Assembly (NCBI GenBank): GCA_963796455.1
Contig: CAWCLO010000004.1
Span: 832,001 to 896,000, forward strand
Reading direction: 5' to 3'
Origin: Candidatus Sulfomarinibacteraceae bacterium
GTDB lineage: Bacteria; Acidobacteriota; Thermoanaerobaculia; Thermoanaerobaculales; Sulfomarinibacteraceae
DNA: 64,000 nt
Shown: positions 1 to 64,000 of the stretch, one piece after another
How positions within the stretch are numbered: the first letter of the stretch is position 1
Layout of the letters: every line of letters begins with the position of its first letter
The notes under the pieces: generated by a model
Told to the model about the DNA's origin: nothing
What the model saw: only the letters and a program-made list of their open reading frames with translations
Database searches by the model: none
Position numbers and translations under genes: made by a program

Positions 1-154
1 TGGCGCGCCCGATCCAACCGATGTAATCGTTCTGCTGGTAAGGCGGCCGGCTGCGGTAGGCCTCGAGAAGATGACGTTCTCCGAGCGCGTCCAGCACGAA
101 ATCCGGCATCGGATGAATCTTTCGTGACAGCTTGGAAAAATCCTCATTGGTCAT
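1..154 (-). CDS. YdeI/OmpD-associated family protein, N-terminal part (runs off window)
   Basis: Manual translation from ATG at 154: MTNEDFSKLSRKIHPMPDFVLDALGERHLLEAYRSRPPYQQNDYIGWIGRA; GGAGG upstream; RPPYQQNDYIGWI motif. Confidence 0.7.
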   Translation of the reverse strand, partial: MTNEDFSKLSRKIHPMPDFVLDALGERHLLEAYRSRPPYQQNDYIGWIGRA

Positions 155-184
155 TGTGCCTCCGAAGGGTATATATCGAGCAGT

Positions 185-580
185 TCACTCAAGGTGTTCG
201 GCATCGGGGGGTGTTGCGACCCAGGAGTGGCGTCTTGCTTCGTAAACGGAGACTCGTGGTGGTGGAAAACCCGGGTCGGCAAAGGCGCCGATAGGTATGG
301 CCGTAGTGTCGGGCTGCGAGTGCAAACAATAGAACACGGTCGCTCCACAGGAGGGACAGAAGTTGTAGGTGATCTCGTTGCCGCTGTCGGCCACCCGCAG
401 AAATTGTCGCGACGATCCGTCTACCGTCACCTTCTGGTTGGGAAACCATGCCTGGGCTCCGAATACGCTCCCAGTTCGCTTCTGGCAATCAAGACAGTGA
501 CACATGGAGATCCGAGCGGGCTCCCCGTGGGCGATCACCGAGAGCCTGCCGCAACTACACGAGGCTTTGCGAGATGTGAT
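185..580 (-). CDS. GFA (CENP-V/Mss4-like) family protein
   Basis: ASCSCG (upstream of the ORF-track start), CHCLDCQKRTGS and FCPSCG motifs; frame opens at ATC 580 after GGAGGTG. Confidence 0.85.
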   Translation of the reverse strand: MTSRKASCSCGRLSVIAHGEPARISMCHCLDCQKRTGSVFGAQAWFPNQKVTVDGSSRQFLRVADSGNEITYNFCPSCGATVFYCLHSQPDTTAIPIGAFADPGFPPPRVSVYEARRHSWVATPPDAEHLE

Positions 581-627
581 CCCTCACCTCCATAGAGTAT
601 TCGCCGTGGTCACGCGTATCGGACCGA

Positions 628-990
628 TCAACTTGCCGGTTGGCTGCCGAGGGCCGAGAGAGTCCACAGTGCAGCCGCCGCATCGATCACCCCGAAGAGA
701 ATCAGGGCTGATGGAGCGAAGCCGAGAACCACGAATGCGATGAAAAAAGCCAGCACCGAGAGACGGCCATAAGCCGTGGCCCGGAGAAACATGGTCATCT
801 CGTTGCGCGCCGCGGTGGAGTAATAGTAGCCGAGGATGAGCACCAACATCCCCACCACACGGACCCAGACCTCGTTCGTTTCCGGAATCCGGAACAACGA
901 GAGGAGAACATTCGGCACGATCACGAGCACCGCCCCGAGGATGAAAAGATAGATCGAAAATACAAAGACGCTGAGTGCGGCTCGACTCAT
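628..990 (-). CDS. Membrane protein (4 TM)
   Basis: Hydrophobic 120 aa ORF with GGAGG RBS. Confidence 0.75.
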   Translation of the reverse strand: MSRAALSVFVFSIYLFILGAVLVIVPNVLLSLFRIPETNEVWVRVVGMLVLILGYYYSTAARNEMTMFLRATAYGRLSVLAFFIAFVVLGFAPSALILFGVIDAAAALWTLSALGSQPAS

Positions 991-1134
991 GAACTACCTC
1001 CCGTGGATTCTCGTTCGAGTATCTCACGACCGGTCGGGTGCATCGACGCGCGCCTTTTTACCGTCGGCTGGCTGAAACGCGGTTGCGGCCAGCAACGAAA
1101 AAAAATGGACTGAAGTGGCTGTTCTCATTTCAGT

Positions 1135-1623
1135 TCAAACCTCTCCCGCGTCGCCTGAAATTTTGGTCGGCCCATCAACAATCCAGATGTTTCCGCATTT
1201 CCGGCAGTGCCAACGGTCGCCCCGGAACTGCCGGAAATACCTGCTCATTGCCAGGAGCGCCATGATGGGGTGTTCGCGTCGGAGCGTCTTGTGCGTGGAG
1301 CCGCACTCGGGGCATTCCTGATGATCTGCGTCTTCACGGTACTCCGGTGGAATGTCGATCTCATGGTCGGTTTCGATCGACTGCAGAAGGAGGCGAGCCT
1401 CCCCGGCCTTGTCACTCCTCACCGCGACGGAGATGCCTCCGGAGTGGCCGGGATTCAACCACGACGTTCCGAGTATTCCACCTTGCTCGATACGCGTTTC
1501 GATACCAGCGGCTTCGAGTCGTCCGGCAGCGAGTTCGGCTTCCAGTGGGCTCGTGAGCTCGGCAATCACCTCGAAATCGGCGACCGTTTCATCGTCAGCA
1601 GGTTTGTATTCTTCAGAACTCAT
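1135..1623 (-). CDS. DUF2007-like protein with C-terminal Zn ribbon
   Basis: EAELAAGRLEAAGI motif; CPECGS...CRKCG. Confidence 0.7.
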   Translation of the reverse strand: MSSEEYKPADDETVADFEVIAELTSPLEAELAAGRLEAAGIETRIEQGGILGTSWLNPGHSGGISVAVRSDKAGEARLLLQSIETDHEIDIPPEYREDADHQECPECGSTHKTLRREHPIMALLAMSRYFRQFRGDRWHCRKCGNIWIVDGPTKISGDAGEV

Positions 1624-2407
1624 CGGAGTGATCCGGGGTCACCCTTCCGGCCTGACTTGGCCTTTGAGCAGTGACTGCGTTCGACCCGAGCACCGCAATG
1701 GTCTCGTCACCATTGTTGCTGATCTCCTCGATCGAGAATGCTCCGTCGAGGAGAGCGGTTGCACGGGAGAGGAATTGCGTGAACGATATATGAGACCACA
1801 CGTGGAAGTGGATGCTGTAACGAGACTGCATCAATTCCAAGGCACGTTGGCTGGCATTGGCTTCCGAAACCCCTTCCACGAATCGAACCCATTCGAGGTA
1901 GTGCTGCTCGCGGGACCCTTTCGGTCCGTCCCGCCAATCGCGTTCGAGGTGGGCCCAGGAAGTAACCGGTCGCCGGCGATCGAAGGACAGGGTTTTGTTC
2001 GGTACGACGACCAGAACCCTGCCACCCGGCCGCAGGACTCGGGCCCAGGCCCGCAGCGCGCTGATCGGGTCTTCACAGTGTTCGATGAGGTGACTCGCGA
2101 TCACGAAATCCTGGCTATCGTCCGGTACGCCCTGCAGCGTCTCCGCGTCGCTGACGATTTCGACCTGGACAAGACCGTCTGAAGAGATTTCCGGATAGTG
2201 GTGTTTCAGTCCCTCGTTGTCCAGCCTGTCGACGTAGGTCACTCGCATCGCCTCAGAGGGGGGCAGGGGATCGTGGAGTGCGCCGATCTCGATTCCGGTT
2301 CCGAGCAGATATCGGTGCCCGAATGCGACGCGCCGTCTGGTCCGCTGGGCCCTCGATCCGAATCGGAGCCGCGCCAGCACCCGGTCGAAAAGGAATCGAA
2401 TTTCCAT
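1613..2407 (-). CDS. Class I SAM-dependent methyltransferase
   Basis: GIEIGA, SQDFVIASHLIEH, RVLRPGG motifs. Confidence 0.85.
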   Translation of the reverse strand: MEIRFLFDRVLARLRFGSRAQRTRRRVAFGHRYLLGTGIEIGALHDPLPPSEAMRVTYVDRLDNEGLKHHYPEISSDGLVQVEIVSDAETLQGVPDDSQDFVIASHLIEHCEDPISALRAWARVLRPGGRVLVVVPNKTLSFDRRRPVTSWAHLERDWRDGPKGSREQHYLEWVRFVEGVSEANASQRALELMQSRYSIHFHVWSHISFTQFLSRATALLDGAFSIEEISNNGDETIAVLGSNAVTAQRPSQAGRVTPDHSDEF

Positions 2408-2459
2408 CGGTCAACCATACCGACGACTCATGGATTGCCGAAACGAGAATCTTCGGATG

Positions 2460-2717
2460 TCAGACGAAATGTGCGTCCAGGCGTTTTTTGAGCGCCCAGC
2501 GAACATCCTCCGTCAGAGAATGCCAACGAACACCCTGGATGGCGCCTTCGAGGGCGTAGAGCATGCTGTAACAACCGCTGCTGGTGGCCTGCCCGATACT
2601 GATGACCGCCTCGACGCTACCCAGGTCGGCGAGTTGGTCGCGGTTTTCGATCCCGATGCATAGCAGCTTTTCCGCCAAAACGTCACCGATGTTCGGCAGA
2701 TCGGTGAGGTGGCTCAT
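2460..2717 (-). CDS. TfoX/Sxy C-terminal domain protein
   Basis: LTDLPNIG...LYALEGAIQGVRW; start at MSHL with GGGAG RBS. Confidence 0.85.
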   Translation of the reverse strand: MSHLTDLPNIGDVLAEKLLCIGIENRDQLADLGSVEAVISIGQATSSGCYSMLYALEGAIQGVRWHSLTEDVRWALKKRLDAHFV

Positions 2718-2733
2718 CGGTCGGTCTCCCTGA

Positions 2734-3081
2734 TTACCCGAAAAAGGTCCCGTATGCGTCGCGCTCGACTCCGGCGAGGACTTCACTGAACCGTTCCTTC
2801 TGGCCGATCCAGTCGCAGTAGAGCCAGCGCCTTTTTGTGCGCTGCCACGATACCGACCAACGCTCGCCGACGGTATCGTATCGGAAGCGGGCCACGGGCT
2901 CCGTTGCCCACTCGGTGGTTGAGTTGCCGGCCGTTGGCGATTCCCGGAACAGGGTGACGTCGTTGCCTCGAAAACGGTAGGAAAAACGAAGCTGATTCCG
3001 GTACTCCGGGGGGACGAGATTCATGCAGAATCTTTTGAGGTCGCGGTCCGCCTCGGAGCGTTTTTCGTCTGGAAGGGTCAT
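2734..3081 (-). CDS. DUF3024-like protein
   Basis: VPPEYRNQLR...VTLF...PVARFRY...FFG C-terminus. Confidence 0.7.
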   Translation of the reverse strand: MTLPDEKRSEADRDLKRFCMNLVPPEYRNQLRFSYRFRGNDVTLFRESPTAGNSTTEWATEPVARFRYDTVGERWSVSWQRTKRRWLYCDWIGQKERFSEVLAGVERDAYGTFFG

Positions 3082-3172
3082 CTTCGATGATGATTGTATC
3101 GAATCCAGAGGTCTTCGAACAACTCGGCAGTCACGCGGCCGGGGCGGAGCGATCAGTCAGACGAGGAAACCA

Positions 3173-3673
3173 TTAAGAATACAGAGCTGTGCCAGGGTCC
3201 TCTTCGGACATTTTGACCATTTTCTGAAACCGTAAGCCCATCTTTTCAAGCAGTCCGATCGATGCGAGATTCTCCACCGAGGTCAGTCCCACGATGGTCT
3301 CGATACCAAGCGTTCCACGGCCGTATTCCATCACCGCGGAAGCAGCCTCGAAGGCATATCCTGATCTCCAGTATTCGGGCAGCAGCGCAATGCCGACATC
3401 CGAGACATCCAGGATCTCTCGGTACAACAGGCCGCAGACACCAATTGGAGTTCGGTCATCCACAAGCTCGGTCAAGAACTGGCCGTAACCATCCTCCCTC
3501 CGATACGACCAGGGCCCGCTCTGGATGAAGCGCCTCGCATCGGCCAGATTCCGGACGCCCTTATCGCCGATATTGGCAAGAAAGGAGGCTTCGTTGACCA
3601 GCCGCAGTACAAATTCGGCGTCGCTGGCCTGCAAATCACGAAGCCGCAACCGCGGAGTTTCCAGAATCACCAT
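3173..3673 (-). CDS. GNAT (RimJ/RimL-type) N-acetyltransferase
   Basis: LETPRLRLR, GYAFEAA, NLASIGLLEKMG. Confidence 0.9.
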   Translation of the reverse strand: MVILETPRLRLRDLQASDAEFVLRLVNEASFLANIGDKGVRNLADARRFIQSGPWSYRREDGYGQFLTELVDDRTPIGVCGLLYREILDVSDVGIALLPEYWRSGYAFEAASAVMEYGRGTLGIETIVGLTSVENLASIGLLEKMGLRFQKMVKMSEEDPGTALYS

Positions 3674-3799
3674 GTTTCGCGCCGGTCGATTCGGATTTGA
3701 GTTTCTGATCTGGTGGTCGTTCCAGCAAAAATCACGTTTGTTTCCCTGATTGCTGTGGAAAATCCCGTGGCTGTGCCTCGAGCCGCGGCAGAACGATCT

Positions 3800-4030
3800 T
3801 CACGGGCGACTTGCTGAGATGACCTTGAGGTATTCATCTTCGACCTTTTTCCGGGCCCAGGGTGTTTTGCGCAGAAATTTCAGGCTGGATTTCACCGACG
3901 GGTCACTGTTGAAACAGCGGATCCTGATGCGTTTCCCCAACTCGTTCCAGCCGTAGTGCTGCACCAGGTGATTCACGATCATCTCCAGGGTCTGGCCGTG
4001 GAGAGGGTTGTTCGCTTGTTGCTGAGTCAT
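3800..4030 (-). CDS. VF530/DUF2132 family DNA-binding protein
   Basis: [10 protein letters not shown]...[18 protein letters not shown]. Confidence 0.9.
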
Positions 4031-4042
4031 CGAGTTGCCGGT

Positions 4043-4405
4043 CTACCTCTCCTGCTCGAATTCCTCCTGGCAGTCGATGCAGAACGGGGTTTCCGGCTGC
4101 GCTTCGAGGCGCTCAGGGTGGATTTTTCCATTGCAGCTCCGGCACAACCCGAAGGAGCCCTTGTCGACGGCCGTCAATGCTCCCTCGATCTGCTTCAGCT
4201 TGATTTCGAGCTGCCGCTTGTTCAGCGCCGCCATGTTCTGCATCTGGATCGCATCGGCTCGCGACAGTCTGCCGATCGGGAGATCGAGGTCCACCGGTTT
4301 GGAGTCATCGGCCGTTCTCCCGAGCAGGGTGTTGACCTCGGCTTCCATGGTCAGAAGTCGTTGTCGATAATTTTCAGTCTGGTCACTTTTCTTGGCTGTC
4401 ATCAA
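4043..4405 (-). CDS. TraR/DksA family C4 zinc-finger regulator
   Basis: GRLSRADAIQ, FGLCRSC...RLEAQPETPFCIDC. Confidence 0.85.
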   Translation of the reverse strand: MMTAKKSDQTENYRQRLLTMEAEVNTLLGRTADDSKPVDLDLPIGRLSRADAIQMQNMAALNKRQLEIKLKQIEGALTAVDKGSFGLCRSCNGKIHPERLEAQPETPFCIDCQEEFEQER

Positions 4406-4624
4406 TTCTCCGGCTATCGAACCTGGTGTTTCACGGTATCAAAGAGGCCCGCGAACGCCTATTCAAGGCTCGTGGCGGGTTTGCATTGTGGAGATCAGTA
4501 CACTGCTGGCCAAACCAGATTGTCATGGAGTTACCCACCATACAACACGTGGTTTACGAGTTGGTTTTTGGCATATCCGGTTCGCGGTTTGGGCGTACCC
4601 GATCCCGATCCCGATCCCGAATTG

Positions 4625-4706
4625 CAGCGCCAGCGACAGGGACAGGCAACAGCGAACAGGGACAGCGACAGGGAACAGCGATCAGTGATCAGCGGCAGCG
4701 GTCAGG
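4625..4706 (+). repeat. Left arm of imperfect inverted repeat (CAGCG/CAGGG-rich) flanking four-helix-bundle gene
   Basis: Blocks GCAACAGCGAACAG and TCAGTGATCAGCGGCAGCG are reverse-complementary to blocks in 5216-5294. Confidence 0.75.
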
Positions 4707-4722
4707 AGTACAGGCGGCAAAG

Positions 4723-4862
4723 TGGTCACCTCCGGGTCGTTCAAAGGAGAGGGATAGCCGGTGGGCGGCCGATGTCAAGGACAGGCAGGGTGCAGGGCAT
4801 CCTTGACATCGGCCGCCACACCGGCTTGTGGGTATGTGCATGAACGACCCGGAGGTGACCAT
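4723..4862 (+). promoter_or_regulatory. Long hairpin covering the RBS of the four-helix-bundle gene
   Basis: GGTCACCTCCGGGTCGTTCA (4724-4743) pairs perfectly with TGAACGACCCGGAGGTGACC (4841-4860); inner stem AGCCGGTGGGCGGCCGATGTCAAGGA / TCCTTGACATCGGCCGCCACACCGGCT. Confidence 0.7.
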
Positions 4863-5214
4863 GTCGTCAGCCGCCACGAACACAAACCTCGTTGCCCACT
4901 CGAAAGCCCTCGAAGCAGCAGGAATCGCGATCAAACTCGTGATGAGAGTTCCCGCTCCGCTGAAATCCATAGCCGATCAGGTGATCCGGTCGGCAAGTTC
5001 AGTCCCTGCGAACCTGGCGGAAGGGCACGGCCGATTCGGTAGAGACCGGTTGAATCACTGGAGAATCGCCTACGCCTCGGCGAAAGAGGTCGACAGCCAC
5101 TTACAGCTCCTCGCCCACGCCGGGGCGATCAGCCCGAACGGAGCCAGTGAAGCGATGAACGCCTTCGATCGGGTCCGTGCGATGACCTGGCGGCTCTTGA
5201 ACCCGAAGATGTGA
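4861..5214 (+). CDS. Four helix bundle protein (23S rRNA IVS protein / Avd-like family)
   Basis: DQVIRSASSVPANLAEGHGR...IAYASAKEV; GGAGGTG RBS before ATG 4861. Confidence 0.9.
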   Translation: MSSAATNTNLVAHSKALEAAGIAIKLVMRVPAPLKSIADQVIRSASSVPANLAEGHGRFGRDRLNHWRIAYASAKEVDSHLQLLAHAGAISPNGASEAMNAFDRVRAMTWRLLNPKM

Positions 5215-5215
5215 G

Positions 5216-5294
5216 CGCTGTTCGCTGCCGCTGATAACTGAACACTGCTCCTGACTACTGTTCGCTGTTGCTGACGCTGTCCCTGAACGCTGTC
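5216..5294 (-). repeat. Right arm of inverted repeat flanking four-helix-bundle gene
   Basis: CGCTGCCGCTGATAACTGA and CTGTTCGCTGTTGC mirror 4625-4706. Confidence 0.75.
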
Positions 5295-5367
5295 TGAGAC
5301 TCTGTCTTGGACAAGAGTGAGATGAACCCGGCCGCACGGGAATTTCGTTTTTTCGTAGGAACGGCGT

Positions 5368-5778
5368 TCATTCCCGCCCCATCGAGGGCTGCCTCAATTC
5401 TCGAGCGAAGGCCAGGACGTGCGAATCAGGATCGAGTGAATAGGCGACCTCATGACCCCAATCGGTCGTTGCCAAAGGACGAAGCTCGGTCGCACCGGAT
5501 CGAATCGCACGCGCGTGGTGGGCCGCCGGATCATCGACCACCAGATAAACCTCGGCTCTCGGTACGCCGCGCGAGCCTGCCGGATCGGGGAGAGCCTCTC
5601 CGAGCAGACGCTTGATTCCACTTTCCGGCATCAGGGCCAGCACAGTGGTTTCGGAGAGTGCGAACTCGGTGATTCCCGGGACATTCAAAGTGGGGTCCAC
5701 GTCCAGCGTTGCGCTGTAAAAGGCGGTGCTCGCAGCCCGGTCGCGAACGTAAAGGATGAAGAAGAACTGCTGCATCAC
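5368..5778 (-). CDS. VOC/glyoxalase family protein
   Basis: LYVRDRAASTAFY...WGHEVAYSLDPDSH. Confidence 0.85.
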   Translation of the reverse strand: MMQQFFFILYVRDRAASTAFYSATLDVDPTLNVPGITEFALSETTVLALMPESGIKRLLGEALPDPAGSRGVPRAEVYLVVDDPAAHHARAIRSGATELRPLATTDWGHEVAYSLDPDSHVLAFARELRQPSMGRE

Positions 5779-6113
5779 TTGTTCTTCTTCGGTTTCTTTT
5801 TCTTCGGTTTTGGCGGCGGGAGCTCTTTCTCTGTCAATCTCACGAGTTCACTGATCCATTCCTTGTCGTCGATCTGCTCTCCGATCAGAAAACACGGTTT
5901 GGCCCCGGGATAGGGGGGAGCCTCGACCACATCACCGATGAATGCTCTTCCCGCCTTCGTGGGTTTGAAAAGCAACCGGTTGTCGCACAAAAGTGCCACG
6001 ATCTTGCCCTCGCAGTAGACCGCATATTCCCCAAACATCTTTTTGTGGGTGATCACCCCGGCATTTTCGATCTGGCCGACCACAAATTCGGCAAATTCAG
6101 AATCCGACGCCAT
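5775..6113 (-). CDS. TfoX/Sxy N-terminal domain protein
   Basis: KKMFGEYAVY...ALLCDNRLLFKPT...PPYPGAK. Confidence 0.9.
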   Translation of the reverse strand: MASDSEFAEFVVGQIENAGVITHKKMFGEYAVYCEGKIVALLCDNRLLFKPTKAGRAFIGDVVEAPPYPGAKPCFLIGEQIDDKEWISELVRLTEKELPPPKPKKKKPKKNK

Positions 6114-6215
6114 TGCAGCTCCCTTTTGCTGTTGTTCCCGACCAACTGAGCCGAACAGATCGTATCACCCAGATGATCAGCTCTTCCGGAAGACGGTAGG
6201 TTGTGCCGGCCTTGC

Positions 6216-6638
6216 TTATTGATTCGTCGCGGCGAGCCATGTTGCGAGGGCGGCGATGACGATACAGAGAGGCGAGAAAAACAATGAGTCGTTGCGTGCG
6301 AATCTGGTGTTGCGGACGCGTTTGAAAAAACCGACGTAGTGGAAATCCCCGATGGCTCGAAGCAGGAAAGACACTGCAATGATCCAGATGCCGATGCGGG
6401 GAACCCAGACCGGAGCGGCTTCAGGAAAGGCTCCGAGCCAAACTGAAATCAGCGCGCCGGCCAGAAGCGCGGCCGCAACCAGCAGTGTCAGAGCTTTACC
6501 CGGCTCGAACAGAGGCCTGCCATCGACTGTCGGAACAGCTCCACCTTTTCCTAACTTGTCGCCAAACGCCCAGACGATATGTACGGCCGAGAGGGCCATA
6601 AACAGGACCGAAAGCAGGATGGCGGGTATCGGGATCAT
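6216..6638 (-). CDS. DUF3995 family membrane protein
   Basis: HIVWAFG, FLLRAIGDFHYVGFFK, FARNDSLFFSPLC. Confidence 0.8.
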   Translation of the reverse strand: MIPIPAILLSVLFMALSAVHIVWAFGDKLGKGGAVPTVDGRPLFEPGKALTLLVAAALLAGALISVWLGAFPEAAPVWVPRIGIWIIAVSFLLRAIGDFHYVGFFKRVRNTRFARNDSLFFSPLCIVIAALATWLAATNQ

Positions 6639-6725
6639 CTGTTCCTCAGAATTGTCGGTCAGAGCACTTCCGGGTTGTTCAGGGCCTGGGTCGAGGGCCG
6701 GTTCGGGCGAAGCCTGTGCTCGGCT

Positions 6726-7562
6726 TCAGGGTGTCCGCGCAACCGCCACGACCCGGAAGCCGACGTCGCTTTGGCGATGATCGGGTGGGAAGAAGTCACG
6801 AAAATAGGGTAGCGCGCGGTTGGAATGGGTCAACCACGAACCGCCCCGCATAACCCTGAACGACCCTTCGAGCGGACCTCGGGGATCCGTGGTTTCTTCG
6901 GAGGGGTAGGGGCCCTTCCAGTCCTCGCACCACTCGTACACGTTGCCGAGCATGTCGTACAGGCCCCATCCATTGCTGGCCTTCCGACCCACGGGGTGCG
7001 TGGTGCCGCCGCTATTCGGCGTGAACCACGCAGCAGATTCGGGGTCGCCTTCTGGATCCTCGGTGTCGCCCGCCCGGCAGGCGTACTCCCATTCGGCCTC
7101 GGTTGGGAGGCGGTACCGGGCTTTCTCGTCCAAAGAATTCAACGTCTTCAAAAACGTTGTAGTGTCAAACCAACTGACATTCTCCACGGGCCGATCGTCG
7201 CCCTGAAAACGTGATGGGTTGCTGTCGACAACAGCTCGCCACTGGGCCTGTGTCACCTCCGTCGTGGCCATGTAGAAGGGCCGGCTGATGGTCACTGTGT
7301 GGATCGGTTGCTCGTGGCTGCCGGCTCCGTCGGAATCCGATCCCATGACGAAAGTGCCGGCTGGAATTCGCACGAATTCCATTCCGATGTCATTGGTCCA
7401 ACTCTGATGAGTGGGGCCTGGATCGATTTTTGTGGTGGCGGGATCGTTGAGCGCTATTTCCTGTCGGTTGCATGCTGATGTCGTTGTCAGGATCAGGACG
7501 ATAGCCGACAGCAGCATTACGAACTGCATACGGAAAGGTGTTTTGCCGGATTGAACTTGCAT
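6726..7562 (-). CDS. Formylglycine-generating enzyme (SUMF1/FGE-sulfatase) domain lipoprotein
   Basis: EVTQAQW, RPVENVSW, RLPTEAEWEYACRAG, GLYDMLGNVYEWC, RGGSW, GFR; true start probably 7562 or 7529, not 8147. Confidence 0.9.
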   Translation of the reverse strand: MQVQSGKTPFRMQFVMLLSAIVLILTTTSACNRQEIALNDPATTKIDPGPTHQSWTNDIGMEFVRIPAGTFVMGSDSDGAGSHEQPIHTVTISRPFYMATTEVTQAQWRAVVDSNPSRFQGDDRPVENVSWFDTTTFLKTLNSLDEKARYRLPTEAEWEYACRAGDTEDPEGDPESAAWFTPNSGGTTHPVGRKASNGWGLYDMLGNVYEWCEDWKGPYPSEETTDPRGPLEGSFRVMRGGSWLTHSNRALPYFRDFFPPDHRQSDVGFRVVAVARTP

Positions 7563-7747
7563 TGAAATCAACCGTGTGACTGAGCTGTGGGAAGCCCGAG
7601 GATCCTCCTTTCCGAAACTACGATGAGGCCGCAGCAATTGTTTCGAGCGCAGGAGGCGGGTGGTGCCGTTGTTCAGGTTCTCGTCAGTTCGAGGCCTTGA
7701 AGAACTCTTCGGGAAGCGGTTTCTGGCATCTCGAACACAAGTGCTCT

Positions 7748-8365
7748 TCAGCGTCCTTCTCGATAGTCTGCCGGATTGAAATCGTGACCGCAATTTGGGC
7801 ATGAAGTCGGCGTCGGCCCCGGGTCCCGCGCCGGCTTCACGCGAGACCGAGGGTTCTTTCTGTTCCGCCACCAGTTGCCCACCGAATGCGCGTACATGAA
7901 CAGATAGGAACCGACAATCAGCTTCGCGATCGTCCCCAGGTAGAACATGAGGTTGTCCCGGAACACGCCCAGGTATTCTTGGATGTTTTCCATCCCGCGC
8001 AGATTGATCAACGCCGATGCCACGCTGCCGAGTTTCGGGAGGGTGGAGATGACCAGAAAGATTCCGAGTACCGCAAACGCCAGATCCTGGATCTCTTCGA
8101 TTCTCAGCGCGGCTGACTCGTGGTTGTCGGAGTCCTGAAACAGCCATTGCACGAGCCGCTCCCGGCGGACGATCAGTCCGATGCCAGTGGATACCAGAAC
8201 CAAAAGCGGCAGGAGCCAGGCGAGGACGATGACCGCGCCGCGTCCGCTGTATTCCTCCGGAAAAAACGGCATCGAGATCAGTGCCTGGAGCAAAGGTAGC
8301 GCCGCGATGAGCGCGTAGATGCCTGTGAGGACAAAGGCGAGTTTTCCGAGGTCCTGGATTTTCAC
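7748..8365 (-). CDS. Membrane protein with C-terminal CxxC
   Basis: 4 hydrophobic segments, CPNCGHDF; GAAGGG RBS. Confidence 0.7.
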   Translation of the reverse strand: MKIQDLGKLAFVLTGIYALIAALPLLQALISMPFFPEEYSGRGAVIVLAWLLPLLVLVSTGIGLIVRRERLVQWLFQDSDNHESAALRIEEIQDLAFAVLGIFLVISTLPKLGSVASALINLRGMENIQEYLGVFRDNLMFYLGTIAKLIVGSYLFMYAHSVGNWWRNRKNPRSRVKPARDPGPTPTSCPNCGHDFNPADYREGR

Positions 8366-8395
8366 TGCCGTTCCCTTCTGAATTTGAATCGACTT

Positions 8396-8593
8396 CTATT
8401 GTCCGGAAAAGAAGAAGCCCGCCGCCAGGATGAGGATCACGAGGCCGAACAGAACAGAGAGGATTCGAAATCGAATCCTCAGGCCACGTGATGGTTCCGG
8501 TAGGGGGGAGAAAAGACCATCATTCTTCACGAATGACATGAGCACCCACACGATGCCAAGTAATGCGAGAAAGTATGAGAATCGCAAGACCAT
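8396..8593 (-). CDS. Small membrane protein
   Basis: 65 aa, 2 TM, GGGGAG RBS. Confidence 0.6.
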   Translation of the reverse strand: MVLRFSYFLALLGIVWVLMSFVKNDGLFSPLPEPSRGLRIRFRILSVLFGLVILILAAGFFFSGQ

Positions 8594-8637
8594 CTCCCCT
8601 GTGAAAGACTACGATGTGCCTCGAGCAATATTCGGTG

Positions 8638-9249
8638 TCAACGCCCCGGTCGCCTGAAAGTCCGGCGCGCGCGTTCGACCTTGGCTCTGGTCACACAGTC
8701 CTCCGCATGATCGTTGACCAGTCCCATCGCCTGCATGAAGGCATAGACGGTGGTCGGTCCGATGAATTTCCAGCCCTGCTTTTTCAGATCCTTTGACAAA
8801 GCGATGGATTCCGCAGAGGTTGAAACGGTCTGCGGTTCTTCGAGCCCAGTCGGAGCGGCTTCATATCGCCAGATGAAGGCCGCCAGCGAGCCTTCTCGTT
8901 CGACCAGTTCCTGCGCCCGCCGCGCGTTGTTGATGACCGCTTCGATCTTGCCCCGGTGGCGGACGATGCCTTCATCCTGCAGCAGACGATCGATGTCGCG
9001 CTGGCTGAAACCTGCAATCCGGTCGAAATCGAATTGATGGAAGGCGGCGCGAAAATTCTCGCGCTTGGCCAGGATGGTCCGCCAACTCAGTCCGGATTGG
9101 AAACCTTCCAGACATATTTTTTCGAATAGACGACGATCATCGTCCACCGGAAAGCCCCACTCGGTATCGTGATATTCGAAAAACTCGGGCGCCGCGCCAC
9201 TCCAGCGGCAGCGAGGTTTGCCGTCGGGACCAAGGATCGTAGTGCTCAT
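8638..9249 (-). CDS. tag: DNA-3-methyladenine glycosylase I
   Basis: RCRW, YHDTEWG, LEGFQSGLSWRTIL, FIGPTTVYAFMQAMGLVNDH. Confidence 0.95.
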   Translation of the reverse strand: MSTTILGPDGKPRCRWSGAAPEFFEYHDTEWGFPVDDDRRLFEKICLEGFQSGLSWRTILAKRENFRAAFHQFDFDRIAGFSQRDIDRLLQDEGIVRHRGKIEAVINNARRAQELVEREGSLAAFIWRYEAAPTGLEEPQTVSTSAESIALSKDLKKQGWKFIGPTTVYAFMQAMGLVNDHAEDCVTRAKVERARRTFRRPGR

Positions 9250-9317
9250 GTGTTGTCTTAACAACGGCACGGGAGGTGAGATTTCGGTGAAACTGCCCTG
9301 GTGCCTGATTCAGGACC

Positions 9318-9662
9318 TTATTCTTCGATCAACCCCAATGGGTTTCCCTCGGGATCTTTGATGAGGGCGAAACGAAGATCGCCGTATTGCGTCGGCGGAA
9401 TGCGGAGGCTCCCGCCGAGAGACTCGGCCTTCTCGATCGAAGACTGCAAATCGTCCACCTCGACATAAATGACGACCTCGGGACCACTCTTCGGTTCGTG
9501 TCGAATACCGGCGGTGAGTTCTCCCGGAATCTCCGCATCGTGGTAATCGAAGCCGCCCACTTCCCTCCGCGTCATGCCCCAACCGAATAACTTTCCGTAG
9601 AAATCCTGGAGCTTGTATCCATCAAGACCGGCGATCTCGATGTGCTTGATTTTCGCGGCCAT
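9318..9662 (-). CDS. VOC family protein
   Basis: HIEI...FYGKLFGW...DPEGNPLGL. Confidence 0.9.
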   Translation of the reverse strand: MAAKIKHIEIAGLDGYKLQDFYGKLFGWGMTRREVGGFDYHDAEIPGELTAGIRHEPKSGPEVVIYVEVDDLQSSIEKAESLGGSLRIPPTQYGDLRFALIKDPEGNPLGLIEE

Positions 9663-9724
9663 TCGTCCACCTCTTTTCTGGTTCGCCTCATGGGAGGCGG
9701 GGCCGGGGTCGCTCTACCGAAGGG

Positions 9725-10162
9725 TCAGCCGTCGTCCTGTCGATCGTCGTGACCTGCTGGTGCGTGTGCGGCATGCTGTATTGCTTCGCCACCGATGTGG
9801 TCCCACGGGGCCTTCGATCCGACGAAAATGTGCATTTCGATCTCGACGCCTGGATCGTCGTCGAGGCACCCCAAGGTCAGACCATGAACCGTTCCGTCAT
9901 GAATTCCACACAGAGTCGAGCCGCACTTTGAGCAGAATCCCATTCCCCATCCCGCCCCTGTTTCGTGGAATGAAAGAAGGTTCTCACCCGACAGCCATTC
10001 CAGTGAACTCGACGCTGAGAGTTCTGCGTACGCTGAAGATGCCCCGCTGAAAGCCTTGCGGCATCGAGAGCAATGACAAGCCCTGGCATTTTGCAGTGGA
10101 CCCACGAGTCTGTAACTCACGGAGCCACAGAAACAACTGCCATGGAGGGTCGGATGTGCCAT
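9725..10162 (-). CDS. GFA family protein
   Basis: GSCFCG, CHCSRCRKA, FCSKCGS, HIFVGSKAPW. Confidence 0.9.
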   Translation of the reverse strand: MAHPTLHGSCFCGSVSYRLVGPLQNARACHCSRCRKAFSGASSAYAELSASSSLEWLSGENLLSFHETGAGWGMGFCSKCGSTLCGIHDGTVHGLTLGCLDDDPGVEIEMHIFVGSKAPWDHIGGEAIQHAAHAPAGHDDRQDDG

Positions 10163-10169
10163 CAGAGAC

Positions 10170-10240
10170 TCCTAGCTGTCCGAGTCCGGCGGTCCCCAGA
10201 TGCATCCCAGGGTCCGGGCGAACGAACTACCAGGGTTTCC
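10170..10240 (-). repeat. Eroded attC remnant
   Basis: TCCTAGCTGTCCGAGTCCGGCGG resembles the consensus end (G/A)CCTAACGGTCCGAGTTCAGCGG. Confidence 0.5.
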
Positions 10241-10252
10241 CAAGCGGTTGCC

Positions 10253-10605
10253 CTAGCCGGAAATATGAGGCGCCTTCGCGGCGCTCTCTTTGAAAATGAA
10301 CGCGGCCATGAGGACCAGCAAAATGGTGACAAAGCCGAGCGGGATCTTTCCGCCACGAACAACATTGCAGCGGAACCAAGAAACGCCAGAGCCACGACCG
10401 CTGCGCCCCACATTCTCGTCCCCCGAAAAACCAGGAGAGCTCCTCCTACCAGTTGTACCAGGCCAAAAATGACGACCGAGGTGGTACCAAGTCCCGCGCT
10501 CTCAAAAAATTTCACTTCCTCTGTCATGCGCATGACCTTTGGTATGCCCGCGGCAATGCTCAGGACTGTTATGAGAATGAGGTTGATCGTTCGTAGGACG
10601 GTCAT
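10253..10605 (-). CDS. DoxX-like membrane protein (frameshift near 10350)
   Basis: LSIAAGIPKV...FGLVQLVGGALL; last TM lies in another frame ending TAG at 10253. Confidence 0.65.
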
Positions 10606-11090
10606 TCGATCGCCTGTGCTGGAATGAGAACATTCGATGCATGGAGATGGACGATCTTCCATTCTCCGTTCCGGATGTGAAGCACAAACGTCCGCCGAGA
10701 GAATGAATAGGTTTCGGACAGCGGTAGATCCGGCAACTGGCCGAGATGAAAGGTCACGATGGCGCTCTCGCCCAACAATTGGACCTCGAGATCACGATGA
10801 ACCAGATTCATCCGAACAGGGCCGTCGACTTCGTGCTCGAGACTGCTGAAAAACGGTTCAAAAAGAGCCGATATCTGGGCGCGACCCCGAATGCGTTGTG
10901 GCGAACTGGTGAGAGGAGCGAAAACCGTAGCGTCCTCTGCAACGTGGACGAGCATTCCGTCCAGGTCGGCCCGACTCAATGCATCCAGAAACCCCTCGAC
11001 CACGAAGACAGGGCCGGCATCATTCCCGTGTGCAGGCAAAAAGAGCGAAGCAAAGGTGACAAGAATGAGAAGGCACTTCAAAACTCTCAC
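10602..11090 (-). CDS. SnoaL/NTF2-like secreted protein
   Basis: Signal peptide; RRTFVL...WKIVHLHAS. Confidence 0.85.
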   Translation of the reverse strand: MRVLKCLLILVTFASLFLPAHGNDAGPVFVVEGFLDALSRADLDGMLVHVAEDATVFAPLTSSPQRIRGRAQISALFEPFFSSLEHEVDGPVRMNLVHRDLEVQLLGESAIVTFHLGQLPDLPLSETYSFSRRTFVLHIRNGEWKIVHLHASNVLIPAQAIE

Positions 11091-11157
11091 TTTTTAGCTC
11101 CCGGATGTCTCTCGAAGCAAGCTCAATAGATCGATTTCGCCGGGCGGGCCTCTCCCG

Positions 11158-11589
11158 TCAGGCCGTTTGAGATCGAATCCTCCCGGCAAGGGCGGCCCCG
11201 AGGATGCTCATCGGGATATAAGCCAAAAGGAGATCGGCCACGTTGAACCACATCGGGCCTCCGAGCATGTTGACCGCAGCAATCCCCCCCAACAAGAAAA
11301 ACAGACCGATACACAGTGCGAACTTCAGGTGGTGGCTTGCCGTGAACCTGGCGGCGATGAAGGCTCCGACGAGGGTTCCGAGTGCGTGGGCCAAAAAGGG
11401 AAAAATGAAATTCACCGGGGTGAACAACTTCATGCTATCGCGCAGGTTTTCCATCGTGGAAACATCCGCGCCCTCGGGAAGAGGAACAATTGACGGGCCG
11501 ATATTCACGAGCAGGATATTGACGAGACTGCCTCCGACAACTCCGGCAATCACTGCCAGGATGTTCTTTCCAACGGATTTCATGGCCAT
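11158..11589 (-). CDS. Membrane protein
   Basis: FIFPFLAHALGTLVGAF, P.WF...DLLLAYIPM; 4 TM. Confidence 0.8.
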   Translation of the reverse strand: MAMKSVGKNILAVIAGVVGGSLVNILLVNIGPSIVPLPEGADVSTMENLRDSMKLFTPVNFIFPFLAHALGTLVGAFIAARFTASHHLKFALCIGLFFLLGGIAAVNMLGGPMWFNVADLLLAYIPMSILGAALAGRIRSQTA

Positions 11590-11659
11590 GGTGTTGATCC
11601 TTCAGAAATAGACAGCAATTATTGCACCCCGGAGATTCCTTCCTCGTCGTGCAAGAAGA

Positions 11660-11962
11660 TCAAGGGAACAAGCCTGCCGTCACCGGCAAGGCGACGAGGA
11701 TCGCAATCGCGATGACCCAGAAAAGCAGCCCCACGTAGCCACTGAAAAGCAGATTGCCGCCAAAGCCCAACAGATAAATCGCCTGTGCGAGCAGCAACGC
11801 CGCGTCCCGCATCGAGCGGATTTCCAGATGGGGCACAGATCCGAAAAGCCAGAGGGCGAACTGCGTCAGCATCCAGAAGCCGGTGGCCAGGCACAGCAGC
11901 CCGGCAACGATCTCGAACCGGCGGAAGGTTTTCTGCATGGGCTGGGGAACGACCGTCATCAA
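11660..11962 (-). CDS. Membrane protein
   Basis: Hydrophobic 100 aa ORF. Confidence 0.55.
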   Translation of the reverse strand: MMTVVPQPMQKTFRRFEIVAGLLCLATGFWMLTQFALWLFGSVPHLEIRSMRDAALLLAQAIYLLGFGGNLLFSGYVGLLFWVIAIAILVALPVTAGLFP

Positions 11963-12107
11963 CTGGCCGTCCTTGTGAACAATCTGCGTGCTCTACTCTG
12001 GTTGCTCGGTGAAGGCCATATCCTCCGCATGCCTCCGAGCGTCGAGCAAGCGTTTGGAGATAGATTCTGTTTGATCAATTCTATGTACACCTTTCAGGTC
12101 GGTTGAG

Positions 12108-12494
12108 CTATATTCGCGCTTCTTTCTGAATCCTGGAGAGCACCGCCCATTCGAACACAAATGCTCCCGCAACTCCTACTGCAAACATCAGATAGTCGAG
12201 CGGATCAAACGTCCTACCGAAGATTGGTATGCAGAAATACTGAAGCGACTCCGTAACGGCTCCGACGCCGAATACCAGAACGAATCTCACGGTCTTTCCC
12301 CGGAGCACCGGAATCCGTTGAACCCCGAGGAGCAGGCACATTGCGAAGGGAAGTAATATGTCGATCAAATACCCGTTCACGAACGCCGGGAACGGGCCTT
12401 TTTTAGCCGGGACCGGTAACGACGTGGAGCCCGCCCACTATGACGCAAATCAAGACGGCGATCATTTTCTGGAGAGATTGAATTCTGTAACTCA
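12108..12494 (-). pseudogene. Membrane protein interrupted at an A-run near 12400 (frameshift or read error)
   Basis: LHVVTGPG | GPFPAFVNGYLIDILLPFAM...FGRTFDPLDY join across frames. Confidence 0.6.
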
Positions 12495-12507
12495 CAATCT
12501 GATTGCG

Positions 12508-12540
12508 TCCTGTCGGTCCGCTGCATTGATCGCGTGAGGC
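12508..12540 (-). repeat. Collapsed attC remnant
   Basis: TCCTGTC-GGTCCG-CTGCATTGATCGCGTGAGGC matches both consensus ends joined at GGTCCG. Confidence 0.5.
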
Positions 12541-12557
12541 GAGTTTTTGACCCTGCC

Positions 12558-12905
12558 TCAGCCTTTCCGGCCCAGACCCAGCATTGGTGCGCTGATTACC
12601 ATTGTTGCTCCGGCTCCTGCCACGAGGAATTGCGGAAGCGCGGGAGTGGCGGAGACGCCGGCGACAAGCCAGAAAAAGAAGAGGAGATTGGCGCCGGCGG
12701 CCAACCGTTTTGAAAGGGGCGTGGCATCTTTGGGCCACAAACCTGTGTTGAGCAGCGCGACAAAAACGGCACAGAGCCCCGCTCCTGCAAACCAGATTGC
12801 TGGTTCATCCAGGTTTTTGTAGAAAACGAACGTGGCTGCGGTGTGGATCAGACCGATCGCGAGAACCAGGACGGTAGAAATCTTGTGAATCCAACTGATC
12901 ATCAT
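12558..12905 (-). CDS. Membrane protein
   Basis: 4 TM, WFAGAGL motif. Confidence 0.7.
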   Translation of the reverse strand: MMISWIHKISTVLVLAIGLIHTAATFVFYKNLDEPAIWFAGAGLCAVFVALLNTGLWPKDATPLSKRLAAGANLLFFFWLVAGVSATPALPQFLVAGAGATMVISAPMLGLGRKG

Positions 12906-13012
12906 TCAGCCTTTCCCTGCAGTCCACCCAACGGTCCGATTGGCCCGGCCCGAGACCGCAGTGGGTGGGGCCCGTTGGAACGTCGTGTCATACCCATGTT
13001 CAACAATAATAC

Positions 13013-13540
13013 CTAGCGCGAGTCGGTCCCTCGGAGATCGATGGCCAGATATCGGGAGGGTCCGTATTCCGGGTCCTCGAAGTCACGCAAAAATCGAAAT
13101 CCGGCTTTCTCGAACGCCGCAAGCGCTGCATGATTCAAACGCGACGTCCCGACGCCCGCCCAGCGCACCTCAGAGTTTTGGCGGAGGCGGTCGATGAGCA
13201 GGCAGAGTGCCCGTGGCCCTATTCCGCAGCCGACGAACCGCAGTTCACCGATGAGAATATCGATGTCGAGAAGGGCATCGGGGAGGTCAGTCAAGCCGGC
13301 GGCCATGAGCTCTTCGACTTCAGGTGGTCCCCAGCAGAGGTATCCAACGGGAATGGTATCCACGACGATCACTGCGTGAGTGCTCGGGCGTCGGCCCAGC
13401 AGAAGGGGAAGAGCTTGGATCTGATCGCCCCACCAGCGAATGACATGTGGGCGTTGGAGCCAGGCATCGAGCAGTTCCCGGTGTTTTTGCGGATTGACCG
13501 GTTGGAGTTCTACGTGATTCTCAAAGCTTTTTGGATCCAT
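13013..13540 (-). CDS. GNAT acetyltransferase (aminoglycoside 6'-acetyltransferase-like fold)
   Basis: WLQRPHVIRWWG, IDILIGE...GCGIG, NHAALAAFEKAGF. Confidence 0.8.
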   Translation of the reverse strand: MDPKSFENHVELQPVNPQKHRELLDAWLQRPHVIRWWGDQIQALPLLLGRRPSTHAVIVVDTIPVGYLCWGPPEVEELMAAGLTDLPDALLDIDILIGELRFVGCGIGPRALCLLIDRLRQNSEVRWAGVGTSRLNHAALAAFEKAGFRFLRDFEDPEYGPSRYLAIDLRGTDSR

Positions 13541-13762
13541 AGCGTCGTTTTGTGCCTTATAGGTTTTAGGGGTTTCTGCTGGGCATCATAAAAGGAACAG
13601 TTGTGGTTGCAAGGATTGCCCATTTGGGGTCGTCGAAGGAATTGTTGAGATTCAGGCGCGAATCGAGTACCCATGTTCCCTGGACCGGTTTGCTACCTCT
13701 TCCCTGGCGGATTCAGACGGTTCGTTGACGTTGCACGACTCAGCTGAACCGAGTGCGGGTGT

Positions 13763-14110
13763 CTATTTCATGGGAGTGCCGAGTGTGACTTCATAGGACT
13801 CGATGAGCCACTTTTCCCAGACTTTATTGGGTATCGGCTGCTCCGCTGTGAATCGGGCGGTCACCCAACCCGTCGATCCCACTTCATACCGCTTCGGATC
13901 CTCCTCGGCGAACTTGAGCGCCTCCGGTATCGAGGCCTTCAGCTTGAACATCGCTTTGAATCCTTGTCCCTTCGGGCCAGGGCCGATAAACAAAAAAGTG
14001 CCCTTCCCGACTTTGAAAGTGCTTTGGGAGCACGACTTTCCTGTTAGCACGCCCGGAAGGGCCAGAGCTTGCCGCAGAATTGCGTCTGTGGGGTCTTGGA
14101 TACCGCTCAT
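13763..14110 (-). CDS. MmcQ/YjbR-like protein
   Basis: FKVGKGTFLF...GWVTARF...WLIESY; GGAGG before MSGIQ. Confidence 0.7.
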   Translation of the reverse strand: MSGIQDPTDAILRQALALPGVLTGKSCSQSTFKVGKGTFLFIGPGPKGQGFKAMFKLKASIPEALKFAEEDPKRYEVGSTGWVTARFTAEQPIPNKVWEKWLIESYEVTLGTPMK

Positions 14111-14179
14111 TTTGAACCTCCTGTCGAGAGCCCGCCGTGCAGCACTGGTCTGCTGCAACGATCTGTAAGGTGGCCCGCA

Positions 14180-14362
14180 CTAATGCAGTTCCTGTGAGTC
14201 ACCTGGCTGCAGAAGATCCCATAGGTTGCCGTAGAGGTCTTGAAACACGGCCACTGTACCGTAATCGAATTCCTTTGGTTCGCGCACGAAAACGACGCCT
14301 TTTGACCTCAAGAGGTCGTAATCGCGAACCACGAGGGAGACAATTGCAAGTTTGCGCTTCAT
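14180..14362 (-). pseudogene. VOC family protein with internal in-frame deletion
   Basis: N-terminus SLVVRDYD fused directly to C-terminal LRSKGVVFVREP...YGTVAVFQDLYGNLWDL. Confidence 0.75.
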
Positions 14363-14473
14363 CTGTTCAGACCTTCCTGTGCCTCGGCGAGGGTTGCCTG
14401 AGGTTTCGAATCCAGCCGACCGAGGCCGCTACGGTTGGGAGTCCGCTGGAATGAAGCGTTAGGCCTCCAGCTG

Positions 14474-14800
14474 TTAGCCGTGCTTCGCTCCGGTGCCATC
14501 GGGTTGCACGCCAATCCAATCTTCAGCAGAGGGAGACGGTCGGCGCTCGGGGAACCCTTGCTGACCAAAACTGTATTGATTTCCGAAATCGTCTTCTGCA
14601 ACGAAAGGAGATTCAGATGGCAATAGCTCAAGTCTTGAGGTGAGTTTGGCGAATGACTCCTCAGAAAAGACAATCGTCCTCAGGGTATTCTCCGCAGTGG
14701 CATAGAGCAGGACTCGAGTCGGCCATTTACCGTGCGAAAGATAGAAGCCATCGACGGCCGCGCAAAGCCTGATCCAGCTCTGATCAAAACCATTTGGCAT
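14474..14800 (-). CDS. Hypothetical cassette protein
   Basis: 108 aa ORF, GGGAG RBS, between attC-like sites. Confidence 0.7.
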   Translation of the reverse strand: MPNGFDQSWIRLCAAVDGFYLSHGKWPTRVLLYATAENTLRTIVFSEESFAKLTSRLELLPSESPFVAEDDFGNQYSFGQQGFPERRPSPSAEDWIGVQPDGTGAKHG

Positions 14801-14813
14801 AATGCATCTCCCT

Positions 14814-14845
14814 GTCTGACGGTCCGCTGCATCCGTGGGTCAGGT
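14814..14845 (-). repeat. Collapsed 32 bp attC remnant
   Basis: GTCTGAC-GGTCCG-CTGCATCCGTGGGTCAGGT has the same length and ends as consensus with the segment between the two GGTCCG removed. Confidence 0.6.
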
Positions 14846-14868
14846 GTCGTGGCCCGTGCGGCTACATG

Positions 14869-15249
14869 TTATTCGGCGTTTGGTTGAGACGATCGAACGA
14901 ACGACTGGAACCCACCGTACGCCATCCGTTGAGCATCAAATCCTGAATTCGATGAAGCAATCAAATCCGCCATCCTTGGGTCCGCCGCGACCTTCTTGTT
15001 TACCAGATCACGTGCCTCACGAGAATCAAATACCACCCATCCAAATACGATGACTTCATCCTCCGTTGCAGCTATGAGATCAGTGAAGGAGCGAGTTCCC
15101 TCCAGTCTCAAATCGTCACCGACGAATTCCCGGTAGTCGAGCGCGCCATGTTCCTTCCAGATCTCCGCAACCGCTTCAGCGAGACGCTTGTACTCATTCA
15201 GGCGATCGCGCGGAACGGGAAGAACGAATCCATCAACATAGTCAGCCAT
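14869..15249 (-). CDS. DUF1428 family protein
   Basis: YVDGFVLPVP...WKEHGALDY...ADPRM...RMAYGGF. Confidence 0.9.
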   Translation of the reverse strand: MADYVDGFVLPVPRDRLNEYKRLAEAVAEIWKEHGALDYREFVGDDLRLEGTRSFTDLIAATEDEVIVFGWVVFDSREARDLVNKKVAADPRMADLIASSNSGFDAQRMAYGGFQSFVRSSQPNAE

Positions 15250-15290
15250 AACTGCTCCGATAGTGGTAAGTGAATCTTGTGTTTTCAGCC

Positions 15291-15381
15291 GCCGAACGGC
15301 TGCGAGCTGAGCGGCGCCGCCAATCCCACTCCAATCTTCAACTCCACCCCGGGCGGCGTCCGCTCCAGCGAGTTGTTAGGG
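15291..15381 (-). repeat. attC of a second family (~91 bp), related to 17628-17762
   Basis: GCCGAAC...GGGCGGCGTCCGCTCCAGCGAGTTGTTAGGG. Confidence 0.8.
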
Positions 15382-15410
15382 GCCCAATCAAGCTGGTGCA
15401 CGGCAGAGAA

Positions 15411-15800
15411 TCAGTCGCGATGGTATGTTGCAACGTACCAGTTGTTTCCTGCTGGATCCTTGACAGCTGAGGCGCGCTCTCCATAGTCCATTTCCATGGG
15501 CTCGTGTAGAACCTCGGCTCCATTTTGCACGGCGCGTTGGTGGCATTCGTCTACATCCGGTACATAGATGTGAATCGCACCTGGCATCGGTCCGTACGCG
15601 TCGGTAGCGTCGGCCAGTTCAATGGTGGCGTCCCCGAGCCGCACCGATGCATGTCTGAGCCGCCCATCCTCCGTCTCGACCCTGTCAGTGACCTCCACAT
15701 CGAATACCGCTACTAGAAAGTCCAGCAGCTTCTGCGCACCGTCGACAGTGAGGTAGGGGGTCACGCGGGTGAAACCGTCTGGCACATAGGACTCGCTCAT
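15411..15800 (-). CDS. VOC/PhnB-like protein
   Basis: VTPYLTV...HIYVPDVD...YGERASAVKDPAGNNW. Confidence 0.9.
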   Translation of the reverse strand: MSESYVPDGFTRVTPYLTVDGAQKLLDFLVAVFDVEVTDRVETEDGRLRHASVRLGDATIELADATDAYGPMPGAIHIYVPDVDECHQRAVQNGAEVLHEPMEMDYGERASAVKDPAGNNWYVATYHRD

Positions 15801-15933
15801 GATGCTCCTCCTCGAAAAACTTGGTCGGACACGTTGGCATCGCAACCGAAAACAACACGGTCAGACGGGCGCCTAGCGGTCCGAGTTCAGCGGATCGAGG
15901 CCGCCGCGGGTGGGGGTCAGCTGGAACGAGGTG

Positions 15934-16413
15934 TTAGGTTTCATGAGAGTTCGACTCTTCTGGCCAGAGGTCCCAAAACTGATACATGAAAATTTCGAAG
16001 AAATCCCCCATCATGAGCGCCCACAACAATGCATCCAATAGTGATGGCTCCTTGACCGTCTGTTTGGGATCCCAGTCGCGAGGATTTTGAGTGTCCAATA
16101 TTTGCTGAATCGAGGATTCTCGGAAGAAGAGGCCGGAGCAAATACGACAGGCTCCGAATGGGACGGCTCGAAACACACCAAATCTGAAGTTCGCCCCCCC
16201 GCACTTCGGACAAGGAGAAGCTTCACCGACATTGGCAATTCGAAATTTTTGGTCCGAAGGAACCGGTCGCTCTGGAGTGGAGCGGATACGGCGAAGGTAT
16301 GGCGCGAGTTCGTTCCGTTCGAACCAGACAGCTCGGCAGGACCCACATTCGTCTACGGTCACGCCCATCACGGTTCGATCCGCCATCTGATGATTGCAGT
16401 CAGGACATTTCAT
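15934..16413 (-). CDS. Double zf-TFIIB Zn-ribbon protein
   Basis: MKCPDC...VDECGSCRAVWFERNEL...CPKC...CRICSGLF. Confidence 0.8.
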   Translation of the reverse strand: MKCPDCNHQMADRTVMGVTVDECGSCRAVWFERNELAPYLRRIRSTPERPVPSDQKFRIANVGEASPCPKCGGANFRFGVFRAVPFGACRICSGLFFRESSIQQILDTQNPRDWDPKQTVKEPSLLDALLWALMMGDFFEIFMYQFWDLWPEESNSHET

Positions 16414-16530
16414 GTTTTCGCTCTGGACCTAACGGTCCGAGGTCAGCGGCCCGAGGCCGCGCAAGGCGCGAGAAGGGTCCGCTTGATTGCCGGGTTAGGC
16501 TTCGTTTGAGTACCCTTCGCAAGTTCGACT

Positions 16531-17022
16531 CTATCTTGCGGGCTCATTCGCCGTCCAACTGATGGCTACCAGCCGCCAGTGTCCTTCAATCCTCTGCCAA
16601 ACCCCCAGATACTTACCCTCGCTCAGAACTTTTTCACCGGAAATCTCCAGCATCAAATGGCTCCTGCCGTCCAGGTAGGCGAGGTCGCCTGAAGCTGCAA
16701 CGATAATTGTGTCCGCTTGACCGGAAAACTCAACGTAGGGAAGCGTGAACCAGCGCTGCTCATAGAACCGTCTGATGGCTTCATTCCCCACAATAGCGGG
16801 AAGGCCCGGCGGATGAAAGACAGCATGTGGTGCGACCAAAGCCATTGCGCTTTCCAAGTCTCTTTGCTCCTCGGCCTGCAATAAGGCTTGGTCAGCTTGT
16901 CGAATCTGGTCCACTACTGCTTCAATATCCATTGAGGCACTACGGTTTCCGGCACAGCCGGCAGACAGGGCAGTGGCCACCGCCAAAAGAACATAGGCAA
17001 ATATGCGATTCACAACAGACAT
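16531..17022 (-). CDS. DUF4440/SnoaL-like lipoprotein
   Basis: LSAGC lipobox; SGDLAY, GKYLGVWQR. Confidence 0.85.
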   Translation of the reverse strand: MSVVNRIFAYVLLAVATALSAGCAGNRSASMDIEAVVDQIRQADQALLQAEEQRDLESAMALVAPHAVFHPPGLPAIVGNEAIRRFYEQRWFTLPYVEFSGQADTIIVAASGDLAYLDGRSHLMLEISGEKVLSEGKYLGVWQRIEGHWRLVAISWTANEPAR

Positions 17023-17150
17023 CCTCCTTCAGCTTTTTCTGCCATCAGAGATCTGAGGCCTAACGATCCGAGTTCAGCGGACACCACCCGCCGCGGGTCG
17101 GGGTCCGCTGGAATGAGGTGTTAGGCGATTGTCGCATTTCAAACTTGAAC

Positions 17151-17525
17151 CTAGGCCTCGGGCTCATGGCATATCGCTTCGATGTTGTGCCCATCAGGGC
17201 CGATGACGAAAGCCGCGTAGTAGCTGGCGTGATAGTGCGGACGCAGACCAGGAGGACCATTGTCCTTGCCGCCCGCTTCCAGAGCCGCGCGATAGAAGGC
17301 CTGTACTTGCTGACGGCTCTCAGCCACGAATGCCAAGTGAAGATGCGCCGGCTTCTCCTTTGTTTCATACAAGCACAGTGAAACCGTGCCCTTCGGTTGG
17401 CTTAGCTCGACACCGTTCGGCGGCCACTCTCTCACATCAGTGACTCCGAGTGGCTCCAGGGCCCTGACGAAGAAGGACCTGCTCGCCGCATAGTCGCTGA
17501 CGCCGATTTTGACGTGGTCAAACAT
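17151..17525 (-). CDS. VOC family protein
   Basis: MFDHV...GGKDNGPPGLRPHYH..YYAAFVIGPDGHNIEA. Confidence 0.95.
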   Translation of the reverse strand: MFDHVKIGVSDYAASRSFFVRALEPLGVTDVREWPPNGVELSQPKGTVSLCLYETKEKPAHLHLAFVAESRQQVQAFYRAALEAGGKDNGPPGLRPHYHASYYAAFVIGPDGHNIEAICHEPEA

Positions 17526-17627
17526 GGGTTCTCCTGAATCGCCCGGTCCTGTGCGGGTGGGGCCACAGTCGGTTCATGGCCTGGCTGTTGAGGGGTGCTA
17601 GGAGCTGCACGGTGCGCTTCTTCCGAG

Positions 17628-17762
17628 ACCTAACGCCCTCGAGCTAACCGGAGCCGCGAGCGGTGGCACCCGGAACCTCGGTTGCTTGAACAATTCACGT
17701 TGAGAGTCTACAACCTCTCCAGCAACGCGAAGGGCGGCGTCCGGTTCAGCGAGTTGTTAGGG
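17628..17762 (-). repeat. attC of second family (~135 bp)
   Basis: ACCTAAC...GGGCGGCGTCCGGTTCAGCGAGTTGTTAGGG. Confidence 0.8.
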
Positions 17763-18140
17763 GCGCCCACCATCCAACGGTTCAAAGGTGCCATTGCCCG
17801 TCAAGTGAACCGCCAGGCACGTAACTGCCACGAAGAGACCAAGGCCGGTCATGTAGAGCGCTTCGACAGGGGTATCCGCCTTCAGAAAGAAATGAAAGTA
17901 CGTCAACGCACTCAAAAAAACGGCTAGAAATCCACCCCACGCTACCGCGTTGAGGAGACGCCCAATCGGCCGCCTGATCAACACAACACTGATCAGCATA
18001 ATGAGACCAAGCACGAGGTCCGCAAACGTAAACTGGTTGATGAACCCGTTCTTCCGAACATAAAGCCACTGGAATAGCGGAGCTCCAACGCCGTAGAAGA
18101 CGCCCCAAGAAACGAGCCACGACTTTGCAAATCTTGACAT
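17757..18140 (-). CDS. Membrane protein
   Basis: 4 TM; stop inside attC R''. Confidence 0.75.
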   Translation of the reverse strand: MSRFAKSWLVSWGVFYGVGAPLFQWLYVRKNGFINQFTFADLVLGLIMLISVVLIRRPIGRLLNAVAWGGFLAVFLSALTYFHFFLKADTPVEALYMTGLGLFVAVTCLAVHLTGNGTFEPLDGGRP

Positions 18141-18232
18141 GAACGAGAGTATACCTCGGAGCCAGTCGCACCGAACGGTCCGAGTTCAGCGGCCCACACC
18201 CGGCGCGGGTGGGGGTCCCCTGGAATGACGGG

Positions 18233-18727
18233 TTAGGACTCGGGCACCTCTTGCGTTTGACGATTTTCATACGCTTTGGTGCCGATCCTCTCGTCGATTT
18301 GGTCCACGAACCAAATGAGTTCCTTTTCGGTTGTTGAGTAACCTGACCGCCTGATGTGGCTCATTGCTTCTCGCATCAACCGTACGTCCTTGTCCGTTTC
18401 GCCTTCGGCTCTTGCCAGCTTTGCCAATCTCGTTCGGTTGACTGCGATCTCGTGATGGAAAGAGCCACGCTCAAGTTCGTCTTCTGACTCTTCTGCGAGT
18501 CGTTAGAGCAGCTCGTTTTCCCGATCAAGGTATTCCTCGGCGACAGGGTAGGGCGCGTGCAGATAGATGGCGTAGGTGTAGCCAGAAACTTCGGCGGCTT
18601 CAGCGATTCGCCCCATGGGACGCCACATGGAATCGAGACGTTCCTGAGCCAAGACGACGAGCGCTGCACCCGCTATCAGTCCAAGTAGAAAGCCGATGAA
18701 GCCGCCTTTGATGAGAGGTCGTTTCAT
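18233..18727 (-). pseudogene. Hypothetical protein with in-frame TAA at 18503
   Basis: ORFs 18503-18727 and 18233-18427 share a frame; 165 codons in total; AAGGAG RBS. Confidence 0.7.
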
Positions 18728-18803
18728 GACATGTACTCCTTGGGATGGGCCTAACGGTTCGAGCTCAGCGGCCCAAACAGCTGCGCTGTTTGGGCCGCTG
18801 GAA

Positions 18804-19874
18804 TCAGGGGTTAGGCACCGATTGGTTTGTTTCGGAAACGAATTTTGCGGTGCTGAACCAGAACAAAAGGGAGGCTGGGATCAAAAAAAGAACCCACGAA
18901 AATCTACCGATCACGTTCATTGTCTGAATAACAACCTGATAGGCATAGGGAAAACTCATGTCCGATGCCTCGAGGTGCGAAGCAAGCACCGGCACGACTT
19001 TCCACAACCAGAAGTAGGCGGCCAAAAATGGGCCAATCAAAAGTGCAGGAATCAAAAGTAGCCACAACTGAAGCGCGAACCACGGTCCAAGTGTCTTCCA
19101 AGTGAAAATGGATCTCCAGTTAGTTTGCTCAGAAGAGGATGCTGCAAAAAGAATCTTGCCTTGTATCAAAGGAGCAATACTGGAGAACAAGAAATACGCT
19201 ACAAGCGCCAGTGCCTGCACCATGATCCAGCCGGACATAGCCTGGTATCGGAGAAAATCAGCGCCTTTCTCAAAGATCTCTATCGCGAGAAAAATCCCAA
19301 CAGCCGAAAGGCCCGGCCATCGGAGTCGCCACCAGCGGTTGGCGAACCTCCCAGCGACAACTGCCGGCTGGCACAAAGAAATCGGAATGGCCACAAACGC
19401 GATCACCAGAACGGTTGCCATCAAGAAGATGTCATCGTTTGAGATTGTGATGAAAAGGAGAGCAATTGAGGCAATCGAGAGCAGTGAAGCCGGCCAAAAA
19501 ACCATCGATCGGAGAGCCCATCTGAAACTGCGGAATCCGATTGATTCGGGGTCCAGAGATACCAACCGACTGACACTGGCGACCACTGAGCCTATCGCCG
19601 CAGCCACAAACGTGATCAAGAAAAGAAACGTCAGTGGGTGTGTCGGTAGGTCAAGGTGGAGATAAGCGCCTACAATGCTCAGTGCATCGTCTGAGTTCAT
19701 GCGAAGGAAATCTGAGTATTCGGGTCGAATGGCCACTCCAGGGTGAAGCATGCCCTTTTCCCACAGTACGAGAAAACCGGCAATCCAGAGACCTGTCCAA
19801 AGACCTATCAGACCTCCGCAGCCCCCGCCCACGAGAAGTATTGGTTTCCAGTTATCGTTATTCATCGATGTCAA
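18804..19874 (-). CDS. Multi-pass membrane protein
   Basis: 356 aa with about 8 hydrophobic segments; fills the cassette. Confidence 0.8.
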   Translation of the reverse strand: MTSMNNDNWKPILLVGGGCGGLIGLWTGLWIAGFLVLWEKGMLHPGVAIRPEYSDFLRMNSDDALSIVGAYLHLDLPTHPLTFLFLITFVAAAIGSVVASVSRLVSLDPESIGFRSFRWALRSMVFWPASLLSIASIALLFITISNDDIFLMATVLVIAFVAIPISLCQPAVVAGRFANRWWRLRWPGLSAVGIFLAIEIFEKGADFLRYQAMSGWIMVQALALVAYFLFSSIAPLIQGKILFAASSSEQTNWRSIFTWKTLGPWFALQLWLLLIPALLIGPFLAAYFWLWKVVPVLASHLEASDMSFPYAYQVVIQTMNVIGRFSWVLFLIPASLLFWFSTAKFVSETNQSVPNP

Positions 19875-19973
19875 TCTTACGTGCGAAGAAGGGGAGTATT
19901 CCCGTCATTCGCCTAACGTTCCGAGTTGAGCAGGCCGAGGCCGCCGGGGACTCGGGTCCGCTGGAAGGAGGTG

Positions 19974-20216
19974 TTAGATCGTATTGCCCGAGATACCATC
20001 TAGGATTCCCCGAATCCAATCGATCTTCCCTTTTCTTTCGGGGTTGTCGATAGCGTGCCTCACTTTGTCGAGTTGTGCCCTTTCGTAGCACTCCATCCCG
20101 TTGCGATTTTGCCGTTCGATTTTTCCAGCACGAACGAGTCTGTCAAACACACGCGCCTGCAAATGGATGTATGCGATCGCGTCCTTTCTCTTGAGGTATT
20201 TCGAGGATCGTCCCAT
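19974..20216 (-). CDS. Small MerR/excisionase-like HTH protein
   Basis: YLKRKDAIAYIHL..RVFDRLVRAGKI. Confidence 0.55.
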   Translation of the reverse strand: MGRSSKYLKRKDAIAYIHLQARVFDRLVRAGKIERQNRNGMECYERAQLDKVRHAIDNPERKGKIDWIRGILDGISGNTI

Positions 20217-20340
20217 GAGAAGTCCCAGACTAACCTAAGGGTCCGAGTTCAGCGGACGCCAACCGCCGCGGGTGAGGGTCCGCTGGAATGAGGTGTTAGG
20301 CCGACACATCACCTAACACTTGCGATCTCGGCACTCTGGA

Positions 20341-21003
20341 TCACCTCGACATGAGTTTGCGCCGAACGATCTTTTGCTCCTCGGTGAATTCGAAGATGTA
20401 ATTGAAAACCACAAAACCCTGATCTTTCATTTCAATCACACCCTCCTCGAGTGTTTCAGCAGGCACAATCTCTTGGGGAACAGAGTCATCAAACATCCAA
20501 GAGTATATATTCTCTCCTTCCGCCATCGAATAGACCCGAATACGGTAGCTGCCATCCTTTGTAGATAATGTACTGGGTCTCTTCCATCCACGCCAAGGCG
20601 CTTCAAACGTAACAACCACGAAATGCGAGTCGAACTGTGCCAACCCGACAATGCGAGACGTTGAGTTCAACGGATACCGTTGCACTCCGAGCAATTCTCC
20701 TGTCATACAGAGCCACTTTGTTTCCCCTGTTTCAAGATTGGTGTGAGATAAGACATATCCTCTGCGAGTCCGAAACAGCTGACCGGGATTACCAATAGAA
20801 CCCCAAAACGCGTTAACGGCGCTGCCGGAACCGGAAGCAATCAAACGGGCAGCATGATCGAAGTCCCATTCGGCCACTTCGCTAACGGCCGGTTCCTCTG
20901 CGGCGATGATCATCGTCGCGAATATCGTTATCGCTATTAGAAGCACCTGCAGATGAGGGAATCGCTGAACCACTTCGCTCTCCTTCCTAGGTTGGGGCGC
21001 CAC
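20341..21003 (-). CDS. Secreted hypothetical protein
   Basis: 220 aa with N-terminal hydrophobic segment. Confidence 0.65.
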   Translation of the reverse strand: MAPQPRKESEVVQRFPHLQVLLIAITIFATMIIAAEEPAVSEVAEWDFDHAARLIASGSGSAVNAFWGSIGNPGQLFRTRRGYVLSHTNLETGETKWLCMTGELLGVQRYPLNSTSRIVGLAQFDSHFVVVTFEAPWRGWKRPSTLSTKDGSYRIRVYSMAEGENIYSWMFDDSVPQEIVPAETLEEGVIEMKDQGFVVFNYIFEFTEEQKIVRRKLMSR

Positions 21004-21250
21004 TTCTTCTCCGCCTTCTGCTCGCTTCCCACCTTTTCCTTATCGATCCGATGAGCTCGGTCCAAGTGTGTCTTCAGAAGCCAAAGATCGTGCGCCTGAG
21101 AAGCTCTCAATGCTCTGCACAAGTGAAGGGAAGTGAGTCACGCACATCCTCTTGCGGAGTTCTTGCCTAACGGTCCGAGTTCAGCGGCCCACACCCGCCG
21201 CGGGTGAGGGTCCGCTGGAATGAGGTGTTAGGCCATCTCACGAGGAGCCG

Positions 21251-21658
21251 TCACAGGTTCACGCTGCTCTTCTGTTTGGCGATGAGATCGCCTCCGTACG
21301 TGACCTCAAGCGTGTAGTTTGCGTTAGTGGCATCCGCAAAGAAGGTCAACACGATATCGAGGCTTGTGTCAGCCAATTGCACTTTCGACCTTGCCACCGC
21401 TTCCTCTCCTATTGGTGCAGTTACCCGCGGTGCCGCCACCACCTCGCCATTCACGAGGTCTGACACAACGGCGGTACAGGTGAAGGTCCCATTGTCGGAA
21501 GACACATCGAATTCCACTTCAACGCCGTACTGCCCTGACGGCATCGATGGCTCTTCGGCTATCGTGGCTGTGGTCGGCATCAGAAAGAATAAAACCAGCA
21601 CAAAAGCGACAACGACACCGGCGACCCCATTGTGGTTCATTCCTACCTCCGTGTTCAT
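21251..21658 (-). CDS. Secreted hypothetical protein
   Basis: Signal peptide, beta-rich; GGAGG before second Met. Confidence 0.7.
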   Translation of the reverse strand: MNTEVGMNHNGVAGVVVAFVLVLFFLMPTTATIAEEPSMPSGQYGVEVEFDVSSDNGTFTCTAVVSDLVNGEVVAAPRVTAPIGEEAVARSKVQLADTSLDIVLTFFADATNANYTLEVTYGGDLIAKQKSSVNL

Positions 21659-21756
21659 GAATTGCCTAACGGTCCGAGTTCAGCGGCCCGCACCCGGCCC
21701 GGGTGAGGGTCCGCTGGAACGAGGTGTTAGGTACGTGTTGATTCCTATGACTCCAT

Positions 21757-22068
21757 TCATCGGAAGACATAAGCGGCTAGAGCCACTACAACAAGGATAA
21801 CGATGACAACGGCGATTGTGGCTGCTGAGAAAATGTACCATTTGAATACCCCGTATAGGAATGGTCTACGAATTTCCCCTGGCTCGAGGTACGCGAGCAC
21901 AACGAACGCCAGGAACCCGGCGACTGAAAGCCCCAGTCCTACGGGCGACACCCATTCAGGCCAGAACCAACCTCCCTTCATCAGAGTGCTAAGAATTGTG
22001 ATGACAAAGGCAGCCATGCCAGAAATCCTGACCGGTTCCCAAAACCACCTTTCTTCTGTTATCTCCAT
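21757..22068 (-). CDS. Membrane protein
   Basis: 3 TM, 103 aa. Confidence 0.7.
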   Translation of the reverse strand: MEITEERWFWEPVRISGMAAFVITILSTLMKGGWFWPEWVSPVGLGLSVAGFLAFVVLAYLEPGEIRRPFLYGVFKWYIFSAATIAVVIVILVVVALAAYVFR

Positions 22069-22086
22069 CGTTACCCTTTCTAATCT

Positions 22087-22278
22087 CTATCGAGAAGCCA
22101 GAAAAAACATCAACGCAAGAGCGGCTAGCACCGCAATACCCAGGATCAAGTCGACTCGTTTTGCGAGCTTTCGACTCTCTTCAGGACCGGCGCTCGGTTT
22201 CCCTCCCGCCGGCCGGTTTGCGACCGCGCACGGTGTTCCTGGGTCATGGTGCCTTCCGCAGATTCCGCAGTATGCCAT
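22087..22278 (-). CDS. Small protein with CxxC-HH motif and C-terminal TM
   Basis: YCGICGRHHDPGTPC. Confidence 0.65.
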   Translation of the reverse strand: MAYCGICGRHHDPGTPCAVANRPAGGKPSAGPEESRKLAKRVDLILGIAVLAALALMFFLASR

Positions 22279-22393
22279 CGGTATCTCGCTTGGTCCTTCC
22301 TGCCTAACGATTGGCGTTCAACGGACGCGAACCGCGCTCGCGCAGGTCGCGGTCCGTTGGACGGCGCGACTAGGCAATTTACAACTGACCATT

Positions 22394-23005
22394 CTAGATT
22401 CCGGGTGGGTTGGTGACCTTGTCGATGAATGTGAAGAATGCAACCAACGCGATAAGGCCAAGATAACTGATCAAGTTCGCGAAGAATACGGTTCTGACGA
22501 GGTCACTTGGTAGGTTTCCCGATCGAGAAGTCCATCTCCGGATCAGCATCCACTCGACCCACCACGTTGGGAAAAAGGTCACAAAGAAACCGATTGCAGT
22601 TGCCGCCAACGCTACGTTCGGATACGGAGAGTTGTCGCCCAATATCCAGGTACCACTCGCAAGGACGAGTTTTCCGAGTTCGGAGTCGCCGGCAAGGGAA
22701 GAAACCCCAATCGTAAGGATCGCCCAGACAAGCGGAAGGCCGATCGCGCAAACGATCGTCGATATGACGTTTGCACCGAGAATCCAACCGAAGGTGTTTG
22801 CTGGTGGAACACCCAGCCGCTTTCGAAGGAAGAACCACTCAGAACCGATGATCCAGACTTGGCCGAACGTGAAGAGTGGAACGCTAAAGAGCAGGAGAAG
22901 TGGGCCGCCTCCATCTGCCATTACTGACGTCGGTATTAGGACCCACAGTACCCCAAAGATAATCACAAGCTTCGCTTCCCGGCTCAATAGTCCTGGTCCT
23001 TTCAC
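22394..23005 (-). CDS. Membrane protein
   Basis: ADGGGPLL, ANVIS and ANLISY internal repeat. Confidence 0.75.
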   Translation of the reverse strand: MKGPGLLSREAKLVIIFGVLWVLIPTSVMADGGGPLLLLFSVPLFTFGQVWIIGSEWFFLRKRLGVPPANTFGWILGANVISTIVCAIGLPLVWAILTIGVSSLAGDSELGKLVLASGTWILGDNSPYPNVALAATAIGFFVTFFPTWWVEWMLIRRWTSRSGNLPSDLVRTVFFANLISYLGLIALVAFFTFIDKVTNPPGI

Positions 23006-23079
23006 TGGCCTATCAGTCCGAGTTCAGCGGACCGAACACCCGCCTCGGGTGGGGGTCCGCTGGAACGAGGTGTTAGGCG

Positions 23080-23607
23080 TCATTGGCTCGACTGCTCAGG
23101 CAAGCGATATTTGAACTCGTACGAGTGTTTGCCTTCGTCGATGTCGATCTTGAAATCGCCTTCCAGTCCGACCAATTCCTCGGTACCTGAGTCCGGAACC
23201 ACGGTTACTACAAGGGATGGTGCGCCGCGATTCATGGTGCCGGTGTGTTGCAGAACAAAGGTTCCTCGCTTTCCGTTCAGAACACCTGCTACCCGCTCAA
23301 TTGCAACGTAGCCGGCGGACCCATCAATATCCGTCATCGCGCTGAGCATTTGACCCACTGTGCTCGCAGTGAGGTCGCCGGAAATCTGCTTGTCAATGGA
23401 CATCCGCCCGAGCTTGAATTCTGGGTTGGCGCCCTCAAACGCCAAGGGCTTCATGGAGACGACGAATTGACCTCTTGCGGTTTGAGCCATGGACTGTCCC
23501 TTCTCTCGTGAATGACATGAGGCCATCGAAAGTGATGACGCAATCAAACCTAGGATAACGACGCGGCACTTCGAAAGGGTAGTTCTTGACGCTCGGCGCT
23601 CGTTCAT
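23080..23607 (-). CDS. DUF3224 family protein
   Basis: SAGYVAIE...GTFVLQH...VVPDSGTEELVGL; start may be MAQTA at 23490. Confidence 0.9.
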   Translation of the reverse strand: MNERRASRTTLSKCRVVILGLIASSLSMASCHSREKGQSMAQTARGQFVVSMKPLAFEGANPEFKLGRMSIDKQISGDLTASTVGQMLSAMTDIDGSAGYVAIERVAGVLNGKRGTFVLQHTGTMNRGAPSLVVTVVPDSGTEELVGLEGDFKIDIDEGKHSYEFKYRLPEQSSQ

Positions 23608-23720
23608 TCTGCTTTTCCCCTCTGTTTCTGTGCGCCTAACGGTCCGAGTTCAGCGGACCACACCCGCCGCGGGTGGGGGTCCGCTGGAATGAGGTGTTAG
23701 GTGTCCCCTTCGATTGGCCA

Positions 23721-24530
23721 TCAATCTCCCCTGCGAATTTCCTCTAGCGTGCCATCCTCTGTTGGTTTTATTTTGATACCCCTCACGTCCAGAAAATGTA
23801 GGAACTTTCGATAAGCGAGGTGGTTTTGGAAGCCGGAGCGAGGGAACCAGGACTGTCCGGTTTTTCCTCTCATCAGGGTTACGCCGGCTGCATCCACTCT
23901 CGCGAGCGTGTGAATGTCCCAGCTGAGTATTGAGCTTGCAAGTTCTCCTGCTCGACAGCTGAGCCCGTGTTCGGAAATCTCCCATTCAATCCTGATCGAT
24001 TCGAAATTTTGACCCTTGAACGCAATCCAAATCTGGAGTTTTGGGAGCACCACCAGTACGACGAGACCAATGACCGCAATCGATACCACCACGAACTGTA
24101 GCCAATGGAAACCCAATGTGATCCCGTAGGTTAAAACGAGGACAGCAATGAACATCCACGAAAGAGTCGCTAGAAGACGCTTCGCTGCTCCACCCGCGAT
24201 GTTGTTCCACTCTGACCGCGCAGCGTGACACGCCTCCGAACGGTCCCAGATGTATCTGCAGGTTACAGGCGCGTGGTCAAATTCGACGGTGTCATCTGTG
24301 AATTCCGAATCTGTGGGTTCTTGAAAGCGAATCCTTTTGAATAGGTAAGCGGGTCCTACGACGATTGGCAGTAAGAGGAAAGCGAACGCCCACGCCAAGC
24401 CCCCAGTGTTCAGGGTGTACTTGCGACCGTAGGTTGGGATCCGCTTTCGCCTTGCGTCGAAACCTAGTGTCGTCGCAAGTATCAGGTCGACCAGGATGAC
24501 AACAACGATCAGCGTTGGTGATACGTTCAT
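23721..24530 (-). CDS. Membrane protein with YcxB-like C-terminal domain
   Basis: TM pairs then ISEHGL...SILSW...WFPRSGF. Confidence 0.7.
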   Translation of the reverse strand: MNVSPTLIVVVILVDLILATTLGFDARRKRIPTYGRKYTLNTGGLAWAFAFLLLPIVVGPAYLFKRIRFQEPTDSEFTDDTVEFDHAPVTCRYIWDRSEACHAARSEWNNIAGGAAKRLLATLSWMFIAVLVLTYGITLGFHWLQFVVVSIAVIGLVVLVVLPKLQIWIAFKGQNFESIRIEWEISEHGLSCRAGELASSILSWDIHTLARVDAAGVTLMRGKTGQSWFPRSGFQNHLAYRKFLHFLDVRGIKIKPTEDGTLEEIRRGD

Positions 24531-24625
24531 TCGTCCATCCTTTTGTCGGTTTTTACCTAACGGTCCGAGTTCAGCGGACACCACCCGCCGCGGGTGGGGG
24601 TCCGTTGAACGAGGTGTTAGGCCCA

Positions 24626-24856
24626 TCAACCCTTGAGAAACGTCTCGAGATCGTCACGTGTGAGCTTCGTATCGCGGAGGATCTTGGACAACAGACCGGG
24701 GCCGATTGTCTCACCGCGGTGCACAGGAACTGTCGTAGCGCGTCCATCGGGATGCCGCAGAAAGTGGTGACTGCCTCTGGTCCGTGTGACCTCAAAGCCA
24801 GCACATCCGAGCGCTGAAAGGAGGTCCTTGCCTTTGACTCGCAGCCGAGGGGTCAT
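24626..24856 (-). CDS. hicA: HicA family toxin
   Basis: GF...RTRGSHHFLRHPDGRATTVPVH..GLLSKILR. Confidence 0.92.
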   Translation of the reverse strand: MTPRLRVKGKDLLSALGCAGFEVTRTRGSHHFLRHPDGRATTVPVHRGETIGPGLLSKILRDTKLTRDDLETFLKG

Positions 24857-25068
24857 GACGCGATGCGGACTCTCTGTACGCCGATGAATTCGAGTGGCTC
24901 GGCAGGAATGCCCTGCTCCTCAAGGCAAAGAGCGATCACTTCCCGCACCCGTTCCATGAGCTCGTCGAGGGATCGAGCTTGGGTGTGACAACCGTGCAGA
25001 GACGGAACCGACGCTACGTAATAGCCTTCAGCATCCCGTTCAACGACGACATCAAAGTCGGTGGTCAT
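24853..25068 (-). CDS. hicB: HicB family antitoxin
   Basis: YYVASVPSLHGCHTQARSLDEL; 4 bp overlap with hicA. Confidence 0.92.
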   Translation of the reverse strand: MTTDFDVVVERDAEGYYVASVPSLHGCHTQARSLDELMERVREVIALCLEEQGIPAEPLEFIGVQRVRIAS

Positions 25069-25182
25069 GTCGCTATCTTATCCCAAATGACGTCATGTTG
25101 CCTAACGGTCCGAGTTCAGCGGACCGAACCCGCCGCGGGTGAGGGTCCGCTGGAACGAGGTGTTAGGCCTTTCATCAATCAT

Positions 25183-25716
25183 TCATCGAAGTAGTCCGTC
25201 GCCATCACTAGAGTCTCCTGACGCACGACGGTATTCGCGCATCGCGTTCATGAATGCGATTGTGCCAACACCGATTGCCGGAACTGCACTACACCATAAG
25301 TGGACGTTATCGTCAGATCTTTGATACGAATACCCTTCGGTCATGATTTTCCAGGTGTTGCCCTCTGCATAGGTCTCGAACATGAATCTGAGGTCCTTTT
25401 CCGGGGCTGGGTAGCTGGACCAGTATGTGATTTGGTGAATCCTATCCTGCCACACGGTAATCACGGCTTCGTGAAAAACCCCTGCTTCAAACGTGTACGT
25501 TGTAGCTTCTGGAAGCTTTTCATGTTCCCCCTTTTCGGTAGGTTCCCCGTACAGCTCGACCGCTACCGACAATTCCGCGCCCAAACAGACCGGGTCTATC
25601 GCGTCAAGACGGTTTACCTTGAATACGATGCGCGACAACCAAAGGAGCGGGCGGAGAAGAATCGTCAGTATCTTATCCCTCATTCGACGGCTTCCTCCTG
25701 CAGCTAACTCTGACAC
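25183..25716 (-). CDS. Hypothetical cassette protein
   Basis: 177 aa fills the cassette. Confidence 0.7.
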   Translation of the reverse strand: MSELAAGGSRRMRDKILTILLRPLLWLSRIVFKVNRLDAIDPVCLGAELSVAVELYGEPTEKGEHEKLPEATTYTFEAGVFHEAVITVWQDRIHQITYWSSYPAPEKDLRFMFETYAEGNTWKIMTEGYSYQRSDDNVHLWCSAVPAIGVGTIAFMNAMREYRRASGDSSDGDGLLR

Positions 25717-25794
25717 GCACAGTTTGCCTAACGGTCCGAGTTCAGCGGACCGAACCCGCCGCGGGTTAGGGTCCGCTGGAACGAGGTTTTAGGC

Positions 25795-26289
25795 CTACCG
25801 GTTTTCACTTTTTCGAAATGCATCCAAGAGTTCTCGAAAGTCATCCCACTTCGGATCATCATTGAAAACGATTTCGAGTGGGAATTGAGGATGATCGCTG
25901 AGGGCCGTGTTGAACGCAGCCATGGATCGTTCACGATCCGAGGTGTAGTACACGAGCTCCTTCAAACCGTTTCCCGTCCGGCTGTAGGCATGTCGACACA
26001 CGCCGTCGTTGGTCGGGCCTTCGGCGATAGCCTGTTCGAGGTCTTTCATTTGTTCAAGGACGTCATCAGTTGGCATGCCGTTGTTCGCTTGACCGTCGTA
26101 CTTCCAAGAAACGACGGTCAGCCAAGGTTGAGATGCGCGAGTGCGCTGATCCGGCAATTCGTCAATTAGTTTGTAGATTACTGGTACGTCGCCCTCGTAG
26201 GCCCTTCCAATGATCCCAAGTTCCTGGCTATTTGCCATACCGCAACCCCAACAAAACAACACTATGACGAGGAGCGCCGACAACCTCAA
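25795..26289 (-). CDS. DUF695-like lipoprotein
   Basis: NGMPT, TGNGLKELVYY, DPKWDDF. Confidence 0.7.
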   Translation of the reverse strand: MRLSALLVIVLFCWGCGMANSQELGIIGRAYEGDVPVIYKLIDELPDQRTRASQPWLTVVSWKYDGQANNGMPTDDVLEQMKDLEQAIAEGPTNDGVCRHAYSRTGNGLKELVYYTSDRERSMAAFNTALSDHPQFPLEIVFNDDPKWDDFRELLDAFRKSENR

Positions 26290-26370
26290 GGCTTGCCTAA
26301 CGGTCCGAGTTCAGCGGACCAAACAGCCGCGCTGTTTGGGCCCGCTGGAACGAGTTGTTAGGCGTTACTC

Positions 26371-26841
26371 TCACCGAAACTCCTCTCCGATTGTCTCGTC
26401 AATTCGCTCTTGCATGTGGATGAGCATCGCAACTGTTGGCCCGCAAAGGAGTACGTCGAAAATGACCTCCAGCGGATCGAATCGGGCCACATCGAACAGT
26501 TCTGTAGAGGGCCGTCGAACGCCTGCCAGGAGCTGAAGGTTACGAACTGTGATGAAAACTCCGTTGCAGGAACCACAGGCCTTGAAGGGTGCAGTCTTGA
26601 GGGAGCCAGTACGAAGAGAAGGTACACCGCATCGTGGGCAAGATTCGTCGGAGATCGGACCATACAACTTGAAATGGGCGTCCGTCGGGATTTCTGCGAG
26701 CCGATCTTCATACGTTTTTCGAAACACCGTTTCGACTTCTCCTGGGTCAAACCAAAGCGCCTCGCAGTCGGTACAGACGTCGACTGAGACCCCCGAAATC
26801 ACGTGCTCACTCATGAGCCCCTTGCAGTCAGGACAATTCAT
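26371..26841 (-). CDS. Double zf-TFIIB Zn-ribbon protein (paralog of 15934-16413)
   Basis: MNCPDC...VDVCTDCEALWFDPGEV...CPRC...CGSCNGVF. Confidence 0.8.
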   Translation of the reverse strand: MNCPDCKGLMSEHVISGVSVDVCTDCEALWFDPGEVETVFRKTYEDRLAEIPTDAHFKLYGPISDESCPRCGVPSLRTGSLKTAPFKACGSCNGVFITVRNLQLLAGVRRPSTELFDVARFDPLEVIFDVLLCGPTVAMLIHMQERIDETIGEEFR

Positions 26842-26974
26842 GTATTTGCATTCCCTGCAGACATTACGTTCGCCTAACGGTCCGAGTTCAGCGGACACCA
26901 CCCGCCGCGGGTGGGGGTCCGCTGGAATGAGGTGTTAGGCGGATCGAATTCACTTTTTTCCCCTGCCCAAGAAC

Positions 26975-27163
26975 TCAACATCGTCGACTTCGACGTAAAC
27001 GCGCCCGAATGTGGGGTTGGTCGAGTAGAAGCCCAAGGTAATTCACTCTCCACTCCAGACGCTTCTCCTTTGTGTCGACCAGGTCCTCAACCACAGATGG
27101 TTCGCCGTCGTAGTCGACACGATCTCCTGCGCGCGCTTCGTTTCCATCTCGGTAATACAGCAT
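26975..27163 (-). CDS. Small hypothetical protein (C-terminus possibly frameshifted)
   Basis: YYRDGNEARAGDRV; sole ORF in a short cassette. Confidence 0.55.
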   Translation of the reverse strand: MLYYRDGNEARAGDRVDYDGEPSVVEDLVDTKEKRLEWRVNYLGLLLDQPHIRARLRRSRRC

Positions 27164-27330
27164 GATTAGACCTGCACCTGCCTAACGGTTCGAGTTCAGC
27201 GGACCACACCCGCCGCGGGTGGGGGTCCCCTGGAACGAGGTGTTAGGTCGTTTATCGTCCAAGAGTCGATTCCACGGTCACCTCGAGTTCTGGACTGATC
27301 TCTACGTTCACGATGTATCCGCAACAGCGT

Positions 27331-27621
27331 TCAAAGTACCCTTGCGGTGGGAACTCGAAGTGATCGGGCCCGGCATGCGAATGAGACCTCCAAGCCGGTT
27401 TCACCGCTCGGGACAACTACGGAATCGTGTTGCCCGCCTGAAGGCAGGATTTCGATAGTTTCTTCGAACCCAATACCGACAAGTCGTACATTCCGAAGAT
27501 CGAGAGGTGAGGAGTTCTTCAGGCGAAGGACAGGCGGTGCAGATCGCTGGCATCCCAGGAGGGCAACAACAAGAATTGCGCCTACGATAACAACGAGAGG
27601 TTTCAGGTTTCTAATAAACAC
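27331..27621 (-). CDS. Lipoprotein (possibly frameshifted near the end)
   Basis: LLGC lipobox. Confidence 0.6.
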   Translation of the reverse strand: MFIRNLKPLVVIVGAILVVALLGCQRSAPPVLRLKNSSPLDLRNVRLVGIGFEETIEILPSGGQHDSVVVPSGETGLEVSFACRARSLRVPTARVL

Positions 27622-27734
27622 TTGGAAGAACTTCCCTTGGCACCTAACGGTCCGAATTCAGCGGACCACACCCGCCGCGGGTGAGGGTCCGCTGGAATGA
27701 GGTGTTAGGTGTGTACGTTGCTTTGGTTCCGGAT

Positions 27735-28112
27735 TCACGACTGGGGTGGAGCCTCCTCGTCTCCTTCGGCGTGTCTTTCTTTGAGGTTCCACTGATACAT
27801 AGAGTATCCAGTCCAAATTAAGGCGATCATGCCTATCGCCATATTTCCCCAATTTTCACGGGGATTCGACAAAAACTCAGAAAGGTAACTTGCGATCCAG
27901 GCAACCCAGAGCCCCGCCAGAGGAAATAGAAACCATTTACGACCGAGCACAGCTCCAATCACAGCGATGCTGAGGAGCGAGATGAATCCCCACGCGAGGA
28001 CCAGATCCTTCGCTGTCCCTCCGGAGTACGGCGCGAAGGCCACCCAAAAAATGAGGATTCCCCCGAGTATCGCGATTGTGGGCCAGTTGCGTTGGTAATC
28101 TTGGGACGCCAT
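27735..28112 (-). CDS. Membrane protein
   Basis: 4 TM from MASQDY. Confidence 0.75.
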   Translation of the reverse strand: MASQDYQRNWPTIAILGGILIFWVAFAPYSGGTAKDLVLAWGFISLLSIAVIGAVLGRKWFLFPLAGLWVAWIASYLSEFLSNPRENWGNMAIGMIALIWTGYSMYQWNLKERHAEGDEEAPPQS

Positions 28113-28226
28113 AGGTAACTTGTCTTTCAATTGACCTAACGGTCCGAGTTCAGCGGCCCACACCCGCCGCGGGTGGGGGTCCGCTGGAATGAGGTGTTAG
28201 GGCAATGGCCAACCATTTCGAGACTC

Positions 28227-28645
28227 CTACTGAAACCGGGAAGATAGTTGGATTTCTTGGCCACAACGGGAACACCGGATCTCAAGCACATCATCGCGAT
28301 AGTCAGAAAGTGCGTACGGAGTTGCGCACTCGGGGCACTGGCCATCATAGGCTGTCTCGGAGTCTGTCAGAACCCGTGTTGCGTAGACATCTGGCAGGTC
28401 GATTCGGCAAAGGCCGCACTGCTGCACGTTCGGTGGGTAAGACGAACCACATTTCGGACACCGGCGATCGTGCCGCGATATCAGGAGGAGCGCGACAAGC
28501 GCAGCACCCGGAAAAAGGTGCCAATCGCTAGCCATTTCCTAGGGTCGCGGTTTTTCTTCCTCGCGAGGTCCATCGTCGTCAAACCCAACGCGAGCGGGAA
28601 TGCGATTAGGAAGGCGATACCGAAAATATCTCTGGCCAAATCCAT
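28227..28645 (-). CDS. Membrane protein with double Zn ribbon (frameshift in homopolymer near 28515)
   Basis: MDLARDIFG...ARKKNRDPRKWLAIG joins FPGAALVALLLI..CPKCG..CGLC..CPEC..CSRC. Confidence 0.65.
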
Positions 28646-28756
28646 CGAGAACACCTCGGATGTACTGCTTGCCTAACGGTCCGAGTTCAGCGGACCGAAC
28701 AGCCGCGCTGATTGGGTCCGCTGGAACGAGGTGTTAGGTGCAAGCGTACCCATCAG

Positions 28757-29074
28757 TCACACAACTGCAGTGAAATACCAAAAAATCGAAAAACAATATA
28801 GGCCTACTAATAGCCACGAGATCAACCCCCAAGTGATTCGGCGTGGTTTTGATCGCCAACCCACAATGGTTGAGATCCAGGCGCCTACCACTGCAATAGC
28901 CCCACCAATGACGTACATGCAGAGTCCGAAAAGAATTCGCTGGACGTCACCATGAACGGCCGCGGCGCCAAGCCCCGCTACCATTAAATAAGCGCCAACG
29001 GAGCCCAGAACCACCGAAAGGACAATCGACAACTGCGGTGCTAACTCGAGCTTTTCATTTGGTTCCGATCTCAT
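28757..29074 (-). CDS. Membrane protein
   Basis: 3 TM. Confidence 0.7.
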   Translation of the reverse strand: MRSEPNEKLELAPQLSIVLSVVLGSVGAYLMVAGLGAAAVHGDVQRILFGLCMYVIGGAIAVVGAWISTIVGWRSKPRRITWGLISWLLVGLYCFSIFWYFTAVV

Positions 29075-29181
29075 CTGATCACCGATTGCCTAACGGTCCG
29101 AGTTCAGCGGACCGAACCCGCCGCGGGTGAGGGTCCGCTGGGACGAGGTGTTAGGGGACTGAAGAAGAGTCTGCGAGGACG

Positions 29182-29702
29182 TCATTTGGGGCCTCTTTGA
29201 CCAGACAGAGTTGCACGCAGATTCTGATAGGCCTCTTCAGACCATTCCGTTTCAGGATTGATCACCTCTGAAAGGTCTTCTATGAAAGGAAAGTCGATTG
29301 ACGTTGCAAAGGAAACAGCTTCACGGGCCTCTTGAGCACCTCCGCCAAACTCGATCACATGAAGAAAGATCATGCGCAGAATAGGAACGAAGATGCTGGT
29401 TCCGTGTGATTCGAACTCACCTACTGATTCGCGGTAGAACTCAACGAACTCGGGAGGATCCTTAACGAGATCAGCAGCAATAATCCGATCCTCGAATTCC
29501 CAAAGTGGTAGTAACCGCTTTTCGGAGAACTGGGCCAGTTCCCTGGCGCATCGGGCCACCCTTGCGCGTAGAAACTGGTGGGGGCCTCAAAGTACGAATC
29601 GAATGGCGCGTCAATGTCGAAACTTGTCAGTAAACTACGAATTGCATCGGGGATACAGAGTTCTTTGATGCTCCCAACCCTCTCTTCCGCAGGAATATGC
29701 AC
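29182..29702 (-). pseudogene. Hypothetical protein split by frameshift near 29535
   Basis: ORF 29421-29702 N-part joins ORF 29182-29559 C-part (LLPLWE...EFVEFY). Confidence 0.55.
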
Positions 29703-29786
29703 GATTACCTTCTTTTCACCTATCGGTCCGAGTTCAGCGGCCCGAGGCCGCGCAGTGCGCTGACTTGGGTCCGCTGGAACGAGGTG

Positions 29787-30314
29787 TCAGGAATCAGCCC
29801 GTTGCAGGTGTGTAGCCATTGGTTTCCAAACTTCTTCGGCGTTCAATCTCATTGCATCAGATATCCAGGATTCGTCGTCATCATCGGGCGTCACAACGTT
29901 GATCAGAAGGCGACTTGGATCACCGAATGAGTTGAAGACGCCCTCATCCCGGAGTCCACCAAGCACACCAAAGACGACGTCTTTCAATTCGCCCTCAAGA
30001 AAGGCCATCTCATCATCCTCAGACACCGACTCTAGGAGGCTGGCCAAAGCATCGTTGGAGGATTCCATCCCGTCCAGGGAGTCAAGCCGGCAGGACCATT
30101 CTCCTGGAACCCACCGCCACTGCTCATCCGACAAGGCTTCCTCTGAATTGCCGACTGGTGCGAAATACTCGCAGAGCGGTGTTGTGTAGAGTCCGACAAC
30201 ATAAAAACTGTGGCCCTCGTACGACGCTCGGAGGCGCGGCAACTCCCGCCGCAGATCTGTTTCGAGGAGATTTGCGAAGCGTCCGAGCTCGTTAAGGATT
30301 GTCGTGTTGATCAT
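29787..30314 (-). CDS. DUF4303-like protein (putative immunity)
   Basis: FYVVGLYT...NSEE...RWVPGEW...LRDEGVF...AMRLN. Confidence 0.7.
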   Translation of the reverse strand: MINTTILNELGRFANLLETDLRRELPRLRASYEGHSFYVVGLYTTPLCEYFAPVGNSEEALSDEQWRWVPGEWSCRLDSLDGMESSNDALASLLESVSEDDEMAFLEGELKDVVFGVLGGLRDEGVFNSFGDPSRLLINVVTPDDDDESWISDAMRLNAEEVWKPMATHLQRADS

Positions 30315-30387
30315 CTTCTCGATTGCCTAACGGTCCGAGTTCAGCGGACACCACCCGCCGCGGGTGGGGGTCCGCTGGAACGAGGTG

Positions 30388-30702
30388 TTAGGCCACACGC
30401 AATGGTTTGATTTGGAGAACATCGTCCTTGATCGCATTTTCGGCTTCCCATAGGTCAACAGCCCTCTGGAGATTCAACCAAAACTCGGCCGAATTCCCGA
30501 AGAGACGAGAGAGGCGCAACGCCATTCTTGGGCTGACGGCGCGGCGCTCACGAAGAAGCTCATTCACCGACTGGCGCGAAACCCCAAGTGAGGTTGCCAG
30601 ACCAGAAACCGTAAGACCATAGTCCGGAAGAAAATCTTCTCGAAGAAACTCGCCCGGATGGGTGGGTGGCCGCTTGAGTTTTTTATCGTTCGGGATACTC
30701 AT
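30388..30702 (-). CDS. higA: HigA family antitoxin
   Basis: PTHPGEFLREDFL...SPRMALRLSRLFGNSAEFWLNLQ. Confidence 0.95.
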   Translation of the reverse strand: MSIPNDKKLKRPPTHPGEFLREDFLPDYGLTVSGLATSLGVSRQSVNELLRERRAVSPRMALRLSRLFGNSAEFWLNLQRAVDLWEAENAIKDDVLQIKPLRVA

Positions 30703-30714
30703 CTTGAACCTCTT

Positions 30715-30996
30715 TCAATGGTAGTCGCAGATCTCGACATCGTACGCGTCGCCGTCAACGAACCAAAAACAGATTCGCCACTGTTCGTTGATCGATATCG
30801 AGTGCTGCCCTTTGCGATCATCTTTCAGGTCGTGCAACCGATTGCTTGGCGGCACTTTCAAATCGCTGAGAACAGATGCAGCGTTGATCTGCTCCAGCTT
30901 CCGCCGAGCCCTGGTCAAGATCTCCGGAGGCAACCTCCGCGCTTTGCCTGTCAGATACAGTTCGTAGGTGCGTTTGTCCGCGAAGGTTTTGATCAC
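30715..30996 (-). CDS. higB: HigB (RelE/ParE-type) toxin
   Basis: MIKTFADK...PPSNRLH.L..DRKGQHSISINEQWRICF...DYH. Confidence 0.95.
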   Translation of the reverse strand: MIKTFADKRTYELYLTGKARRLPPEILTRARRKLEQINAASVLSDLKVPPSNRLHDLKDDRKGQHSISINEQWRICFWFVDGDAYDVEICDYH

Positions 30997-31002
30997 TCAT
31001 TA

Positions 31003-31031
31003 AATGTAATGCGTCACGTGACACTTGTCAA
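31003..31031 (-). promoter_or_regulatory. sigma70 promoter and palindromic operator of higBA
   Basis: TTGACA-17 bp-TACATT with GTCACGTGAC (31013-31022) in the spacer; GTG start 6 nt downstream. Confidence 0.8.
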
Positions 31032-31167
31032 GTTCGGGAGACGGTAGTCACCTTGCCTAACGGTCCGAGTTCAGCGGACCGAACCCGCCGCGGGTGAGGG
31101 TCCGCTGGAATGAGGTGTTAGGCCTCCCAGTGCCTCTCGTGCATCGCTTCTTTCCTTGGCCCACGCT

Positions 31168-31581
31168 CTACCTCAGGCTTCGAAGGGTCAGCAGTTGCGA
31201 TTTGACTTCGCCCAAGTTCTGGTGCTCCGAGAACGGGACAAGGTCCAACGCTTCATCTGAATCGAGAAGCTCGTTGAGCCTTCTGCACAGCTCCTCGCGC
31301 TTCTCACGGTTCTTTCTGTACGCAAGCCTGGTAGCCATCTCAACATATGCATGGGACTTGCCATCGATTGTCCGAAGGAATTCGGGCGCTTGGGAGTAGG
31401 CGTAGCTGTTTAGCAGTCTGAAGAACAGATCCCGAGCGTGCTGCCAAACCGCGTGTTCCTGTTTCCTACACGGGAAACATCGTCGATTGTCGACCAATAA
31501 AGCATCTCCTACAGCCACCAAATACACGACAATACCCAGCAGTTCGGCGGTTGAGTAGCTGTCATGTCTTCGAATATTCAA
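31168..31581 (-). CDS. Hypothetical cassette protein
   Basis: 137 aa fills the cassette. Confidence 0.55.
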   Translation of the reverse strand: MNIRRHDSYSTAELLGIVVYLVAVGDALLVDNRRCFPCRKQEHAVWQHARDLFFRLLNSYAYSQAPEFLRTIDGKSHAYVEMATRLAYRKNREKREELCRRLNELLDSDEALDLVPFSEHQNLGEVKSQLLTLRSLR

Positions 31582-31687
31582 AACAACCTGCCAAAACGTC
31601 CACCTCAGGCGAGCCTAACGGTCCGAGTTCAGCGGACCACACCCGCCGCGGGTGGGGGTCTGCTGGAACGAGGTGTTAGGTGTTCTC

Positions 31688-32155
31688 CTATTCAATGGGC
31701 TCCATCACAATCCACGGATCTCTTTCAACTACGCGGAACCGCGCGTTTCCAGCGTTGGATACATGGCCAGAGAGCGCCGATAAGTCAACTACACTGCGCG
31801 GCAGCTGATAGCCCCGCACGAGACTCCCTCGAGCAGTGAAAACGATCACTCCCTCCGATTCGGAAACGTGTGCGGTAACGTCCGGCGCTACGTATTCCTG
31901 TTCGAGAGTTCGCGATGCCTGGAAACCGGTTTCAGTTTCGATCTGATCGAGTGGGGTGTAGGGTCCGTAGAAAGAGACCTTGTCCCACCGAAACGAAGTC
32001 TCCTCAGAGAGGTCGATTTCTTCTCCGACGAGATCCGGTAGATCGAATCTCATCAGTTTGTCGAACTCGTCCACGCACCATGTACCGAGGCATGCATTCA
32101 ACAGGAGCAGGATCGCGATAACGGCGATTCGATTCAACATGGTTTTCATTTTCAC
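31688..32155 (-). CDS. Lipoprotein
   Basis: LNAC lipobox; WDKVSFYGPYT. Confidence 0.75.
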   Translation of the reverse strand: MKMKTMLNRIAVIAILLLLNACLGTWCVDEFDKLMRFDLPDLVGEEIDLSEETSFRWDKVSFYGPYTPLDQIETETGFQASRTLEQEYVAPDVTAHVSESEGVIVFTARGSLVRGYQLPRSVVDLSALSGHVSNAGNARFRVVERDPWIVMEPIE

Positions 32156-32235
32156 CTAACGGTCCGAGTTCAGCGGACCACACCCGCCGCGGGTGGGGGT
32201 CCGCTGGAATGAGGTGTTAGGTGCATATTTCACTA

Positions 32236-32628
32236 TCAATCTACCGGTCTGTACCGCATAAATTCCAGTCGCGGAGGCCGCGGTGATTCCCGGGGAAGCG
32301 GAACTGATCCAAAAGGAGTCTCGAGTTGGGCGTCAGGACTGAGATAGTGCATGAAAAATGCTATCCGCATTTTTCTATCGAGCATCTCAGGAATGTTGCG
32401 GAAGACCGAGTTCAAGTCGGTGATCGCTCTGGTTCCTTCGGCATTGAGCAGTTGATCCATGTAAGCGACCTGCCATGAAGAGCGAGGTTTTCCCGGCCAT
32501 TTCTGGGCAAAGGCAACCATGTCGAAGGCTTCGCCTGGACTGTCGATGGTGAGCTCGATCAAATCGCACGGTTCTTCTGACTCTACCGGGTAGACACCGA
32601 GCACTTGGATGATTTCCTGCGATGCCAC
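32236..32628 (-). CDS. Hypothetical cassette protein
   Basis: GGAG RBS; WQVAY, RIAFFMHYL, TPFG. Confidence 0.75.
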   Translation of the reverse strand: MASQEIIQVLGVYPVESEEPCDLIELTIDSPGEAFDMVAFAQKWPGKPRSSWQVAYMDQLLNAEGTRAITDLNSVFRNIPEMLDRKMRIAFFMHYLSPDAQLETPFGSVPLPRESPRPPRLEFMRYRPVD

Positions 32629-32762
32629 TTTTTCTCCAGCCAGCCTAACGGTCCGAGTTCAGCGGCCCGAACCCGCCGCGGGTGAGGGTCCGCTGGAATG
32701 AGGTGTTAGGCCCAGATTGCTGTCCAAGGCCGACACCCCTTCTGGTGGTTCACGTTTGCTGA

Positions 32763-33107
32763 TCATCCTGGAGACGCCAATCCAAGCAGCAAAAGCAGCA
32801 TCATCAACAACGGGAGCGAAAACACGAGCAAACCAATTACTCCAAACCACCGAAGTGGGAGGTTAAGGCCAATACGTTCGTCTTCGGGTAAGCGCTTCGA
32901 CATGAGTTGAATATCGACTGTCAGGAGCAGCAGCCCGACATGAACAATGAAACCTGAAGCGAGAAAAACAATGAAACCGGTACCCAGCGCGGAATCGAGA
33001 CCGTTCAACGGCCCAGCCGCGAGTAGAAATGACGCCGCCGCCAAGCAGACAAAACCAAATGCTGCATTCCACAAGACCTTTTTCGACGAAGATGGAAGCG
33101 CCCTCAT
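32763..33107 (-). CDS. Membrane protein
   Basis: 3 TM. Confidence 0.7.
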   Translation of the reverse strand: MRALPSSSKKVLWNAAFGFVCLAAASFLLAAGPLNGLDSALGTGFIVFLASGFIVHVGLLLLTVDIQLMSKRLPEDERIGLNLPLRWFGVIGLLVFSLPLLMMLLLLLGLASPG

Positions 33108-33245
33108 GTCATGCCGTCCCTATGTTTCTCCAACCTGCCTAACGGTCCGAGTTCGGCGGCCCGAGGCCGCGCAAGGCGCGGACTTGGGTCCGCTGGAACG
33201 AGGTGTTAGGCGCGATGCGACTCTGGATGTCCAGTTTCGATTCTC

Positions 33246-33803
33246 CTATCTCAGAACAGGTTGGTTGGTCCAAAACTCAATGAATGCTCCCGCTACATCT
33301 TCTGGGTTGCAGTACTCCGTGAATGCAAAGAGTTCTTCTTCGGACATCTCGCCCCAAAACATGGTTGTAACGACCTGGGAAGAGACTGGAAGATGTCGAC
33401 CGCGAAAGGCGCAGATTCCGTCTAGAAGTAATTTGTAGGCTGCCTCGACTTCTGTTGTGAAAGCCGGTTCATCAAGCTCGCAGAAGCGGTCAGCCCATCC
33501 TGAAATCGTATTATTCAGCGGTTCAAAGATCTCCAAGTCTTCCATGTGATGGGGCGAATCGGCAGGCGACCATCTGAGCTCATACCTCAGCCGCTCGATC
33601 GAGACCCCGTCGGAGGATTCCATTGCTTGGTACCTAGAAACGACCGCTCTGAATCCTTCCTCTGTGAAGATTGTGCAACCGAAGTAATCGATGAGGGATG
33701 TTGAAAACAGGGCTATCCCGTAAACGTCCTCATCGTATTTTGATAGCCACCACTTGTAGTAGCGCTCCAGAGCGTCCGCGATATCGTGAGTGATATCTGA
33801 CAT
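33246..33803 (-). CDS. DUF4303-like protein (putative immunity)
   Basis: VYGIALFS...TEEG...LRWSPADS. Confidence 0.7.
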   Translation of the reverse strand: MSDITHDIADALERYYKWWLSKYDEDVYGIALFSTSLIDYFGCTIFTEEGFRAVVSRYQAMESSDGVSIERLRYELRWSPADSPHHMEDLEIFEPLNNTISGWADRFCELDEPAFTTEVEAAYKLLLDGICAFRGRHLPVSSQVVTTMFWGEMSEEELFAFTEYCNPEDVAGAFIEFWTNQPVLR

Positions 33804-33888
33804 GACCTTAGCCTAACGGTCCGAGTTCAGCGGACCGAACCCGCCGGGGTGAGGGTCCGCTGGAATGAGGTGTTAGGCGTATCCATGT

Positions 33889-34356
33889 TCATTGTTCGTT
33901 CTCCGATATCGCTGATTGCAAAAACAACGAGTGAAAGTCGAAAGCTGCATAGGCAACACCTGTTAGGAAAGACAGAAAGATGACAACTGCTGCCAATAGT
34001 GGCCAGTCTTCGCGGAAAAACGAGTCGCTGTTGAGGATTGCGAAGTACGTCCATGCGGCTATGGGAAGGCCGATCGCAGAACTCCCGAACACAGTCCACT
34101 TCCCACCGAAGAGCAGAACTGGGATCCAGACGAATGCGACTCCGAACGAAAACACAAACACGAGAGCCGTACCGGCCACCGCGCCCAACGCCGCTGCACC
34201 AAGAGAGACGCCTACGGATTGCTCTGGCATTCGAATCAGGTATTTTCCAAACAGGAAAGCGAACGCTCCGACATACGGCAAGACGAGTGCGAAGACGAAG
34301 AGATGGAATCCAATTCGTCCGAACGTCTGCAAGGTGGGAAGGTGTTTTGGCTTCAT
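33889..34356 (-). CDS. Membrane protein
   Basis: 4 TM. Confidence 0.75.
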   Translation of the reverse strand: MKPKHLPTLQTFGRIGFHLFVFALVLPYVGAFAFLFGKYLIRMPEQSVGVSLGAAALGAVAGTALVFVFSFGVAFVWIPVLLFGGKWTVFGSSAIGLPIAAWTYFAILNSDSFFREDWPLLAAVVIFLSFLTGVAYAAFDFHSLFLQSAISENEQ

Positions 34357-34429
34357 TCTGGTAACTGCCTAACGGTCCGAGTTCAGCGGACCACACCCGC
34401 CGCGGGTGGGGGTCCGCTGGAATGAGGTG

Positions 34430-34663
34430 TTAGGTTCTCCATTCGTGTGGCGTAACGATGATTGCGCCGCAACCCAGGCAGCGAAAAGCGACTTGCTTGT
34501 CATTGTCAGCCAGAATATCAACTTCCTTCCCCCGATCAAAAGGCTCAAATCGTAGTGCCGCGGTGCCGGGCCCTACGGCGAAAAAAGTGAAAACGAGCCC
34601 ATGAATACGGGCGTAACCTCGTATCAACTTCCCACCGCACGCCTTGCACACAAATTCACTCAT
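34430..34663 (-). CDS. Small Zn-ribbon protein
   Basis: MSEFVCKACGG.L..G...AFRCLGCG. Confidence 0.7.
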   Translation of the reverse strand: MSEFVCKACGGKLIRGYARIHGLVFTFFAVGPGTAALRFEPFDRGKEVDILADNDKQVAFRCLGCGAIIVTPHEWRT

Positions 34664-34665
34664 GG

Positions 34666-34914
34666 TCAGGTAACCGGATTGGCGCCAGCAAGAACGAGAC
34701 TCTTGCAGCCGTTGCATTTGTACGCCGCACGCCTCCCGCGTTGATTCAGTACGGCAATCTCCTGTCTCCGGTCGCCGTTGGGGGAAAAGTAGAGTTTTTT
34801 CCATGTCGGCGAAAAAAGAAATATCTGGGTAACACTTACATGAAGGTACGCGCTCCCCGCAGTTATTGATTCACCGCATCTCGGGCAAATTCGGGTGTGT
34901 GTTTCTTGGACCAT
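34666..34914 (-). CDS. Small Zn-ribbon protein (paralog of adjacent gene)
   Basis: CPRCGESI..G...AYKCNGCK. Confidence 0.7.
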   Translation of the reverse strand: MVQETHTRICPRCGESITAGSAYLHVSVTQIFLFSPTWKKLYFSPNGDRRQEIAVLNQRGRRAAYKCNGCKSLVLAGANPVT

Positions 34915-35041
34915 CAGTACCAGCTATGAAGTACTACGCGTTTGGAAGTTGAATCTTCCAGAAACCTAACGGTCCGAATTCAGCGGACCGAACCCGCCGC
35001 GGGTGAGGGTCCGCTGGAATGAGGTGTTAGGGGATACCTTT

Positions 35042-35473
35042 CTACAGCGGATCATAGTTGCACCATTTGACTTGACCTACATCCAATTCGTGTGACGACT
35101 GCAAACGAACCAAAACGATGCTCTCGTCCTTTGGGATCTGGGGATCAAACCGGATGTCGAGGCCGTCCGCCATACCTAGGATTTCATGGTTGAACTCAGC
35201 ACCTGACGAACTCACCAAGGTGGCTTCAATGGTGACCTTACCAAGGTTCTCAACAACGATGTGATCCCACGGGGGTTCTGGTTGCCAGGTGCACAGGAGT
35301 TCAACTCGCAGAGACGCCAAACGATGAGTTCGAACCAGTGGTGGATAACACTCGAATTCGGTAGGAACAGGATTCAGTCGAAACGGGATGTCTGATACCA
35401 CGACATCGTTGGCGCCTCCACCGAAGCAGGAGAGCTGAACGATGCAGATCAGGAAGAATGTTCCTTGTCTCAT
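35042..35473 (-). CDS. Lipoprotein
   Basis: QLSC lipobox-like. Confidence 0.7.
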   Translation of the reverse strand: MRQGTFFLICIVQLSCFGGGANDVVVSDIPFRLNPVPTEFECYPPLVRTHRLASLRVELLCTWQPEPPWDHIVVENLGKVTIEATLVSSSGAEFNHEILGMADGLDIRFDPQIPKDESIVLVRLQSSHELDVGQVKWCNYDPL

Positions 35474-35564
35474 AATCGTAATTCCGGGGTTTCCTAACGG
35501 TCCGAGTTCAGCGGACCAAACAGCCGCGCTGTTTGGGTCCGCTGGAATGAGGTGTTAGGTGTCA

Positions 35565-36233
35565 TCAATCTTGCTCGACATAGATACCTTGCGGATGTCG
35601 AAAGAACCTCCCGTTCACTATGACGATGTCCGCTTCGAGTTCGATGGTTTCACCCTTCTGATAATCGGACGAGTCGGCGACTTCGGGTCTTCCGCAACGG
35701 CTTCGGCTCACAAGTGTGTAGCCCGCCGCGTTGCTCTGGAAATAGTAGGGCTGGCCCCACCCGTCTCGAACCGGGACTGAGGTTTGAGGATCGAGGACCG
35801 ATTTGAGTTGACTTAGTGAAGGGGACAGGGGGTACGTTCCGTTTCGACTATGGTAATCGTCTAATTCCGCCGCAATCGATTTCATGTCGGCCATGGTTCT
35901 CTTCTGGCGACCGCGCTCGATCGCTCCAAACATCTCGGGCCCGCACGCGAAAGCGCCGATGAACCATGGGAACAGCAATAACCCAGCAAAAACCTGTGAT
36001 CTCCAGATAGCTTCGTCCGCGTTGAAACATGGGAGGCGGTGAAGGGTGAAGAACCCGGCCACGATGATGAAACTCACCGCGAGGAAAACCACCCAACCGT
36101 TCCGCTGGGCCCAGGTACAAGAGTTGATTTGGGCGAGACAAGTTGCCAGGCCTAATACCCAGGCGGCTATCAAGACTAAAACACCTAAAGCGATCCAGCC
36201 GACTGATCGAAGTGTTGACTTGAGTTCAGCCAT
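35565..36233 (-). CDS. Membrane protein with GspG-like pseudopilin domain
   Basis: RGRQKRTMADMKSIA..L..Y...NGTYP, RDGWGQPYYF, ADIVIVNGRF. Confidence 0.75.
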   Translation of the reverse strand: MAELKSTLRSVGWIALGVLVLIAAWVLGLATCLAQINSCTWAQRNGWVVFLAVSFIIVAGFFTLHRLPCFNADEAIWRSQVFAGLLLFPWFIGAFACGPEMFGAIERGRQKRTMADMKSIAAELDDYHSRNGTYPLSPSLSQLKSVLDPQTSVPVRDGWGQPYYFQSNAAGYTLVSRSRCGRPEVADSSDYQKGETIELEADIVIVNGRFFRHPQGIYVEQD

Positions 36234-36369
36234 TAGTTGTGCACCTGATTCCAATACCTAACGGTCCGAATTCAGCGGACACCACCCGCCGCGGGTGGGG
36301 GCCCGCTGGAACGAGGTGTTAGGTGAGGTGTTCACGAAACGGTCCAAAACCCAGCAAGGTCGCCCGAAA

Positions 36370-36675
36370 TCAGACACGGACCGACGCCCAGATGAAGAAC
36401 CCGATAGCGATGAAGAACCAGCTGATTGGGAAAGCATATATGTAGCCAGCGAAGGTGTGGAACATGGTCGGTTTTGGAACCTGCCTCCAGATGGTTCTCC
36501 GTGACACGAGGAAGGCGACAACTCCGAGAAGCGAAACTGCGCCACAAAGAAGTAGTGCGTAGAGGAAGATGGCTGGACCCTTTCCTACGTTTGGGGGCGC
36601 GAATATCGCCACAACGAAGCACAACCAGCCTATTGTCTGAAGAACTATTCGGGTGACGATCGGTAGCTTTTTCAT
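36370..36675 (-). CDS. Membrane protein
   Basis: 3 TM from MKKLP. Confidence 0.7.
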   Translation of the reverse strand: MKKLPIVTRIVLQTIGWLCFVVAIFAPPNVGKGPAIFLYALLLCGAVSLLGVVAFLVSRRTIWRQVPKPTMFHTFAGYIYAFPISWFFIAIGFFIWASVRV

Positions 36676-36795
36676 GAGCCAATTGCTGGTTTCACCTAAC
36701 GGTCCGAATTCAGCGGACCACACCCGCCGCGGGTGAGGGTCCGCTGGAATGAGGTGTTAGGCGTATTAACGCTGTGTTTAGGCACAGTTCTGAAT

Positions 36796-37197
36796 TCATG
36801 CGATTGCATCGAGCACCTTATCTAGTTCTCCGCTATCTGCGAGTCTCTTGAACTCGGCGGGCGAATTCGCCAATTTGAAAAGCGACCTTTTAATGTTCTC
36901 GGCAGAGAAAGGCAGGTCAATCCACTCACCATCGCCTGCCAGATCCTCGAACGAGATGAGATCCTCGTGGTACCAAGTGTGGTCTGCGAAGTAGACTGCA
37001 GGGTCGTCTGCTCCCACAACGATCGCGTTCCCGCCGATGGTCGTAGCAACAACCCACCATTCAAATTGATTCAGAAACCCGCCTGGCGATACATCGGGGG
37101 CATTCTCAAGTTCGAGCCGGCGCGCATCACACCAGCGAATCTGTGACGGCCCGAAATTCAACTGTGCGATGCGGTCCAGAAGATCGTCGAAGTCCAC
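36796..37197 (-). CDS. SMI1/KNR4 (SUKH)-like protein
   Basis: VVATTIGGNAIVV...VYFADH...LANSPAEF. Confidence 0.6.
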   Translation of the reverse strand: MDFDDLLDRIAQLNFGPSQIRWCDARRLELENAPDVSPGGFLNQFEWWVVATTIGGNAIVVGADDPAVYFADHTWYHEDLISFEDLAGDGEWIDLPFSAENIKRSLFKLANSPAEFKRLADSGELDKVLDAIA

Positions 37198-37288
37198 GCT
37201 TGTCCCTTCGCCTAACGGTCCGAGTTCAGCGGACCACACCCGCCGCGGGTGGGGGTCCGCTGGAATGAGGTGTTAGGTGTTTGATACA

Positions 37289-37468
37289 TCACTTTCGTTT
37301 CTTCTCACTCGAGGCGGTTCGACCCTTCGGAGTTCGTCCAACGATCGCAGCTCCAAGCATTGCTGGCAGCGCCCACAGAAGATTCGGTCCGCTGCCAAAA
37401 TATCCATCAAGCGCGAACACAAGAAGGCCCCCGACGATTAGAACCCAACCAAGTTGTCTCAGCGTCAT
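37289..37468 (-). CDS. 59 aa membrane peptide (below ORF-track cutoff)
   Basis: MTLRQLGWVLIVGGLLVFALDGYFGSGPNLLWALPAMLGAAIVGRTPKGRTASSEKKRK; GAGG RBS; fills cassette. Confidence 0.65.
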   Translation of the reverse strand: MTLRQLGWVLIVGGLLVFALDGYFGSGPNLLWALPAMLGAAIVGRTPKGRTASSEKKRK

Positions 37469-37579
37469 ATTTTGATTCTGCCTCTATTCCGCTCTTTCAC
37501 CTAACGGTCCGAGTTCAGCGGCCCGAGGCCGCGCAAAGCGCGGACTTGGGTCCGCTGTAATGAGGTGTTAGCCATGGTT

Positions 37580-38053
37580 TCACTTGAAACGATCATCAGC
37601 CACATTCGTTTGCCTCCGCGCATGTTCCAGCCAACCTTCGCGGATCTGGCCACGATCATCAAACTCACCAACATACGGTTTGATATCTAGGACTGGCGTG
37701 CCTTCGAGGAGGTCAACTCCTTGAATTGCCAGTGTGTTTTCCTCGATACCAATCAGCTTCACTACCGAGAGGCCAATCGGGTTCGGCCGACTTGGTGCGC
37801 GGGTTGAAAAGAGGCCCCGGAGTTGGGTGTCGAGAAACGGCACCACCTTCAAACGAAAATTTCCGGTCTTGTGCAGATGACACAGGAGGATTATGTGTGA
37901 GAACCCATCAAGGTCGCATAGGCCATCTGCAAACTCCCGAAAGACCTTCACAGTTCCTGCGGCGTTTTTTGCGCGTGAAGGCTGGATCGGAGCCCCTTCC
38001 GGTTCTTTGAACGGGCTGTGAACGACACCGATCGGCTCGTATTCGATTTTCAT
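37580..38053 (-). CDS. trmO: tRNA t6A37 N6-methyltransferase TrmO (TsaA/YaeB)
   Basis: PIGVVHSPF, GFSHII, GLFSTRAPSRPNPIGLS, GTPVLDIKPY. Confidence 0.92.
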   Translation of the reverse strand: MKIEYEPIGVVHSPFKEPEGAPIQPSRAKNAAGTVKVFREFADGLCDLDGFSHIILLCHLHKTGNFRLKVVPFLDTQLRGLFSTRAPSRPNPIGLSVVKLIGIEENTLAIQGVDLLEGTPVLDIKPYVGEFDDRGQIREGWLEHARRQTNVADDRFK

Positions 38054-38135
38054 GATGAACGTATCCTAGCTTGCCTGGCGATCCGAATTCAGCGGACCGA
38101 ACGCGCCGCGGATGAGGGTCCGCTGGAACGAGGTG

Positions 38136-38579
38136 TTAGGTGTTTTCCTCCGGATCGAACATTTTCACCATATGTTGCAGGGCCTCGGCAAAGGTTTGAT
38201 ATTCGTCTTGAGACGAAAAGCTGACGTTACCGCCATCCCCGATACAGAAACGATCTTTCGACCGAGACCATCTGAGCGTGAAAGAGTCTCTTTGACCCAA
38301 CCACAACTCATGCTGAGCCCACCACTCGAAGATGATCAGGTCATCACAGCGGTGGATATCCAGTGAATCCAGGCATGGCACCCCGTCAACGATCGAGTAG
38401 AAGTGGGTCAGCTGCTTTGTGACGTGTGGCGGAACCTCTCGATCATCTGTCCTTTCCTTGAATAGGTTGAGGGAGCTTTCGTCCGCAGGTTCCATCGTGA
38501 CGTCGTGCTCGTCGAATAGTGGTTTGAGCAGCGCCTCAATGCTGACTGTACTCGCCATGGCGTTGTTTCCTTCCTTCAC
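38136..38579 (-). CDS. SMI1/KNR4-like protein
   Basis: PADE...VPPHV..QL..FY...DG pattern; probable start MASTV at 38558. Confidence 0.55.
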   Translation of the reverse strand: MKEGNNAMASTVSIEALLKPLFDEHDVTMEPADESSLNLFKERTDDREVPPHVTKQLTHFYSIVDGVPCLDSLDIHRCDDLIIFEWWAQHELWLGQRDSFTLRWSRSKDRFCIGDGGNVSFSSQDEYQTFAEALQHMVKMFDPEENT

Positions 38580-38640
38580 CTAACGGTCCGAGTTCAGCGG
38601 CCCGCGGCCGCCGCGGGTGAGGGTCCGCTGGAATGAGATG

Positions 38641-39165
38641 TTAGGTAAGCCTTCTCTCGATTTCATCATTGAGTCGATCCAGACTGTCATTGAGGTGGTG
38701 AACCAAAGCTGAATACGCGTCGTCTGGCGAGTAGAGCGGGTTGAGCAGGGAAAACCCTTGTGAGATCTCAGACACCTCTCTGCCAAATGTAACGGTTTCT
38801 TCGCCGTGGAGTTCAGTAAACGAGGTGATCTGGTAATCGCTAGTTCCTTCGAAATCGCCGCGGAGTTTCTCCCAGGTCACCCCGTGCTTGGCCATGCATC
38901 GCATGACCGATTCCAGAACTGCCGCGCACTTTGGCGCCCCGATTCGCTGAAGCGCGTCGGCCGTTGCTCTGAGGTGTCTGCCGTTCGGGTTTTCGAGAAA
39001 CCCGATCATTCCATTCATGTCGATCTCTGTGTCACAGTCGATCAACATTACTGTGAGATGGAGAGGATTCGATAGGTTCGGGTAGTCCGATTCGTCCCGG
39101 ATCAGGGAAAGTGGTTCCTCGTAGATTCTTACCGACAGGTCTTCAATGACTTCTTCAACTGCCAT
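38641..39165 (-). CDS. DUF4375/DMP19-like protein
   Basis: EIDMNGMIGFLEN..G......ALQRIGAPKCAAVL. Confidence 0.7.
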   Translation of the reverse strand: MAVEEVIEDLSVRIYEEPLSLIRDESDYPNLSNPLHLTVMLIDCDTEIDMNGMIGFLENPNGRHLRATADALQRIGAPKCAAVLESVMRCMAKHGVTWEKLRGDFEGTSDYQITSFTELHGEETVTFGREVSEISQGFSLLNPLYSPDDAYSALVHHLNDSLDRLNDEIERRLT

Positions 39166-39275
39166 GGTTCAATTGCCTAACGGTCCGAGTTCAGCGGATC
39201 GAACCCGTCGCGGGTGAGGGTCCGCTGAAATGAGGTGTTAGGCATTGCTTTCAAGTTCATTTCCAAGCCGGACCG

Positions 39276-39593
39276 CTATGATTCTCTGTCCCACTCGACG
39301 TATACCTCGTCGGAGAAAAGGCCGAAAAGAGTGCTGCCGAGACAAACCCATCCGCTCAAGGTTCTTTCAGGACCGTCCGCAACCGAAATACGGAACACGC
39401 GCTGCCGACCAATAACAGTCCAAGAGAAAGGCCCTCTATCGATCGCGCAGATCTTGGCGCTCTGAAGTTCGATTTTGTGCTGATCCGCCCACCTCTGCAG
39501 CGCTACGAATCCGGATCTGCGGTACCACCACAACCCTAGCAACATCCAAGACACCATAAGGCAGATCACGGTTAGAAAAAGCAGTGTCTTCAT
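39276..39593 (-). CDS. Hypothetical protein with N-terminal TM
   Basis: GPFSW, QRVFRI, GWVCLG. Confidence 0.7.
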   Translation of the reverse strand: MKTLLFLTVICLMVSWMLLGLWWYRRSGFVALQRWADQHKIELQSAKICAIDRGPFSWTVIGRQRVFRISVADGPERTLSGWVCLGSTLFGLFSDEVYVEWDRES

Positions 39594-39700
39594 TAGGGCT
39601 ATTGCAACCTTTACCTAACGGGCAGGGAGTTGAGCGGACCGAACCCGCCGCGGGTGCGGGTCCGCTGGAACGAGGTGTTAAGCATACCGTTCGTTCATTC

Positions 39701-40084
39701 TTACAAAGGATCCTTCACGGATTCGAGCATTGGCTGCAAACGCTTCCATAGAAGAGGCTGGTCGCGTTCGAGACCCCAGACTCCAGTCAACGCCAAACGA
39801 AACTTGGCGTCTTTTCGTGCGAGTGACTCGATGCGCGCAAAGTAGCTGTCTCCAGCTGCTCGCAACAGGTCTTCGAGAGGACCCGCTGCCACCTTCGCCA
39901 AGAGTGCCGGGGCTCCCTCAGGTATTCGCCGTACTAACTCGGTTGAGATTTGCCAGAGTGTTTCCCACTCCCGCTCGGACGCCATATCGGCGAGTTTTTC
40001 GAAGGTCCAGAACAACCCGTCGTCACCGGTCTTCAAATACTCGAGGTGGTCTTCTATCAACCGGTCTTTTTCTTCAGCGTTCAT
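39701..40084 (-). CDS. DUF6869-like protein
   Basis: AAGPLEDLL...FRLALTGVW. Confidence 0.65.
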   Translation of the reverse strand: MNAEEKDRLIEDHLEYLKTGDDGLFWTFEKLADMASEREWETLWQISTELVRRIPEGAPALLAKVAAGPLEDLLRAAGDSYFARIESLARKDAKFRLALTGVWGLERDQPLLWKRLQPMLESVKDPL

Positions 40085-40312
40085 TTAGTACCTATCACTT
40101 TTGCCTAACGATTCGAATTCAGCGGACCAGACCCCCGCCGCGGGTCGGGGTCCGCTGGAAGCTGAGGTGTTAGGCATCGACAGAAATGTTGCATATGTGG
40201 CATCCTACGAGCCCGAAGAGCGCTGCAATTCCTAGATTATCAAAATTCCTACGCCCCAAATAATGAAGAGGCGAGGTGTTGCTGGGCCCCAAGGGATTCC
40301 ACGTGAATTTCT

Positions 40313-40507
40313 TCAGTGGCGTCGTTGATCTTGTTTTGCGCCATCGGCCATTGACTTACTGGCAGTGATTGCCAAAATGCCGCTAGCGACTAGGAACAAC
40401 GCTCCTACCCTTGTTGCTCTCCCAAAAGCGACAAGTACTCCAGCCGCCATGAGCCCAAAAACGAAGCGTAGAATCCAATGGTGTCGGTTAATACACTCCG
40501 AACCCAA
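40313..40507 (-). CDS. Small membrane protein
   Basis: GGGAGG RBS, 2 TM. Confidence 0.5.
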   Translation of the reverse strand: MGSECINRHHWILRFVFGLMAAGVLVAFGRATRVGALFLVASGILAITASKSMADGAKQDQRRH

Positions 40508-40585
40508 ACCTCCCTGCCTAACGGTCCGAGTTCAGCGGACACACACCCGCCGCGGGTGGGGGTCCGCTGGAATGAGGTGTTAGGG

Positions 40586-40930
40586 CTTCAATCAGGATTC
40601 TTGACTTTTCTGAGCCACATTTTGCGTACTTCGCATTCAAGAAGGGTGAGGAGCACCTGTCAGTCCCGAGAGTCAAGGAGCTGAAAGGCGGGTAGACATC
40701 CAAAAAGGACACAGCAACGATGCCGACGATAATACTCACGAGCCGCGACCATTGCAATCATCGCTAGAAGAAAGCTCGCGAAGACGGATCTACCAGGAAA
40801 CGTGCTTGGGAGCCCTTCCGATCAGAGCTCTACCTCGGTACGCAGCATCTTCGAGCTGACGAACGCCATGACAAATCCCCAAGACAAGATCGCTGACAGC
40901 GAAGTGGTCGCGACAATACTTCATACCCAT
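40586..40930 (-). pseudogene. Fragmented membrane-protein cassette
   Basis: Hydrophobic fragments in several frames; no full-length ORF. Confidence 0.35.
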
Positions 40931-40998
40931 GAATCTTGACGAGATGCGGGTTGCCCTGTCAATGTCTCCAACGCTCAGTAGTCCTATTCCTAGTTTGG

Positions 40999-41105
40999 CA
41001 CTAACGGCACGAGGAGTTAACCTGGGGCGGTCAGGTATAACAGTGTCGCACGCCGTCGTGCGACTAGTAGCTTGGCGTCAAGTCTGCTCGAACGCACTGT
41101 TGGAA
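40999..41105 (-). repeat. attC of a third family (~107 bp)
   Basis: CACTAACGGCACGAGGAGTT...GAACGCACTGTTGGAA, similar to 42021-42120. Confidence 0.6.
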
Positions 41106-41266
41106 GGCCGAGGTCGAGAAGAGTCGAACGGCCCGTGAAACCGTGGCGTACATTCAACAACGATGACCCGTCCGTTGGGACTGCGCTTAACGCTGCGCTA
41201 ACGGTCCGAGTTCAGCGGACACGAACAGCGTGCGCGGTTTGGGTCCGCTGGAATGAGGTGTTAGGC

Positions 41267-42006
41267 CAAAAATGTCGCACTTCAGACTTTAACTCAGGTC
41301 TCCACTTCAAACTTGAGCATCCAACTGCAAGATCGCAACGATGCCACCGCCTCAAAAATGCATTATGCACTCGCAGGTTACATCGTCCCAACGCCTGGTC
41401 GTACCGTCTAGCCACTCAAATGCATAGCGACGCTGATACACGGACCTGCCAATTAAGGTCTTCCGGTAACGGTTTGTTTTCCCTGCGGGCACGCGAAGGC
41501 ATGGCACCAAAGAAGTCATACCGAACGGTCGTCCTCTGCGAGGAGCTCGCCGGAGGTACGGAGCCTTGAGCACAGCTACGAATCGGGCCAATATCGGACC
41601 CAAGCGGTGGGATGATCTGGTCCACGAGGAGGGCTGTCGTCACAGCACTGCGTCGGCAAACCGAGGGACTCCTAACCCTGCCGATGCACCAAAGAAGACG
41701 TCCATTCGGCTTCTTGCCGCCAGTGTGCCTCGTGGAGCTGGCTTTTCGAGGGGCTTGGCGAGAGCAGAAACTCCTTTCACGGGGTGACGCATGACACCAG
41801 GTACTCTGTTGTTTTAGCCAGCGCCACGACTGGTGAAAAATCAATCATATATCCTTGACTACCCAACCCCTGGAGAACGACGATTCGATACGCGATTCTT
41901 CTGGCCGTTCTGCCGCAGGGCTCATGGTCATTTCCGGTACCTCAGGCGCGCTGAGGGTATCCGCGATGCCATGCGATTTTGCCCATTCTGCAGTTGTTTT
42001 CACCAT
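41267..42006 (-). pseudogene. Degraded cassette with multiple stops
   Basis: Starts MVKTTAEWAK at 42006, stop at 41845, further broken frames. Confidence 0.35.
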
Positions 42007-42020
42007 GAGGTTCCGTCTGC

Positions 42021-42120
42021 GCCTAACGGGCACGGGAGTTCCTGGGCCGAGCAAGGATATCAGTTGGACGCTTGCGTCCGACTGTAGCCTGCGATGGTCC
42101 GCTTGAACGACCGGTTGGCC
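42021..42120 (-). repeat. attC of third family (~100 bp)
   Basis: GCCTAACGGGCACGGGAGTT...GGTCCGCTTGAACGACCGGTTGGCC. Confidence 0.7.
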
Positions 42121-42311
42121 GGCGCCGCGCCGGTCACCGGGCGTGCAATTAACTCCCTGCCCGTTGGCGCGGCGCGCAGCGCCGCGCCAACGGTCCGAGT
42201 TCAGCGGCCCGAGGCCGCGCAAGGCGCGGACTTGGGTCCGCTGAAACGAGGTGTTAGGCGTTTGTTGTACTCCAAAGTTGAATCTACGCCTGAAAACGTC
42301 GCCCATGTTCG

Positions 42312-42857
42312 TCAGACCGATACCTGGTTCTCGAGTTCGTTCGGCCCCTCTAGTTGAGTTACCTTGACGATTTCACCCTCGAAACCATAGTAGGTGATCG
42401 CATCTCGGCTAAGGTCTACCCTACGAATTATCGGGTCGGATTCACCCCACATAAAGTCATCGAGCAAACGATAGTGCTCTGTTCGGTCTTCATGAAACAC
42501 GAGCACCCGGTCCTTTCGCTTGCGGGAGATCTCGATCTTGTTGACTTCAATGAGAGTGCCGTCGGTTTGGCGTGTGGCAAAAGAGGAAATCCCGAATCCC
42601 GGGAAAATGAGGTTGTGTGTTACATCCACCTTCTCCTGCCGGGTCAAAGGACGATCTGGTATCTTCCGTTCTTCGATTGCCTCCTCAATAGTGTCGGCCT
42701 GCTCCGATGAAAGTTTGTTTGGATCACTCTTGAATTCATCAAAGTCCTGCCAATCACCGCCTCGCAGCCGGACGTCACGGCCTTGGAACTCGACTGAGGT
42801 CGTACCGTCAGGATCTCTGGCGCATGGGAGGTGTAAACGGGCTACGGGAGCCATCAC
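42312..42857 (-). CDS. Hypothetical protein (5' end probably frameshifted; may start near 42962)
   Basis: 181 aa ORF; upstream signal/lipobox-like fragment. Confidence 0.6.
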   Translation of the reverse strand: MMAPVARLHLPCARDPDGTTSVEFQGRDVRLRGGDWQDFDEFKSDPNKLSSEQADTIEEAIEERKIPDRPLTRQEKVDVTHNLIFPGFGISSFATRQTDGTLIEVNKIEISRKRKDRVLVFHEDRTEHYRLLDDFMWGESDPIIRRVDLSRDAITYYGFEGEIVKVTQLEGPNELENQVSV

Positions 42858-43044
42858 GCGACCACAGCCAGAGGACGAATACCAAGATTGAAAGACCGAA
42901 GAACTGCTTGATGCGGTGAGAGCTAATTTTTTTCACGTGCCGAGATTTCCTTGATGATTCATGGCTCTTTCTGAAGCCTAACGGTCCGAGTTCAGCGGCC
43001 CGAGGCCGCGCAAGGCGCGGACTTGGGTCCGCTGGAATGAGGTG

Positions 43045-43422
43045 TTAGGCATAACTTGATCCTAGCCAAAACGGATGTTGGAGAGCCATACAAAAATAGA
43101 CGATTCCAGAATAGCCTCCAGACCTGTAGTGACTGCCGCGGTCCAAATCCAGTTCTTCTCGGACCGCGAAAACCGGCACGGGTTCGGGTGCGCCAACGTA
43201 CAGAGGGCCTCCGGTGCTTTCCCTCGCATAACTGATGATGAAATACGTTAGAGCGACCTGAAGGGGAATTCCTATCACTAGCCCGAAGGTGGATGGGATG
43301 AACAGATATGCAACAACCGTTGGAGCCAGCCGGAGTGAAATAGGGGTGGCAACGCCGAATGCATTCAGTAGCGCCACCGTTGCCCACGACCACCAAAGCG
43401 GTCGATTGTTTGAGGACATCAC
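43045..43422 (-). CDS. Membrane protein
   Basis: 2 TM; stop in attC R''. Confidence 0.55.
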   Translation of the reverse strand: MMSSNNRPLWWSWATVALLNAFGVATPISLRLAPTVVAYLFIPSTFGLVIGIPLQVALTYFIISYARESTGGPLYVGAPEPVPVFAVREELDLDRGSHYRSGGYSGIVYFCMALQHPFWLGSSYA

Positions 43423-43542
43423 TTGGTCATCGCTCTCTGCCTAACGGTCCGAGTTCAGCGGACACCACCCGCCGCGGGTTGGGGTCCGCTGGAACGAAGC
43501 TGTAGGTCGTTTCCATTTAAGTCTTTACATCCCCAAGAGGAA

Positions 43543-43818
43543 TCAAACCCCTGAATATTGTAAAAACACTGCCAAAAGGTCGATCGCCACCAAGATCCAT
43601 CCGGCAAATGGCGATTGTGGCCCATCGGCGATATCGAGCCAACAGATTGATGGCTTCAATTTCTCCGATAGCCCAATTTGGGGTTTCTCGGTACCACTTC
43701 CAGAATAACGAGCCGCCAGCCTGCGTGCTTGAGAGGTTCCAGGACCCAACCTCCCGTTTGCTTTCACCGTCACCGGGTGGCCGTCCGTCGCTGATCCAGA
43801 TCTGATGGTGATTCTCAT
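43543..43818 (-). CDS. Hypothetical protein (possibly degraded)
   Basis: Longest minus ORF in the cassette. Confidence 0.35.
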   Translation of the reverse strand: MRITIRSGSATDGHPVTVKANGRLGPGTSQARRLAARYSGSGTEKPQIGLSEKLKPSICWLDIADGPQSPFAGWILVAIDLLAVFLQYSGV

Positions 43819-44012
43819 ACTGATATTCGATCAGTCTTGTGCGGCGACGCTTTTCGCTATCGAAATGCTGTACGCGAAACGCGACCGATACCAGCGAGTG
43901 TCAGAGGCAACATCTCTAGGAACATGTCGAAACCTAACGGTCCGAGTTCAGCGGACCGAACCCGCCGCGGGTGAGGGTCCGCTGGAACGAGGTGTAGAGA
44001 CCTCGGACCATC

Positions 44013-44423
44013 TCAGCGCAATGTTCCTGTAGAGCCCTGATGTTTTTCTGTGGAGCATCGAACTGCTCGTACAGCAGATCCCAGCGCCCGGTTGGCACGG
44101 GAAGCCGAGCTGCGTTCGCCCTGCCCAATGGCGGCCTGAATCAGGGACATGAGTTCTCGTGGGAGATCCTCGGCCATGGGGAGGAAGACGAATGAGCCGG
44201 AATCAGTCCAAGCCCTCGACGCCCAGATTTTTGCAGTATTGGGCTCCAAAGCGTCCTCACCCAGGTGCATGGACAATGGAAAGACGGCGAAAGGTGGCTC
44301 CCACCAGACAGGACAGCTGGAATCGCCGCCGAAGTCCGTAAGGAACACGCCGCGCTCCCGAACGAGCGAGGCCATTCTGTCTGTGGCATTGTAGACATCC
44401 GCGAGACAATTTGGGTCACACAC
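44013..44423 (-). CDS. Hypothetical protein (possibly degraded)
   Basis: 136 aa ORF. Confidence 0.4.
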   Translation of the reverse strand: MCDPNCLADVYNATDRMASLVRERGVFLTDFGGDSSCPVWWEPPFAVFPLSMHLGEDALEPNTAKIWASRAWTDSGSFVFLPMAEDLPRELMSLIQAAIGQGERSSASRANRALGSAVRAVRCSTEKHQGSTGTLR

Positions 44424-44549
44424 GACCAGGGGCTCACCTGACGTTTGCAGAGAGAAGCGGTTCGTAAAGCCTAGGTCTGGAAACGGCAGCTGCTGAAGTC
44501 CTCATCGGGGAGGGACAAGACGCCTCCTTGTCAATCATCTCATCGGCTC

Positions 44550-44993
44550 CTAACGGTCCGAATTCAGCGGACCGAACCCGCCGCGGGTGAGGGTCCGCTC
44601 GAACGAGGTGTTAGGTGTCATCATGAGGGTGGATGGCGGATCTGTATGGAAGTGGACGCTCCTAACACCAGCCGCTTTAAGGCCCTCCATCACCACGTTG
44701 ACGCGTTCGTATGGGGTTTCCCGATCTATTTTCAAAACGAATGGGCGTTCCGGAGAAGAGACGGCGATGTGTTTGATTGCTTGGTGAAGCTCTTCCGTCG
44801 AAACCACGGGTAGCGCGGTATCTTCTCCGTTAGATATTCGAATCTTCCCGTGCTTGCTGATACTGATAATTGCGGCATCATCCGGTATCCGTTTGCCGGT
44901 CACAGCTGTGGCGGCCCTGTACTTGCCTCCATAGTTACTGAGTCCCGGCAGATTCAGGTCCAGCAGAGAAAGGCATTGAAAGGAATAGATCAA
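44550..44993 (-). CDS. ExbD/TolR-like biopolymer transport protein (reads through attC)
   Basis: LDLNLP, IISISKHGKI, VLKIDRETPYERV..VM..LKAAGV. Confidence 0.75.
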   Translation of the reverse strand: MIYSFQCLSLLDLNLPGLSNYGGKYRAATAVTGKRIPDDAAIISISKHGKIRISNGEDTALPVVSTEELHQAIKHIAVSSPERPFVLKIDRETPYERVNVVMEGLKAAGVRSVHFHTDPPSTLMMTPNTSFERTLTRGGFGPLNSDR

Positions 44994-45213
44994 AGCCCCG
45001 AAAAGAAGCCACGGATTCCACGGTTTGGTCGTTTTTCCAGGCGGGTCGTTGCGATTCTACGGTTGTGAGTCGCTTCCCTAAGTCCATTTAACGCCCTTGA
45101 TAGTATGACCGTATTCGAGCATCCTAGTTCCTGAACCTAACGGTCCGAGTTCAGCGGACCACACCCGCCGCGGGTGGGGGTCCGCTGGAACGAGGTGTTA
45201 GGGCAAATTGCCT

Positions 45214-45921
45214 TCATTTTCCGTCGATATCGATCACAAGGACTGATGCATCGTCTTCATTCTGGGTGGTGCCTGTGAGTAGGGCCGATATACACGACTC
45301 ACGTTGATCAAGTTGCAGCGCCGCGGTGATCTTGTCTATTGTCTGCCAGCGCCAGAATCCATCTGTACACAAGAGATACCGGTCCCCAGCCAGAGTTGGT
45401 ACCTGGAGATTGTTCAAATTCACAGGTGGGTTCGGTTCCGACAGCGTTGGATACCATTGTTGCCAAAGGATGAGCGGCGATTTCAGTTGGCGGCACACCG
45501 GCCTCCAATTGCTCCATTTCCCACGTTTGTTCGGTGTTGAGCAGTTCCACGTTTCCGGCCCTACAACGGTACAGTCGGCAATCACCAGCGAACACAATCA
45601 CGACAGCCGAATCGGTAATCGATAGCAACATGACAGTCGCAAATGCTGCAATCTGGCTATTAGTTTGGCCCTCTTTCGAAAGGCGGATTTGTTTCCCTCA
45701 ACTGCCGCCGCAAGCAGAACATCAAGATCAACCTCGATCTCGCAATCACCAGGCGAGCAGACTCGGTTTTCGAAAGACTCTAACGCCGCCGCAAGAAAGG
45801 CGTTGGCCATCTTCCCATCTGCAATACCCCAGAATCGAATTTCATCTCTGACGACGCACACGTCTTCGTTGAGGCGTCAATTACGGCCACGGACCGTCTC
45901 GCAGGCGCTGGTTGCGATCAT
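45214..45921 (-). pseudogene. PP2C-family Ser/Thr phosphatase, disrupted
   Basis: GRN*RLNED (TGA at 45877), IADG, AGDCRLY, LLCTDGFW, EDDASVLVI spread over three frames. Confidence 0.8.
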
Positions 45922-45940
45922 CGCATGTATCCAAGACAAA

Positions 45941-46058
45941 CCCTAACTCATATTAGCGATACGAATACCAGGGACCAATTCGTGCTTCATTCGATCGATA
46001 ACGTCTCCCAAGGCCCGGCTCTCGCGGGGGTTCGAATCGCGGCCGAGGATTGTCAGCC
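45941..46058 (-). repeat. Degenerate long attC closing the first cassette
   Basis: Minus strand GGCTGAC ... GCGATTCGAA / TTCGTATCGC ... GTTAGGG. Confidence 0.55.
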
Positions 46059-46319
46059 ATGTTTTGCTTTAAGCGGGTATTTCTGTGGGTTTTCGAAGGA
46101 ATCGATGGTGAGGTCGACATCGAGATCCGGCCAAAACAAATGATTGTCGCCTGGCCGTTCGAGCTTGAGCACGGAGTCGACCGGAGCGTTCCTGAACCAT
46201 GGAAACTCGTCAAAAGGCAGGAAGAGCTCGCGGTCGTCGACCAACAGCCAGACGCCGTGTCTGGAGATGTTGGTGACCTCAGCCGACGAAGTGCTGTTTC
46301 CAAGCGGTACGGATGACAT
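46053..46319 (-). CDS. DUF2442 family protein (putative antitoxin)
   Basis: EVTNISRHGVWLL...FPWF...WPDLDVDL. Confidence 0.9.
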   Translation of the reverse strand: MSSVPLGNSTSSAEVTNISRHGVWLLVDDRELFLPFDEFPWFRNAPVDSVLKLERPGDNHLFWPDLDVDLTIDSFENPQKYPLKAKHG

Positions 46320-46518
46320 CTTCGTGCTCCTCGACCATCTTACGAATGCTGGCCAACTCTCATTTCGAAAGACCGTGACTTCGAGCCAATTCTACCTCGG
46401 GTTCGATCCAGTATTTTGCCTCGCCCTCGTTTGAGACTACGTGGATGTGCATTCTGGTTTCTTCTCGTGAAAAGAAATAGAAACGATATGGGCCGCTGCG
46501 AAAGACGGTAGTGCTCAT
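46279..46518 (-). pseudogene. DUF4160 family protein (putative toxin) with in-frame TGA at 46360
   Basis: [27 protein letters not shown]...EAKYWI...GLSK*ELASIRKMVEEHEDVIRTAWKQHFVG. Confidence 0.85.
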
Positions 46519-46583
46519 CTGTCCGCTACATGTAAGCTCTGAATCGAAGGTAGATAGAAGGGGGTTATCGTGCAAAATCCGCT

Positions 46584-46606
46584 CGCTAACACGACTCGTT
46601 TTAGCG
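46584..46606 (-). other. Candidate attI-like site
   Basis: Minus strand CGCTAAA-ACGAGTCGT-GTTAGCG, 3 bp after the integrase stop and ahead of the first cassette. Confidence 0.4.
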
Positions 46607-46609
46607 TCC

Positions 46610-46935
46610 TCATTTCCCGGTCCAAAGGGTGTCGGCGGGCTGGTGACGCCGCGCCCTCCAGCCTTGCCGATGATGTGGGTGTAGATCATGGTGGTCTTGA
46701 CATCTTTGTGTCCCAGGAGCTCCTGGATGGTGCGGATGTCGTAGCCGGCCATCAAAAGGTGGGTGGCAAAGCTGTGGCGAAAGGTGTGGCAGCTGACCTT
46801 TTTGTTGATCCCGGCTTTTCGGGCTGCGGAATAGATGGCCTTGCGAACGACCGATTCGTGGAGGTGGTGGCGCCGAACGATGCCGGATCGGGGATCGATA
46901 CCGCGTTTGGAGGCGGGGAAAACGTACTGCCATTT
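46610..46935 (-). pseudogene. intI: Integron integrase, C-terminal ~105 aa only
   Basis: [28 protein letters not shown] (IntI patch), [37 protein letters not shown] at 46936-46938 immediately upstream; 1 bp shift before [10 protein letters not shown]. Confidence 0.92.
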
Positions 46936-46976
46936 TCAACGAAATCCGGACGCACGCGACGAGCACATGCTTTTCG

Positions 46977-47357
46977 TCATGGCGTGATCCGGAACATCAA
47001 TCCCGAAGCTGCCATGAAGAGCCAACAAAGTGTGGCGGACCCGCCGAAGATAAAGGCCAGGCGAGCTCGATGGGCAAACTCGCGGAACGAGATCGGCTGG
47101 TCGCCGGCAGAGGCGGGTGCGAGCAGGCGAGCGCATCGGATGAACTGCCATCCAGAAAGAATGGAGAAGACTCCGACCGGAATCGAAAGCAGAGAATGAT
47201 AAAACCTGACATCGTGCACGTCGATGTAGACGGAGACCCACGCCGTACTGAGCAGGACGATGACCCCTTCGAAAAGAAGCCCGCCGCCGAAAACCAGAAC
47301 CCACGCCCAGCTTCGGATCAATGGGCGAAGGACGTTTCGTTCTTCGAGCTCATGCAT
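46977..47357 (-). CDS. Membrane protein
   Basis: 3 TM, 126 aa. Confidence 0.6.
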   Translation of the reverse strand: MHELEERNVLRPLIRSWAWVLVFGGGLLFEGVIVLLSTAWVSVYIDVHDVRFYHSLLSIPVGVFSILSGWQFIRCARLLAPASAGDQPISFREFAHRARLAFIFGGSATLCWLFMAASGLMFRITP

Positions 47358-47388
47358 GGCGCGATCCGATCATAGCCATGGCTGAGCC

Positions 47389-47982
47389 TCAGCCCCCCGG
47401 CTCTTCGAAATCCATTTCCAGGCCGCCGATCACGCCGGCGACGAGGTTGTAGATCGCTGCGCCGACCAGACCCGCGAGAAAGCCCATCACGCCGTAGAAG
47501 ATCGGCATGAACACCAGAGCGCCAAAGCCGAAGAACAGATTGAGGGCGAATCCGGTCTCCTCGGGGGTGGGCATGAAGAGGGACATCATCGCCATGAAAA
47601 TGCCGGCGATAAAACCGATCACCACATAGAGCACTCCAGATATCTTGGCGGCCGAAAGCGGACCGATTCGTCGTAACACCATGTCGTTCTCCTTTTTGAT
47701 TCCTACGCGGCAGAGGTTCAGATATTCGATGTTTCGTTGTCGAGATCGTTCTGTTTGGGCTCTGATAGTTGGCGACGCGTTGTCTTCCGCGAGTTGCCGA
47801 AGGGCGTGGCGCCTTTCCGCTCGATAGACGAGGAGGGCCGGGATCCCGCCGATCAGGATGAACAGGGTCCACCGAGTCCGGTTCAATCCCAGCTTCCGGG
47901 CTTCATCAAAGATGGAACAGGCGAGGAGGAAGTGCACGAAGAGGGTGAAGGCCACAAAAATGATGACGATTGTGGTGGTCAT
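47389..47982 (-). CDS. Membrane protein; C-terminal part (from ATG 47682, AAGGAG RBS) is DUF3566-like and may be a separate gene
   Basis: MVLRRIGPLSAAKISG...IYNLVAGVIGGLEM. Confidence 0.65.
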   Translation of the reverse strand: MTTTIVIIFVAFTLFVHFLLACSIFDEARKLGLNRTRWTLFILIGGIPALLVYRAERRHALRQLAEDNASPTIRAQTERSRQRNIEYLNLCRVGIKKENDMVLRRIGPLSAAKISGVLYVVIGFIAGIFMAMMSLFMPTPEETGFALNLFFGFGALVFMPIFYGVMGFLAGLVGAAIYNLVAGVIGGLEMDFEEPGG

Positions 47983-48162
47983 ATGGTCCGGAATGGCACA
48001 GCTACCGCACGATGATTGTCAATGCAACCTCTGAGCCATCGAGGCTTAGGTCTTCGCGGCGTGAAGATTCGAGTTGGTTTTGAGACCACGCCTCGTCTCG
48101 GTGAATTGTTGGTCGAAGACCCTGCTTCTATTCTACATCGCCCGTCCGTTGACTCACCAGAT

Positions 48163-48245
48163 GCAGAGGGGCAGAGGGGCAGAGGGGCAGGAGGGGCAGA
48201 GGGGCAGAGGGGCAGAGGGGCAGAGGGGCAGAGGGGCAGAGGGGA
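48163..48245 (+). repeat. Octamer tandem repeat (GCAGAGGG) x ~10
   Basis: Direct reading. Confidence 0.9.
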
Positions 48246-48411
48246 CTCTGCCCTTATCACGTAGATCGACCCGCGACGATCTCCCTTTCCCCCCTTCTCC
48301 CTTTCTCCCTTTCAGGAACGGTATCCACCGCAGCCGTTCGATAGCGATAGCGATTCGATACCGATAGCGATCGTTACTTCGCCCCTCTGCCATGTAGAGG
48401 CTTGTTCTCGC

Positions 48412-49252
48412 TTTCGGGAACGGGAACGGGATCGGAACTGTCGTTCAATATGTCATCCTGAGCGAAGCGCCTTTGGCGCGCAGTCGAAGGATCTGCGGCA
48501 CAAGGGGACTTCGGTCCGTCTCATAGATCCTTCGACTACGCCCCAGGGCGGGCTCCGCTCAGGATGACATCGGGAGGAAACATCCCCATGCAGGGCAGAT
48601 CAGTGCCGGGTGGTTTCCCCTCTGCCCCTCAGCCCCTCTGCTCCTCTGCGCTGTGGGGCGCGGTTCTCCCTTTCCCCCTTTCCCCCGTTCGGGAACGGGA
48701 TACGGGATCGGCACTGTCGTTCAAGATGTCATCCTGAGCGGAGCGCCTTTGGCGCGCAGTCGAAGGATCTGCGGCGTTGGGTTTTCCCCGCGTGGGCCAT
48801 AGATCCTTCGACTACGCCCCAGGGCGGGCTCCGCTCAGGATGACATCGGGAGGAAACATCCCCGTGCAGGCCAGATCAGTGCCGGGTGGTTTCCCCTCTG
48901 CCCCTCAGCCCCTCTGCTCCTCTGCGCTGTGGGGTGCGGTTCTCCCTTTCCCCCTTTCCCCCGTTCGGGAACGGGATAGGGATCGGCACCGTCGTTCAAG
49001 ATGTCATCCTGAGCGCAGCGGCTTTGGCGCGCAGTCGAAGGATCTGCGGCGTTGGGTTTTCCCCGCGTGGGCCATAGATCCTTCGACTACGCCCCAGGGC
49101 GGGCTCCGCTCAGGATGACATCGGGAGGAAACATCCCCATGCAGGGCAGATCAGTGCCGGGTGGTTTCCCCTCTGCCCCTCAGCCCCTCTGCTCCTCTGC
49201 GCTGTGGGGTGCGGTTCTCCCTTTTCCCCGTGCTCCCTTTCTCCCTTTCGGA
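48412..49252 (+). repeat. Three tandem ~275 bp units, each with a 121 bp REPIN/MITE-like palindrome
   Basis: ATGTCATCCTGAGCG...GAAGGATCT...AGATCCTTCG...CGCTCAGGATGACAT at 48450-48570, 48726-48846, 49001-49121. Confidence 0.9.
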
Positions 49253-49338
49253 AATGAAACCGGGGTCGGGATCCAGCATCCAGCATCGAGTATCGAGCAT
49301 CGCGTTGCGCGATCCCACTTTCCGAATCGGGTGGGGGA

Positions 49339-50151
49339 TTACAGCTTGCCGCCGCAGTACTTGCAGTGCACGGCATCAGTAGCGTGGCCGCCGGCGCCGC
49401 AATCGGGGCAGGCCGTGGTGTTCAGGGCATGCTGCGCCGCGCTGGCGAGCTCGACGGTGACGATGCCGGTCGGTACGGCGATGATGCCGTAGCCCATGAT
49501 CATGATTGCCGAGGCCAGGATCTTTCCGAGCGGGGTCTGAGGCGCGATATCGCCGTAACCAACGGTGGTCATGGTGACGATGGCCCAGTAGATGGAAACC
49601 GGGATCGAGGTGAATCCGTTGGCCTCCCCCTCGATGAGATACATGAGGGAGCCGACGATGACGGTGATGGTCAGCACCGTGCCGAGGAAGATAATGATCT
49701 TGCGGGCGCTCGCCCTGACTGCGGCCCAGAGAACGCGGGACTCGCCGACGAAATGGGCCAGCTTGAGCACCCGAAAGATCCGCAGCAGACGGAGGGCGCG
49801 AATGACCAGAAGGGACTGCGCGCCCGGAATGATCAGGCTCAGGTAGGTGGGGAGGATCGCGAGGAGATCGACGATCCCGAAGAAACTGCGCGCATAACGC
49901 CAGGGTTTGCCTACGGAATAAAGCCGCAGCAGGTACTCGACAGTGAAGATGATGGTGACGATCCACTCGAAGGCGCGCAAGATATCGCCATAACGCTCAG
50001 CAACCGAGTTGATGCTCTCGAGCATCACCGCGATGACGCTGAGGATGATCAAAACCATCAGCGCCACGTCGAAGGTCTTGCCGGCGGGTGTATCCGCTTC
50101 GAAGATGATCTCGTGGATCTTCTGCTTGAGGGTCGGTTGTCGGTCGTTCAT
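49339..50151 (-). CDS. Voltage-gated potassium channel (ion transporter)
   Basis: RALRLLRIFRVLK S4 helix; TMTTVGYGD filter. Confidence 0.95.
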   Translation of the reverse strand: MNDRQPTLKQKIHEIIFEADTPAGKTFDVALMVLIILSVIAVMLESINSVAERYGDILRAFEWIVTIIFTVEYLLRLYSVGKPWRYARSFFGIVDLLAILPTYLSLIIPGAQSLLVIRALRLLRIFRVLKLAHFVGESRVLWAAVRASARKIIIFLGTVLTITVIVGSLMYLIEGEANGFTSIPVSIYWAIVTMTTVGYGDIAPQTPLGKILASAIMIMGYGIIAVPTGIVTVELASAAQHALNTTACPDCGAGGHATDAVHCKYCGGKL

Positions 50152-50241
50152 CCGGAAAGGATTCTATCAGGGGTGACACCGGTCACGGCGGACGGAATAA
50201 GGGAGACCCATTATCAATTGCACCAATTAACGGAGGAAATA

Positions 50242-51451
50242 ATGGCCAATGGATGGAGACGATTCAGTTTGTTTGTTTGTGCATTGTTTCTTTCAGGGTT
50301 GTGTAGCGCCACCGATCCACCGGCTGATCTCGCCCTGCAACCGGTCGACGCTGGATACGACAACCCGATCTGGGTCGGTGGTTCGGGCGACGGCACCGGC
50401 AGGCTTTTTGTCGTGGAACAGCCTGGGACGATCGGGATCGTCGGTATCGGAACATTCCTCGACATCGAGGACCGGGTGTTGAGCTCGCCCGGCGAGCAGG
50501 GGCTGCTCGGTCTGGCTTTTCATCCGGATTTCGTCAACAACGGCTATTTCTATGTGAACTACACCTACAATCCGGGCGGACAGAGCCCGGATATGACGAG
50601 GGTGTCGAGGTTTTCGGTGTCCGCGGGCGACGACGATGTGGCCGACGATCAGAGCGAGGTGGTGCTGCTCAGCTTCAATCAGGATGCCAGTAACCACAAC
50701 GGCGGCGATCTTCATTTTGGACCGGATGGTTTTCTCTATATCGCCTCCGGCGACGGAGGGGGGTCTGGAAGACATATTTGAAAACGCCCAGGATCTCACC
50801 AACCCGCTCGGCAAAATCCTCCGCATCAACGTCGATGCCGGGATCCCCTATGCGGTTCCGGGAGACAATCCCTTCGTCAACGTCCAGAATGCCTTTACCG
50901 AGATCTGGGCCTATGGTCTGCGCAACCCGTGGCGTTTCAGTTTTGACCGGGCCAACGGGGATCTCTTCATCGGTGATGTGGGACAGTATGAGATCGAGGA
51001 GATCGACCGTCAGCCGGCCGCAAGCATCGGTGGCGAGAATTACGGTTGGAGCTGCAAAGAAGGTGATGTCGTTCGCAACTACAACCCCTGCGACGGCAGC
51101 CCATTGACCGAACCGATTTTGGTCTATGACCACGACTTCGGCTGCGCGGTGACCGGCGGATTTGTCTACCGGGGGATGATCGGCGGGCTCCACGGCCGCT
51201 ATGTTTTCGGCGACTACTGTTCCGGCAGAATCTGGTTTGCCGTGGATGGGCAGACAGGGTGGACCGCAGCCGAGTGGGGCACCAGCACCGGCTACGGGTT
51301 GGCCTCCTTCGGCGAAGGCGATGACGGTGAGCTGTATCTTACGGATCGCGATGACGGTGAGGTCTACAAGATCATCAGCCCATCGGCCATCTTTGCCGAT
51401 TTCTTCGAGTCGGGCGATACCGCGGCCTGGTCGTCGGTGGTTCAGAACTAA
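50242..51451 (+). CDS. PQQ-dependent sugar dehydrogenase (GSDH family), frameshift in G-run near 50760
   Basis: EQGLLGLAFHP, NHNGG, FGPDGFLYIASGDGG | YGLRNPWRFSFD; C-terminal IFADFFESGDTAAWS. Confidence 0.9.
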
Positions 51452-51455
51452 AACG

Positions 51456-52706
51456 ATGGGTCGCGGCTTCTCAGCACTCGCGGTTTTCGTGGCCATGGCG
51501 TCTCCGTCGTCGGCCGAGGTGCCCGGGGATCTTTCTCTCGAGATGGTTGCGGGCGGCTTCTCTCGACCTGTGGCGGTGGTTGGCTCGGGCGACGGAAACG
51601 ATCGGCTCTTCGTGGTCGAGCAGAGTGGGCGGATTCTCGTGGTGGACGAAGGGGAGGTTCTCGGGACCCCGTTTCTGGACATCGCGTCGCAGGTGGAGAG
51701 CAGCAGCAGTGAGCAGGGCCTGCTCGGGCTCGCGTTTCATCCCGACTATTCGGCAAACGGATACTTCTTTGTCAACTACACCTACGATCCGGCCGGCGCC
51801 GGGCCGGACGTGACGCGGATCTCTCGCTTCGAGGTCTCAGCCGACAATTCCAACCGGGCCGATCACGGCAGCGAGGTGGTCCTCCTTCAGTTCGATCAGG
51901 ATTTTTCGAACCACAACGGCGGCGGTTTGAACTTCGGTCCGGATGGTTATCTCTATATCTCGACCGGGGATGGGGGGAGCGGGGGAGATCCGAACAACCG
52001 GGCGCAACGACTGGAGACCCTTCTCGGAAAGCTTTTGCGCATCGATGTGGACGGAGGCGACCCGTATGCGGTTCCGGTCGACAACCCGTTTGTCGATCTG
52101 CACACCGCGCTGCCCGAGATCTGGGCCTACGGTCTGCGCAACCCATGGCGGTTCAGCTTCGATCGTCATACCGGTGATCTCTTCATCGGCGACGTGGGAC
52201 AGAACAATGTGGAGGAGATCGATTTTCAGCCGGCGTCGGCCACCGGCGGCGAGAACTATGGCTGGAGCTGTCGGGAGGGCGATCGGACGCTGAATTTCAA
52301 TCCCTGTGACGGCGCCCCACTGACCGATCCGATCCTGGTCTACGACCACAGCCTGGGGTGTTCGGTGACCGGAGGCTTCAGGTATCGCGGGAGGATCTCT
52401 TCGCTGTGGGGTTTGTACGTTTTCGGGGACTTCTGTTCGGGTCGGATCTGGCTGGCGGCCGAGGACGGAGGGGTCTGGACGGCGGAGCAGTGGACCGATA
52501 CCGATTTCACGATCAGTTCCTTTGGCGAGGACGATGATGGCGAACTCTATGTCGTCGCCTTCAACCGGGGCGAGATCTATCGGTTCGACGGCGAGACGGC
52601 GCCGCGGATGAGGCGGACCTCCGGAAGACGGGCTCTTCCGATCGCACAGAAAGGGAGAAGGGGAGAAAGGGTGAAAGGGGGATTTCCCCCTCACAACGAC
52701 CTCTGA
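51456..52706 (+). CDS. PQQ-dependent sugar dehydrogenase (tandem paralog)
   Basis: Same motifs, intact; signal peptide from MGRGF. Confidence 0.92.
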   Translation: MGRGFSALAVFVAMASPSSAEVPGDLSLEMVAGGFSRPVAVVGSGDGNDRLFVVEQSGRILVVDEGEVLGTPFLDIASQVESSSSEQGLLGLAFHPDYSANGYFFVNYTYDPAGAGPDVTRISRFEVSADNSNRADHGSEVVLLQFDQDFSNHNGGGLNFGPDGYLYISTGDGGSGGDPNNRAQRLETLLGKLLRIDVDGGDPYAVPVDNPFVDLHTALPEIWAYGLRNPWRFSFDRHTGDLFIGDVGQNNVEEIDFQPASATGGENYGWSCREGDRTLNFNPCDGAPLTDPILVYDHSLGCSVTGGFRYRGRISSLWGLYVFGDFCSGRIWLAAEDGGVWTAEQWTDTDFTISSFGEDDDGELYVVAFNRGEIYRFDGETAPRMRRTSGRRALPIAQKGRRGERVKGGFPPHNDL

Positions 52707-52754
52707 GTTCTCAGTCTCCCTATCTCCCCTGCGCCCTTTCCCCCTTTCACTCCT

Positions 52755-53046
52755 GCTTCGCCTCCGCTCAGGATGACACCGTGAGGGGACCGCGGCGATC
52801 CTTTGATCGACATCGCACGCCGTTGGCAAAGGACGGAAAGATCTTTCGGTTGCGGCTTCGACCCTCCGCTCAGGATGACAGTGGCCTCGACGGAGACTGT
52901 AGCTTGGTGTCGCCGGCTCTGACCGCCATGAAGTCGGTACCTCGCAGCCATTATTGTGGAACCTTCCGGATGTCATCCTGAGCGGCCTGTCACGGCGTAG
53001 CCCGGAGCAAAGCCGGAAGCGCCCCGGGCGCGGAGTCGAAGGATCT
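52755..53046. repeat. Partial copies of the TGTCATCCTGAGCG palindrome family
   Basis: CCGCTCAGGATGACA ending at 52778 and 52880; TGTCATCCTGAGCG...GTCGAAGGATCT at 52971-53046; between convergent genes. Confidence 0.8.
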
Positions 53047-53057
53047 GCGGAATGAAC

Positions 53058-53684
53058 TCACTCCGGATTCAGATAGTGATGCCACAGCATCCTGGCCGCG
53101 ATGGACCGCCACGGTCGCCACGGCTCGCCGAGGGCCTCGAATTCGTCCCTGGTCGGGAGCGCCTCCAACCCCTTGAGATTCTGAACCGCCTTGACCAGCG
53201 CCAGATCTCCCATGGGCCACACATCGGGCCGACCCAGCACCATCAGGAGATAGACCTGTGCCGTCCACGGCCCGATGCCCTTGATCTTCACGAGCTCGGT
53301 CCGGACGTCGTCGTCGCTTTGATGTGCGAGGCCATCGAGATCAAGGGAACCCTCGATGAGGGACCTCGCCAATTCGCGACAGTAGAACCCCTTTTGACCG
53401 CTGAAGCCGATCGCCCGGAGCTCGGTGTCGTCGAGTGAAAGAAAAGCCTCTGGCTCGAGTTCGGACAGTCTCGAATTGAGCTTGTCGAAACACGCCCTGG
53501 CGGAAGCCAGCGAGACCTGCTGTTCGAGGATGATATGGACCAGGGTCGGAAAACCGGGTTCGCGGTCCCACAAAGGGGGAGGGCCGATTCGGTCGTGGAT
53601 ACGGGCCAGATCCGGGTCGGAAGACGCGAGGATCTTGGCGGCGCGTCGGAGTCCGCGAACCGTCAGCGGTTTAGGAGTCGTCAT
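53058..53684 (-). CDS. alkA: DNA-3-methyladenine glycosylase II (AlkA, HhH-GPD)
   Basis: IILEQQVS, IKGIGPWTA, RPDVWPMGDL, WRPWRSIA. Confidence 0.9.
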   Translation of the reverse strand: MTTPKPLTVRGLRRAAKILASSDPDLARIHDRIGPPPLWDREPGFPTLVHIILEQQVSLASARACFDKLNSRLSELEPEAFLSLDDTELRAIGFSGQKGFYCRELARSLIEGSLDLDGLAHQSDDDVRTELVKIKGIGPWTAQVYLLMVLGRPDVWPMGDLALVKAVQNLKGLEALPTRDEFEALGEPWRPWRSIAARMLWHHYLNPE

Positions 53685-54890
53685 GTCGGGATGGCGTCCA
53701 GATCCGCTTCCAGACCTACCGACGCCGAAAACCGTTCGAGTGCGGATCGTGTTGCCGATCGGCCTGAAGAGGTCGAACCATCCTCGAGATGGCACGAAAG
53801 CACGGCAAGCCTGCCGGCCTTGCGGTCGGCTTTGAGATCGATCCTGGAGACCAGCCGTTCACCCGCGAGGACCGGCAGGGAGAAGTAGCCATAGATTCGC
53901 TGGGGCCCTGGTTTGTAGATCTCGAGCACGGCGTGGAAACCAAACAGCAAATCGGTGCGCTGGCGGTCCCAGATCAGTGGATCGAATGGCGATAGCAGCA
54001 CGCCCCGGTCTCGGCGGGGACGCAGGGTCTCCAACCGGGCGGCAAGTTCGAGATCGGACGGGCGAATCCATCCCGGCGTTTGTGGCGCCGTCGTCTGCGA
54101 CCAGGGAGCACGGTGTGATTTCGCCCACCTCAACCAGTTGATCAAGAGCGGTCGTGACGCTTTCCCGGCAATTGCGCAGTCTCCAGGTCTGGGCCAGGGT
54201 GCCGGTGGCGGACCATCCGAGGCCTTCGAGGGCGCGCAGCAGGAGCACGGCAAACGCCTCGCCGCGCGGCATGGGGCGATCCAGATAGGCGGAGGGAATC
54301 ACCCTTTCGGCCAGATCGTAGGTGCGTTGGAAATTTTTGCGCTCGCGGATCGCAAGCTCGCCGGATGACCAGAGGGCGGTCGCCACCTTTTTGGCGATCT
54401 TGAGGTCCCACCATCCGCGGCTGCCTTCGCCTTCCATGTCGAGGGTGCGGAGGGGGCCTTCCGCCCGGATCCGCGCCATCAGCCTTTTGGTTACCTCGGG
54501 GTTTTCGCCGACGATGTCGCCCCACCACGGGTGGTGATGGAAGTCTTCGCGCCGGAAGGCGAAGACGGGGTAGAGATCCATCGGAAGCCAGCACGCCTCG
54601 TGGCCCCAGTATTCGAAGAGCGGTTCGCCGGGCTGCAGGAGCTCTTCACCCAGAGATGTATCAAAACCCTCGATCCTGGAGGACGGAACGATGGAGTGGC
54701 TGCGAGCTCCAGCGATCGCCACGGTGTCGAGCTGGAGATAGCCGAAGCGATCGATGACGGTGTGCGCCGCCTTTCGCGCCCTCTTTCCACGTCCGGCCGC
54801 TCGCTGAGGCATCCCGGTCCACTCGGGTTTGAGCAGACCGCCCCGGCACAGGGCCAACCGCCTGGCGGCGCGGGTGTTGATGGATTCCAT
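53681..54890 (-). CDS. YcaQ/AlkZ-like winged-helix DNA glycosylase, frameshift near 54075
   Basis: LQLDT...ARSH, LFEYWGHEAC, FQRTYDLAERV | LLSPFDPLIWDR, LEIYKP..RIYGYF. Confidence 0.9.
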
Positions 54891-54958
54891 GGAGGATGAT
54901 TCTACGAGAACCCAAACCCCGAGGGGCGAAAAAGCACAGGCGGCCCCGACGGATGAAC

Positions 54959-55463
54959 GCCCACAGATTACCCAGATGGACTCGGATTGAGGACGCCGCA
55001 AACACGAAGACACAAAGACACGAAGGAGCCACACCAAGAAAACCACAGAGGCACGGAGGCACGGAGAGAGAGAAAGAACGCCCGCAGATCACGCAGATGG
55101 ACGCAGATCCATCGCAAAGAACACAGAGACGCAGAGCCGGAGCGGTGATCAGATAGGCCCACAGATTACCCAGATGGACCAAGGAAGAGGACGCCGCAAA
55201 CACGAAGACACAAAGACACGAAGGAGCCACACCAAGAAAACCACAGAGGCACGGAGACACGGAGAGAGAGAGAACGCCCGCAGATCACGCAGATGGACGC
55301 AGATCCATCGCAAAGAACACAGAGACGCAGAGCCGGAGCGGTGATCAGATAGGCCCACAGATTACCCAGATGGACCAAAGAAGAGGACGCCGCAAACACG
55401 AAGACACAAAGACACGAAGGAGCCACACCAAGAAAACCACAGAGGCACGGAGACACAGAGAGA
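54959..55463 (+). repeat. ~197 bp unit x 2.6 built from short A/C/G-rich triplet modules
   Basis: GCCCACAGATTACCCAGATGGAC at 54959, 55157, 55353. Confidence 0.9.
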
Positions 55464-55476
55464 TCACATCGGAGAA

Positions 55477-55529
55477 GTGCAGCCGAGACGGCTGCACCAC
55501 CATGGTGGTGCACGCGTCTCGCGTGCACA
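55477..55529. repeat. REP-like doublet
   Basis: GTGCAGCCGAGACGGCTGCACCAC-CATG-GTGGTGCACGCGTCTCGCGTGCAC. Confidence 0.7.
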
Positions 55530-55792
55530 TGGTTGAACCGCGAAGAACAACGCAAAGAACGCAAAGTCGCAAAGACGCCAAGGCTCGGTTGCCGAGATTG
55601 TGGGAGGGTGCCATCAGTGTCGGCAGATCGACAGACGATCTCCGATCGCCCGTCGCCGGTGAGAAGCGGGGCGCCTCCGATCGCCAGCGCTCGGAGTCAC
55701 CCCGCTCCCCACCGACCGGCACGCCTCCGGCATGCCGGATCCGCCTTGCATCGAAGACCCCCATTCTTGATTGAAGGAAAGGGGAGGGGATA

Positions 55793-55910
55793 GGCGAGAC
55801 CTGCGCGGTCGCGCAGGCCGCTGGGTAAGGAAACCGCGACGAAAGCTGGTTTTCGGGGCGGTTTCCTGACCCAGCGGTTCATGGCCGCCCTTGGCGGCCA
55901 GGATCTCGCC
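55793..55910. other. Multi-branch stem-loop element
   Basis: Closing GGCGAGA/TCTCGCC with three internal stems. Confidence 0.6.
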
Positions 55911-56014
55911 GGACTGGGGATGTTGACGGGAAGTCCTCTGCGTCTCTGCGTTAAGAACTCGGTAAGCGGAAGCTGTTTGCCTGTCGACGGGTCGAGGGGG
56001 ATCACTATCTAGGT

Positions 56015-56275
56015 TCATCTGGGTAAGAACTGCGCTGCTTTGCGATGTCTTCGCGTCTTTGCGCCTTTGCGTTGATAAACCCGAGAGTGCTGACGTCGTT
56101 CGTATTCAGCGGTGGCTGATGCCTTCACAATCAGGCGGTCATCTGCGTCTATCTGCGTGATCTGCGGGCTACTCGCGCTGCGTTGCGATGCCTTCTGTGT
56201 TTTTCTGTGTGTTCTGTGGGCTCATTGCACTGTTTTGTGACGTCTTCGTGTCTTTGTGCCTTCGTGTTTGCGACG
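56015..56275 (-). repeat. Reverse-complement copies of the 54959-55580 modules
   Basis: CATCTGGGTAA, ATCTGCGTCTATCTGCGTGATCTGCGGGC, CTTCGTGTCTTTGTGCCTTCGTGTTTGCG. Confidence 0.85.
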
Positions 56276-56338
56276 GGAGATGTCCGGCTCTCTGTGTCGG
56301 CCATGCGCCTCGGAGGTTCTGCTGATCGTGCAGATCCA

Positions 56339-58000
56339 CTACACCGCGGCAGGGACCTCTTCGGACGCGGACACGGACACCGACTCGGGCACGGTGTTTT
56401 TTGCCGGGATCTGGGAGCAGACGTGCTCGGAGAGCGCGGTGATGGTCAGCGATGGGTTGACGCCGAGGTTGGCACCGATCATGGACCCATCCATCACATA
56501 AAGCCCCTCGTGGCCGAAGACCCGCCCCGAAGAGTCGATCACACCGGAGGACGCGTCGCGGCCGATCCCGCAGCCACCGAGGATATGGGCGGTGGTCGAG
56601 GTGTCCAGGAGGACCTCGTTGAGGGTCGACTGGGGGATGGCATCGAGATCGGCTGCCACCTCGCGTGCGATCTCGTTGGCGACCGGAATGTAGGAGGGAA
56701 TTCCGGGTTGATTGGGATCGGGCTGGGTCGTCAGGGTCTTCGAAAACGGCCAGAGGAGCTGCCGTTTGCGAACCAACCGGGTGTGGTTGTCGGCCGTCTG
56801 CATCGCCATGACCACCGCACCGGTTTCAGCCTTGCCCCAGGGTTTGAGGATGCGCAAAAAGTCGATAGGGTGACGCAGAATGTTGCCGATCCAGCGAAGC
56901 TGGCGCGGGATCTTACCGCCACCATTCGTCAACAATGTGCCGAGCAACAACATCACATCCGAACCCTTTGAAAACCGAACGGTCTCGAAGTGGGTCTGCT
57001 CGTCGATCTCGACCTTGGCGGCGATGGCGATGCCCTCCCAGAGATCCTTGCGGCTCTTGGAGGTCACTCCGAGGAGGGCTTCCGAGTTGGTGCGCACGAC
57101 GTTGCCGAGGCTGTCTGAAATACCCGGCAGCGCGCCTGATTCTTTGCACTCCATCAAAAGGGGAACCGTGCCCAGGACGCCGCCGGAGAAACACGACCTG
57201 GTTTGCGGTGAGCGATGCCGGTGGTCTATGGAGAACCAGCCATTTTTGCGTGTCCAGTGGATTCGGTATCCGCCGCCATCGAGGGCCTCGACGAGAGTCA
57301 CCCGCGTATCGGCTACGACCTCGGCGCCGTTTTTTTCGGCGAGGTAGAGATAATTCTTGTCGAGGGTGTTTTTGGCACCGGGGCGGCACCCGACCATGCA
57401 ACCGCCGCAAAAGGTGCAGCCGGTGCGTTCGGGGCCTTCGCCATCAAAGTAGGGGTCGGGAACGGTGACGTCGGGGTCACCAAAATAGACGGCCACCGGA
57501 GTTCGGCGGAAGGTGTCTTCTTTACCCCGCCTCGCCGCGGCGCGGCGCAAAGCTTCGTCAGCGGGTCCCAATTTTGGGCTTTCGGTCACGCCCAACATTT
57601 TCCGGGCGGTTTCGTAATGCTCGGGCATGATCGTCTGCCAGTCTTCGAGACCCCGCCATTGCGGATCGTCCCACACCGAGTTGGGTGGTTCGAAGAGCGT
57701 ATTTGCGTAGACCAGGCTGCCGCCGCCGACGCCGACGCCGTGCAGCACCAGCGCTTCGCGCAGCAATCGCAAACCGAAGATGCCCCGGCACCCGATATAC
57801 GGGAACCAGAACGACTTGCGGATGTTCCAGTTGGTCTTCGGGAAGTCCTGCGGCCGCCAGCGCCGGCCTTTTTCGAGGACCGTCACGGCATAACCCTTTT
57901 CGGTGAATCGGTGCGCCGCCACCGATCCGCCGAAGCCGGAGCCGATGATGGCAACGTCGGTGTCGAAGGCGTTTTCGCCGGGAGCACTTTGTTGTTTCAT
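56339..58000 (-). CDS. GMC family oxidoreductase (cholesterol oxidase-like)
   Basis: IIGSGFGGSV, GVGGGSLVYAN, CTFCGGCMVGC, TAHILGG, GVNPSLTITALSE. Confidence 0.92.
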   Translation of the reverse strand: MKQQSAPGENAFDTDVAIIGSGFGGSVAAHRFTEKGYAVTVLEKGRRWRPQDFPKTNWNIRKSFWFPYIGCRGIFGLRLLREALVLHGVGVGGGSLVYANTLFEPPNSVWDDPQWRGLEDWQTIMPEHYETARKMLGVTESPKLGPADEALRRAAARRGKEDTFRRTPVAVYFGDPDVTVPDPYFDGEGPERTGCTFCGGCMVGCRPGAKNTLDKNYLYLAEKNGAEVVADTRVTLVEALDGGGYRIHWTRKNGWFSIDHRHRSPQTRSCFSGGVLGTVPLLMECKESGALPGISDSLGNVVRTNSEALLGVTSKSRKDLWEGIAIAAKVEIDEQTHFETVRFSKGSDVMLLLGTLLTNGGGKIPRQLRWIGNILRHPIDFLRILKPWGKAETGAVVMAMQTADNHTRLVRKRQLLWPFSKTLTTQPDPNQPGIPSYIPVANEIAREVAADLDAIPQSTLNEVLLDTSTTAHILGGCGIGRDASSGVIDSSGRVFGHEGLYVMDGSMIGANLGVNPSLTITALSEHVCSQIPAKNTVPESVSVSASEEVPAAV

Positions 58001-58155
58001 GGGCCTCCTTCGCAGAGTGTACCCGTTTTTGCCGCACTTCGGCAATAAGCTCAACTTTATAATCCTGTCCGAAACTCGCCATCCGATCCCGTCCCCGATC
58101 CGGATCCCGGTCCCGATTGATGCTCGGAGGCTCCAGAAACAGTTATAATCCCCCC

Positions 58156-58602
58156 ATGAGAACGGTGTTTCTGTGCCTCGCAATGTCGGTACTGGCGGTA
58201 TCCGCCGCAACCGCAGCTGATCCGCCCCTGGTGGACGGCGTATCGGGCGCACCGCTCGCCTGGGGTGATTGGTTGCCTCGGAAGGGCCCGGTGGCGGTCC
58301 TGGTCTGGACATCGTGGGCACCCGATGCCGAGACGGTTATGGACCGCTACGAGGGCATCAACGAAGCCTGCGCGGAGGCGGGTCTTTTTCTGGTGATCCT
58401 CGATGTGCAGGAGAGCCTCGAAGATGGGCGTTCAGCACTCGGACCCCGCGGTGTCAATTGGATTCACGACCGCCACGGCGCGCTCCTCAAGACCTATCGG
58501 ATCATCAAGGTCCCGTCCCTACTGCTGCTCTCGGCTGACGGCGAGACCCTCGGCAAGATCGATGCGAGCGCCGAGGCCGTCCTGAACTGGAAAACCCCTT
58601 GA
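58156..58602 (+). CDS. Secreted thioredoxin-like (TlpA) protein lacking CxxC
   Basis: Signal peptide; VLVWTSWAPDA; YRIIKVPSLLLL..DG. Confidence 0.65.
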   Translation: MRTVFLCLAMSVLAVSAATAADPPLVDGVSGAPLAWGDWLPRKGPVAVLVWTSWAPDAETVMDRYEGINEACAEAGLFLVILDVQESLEDGRSALGPRGVNWIHDRHGALLKTYRIIKVPSLLLLSADGETLGKIDASAEAVLNWKTP

Positions 58603-59825
58603 AAACCAGTTGCTGCGCTCCAGCAGCGTTGCTGATGATGCTTGTTGCCGGCCTGTTCGGCAGCGGCTGCGGCGTTGAGCAGAGCGACGCGGCCACATTC
58701 GATCGGATCACGGTGCAGCCCTTGCAGGCTTTCCATCCGCCGATCCAGACCGTTGTCCGCTCCGGCGACACCATCGAAAGCGTCAGCCGCCGTCTGGCCG
58801 GGCCGGACTGGATTCAGTGGCGGGATGTACTGGTCGCGGAAATCGATCCAAAGCGTTTGTTTCCCGGAACCGCGTTTCACGGTTTTCGCTCCCCGGCGGG
58901 ACGCCTCGAGCACCTCGAGGTGGTCTTCGATCGCCGAACCGAGGTCCACTTCAACTCGGGGGACGACGGGATTCTGGTCGATCACATCCAGCGGCCGATC
59001 GCGAGTGAAGAATTGCGGATCGTCGGTGTTGTCGAATCGTCGCTCTTCGGCGCGATGGACGCCGCCGGTGGAAATCCCGAACTGGCGGTTCGGGTAGCCC
59101 AGATCTATCAGTGGGACATCGACTTTCTCCGCGATCTCCGCAAGGGCGATCAGTTCGTCGTTGTGGTTGAAAAACAATTGGTGGCGGGGGAGTTCTACGG
59201 TTGGGGAACCATCTATGCGACCCGATTCGTCAACGGCAGCCGGACACTCGACGCCGTGGTCTATCCCGACAATGACGGCCAGTTGGGCTATTTCGATCTC
59301 GAGGGCCGGCCGCTGCGCAAACAGTTTCTGCGCTCGCCGCTCAAGTTCAGCCGGATCACCTCGCGCTTCAGCATGAGCCGCTTCCACCCGGTGCTCAAAC
59401 GGCGCATGCCGCACTACGGGGTGGACTATGGCGCACCTTCCGGGACACCGGTTCTGGTGACCGCGGACGGTACGGTCAGATTCGCCGGGCGCAAGGGCGG
59501 CGGCGGCAACATGGTGACGGTTCGTCATACCAACGGCTACGAAACCAACTACCTCCATCTTCGAGGCTTCGCCAAGGGCGTCCGCCGCGGTGCCAGGGTG
59601 CATCAGGGGCAGGTGGTTGGATACGTTGGTTCGACAGGGCTATCTACCGGCCCGCACCTCGACTACCGGGTCCAGTTGAACGGCAAATGGATCAACCCGC
59701 TTTCGATTTCGTCGCCCCCGGTCAAACCGCTGACTACCGATCGACTGAAGCGATTCCTGTCGCACGCGTTGGCCATTCTCTCGCTGATTGAAGGTGAGGA
59801 GCCTCCGGCCGGAGCCCGTTGTTGA
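58599..59825 (+). CDS. M23 family peptidoglycan DD-endopeptidase
   Basis: HYGVDYGAP, YLHL, STGPHLDY. Confidence 0.92.
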   Translation: MKTSCCAPAALLMMLVAGLFGSGCGVEQSDAATFDRITVQPLQAFHPPIQTVVRSGDTIESVSRRLAGPDWIQWRDVLVAEIDPKRLFPGTAFHGFRSPAGRLEHLEVVFDRRTEVHFNSGDDGILVDHIQRPIASEELRIVGVVESSLFGAMDAAGGNPELAVRVAQIYQWDIDFLRDLRKGDQFVVVVEKQLVAGEFYGWGTIYATRFVNGSRTLDAVVYPDNDGQLGYFDLEGRPLRKQFLRSPLKFSRITSRFSMSRFHPVLKRRMPHYGVDYGAPSGTPVLVTADGTVRFAGRKGGGGNMVTVRHTNGYETNYLHLRGFAKGVRRGARVHQGQVVGYVGSTGLSTGPHLDYRVQLNGKWINPLSISSPPVKPLTTDRLKRFLSHALAILSLIEGEEPPAGARC

Positions 59826-60832
59826 AGCCCAAAAAAAGCATCGCGATGATCGCCGAGGCGCCCTGCCGCGCCGATTTTGCAGGCGGAACTCTCGATATCT
59901 GGCCCCTGGGACTGCTGCACGACGGTGCGTTGACGGTCAACGCCGCGATCCCGGTAGCTGTACGCCTTGAAATCGACATCGAAGGACCAACGGGAGAGGT
60001 CTGGCATGCGGTGGGTGACGATACGTGGCGAAAGCTCTCGCGATCAGATGAATGGACCGACTTGACGGCGGCGGTGGCCTTCGCCGTGATGCCGGTGGGT
60101 GGAGTCAGGGTGCGGGTGCTTTCGCAGGCATCCTTGGGCTCCGGGCTCGGTGGTTCGTCGGCCTATGGAGTGGCGCTGGCCCGAGGGATTCTCATCGTTC
60201 GCGCCAAGGAGTTGGCCGATCATCTGCTGGTGGGCCTGGTTCGTGATCTCGAAGCCAGGATTCTCGGTGTTCCGACCGGCGCCCAGGACCACTGGGCGGC
60301 CGTGCGCGGCGGGGTGCTGGCCCTCCACGTCGAAGCGGGCGGCGATCGCATCGAGGCCCTCGATGTGGACCCGGAGTGGCTGGGCGAAAGGATGACCGTG
60401 TTCGACACCGGCATCGCCCACCATTCCGGGATGGTCAACTGGGAGGTCATCCGTCGTCGCCTCGAAGGTGACGAGGCGACCGTGGAGGCCCTCGAAGCAG
60501 TCTCGCAAGCGGCGCAACAATGCCGCCAGGCCCTGCTCGAAGGTGATCAAGAACGGGTGGGTCAGGCGATTGCTTCGGAGTGGTGGAACCGCCGAATCCT
60601 GGCGCCGGAGGTTTGTCCACCGGAACTCGAGACGGTTGTTGTGGCGGGTCTTTCGTCCGGAGCCGCGGCGGTGAAGGCATGTGGCGCCGGTGGTGGAGGA
60701 AGCGTCCTTGTGTGGCATCACCCTGGTGCGCGAGACGAAATCGTCGCCGCTCTGATGACAGCGGCCCCAACGGGCAGGGTCGTCGCCACCGGCATCGAAA
60801 CCACAGGTTGCCGGGTCCTTTACGGCGAGTAG
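59819..60832 (+). CDS. GHMP kinase (heptose-7-phosphate kinase-like)
   Basis: APCRADFAGGTLD, GSGLGGSSA, TGAQD, KACGAGGGG. Confidence 0.9.
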   Translation: MLKPKKSIAMIAEAPCRADFAGGTLDIWPLGLLHDGALTVNAAIPVAVRLEIDIEGPTGEVWHAVGDDTWRKLSRSDEWTDLTAAVAFAVMPVGGVRVRVLSQASLGSGLGGSSAYGVALARGILIVRAKELADHLLVGLVRDLEARILGVPTGAQDHWAAVRGGVLALHVEAGGDRIEALDVDPEWLGERMTVFDTGIAHHSGMVNWEVIRRRLEGDEATVEALEAVSQAAQQCRQALLEGDQERVGQAIASEWWNRRILAPEVCPPELETVVVAGLSSGAAAVKACGAGGGGSVLVWHHPGARDEIVAALMTAAPTGRVVATGIETTGCRVLYGE

Positions 60833-60837
60833 GAAAT

Positions 60838-60918
60838 GTGCGGCCGAGACCGCCGCATCACATTTGTGGTGCAGGCGTCTCGCCTGCACAAAAAACCGCG
60901 GGGCACACCTGCACCCCA
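60838..60918. repeat. REP-like palindromes between convergent genes (may act as terminator)
   Basis: GTGCGGCCGAGACCGCCGCATCAC and GTGGTGCAGGCGTCTCGCCTGCAC, same family as 55477-55529. Confidence 0.65.
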
Positions 60919-60950
60919 CGGTCAAAAACGCTGCGTTGCGTGACTGAATT

Positions 60951-61388
60951 CTATTCCGGAATCTTGAGCTTCTGGCCGACCTTGATGAGATCCGGGTTGT
61001 CGAGGATGTCGCGGTTGGCCTCGAAGATCTTCATGTACGCGCCGGCCTTGCCGTAGTACTTCTGGGCAATGGCGCCGAGGGTGTCGCCGGCCACCACTTC
61101 GTAGACCCGCTCTTCGACCACCGGTTCTGGCGCCGGCGCGGGTGCCGGTTCGGGGGCTTTCTCGACTTCGATGGCGTTGACGATATTCTCCGCCTTGACC
61201 ACCTGATCGAGTTTTTGCATCGCCAGATTCGCTGCATCACGGCTTTCGGCTTTGCCTTTGAGGGTGATGACTTTGCCCCGGACTTCGGCGCGCAGGCCGC
61301 TCACTCCCGGAGTTGTCGCCCCCACATCATTGATCGCTTCACTTACCTGGTCATCAAAACTCTTTCCGAACAGATCGAAGAGACCCAT
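60951..61388 (-). CDS. BON + LysM domain protein (Kbp/YgaU-like)
   Basis: MGLFDLFGK; YEVVAGDTLGAIAQKYYG...IFEANR...PDLIKVGQKLKIP; AAGGAG RBS. Confidence 0.9.
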   Translation of the reverse strand: MGLFDLFGKSFDDQVSEAINDVGATTPGVSGLRAEVRGKVITLKGKAESRDAANLAMQKLDQVVKAENIVNAIEVEKAPEPAPAPAPEPVVEERVYEVVAGDTLGAIAQKYYGKAGAYMKIFEANRDILDNPDLIKVGQKLKIPE

Positions 61389-61490
61389 CTTCGACACTCC
61401 TTTCTTCGCGCTTCGTTGTGGTGGCGCCACTATAGCAGCACTTTCGGGGGTGGGTATACTCGGCTCACACTCGGCCCGCCGGAGGAATGA

Positions 61491-63800
61491 ATGAGTGATC
61501 CCGATCTGTATCTGGGCAAGGAACTCGGTGGAGACGAACGGGTCCATCTCGACATGGACCATCTGACCACTCACGCGGTCTGCGTGGGGATGACCGGTTC
61601 GGGCAAAACCGGGCTCGGGATCGTCGCCCTCGAAGAGTTGGCTCGCCGCGGCACCTCGCTTCTCGTTGTCGATCTCAAGGGCGACATGGTGGATCTGTTG
61701 CTCAACTTCCCGTCCCTCGAGGGCGAGGACTTCGCGCCCTGGGTGCCCCCGGATGCGATCGAAGGTGGAGACCGCGCCGCGGTGGCTCAGGCGCAGGCTG
61801 ATTTCTGGCGTCAGGGCCTGGCCGGTTCGGGTCTCGGCCCGGACGAGATGCGCGAGGTCCGGGACGGTGTGAAATGGCAGCTCATCACGCCCGGGTCCGG
61901 CGCCGCTGCACCACTCGACATCCTGCCCGCACTGGCAGTACCGGCGGGTTGGGACCCCGAAAAGGACCCCGACGGTGCAACTGATCGGGTCAACGGTCTG
62001 ACGGCCGCCCTGTTGTCGCTGGTTGGACGCGGTGGCGATTATCTTGCCGACCGGGACCACGTTTTGACCGCCTCGGTGATCCTCGAGCACTGGCGGCGGG
62101 GCGATGCACTCGATCTTCCGGGGTTGTTGGGCAGTCTCGTCGAGCCGCCGATGGACACTCTGGGCGCGTTGTCGCTGGAGATCTTCTACCCGCGTGATGA
62201 ACGGATGAAGCTGGTGATGGCGCTGAATACGTTACTCGCCTCACCGGCCTTCTCGGCCTGGACCGAGGGTGTTCCGATGGATATGGACCACCTGCTGGGT
62301 AGTCCCGAGGCGCCGCGCGCGAGCATCGTGTCCATCGCCCACCTGGACGAACGACAACGGCACTTCGTGATCGCCATGCTGGTCTCCGAGTTGGTGGCCT
62401 GGATGCGCCGCCAGCCCGCGTCCTCCGGTTTGCGCGCGCTGCTTTATATGGATGAGGTCATGGGGATCGTGCCGCCCTATCCGAAAAACCCGCCCACCAA
62501 GGGCCCGCTGCTGACGCTTTTCAAACAGGGGCGCGCCTACGGCGTCGGCGCCTGGGTGGCGACCCAGAACCCCGTCGATCTCGATTACAAGGCGCTCGGA
62601 AATGCCGGCGTCAAGCTGGTGGGGCGACTGATCACCGACCGCGATCGCGAACGGGCCCTGGAAGGCCTCGGAATGAACGAACTGCCCGATGGTCGAGACG
62701 CCGATGAGGTGGTCGCTGCTCTCGGTAAGCGCGAGTTCGTGCTTACCGATGTTCGGGCCAAAAAGCGGGTCCGCACCCTCTCTTCTCGCTGGGCGATGAG
62801 CTACCTGCGCGGGCCGGTGACTCTGACCGAGATGGGGCCGCTTCTGCCGAAGGCTCCGATCGAAGTGGGCGAGAGCTCCTCGGAACCTACGCCTCAACAG
62901 GCTGCCGTCGGTCGGAGCCAGGCGCCGCCGGTGGCCGCCAAAGTGGCGGTTGCCTACGCTACGGGTTCTTCCGGCCTCGCGGCGCCCAGTCTTTTGATCC
63001 GCAACCGACTGAGCGTCCAGCGCACGACCCTCGGCCTCTATCGCGAGGTCGAAGAGGTCTGGAGAATTTACTCCCGGGACGACGGACGGCTGCAGTGGGA
63101 AGAAGCTGAATCGCTGCTCGAGGTGCCGGATATCGAAGAACGTCCTTCGCGAGACATGACCTTCCCCGATGCTCTTCCCGGACGCCTTTCGGACAGCTTC
63201 AAAAAGGCAGAGGGTGAGTTCAAGACCTTTCGTGCACGAAACCCATTGCTGCTGCAGGTCAACTCCAAACTCAAGCTGGTTGCGGAGCCGGGCGAAACCA
63301 ACGAAGCCTTTCTCGAGCGCTGCCTCTTTTTTGCCGACAAGGCCGACGACGCAGCCCAGGAGCGGGCGCGGAAAAAATTCGAAAAACGGATGAAGACGGT
63401 TCAGAAGCGCCTGGCCAAGGAACGAGACGAACTCGACAAGGATCAGACGCAACTGGATTCGCGCAAAACCGAAGAAAAGATGGGGATGGTGGAAGGCCTG
63501 TTTTCGGTTTTGCTCGGTTCAAAGAACATCAGTTCGGCCTCTCGCAAAGCGGCGACCAAATTCAAGACTGCGTCCAGCAAACGCCGGATGCGCCAGAGCG
63601 CCGAGGCGGCCGTGACCGAATCGATCAACGAGATTGAACGTCTCGAGGAGGAAATCGAGGATCTCGCCGAGGAGATGCAGGAGGAGATCGATCGCATCGC
63701 GATCGAGTCGGAGGAGAAGGCTGAACAGATCGAAGAGACGGCGGTCAAGGCCAAAAAGGCTGACATCAGCGTGCTCGATCTTTGGCTTTTGTGGGAGTGA
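61491..63800 (+). CDS. HerA/FtsK-like P-loop ATPase with C-terminal coiled coil
   Basis: GMTGSGKT, LYMDE, KQGRAYG, ATQNPVDLDYK. Confidence 0.9.
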   Translation: MSDPDLYLGKELGGDERVHLDMDHLTTHAVCVGMTGSGKTGLGIVALEELARRGTSLLVVDLKGDMVDLLLNFPSLEGEDFAPWVPPDAIEGGDRAAVAQAQADFWRQGLAGSGLGPDEMREVRDGVKWQLITPGSGAAAPLDILPALAVPAGWDPEKDPDGATDRVNGLTAALLSLVGRGGDYLADRDHVLTASVILEHWRRGDALDLPGLLGSLVEPPMDTLGALSLEIFYPRDERMKLVMALNTLLASPAFSAWTEGVPMDMDHLLGSPEAPRASIVSIAHLDERQRHFVIAMLVSELVAWMRRQPASSGLRALLYMDEVMGIVPPYPKNPPTKGPLLTLFKQGRAYGVGAWVATQNPVDLDYKALGNAGVKLVGRLITDRDRERALEGLGMNELPDGRDADEVVAALGKREFVLTDVRAKKRVRTLSSRWAMSYLRGPVTLTEMGPLLPKAPIEVGESSSEPTPQQAAVGRSQAPPVAAKVAVAYATGSSGLAAPSLLIRNRLSVQRTTLGLYREVEEVWRIYSRDDGRLQWEEAESLLEVPDIEERPSRDMTFPDALPGRLSDSFKKAEGEFKTFRARNPLLLQVNSKLKLVAEPGETNEAFLERCLFFADKADDAAQERARKKFEKRMKTVQKRLAKERDELDKDQTQLDSRKTEEKMGMVEGLFSVLLGSKNISSASRKAATKFKTASSKRRMRQSAEAAVTESINEIERLEEEIEDLAEEMQEEIDRIAIESEEKAEQIEETAVKAKKADISVLDLWLLWE

Positions 63801-63806
63801 GGGATC

Positions 63807-63878
63807 GAGCAGAGGAGCAGAGGAGCAGAGGAGCAGAGGAGCAGAGGAGCAGAGGAGCAGAGGAGCAGAGGAGCAGAG
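63807..63878 (+). repeat. Octamer tandem repeat (GAGCAGAG) x 9
   Basis: Direct reading. Confidence 0.92.
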
Positions 63879-63963
63879 GAGACCTTGCCCTTATCACGTT
63901 GATCGACCCGCGATGATCTCCTTTTGCCCTCATCCGGAACTGAATCGGTGGGTCGTTTCAAGA

Positions 63964-64000
63964 TGTCATCCTGAGCGAAGCGCTTTCGGCGCGCAGTCGA
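63964..64000 (+). repeat. Start of another TGTCATCCTGAGCG palindrome copy (truncated by window end)
   Basis: ATGTCATCCTGAGCGAAGCGCTTTCGGCGCGCAGTCGA. Confidence 0.85.

Follow-up and report, generated by a model that had tools for sequence, protein, structure and literature searches.

A predicted RfaH-like loading site in the leader of an inverted integron with a deleted integrase

We analyzed a 64,000-nucleotide stretch of DNA (the window) that holds a large integron reading in the same direction as what is left of its integrase gene. The most unusual feature of the locus is the leader in front of the integron platform, which contains a hairpin followed by an ops-like site. Taken alone, the cassette array would add one more ordinary example to a known kind. 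Judging from sequence comparison, we consider it rather probable that the ops-like site would load a processive antiterminator on a transcript that runs through intI and attI and far into the cassettes. The array, the genus-wide co-oriented layout, the deletion of intI, and a sense-strand motif that occurs both behind an RfaH-like NusG paralog and in integron leaders are all visible in the sequence. A literature search found no link between integrons and RfaH.

The leader, its ops-like site, and the NusG paralog

The conserved integron leader is about 145 nt long (47995..48141, minus strand), as defined by alignments of 9 and 29 leaders. It is positioned just outside the span noted in the sequence-only reading (12927..46935) and is single-copy in the genome. 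Its order is a -10-like hexamer (48135-48130), a long-range stem, an inner hairpin, and then the hairpin with the ops-like site (48001..48029, minus strand; hairpin, 48029-48014; GCGGTAGC, 48008-48001), which we predict to be a loading site for an RfaH-like NusG paralog. In leader helix 1, four pairs are changed on both sides, and none of 500 shuffles reached eight such cells, a comparison in which the kin are not independent. The hairpin of the window's own leader has one broken pair. No Rfam family, JUMPstart included, was found in the window at the gathering score or on the G008 leader at an E value of 5 or less. On inspection by eye, we rejected a hammerhead and a sigma-54 interpretation of the leader, as neither the core nor the spacing is kept.

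The core that follows the leader hairpin is GCGG-N-AGC, and the ops core C3-G4-G5-T6-A7-G8 is present on the sense strand. At 29 of 35 loci of the RfaH-like NusG paralog, GCGG-N-AGC lies within 160 nt of the gene end. With a scoring matrix trained solely on the sites behind this paralog, the window site was the best of 10,047,378 positions (26.5 versus 6.8 bits), and with a matrix trained on other genera only it scored 28.3 versus 13.1 bits. All 14 integron loci of the genus have a sense-strand site scoring 22 bits or more, which stands at a fixed position of -117/-118 in 7 of them. The best antisense score is no higher than -8.5 at all 41 loci; thus, the motif is strand-specific. Scoring sites occur in G033, G062, and G034 as well, and G035, G065, G067, and G068 have just the core. 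When 80 of 111 metagenome matches were examined, 42 lay behind the paralog and 15 headed intI or an integron-type leader; genomes and metagenome contigs in these counts are related, not independent. A class-wide pattern search with one mismatch allowed, the tally of which includes the unpublished G507, gave mostly chance-looking matches outside the family, and exact matches occurred only within it. In the sister family, a different variant of the motif precedes intI in three of six loci, and this variant also stands behind a second, degenerate paralog in G046.

We then compared individual positions. Across the 29 integron leaders, a set partly selected by pattern, C3, G4, G5, and A7 are invariant, G8 is present in 28, and position 6 is variable, with no covariation at this position between the two sites of one genome. 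In E. coli ops, as described in PMC5995543, the substitutions G4C, G5A, A7T, and G8C abolish recruitment and T6A cuts it about 3-fold. Thus, the conserved and variable positions of the leaders fit the E. coli mutagenesis. The TG pause dinucleotide at positions 11-12 is not matched: the leaders have YG at 12-13, one base downstream of its place in E. coli ops, and the sister-family variant has TG at 11-12. Among 174 hairpin cells behind the paralog, 140 are Watson-Crick, 31 are G-U, and none is A-C, which is expected if the hairpin acts as sense-strand RNA.

Genus g3 has no site at any of its 11 loci, at least 4 of which are inverted with arrays, and none of 104 outgroup intI loci scored above 0.3 bits. 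Thus, inversion does not require the ops-like site. In this comparison of inverted layout with ops, the orientation caller for attC left 86 of 121 loci undecided.

The best model for the paralog, a protein of 170 residues, is RfaH (TIGR01955; 70.8 bits), the UpxY model giving 64.9 bits, and RfaH proteins are its closest sequence and fold matches. Three paralogs reached 66.9 to 72.2 bits, below the curated RfaH cutoff of 144.5 bits. Of the ops-contact residues in the aligned stretch, K10 and H20 are kept, R73 is a proline, and Q-R stands at 23-24. The predicted fold has a C-terminal pLDDT of 32-64 with one helix at 140-152. The gene directly precedes the GCGG-N-AGC site and heads a polysaccharide operon at an ahcY-linked locus. 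We did not find the paralog in this assembly, which is 90.5% complete and contains several frameshifted ORFs, and the neighboring ahcY is likewise missing. That ahcY is gone too, while it is present in all 14 genus genomes that have the paralog, suggests an assembly gap; true loss is the alternative.

The cassette array and the remains of the platform

A profile search (profile from 29 regex-seeded repeats) found 51 minus-strand attC sites from 12926 to 45203, and 20 shuffled windows gave no attC-profile match at 19 bits or above. The sites are 66 to 75 bp long, with 69 bp in 35 of them; both core boxes are intact in 38, and the ends are strictly RYYYAAC...GTTRRRY in 30. About 50 near-identical dyad repeats had been claimed from the sequence alone; the number held, but the mean pairwise identity of the 51 sites is only about 83%. 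Reading by eye added five longer or divergent attC-like sites. The array (12926..45947, minus strand; attC profile, reading by eye, and Pfam) thus comprises 56 cassettes, all on the minus strand, close to the 55 or so counted before. In the three sites that we folded, the bottom strand was stabler than the top, with an R box, a spacer, and a bulged L stem.

Of the 56 cassettes, 50 have their longest ORF on the minus strand; the median cassette body is 495 bp, and two cassettes (42021-42191 and 41001-41202) are gene-less. Small proteins of unknown kind make up most of the content, along with a higBA-like pair (30388-30996, minus strand) and a hicAB-like pair (24626-25068, minus strand), both identified through Pfam. 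Many of the cassette ORFs look frameshifted. Anti-phage content amounted to one weak PADLOC match among 58 proteins. Different species have cassettes in common at 81-98% identity, in differing order. Beyond the array, a tail of cassette-like, co-oriented genes fills 1..12900 (minus strand; Pfam: GNAT, glyoxalase, GFA, SnoaL, TfoX-N, and others) and extends about 6 kb past the window; no attC was found in 1..12900 at E<0.01. In G008 and G024, array ends with attC sites carry homologs of the tail genes at 9324-10198, and tail genes are mostly missing from the syntenic locus of G006. With this attC-less tail included, an antiterminated unit here would possibly span about 50 kb.

The intI 3' remnant is a pseudogene at 46615..46938 (minus strand) that reads toward the array on the array strand, as had been observed before, with a one-base frameshift near its end. 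It covers only codons 229-335 of a 336-residue IntI and is 84% identical to residues 229-335 of the G008 IntI. TIGR02249 gave 161.9 bits over model positions 213-311, which is below its cutoff, versus 86.6 and 84.7 bits for XerD and XerC. The remnant groups with same-genus IntIs (88% identity) in a quick tree of 100 columns in which many forks are open and which we used only for IntI versus Xer and for nearest kin. The TIGR02249 score, an IntI-specific insertion, and the tree placement agree that this is IntI rather than XerC/D. Five of the six closest named IntI records are from Candidatus Sulfomarinibacteraceae, so that the host is probably acidobacterial, as proposed from the sequence alone. 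As to the accompanying remark that no characterized example is known from Acidobacteriota, attC sites of the phylum are not new: 120 have been modeled, according to PMC8352920, and we found IntI in 96 of 301 genomes of the phylum.

In place of the intI promoter and codons 1-228 stands an insert of about 1.05 kb (46939..47990, minus strand) with two membrane-protein-like ORFs, 47389-47982 (weak DUF3566) and 46977-47357. Relatives align to the window over this interval only at 47991-48140 and 46564-46939, and the insert has no homologs among the loci compared. No full-length intI is found elsewhere in the assembly; thus, the integron cannot recombine on its own. As its sequence reads, the integron is dead in this assembly, most of intI being lost.

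The other platform parts are recognizable. Directly after the intI stop is a conserved inverted repeat with two core-like boxes (46564..46612, minus strand), kept in the genus platforms and in G026. Next comes a DUF4160/DUF2442 toxin-antitoxin-like pair (46053..46518, minus strand; Pfam), which lies between intI and attI without an attC of its own; G008 and G024 have this pair as an ordinary cassette with an attC. The predicted attI (45941..46003, minus strand) has an L box at 45958-45952, the R box GTTAGGG at 45947-45941, and an upstream GTT box; in the relatives compared, this motif marks the end of the conserved platform, ahead of the first cassette. Intact platforms also have a second promoter, TTGACA-17-TATGCT, downstream of the ops-like site, which is deleted in this genome. 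A TTAY-N7-TTAY repeat is kept at the intI promoter of relatives; we considered LexA control, and the repeat in that spacing is absent upstream of this genome's lexA and recA.

In the same genus, G001, G006, G008, G014, G016, G021, G024, and G022 have intI and, behind it on its own strand, attC sites of the window's family. This bears out two earlier proposals, a lineage-specific homogeneous attC and an inverted integrase layout, the latter seen in the window and at the same-genus loci with the attI, predicted by conservation, downstream of intI. The label of sedentary integron fits in part: the 51 to 56 attC sites exceed the >19 that PMC4889954 gives as the rule, but within the genus the platform occupies no fewer than four chromosomal locations. 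It is found up to three times in one genome, and the window's own locus is common to G006 (both flanks) and G022 (upstream flank); three or more other locations are used within the genus. The genome has a second small array, on C1, with an attI and without a leader, a type of array to which leader-based searches are blind. Among sequencing runs, no RNA run is listed as holding the genome; DNA shares are all at or below 0.17 and were not used for habitat or expression.

Proposed antitermination and competing readings

In the mechanism that we propose, transcription would start at the -10-like hexamer of the leader and RNA polymerase would pause at the ops-like site. Supplied in trans by the ahcY-linked polysaccharide locus, the paralog would bind at the ops-like site and block Rho-type polarity over the foreign, lower-GC cassettes. 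The second promoter of intact platforms is predicted to drive intI separately, and the inverted layout would let a single loading site serve the entire element. Among 18 leader-bearing loci of the genus, intI is intact in 7, has a single frameshift in 2, and is largely deleted or absent in 9; if array expression is under selection, the leader would be expected to outlast intI. More tentatively, and again from sequence, we suggest that integrons of this acidobacterial order joined an RfaH-like regulon, in which leader, intI, attI, and tens of cassettes would form one processive unit and the array would be an expressed operon, not a silent reserve. With useful cassettes in place, the integrase would have been discarded repeatedly and the loading site kept, leaving fixed antiterminated operons.

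The site could instead load the paralog only for intI and the first few cassettes, or for their translation, with the distal array silent. We regard this as somewhat unlikely. According to PMC8876359, distal cassettes are as a rule silent, and it is translation, not transcription, that attC hairpins hinder; the frameshifted look of many cassette ORFs points the same way. So does transcription of the array head-on to replication in this genome. Within the genus, arrays are head-on in G000, G006, G014, and G003 and codirectional in G001, G008, G021, G024, and G005, with G016 ambiguous; thus, array orientation follows no rule. However, a signal of such short reach does not fit well with the nine leaders kept without an intact or nearly intact intI, nor with the array itself, where promoter-like sites are not in excess of shuffles (10 versus 8.9 and 3 versus 8.4) and no T-run follows any of the 51 attC sites. 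RfaH, moreover, acts across long operons, as reviewed in PMC7593976. Counts of terminator-like sites (31 versus 18.8 and 17 versus 19.9 in shuffles) are not interpretable.

We think it unlikely that the motif serves as a common promoter or operator element, such as an IHF-like or palindromic repressor site, that coregulates polysaccharide operons and the integron at initiation. The hairpin arms are near-invariant across integron leaders, as an operator would require, and the AT-rich flank behind the paralog may resemble the IHF consensus. However, where the palindrome is imperfect, the sense strand shows G-U and in no case A-C, and the motif is strand-specific and lies immediately after an RfaH-like gene. 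The positions that it conserves and those that vary also agree with the ops mutagenesis in PMC5995543.

A functionless passenger from the polysaccharide locus, with intI and the paralog lost here and the array a frozen, decaying CALIN, is quite improbable. The missing paralog, the broken pair in the window's hairpin, and genus g3, which manages without the site, would all be expected of such a relic. Yet the core is kept while spacers diverge, at no fewer than four chromosomal sites and in several genera, the sister family has a separate variant, and the window's long stem shows compensatory changes. That the truncation of intI is an assembly artefact in an organism with an intact, active integron is very hard to credit: incompleteness and frameshifted ORFs would allow it, but the break is deep within a 1.3-Mb contig, the insert ORFs are coherent and sit between two platform pieces in correct order, and similar deletions recur in other assemblies.

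In the standard integron model, only promoter-near cassettes are expressed, and large arrays are silent stores from which the integrase brings genes forward. The persistence of large silent arrays is described as an open question in PMC11023631. If our proposal of long-range antitermination is true, a platform-borne loading site would be a way round the cassette position effect and would explain in functional terms why this lineage has the inverted layout. It would also account for integrase-less arrays that retain the leader and would add integrons to the targets of NusG paralogs.

Comparison with known systems

The E. coli RfaH and ops/JUMPstart system, as described in PMC5995543, PMC6391919, and PMC7593976, has the same elements: a NusG paralog, a promoter-proximal C3-G4-G5-N6-A7-G8 on the nontemplate strand, and a preceding hairpin. 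Polysaccharide operons are targets in both, and action in trans on unlinked foreign DNA is here predicted from sequence. In contrast to E. coli, the paralog here scores below the RfaH cutoff and has no R73, position 6 of the site varies, the pause dinucleotide has moved by one base, the factor gene directly precedes one of its own sites, and the second target is an integron platform. As with UpxY and TaA (PMC7593976), the paralog gene heads a polysaccharide operon that it probably activates. Unlike with UpxY, whose model scores lower than that of RfaH, the same site recurs here at an unlinked locus.

The reverse integrons of Treponema denticola and relatives are the closest inverted-integrase system in the sources consulted (PMC3607928, PMC6557892, and PMC4889954). 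They differ from those described here in that the IntI clade here is separate (quick tree), the attC sites belong to a short 69-bp family, toxin-antitoxin-like pairs stand between intI and attI, and an ops-like leader lies upstream of intI, with none at the Treponema loci scanned. With Vibrio-type sedentary integrons, the array shares more than 19 homogeneous attC sites, small and mostly unknown ORFs, and toxin-antitoxin cassettes, and with CALINs an array left by integrase loss (PMC4889954, PMC5371416, and PMC11023631). It differs from sedentary chromosomal integrons in that its platform is at several chromosomal sites within one genus and in that a predicted elongation signal heads the array, where distal cassettes are described as silent. 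Finally, its attC bottom strands lie on the lagging-strand template; integrons of that orientation in the published set contain no more than 22 cassettes, versus 56 here. The locus presents, in nature, a very large array that is oriented for high excision and whose integrase is dead, a parallel to a laboratory result in Vibrio.

The inverted integron and its truncated integrase

The window (G000:C4:832001-896000) belongs to a 5.02-Mb genome, here G000, of 10 contigs that is 90.5% complete. With an attC profile seeded on 29 repeats, we located 51 attC-type sites in the window, all on the minus strand and spanning 45203 to 12926; shuffled windows gave no matches. Five variant sites recognized by eye bring the total to 56 cassettes. 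Thus, the array of about 55 cassettes proposed in the sequence-only reading is real. Its repeats are a homogeneous family, with 35 of the 51 sites being 69 bp long, but they are not near-identical as had been stated: mean pairwise identity is 83%, and strict RYYYAAC/GTTRRRY ends occur in 30 of 51. The median cassette body is 495 bp long, and in 50 of 56 cassettes the minus strand carries the longest ORF. The array has a GC content of 54.6%, versus about 61% in the flank. Pfam named few cassettes (two TA-like pairs, glyoxalases, GNAT, DMP19, DUF4303, TrmO, and others).

The GNAT (Acetyltransf_8) protein of the last cassette (13013-13540) is possibly a relative of aminoglycoside acetyltransferases. 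Gene-less cassettes at 42021-42191 and 41001-41202 carry a palindrome of about 25 bp plus a long (145-180 bp) attC-like hairpin. This type is conserved across species, is also found in extracted loci L033, L035, L036, L039, L040, and L050, and takes the first array position in genomes G014 and G026. Another conserved gene-less family, of 132 bp (L035:12598-12932, L041:8101-8435, L040:13065-13198, and L033:13945-14078), has tandem copies in relatives and none in G000.

The fragment at 46615-46938, on the array strand, groups as IntI and not Xer, as first read; only codons 229-335 are covered, and there is no other IntI anywhere in the G000 assembly. In relatives, a full intI precedes the same attC family on the same strand. 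Therefore, the co-oriented layout that had been noted is inherited and not a local accident. Across the leader and intI part of the platform (leader, intI, and attI), the window matches relatives only at 47991-48140 and 46564-46939. In between, a 1.05-kb insert has replaced the intI promoter and first two-thirds of intI. We conclude that the G000 integron is real, inverted, and integrase-dead. Such inverted layouts have been reported from Treponema and a small number of other lineages (PMC3607928, PMC6557892, PMC4889954).

A conserved motif (45941-45965), the predicted attI, closes the platform in the relatives shown; 4 bases separate its L and R boxes. Between intI and attI lies a DUF4160/DUF2442 pair, and this slot holds other TA-like pairs in relatives G008, G016, G024, and G020 (family names by eye). 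Across the window slot (46053-46518) and L035, L039, L040, L118, and L120, the pairs differ (DUF4160/DUF2442, BrnT-like, or an HTH-antitoxin pair) and have no attC; elsewhere the DUF4160/DUF2442 pair is an ordinary cassette. The platform may therefore have a further site, or another route, by which genes enter. In L034, L037, L009, and L033, a short ORF or open frame just upstream of attI ends with a TAG stop inside the attI core, similar to ORF-11 of attI1. The relatives' intI promoters (L033-L040, L106-L117) have a family-wide TTAY-N7-TTAY direct repeat over the -10 box; we looked for a LexA link and did not find the repeat with this spacing upstream of lexA or recA in G000. Internal intI deletions recur (L408, L119, L289), and in two G014 copies the deletion joins at a short CCGCCAC repeat common to both ends.

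Of the six closest named IntI records, five carry the title Ca. Sulfomarinibacteraceae, which bears out the probable Acidobacteriota host. The sequence-only reading knew of no characterised example in this phylum. Acidobacteriota integrons have been published, as has an attC model for Acidobacteria (PMC8618304, PMC8352920), and we found IntI in 96 of 301 genomes of the phylum.

An ops-like leader site shared with RfaH-like paralog loci

What is new in the G000 integron is a platform-borne ops-like leader. This segment of about 145 nt (48141-47995, minus strand), with an RNA hairpin and a GCGG-N-AGC site, is common to all platforms of the genus upstream of intI. It moves with the platform, for which we count at least four chromosomal positions. 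A DNA search with the leader gave matches in 22 of 77 family genomes, full-length at integron loci and of 40 bases elsewhere. The 40-base matches immediately follow the gene for a NusG paralog, which stands at the head of polysaccharide-type genes (named by eye).

The best models and structures for this paralog are RfaH, though under the curated cut-off, and it has no R73. It occurs in 45 of the 77 family genomes, and GCGG-N-AGC follows a hairpin behind it in 29 of the 35 loci with the gene end (37 loci in the set). In the genus it is flanked by ahcY, which is present in 14 of 14 genomes with the paralog; MtnN gave no match above cut-off. The G000 assembly contains neither the paralog nor ahcY nor the linked operon, likely because of an assembly gap.

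A site matrix built solely from the 29 sites behind the paralog ranked window 48035-47997 first of 10,047,378 positions in G000 (26.5 bits; runner-up, 6.8). It was still first (28.3 versus 13.1 bits) when the matrix was retrained on 15 other-genus sites. At 22 bits or more, the original matrix recognized 14/14 genus integron loci, 3/21 other-family loci, and 0/6 sister-family loci. Four further integron loci have the core without the full matrix score, all 11 loci of sister genus g3 were negative, and 104 intI loci from farther afield (3 without upstream DNA) all stayed at or below 0.3 bits. A different site variant precedes intI in 3 of 6 sister-family loci and, in G046 of that family, also follows a second, degenerate paralog.

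The exact pattern had 111 metagenome matches. Among the 80 examined, 42 lie behind the paralog, 8 precede intI, 7 fall within integron-type leaders, and 23 are elsewhere; 3 of these 23 are truncated paralog-type sites, and the remainder have no conserved flanks (by eye). Six further exact genome sites comprise three integron-derived loci, one polysaccharide-type operon head, and two assigned to neither. In the paralog sites and metagenome leaders, the core columns are conserved through pattern selection; only leaders taken from genomes, together with the hairpin columns, serve as tests. L042:52-6292 (genome G035) is an inverted integron with its own homogeneous attC family of about 94 bp and an ops-like core upstream of intI.

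Possible antitermination into the array

In E. coli, leaders with an ops site load RfaH, which keeps out NusG as well as Rho and activates long operons of foreign origin; recruitment requires ops bases G4, G5, A7, and G8 and falls about 3-fold with T6A (PMC5995543, PMC6391919, PMC7593976). The site here retains G4, G5, A7, and G8; position 6 varies. The preceding hairpin tolerates G-U and not A-C. In the proposed mechanism, a transcript would start at a -10-like hexamer and run through the hairpin and ops-like site, where the paralog would be loaded in trans, and polymerase would read through into the cassettes. We somewhat favor recruitment of the paralog at this site, with antitermination extending into the array. 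Expression of the whole array is a more tentative proposal; position-dependent cassette silencing is the standard view (PMC8876359).

Among leader-bearing genus loci, 9 of 18 have lost much or all of intI yet kept the site; a common origin is possible for some of these losses (G000 and contig C10 of G020; the two G014 copies). The leaderless array on contig C1 of G000, which has attI, is a counter-example. Our search of a literature collection with few subscription papers returned no paper linking integrons to RfaH, ops, or antitermination.

The array's tail, second locus, and orientation

Past the last attC, co-oriented, cassette-like genes continue for about 19 kb with no attC among them. 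This tail is probably an older, eroded portion of the array: homologs of two of its genes lie at the array ends in G008 and G024, and the syntenic locus of G006 lacks most of it. The small second array (G000:C1:780742-787564) has attI and the post-intI inverted repeat, with neither intI nor leader; the same profile found four more attC-type sites there, two of them partial. By eye, its first cassette resembles window cassette 4, which hints at past traffic between both loci.

The array is head-on to replication, with attC bottom strands on the lagging-strand template, as judged from the position of dnaA at the switch of GC skew to positive values and from the G-richness of the plus strand in the window. 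Published arrays in this orientation have at most 22 cassettes (PMC5371416), and inversion of the Vibrio array selects for integrase loss (PMC11023631). G000 has 56 cassettes alongside a dead intI, and intact head-on relatives have 11 and 14 profile matches. The parallel with the Vibrio result is only suggestive, because intI damage occurs at co-directional loci too.

Elsewhere in the window, REP-like hairpin repeats, including three tandem units of about 275 bp and further copies, lie at 48393-49218, 52770-53050, and 63957-64000. Three intergenic low-complexity units of about 196 bp stand in tandem at 54868-55457.
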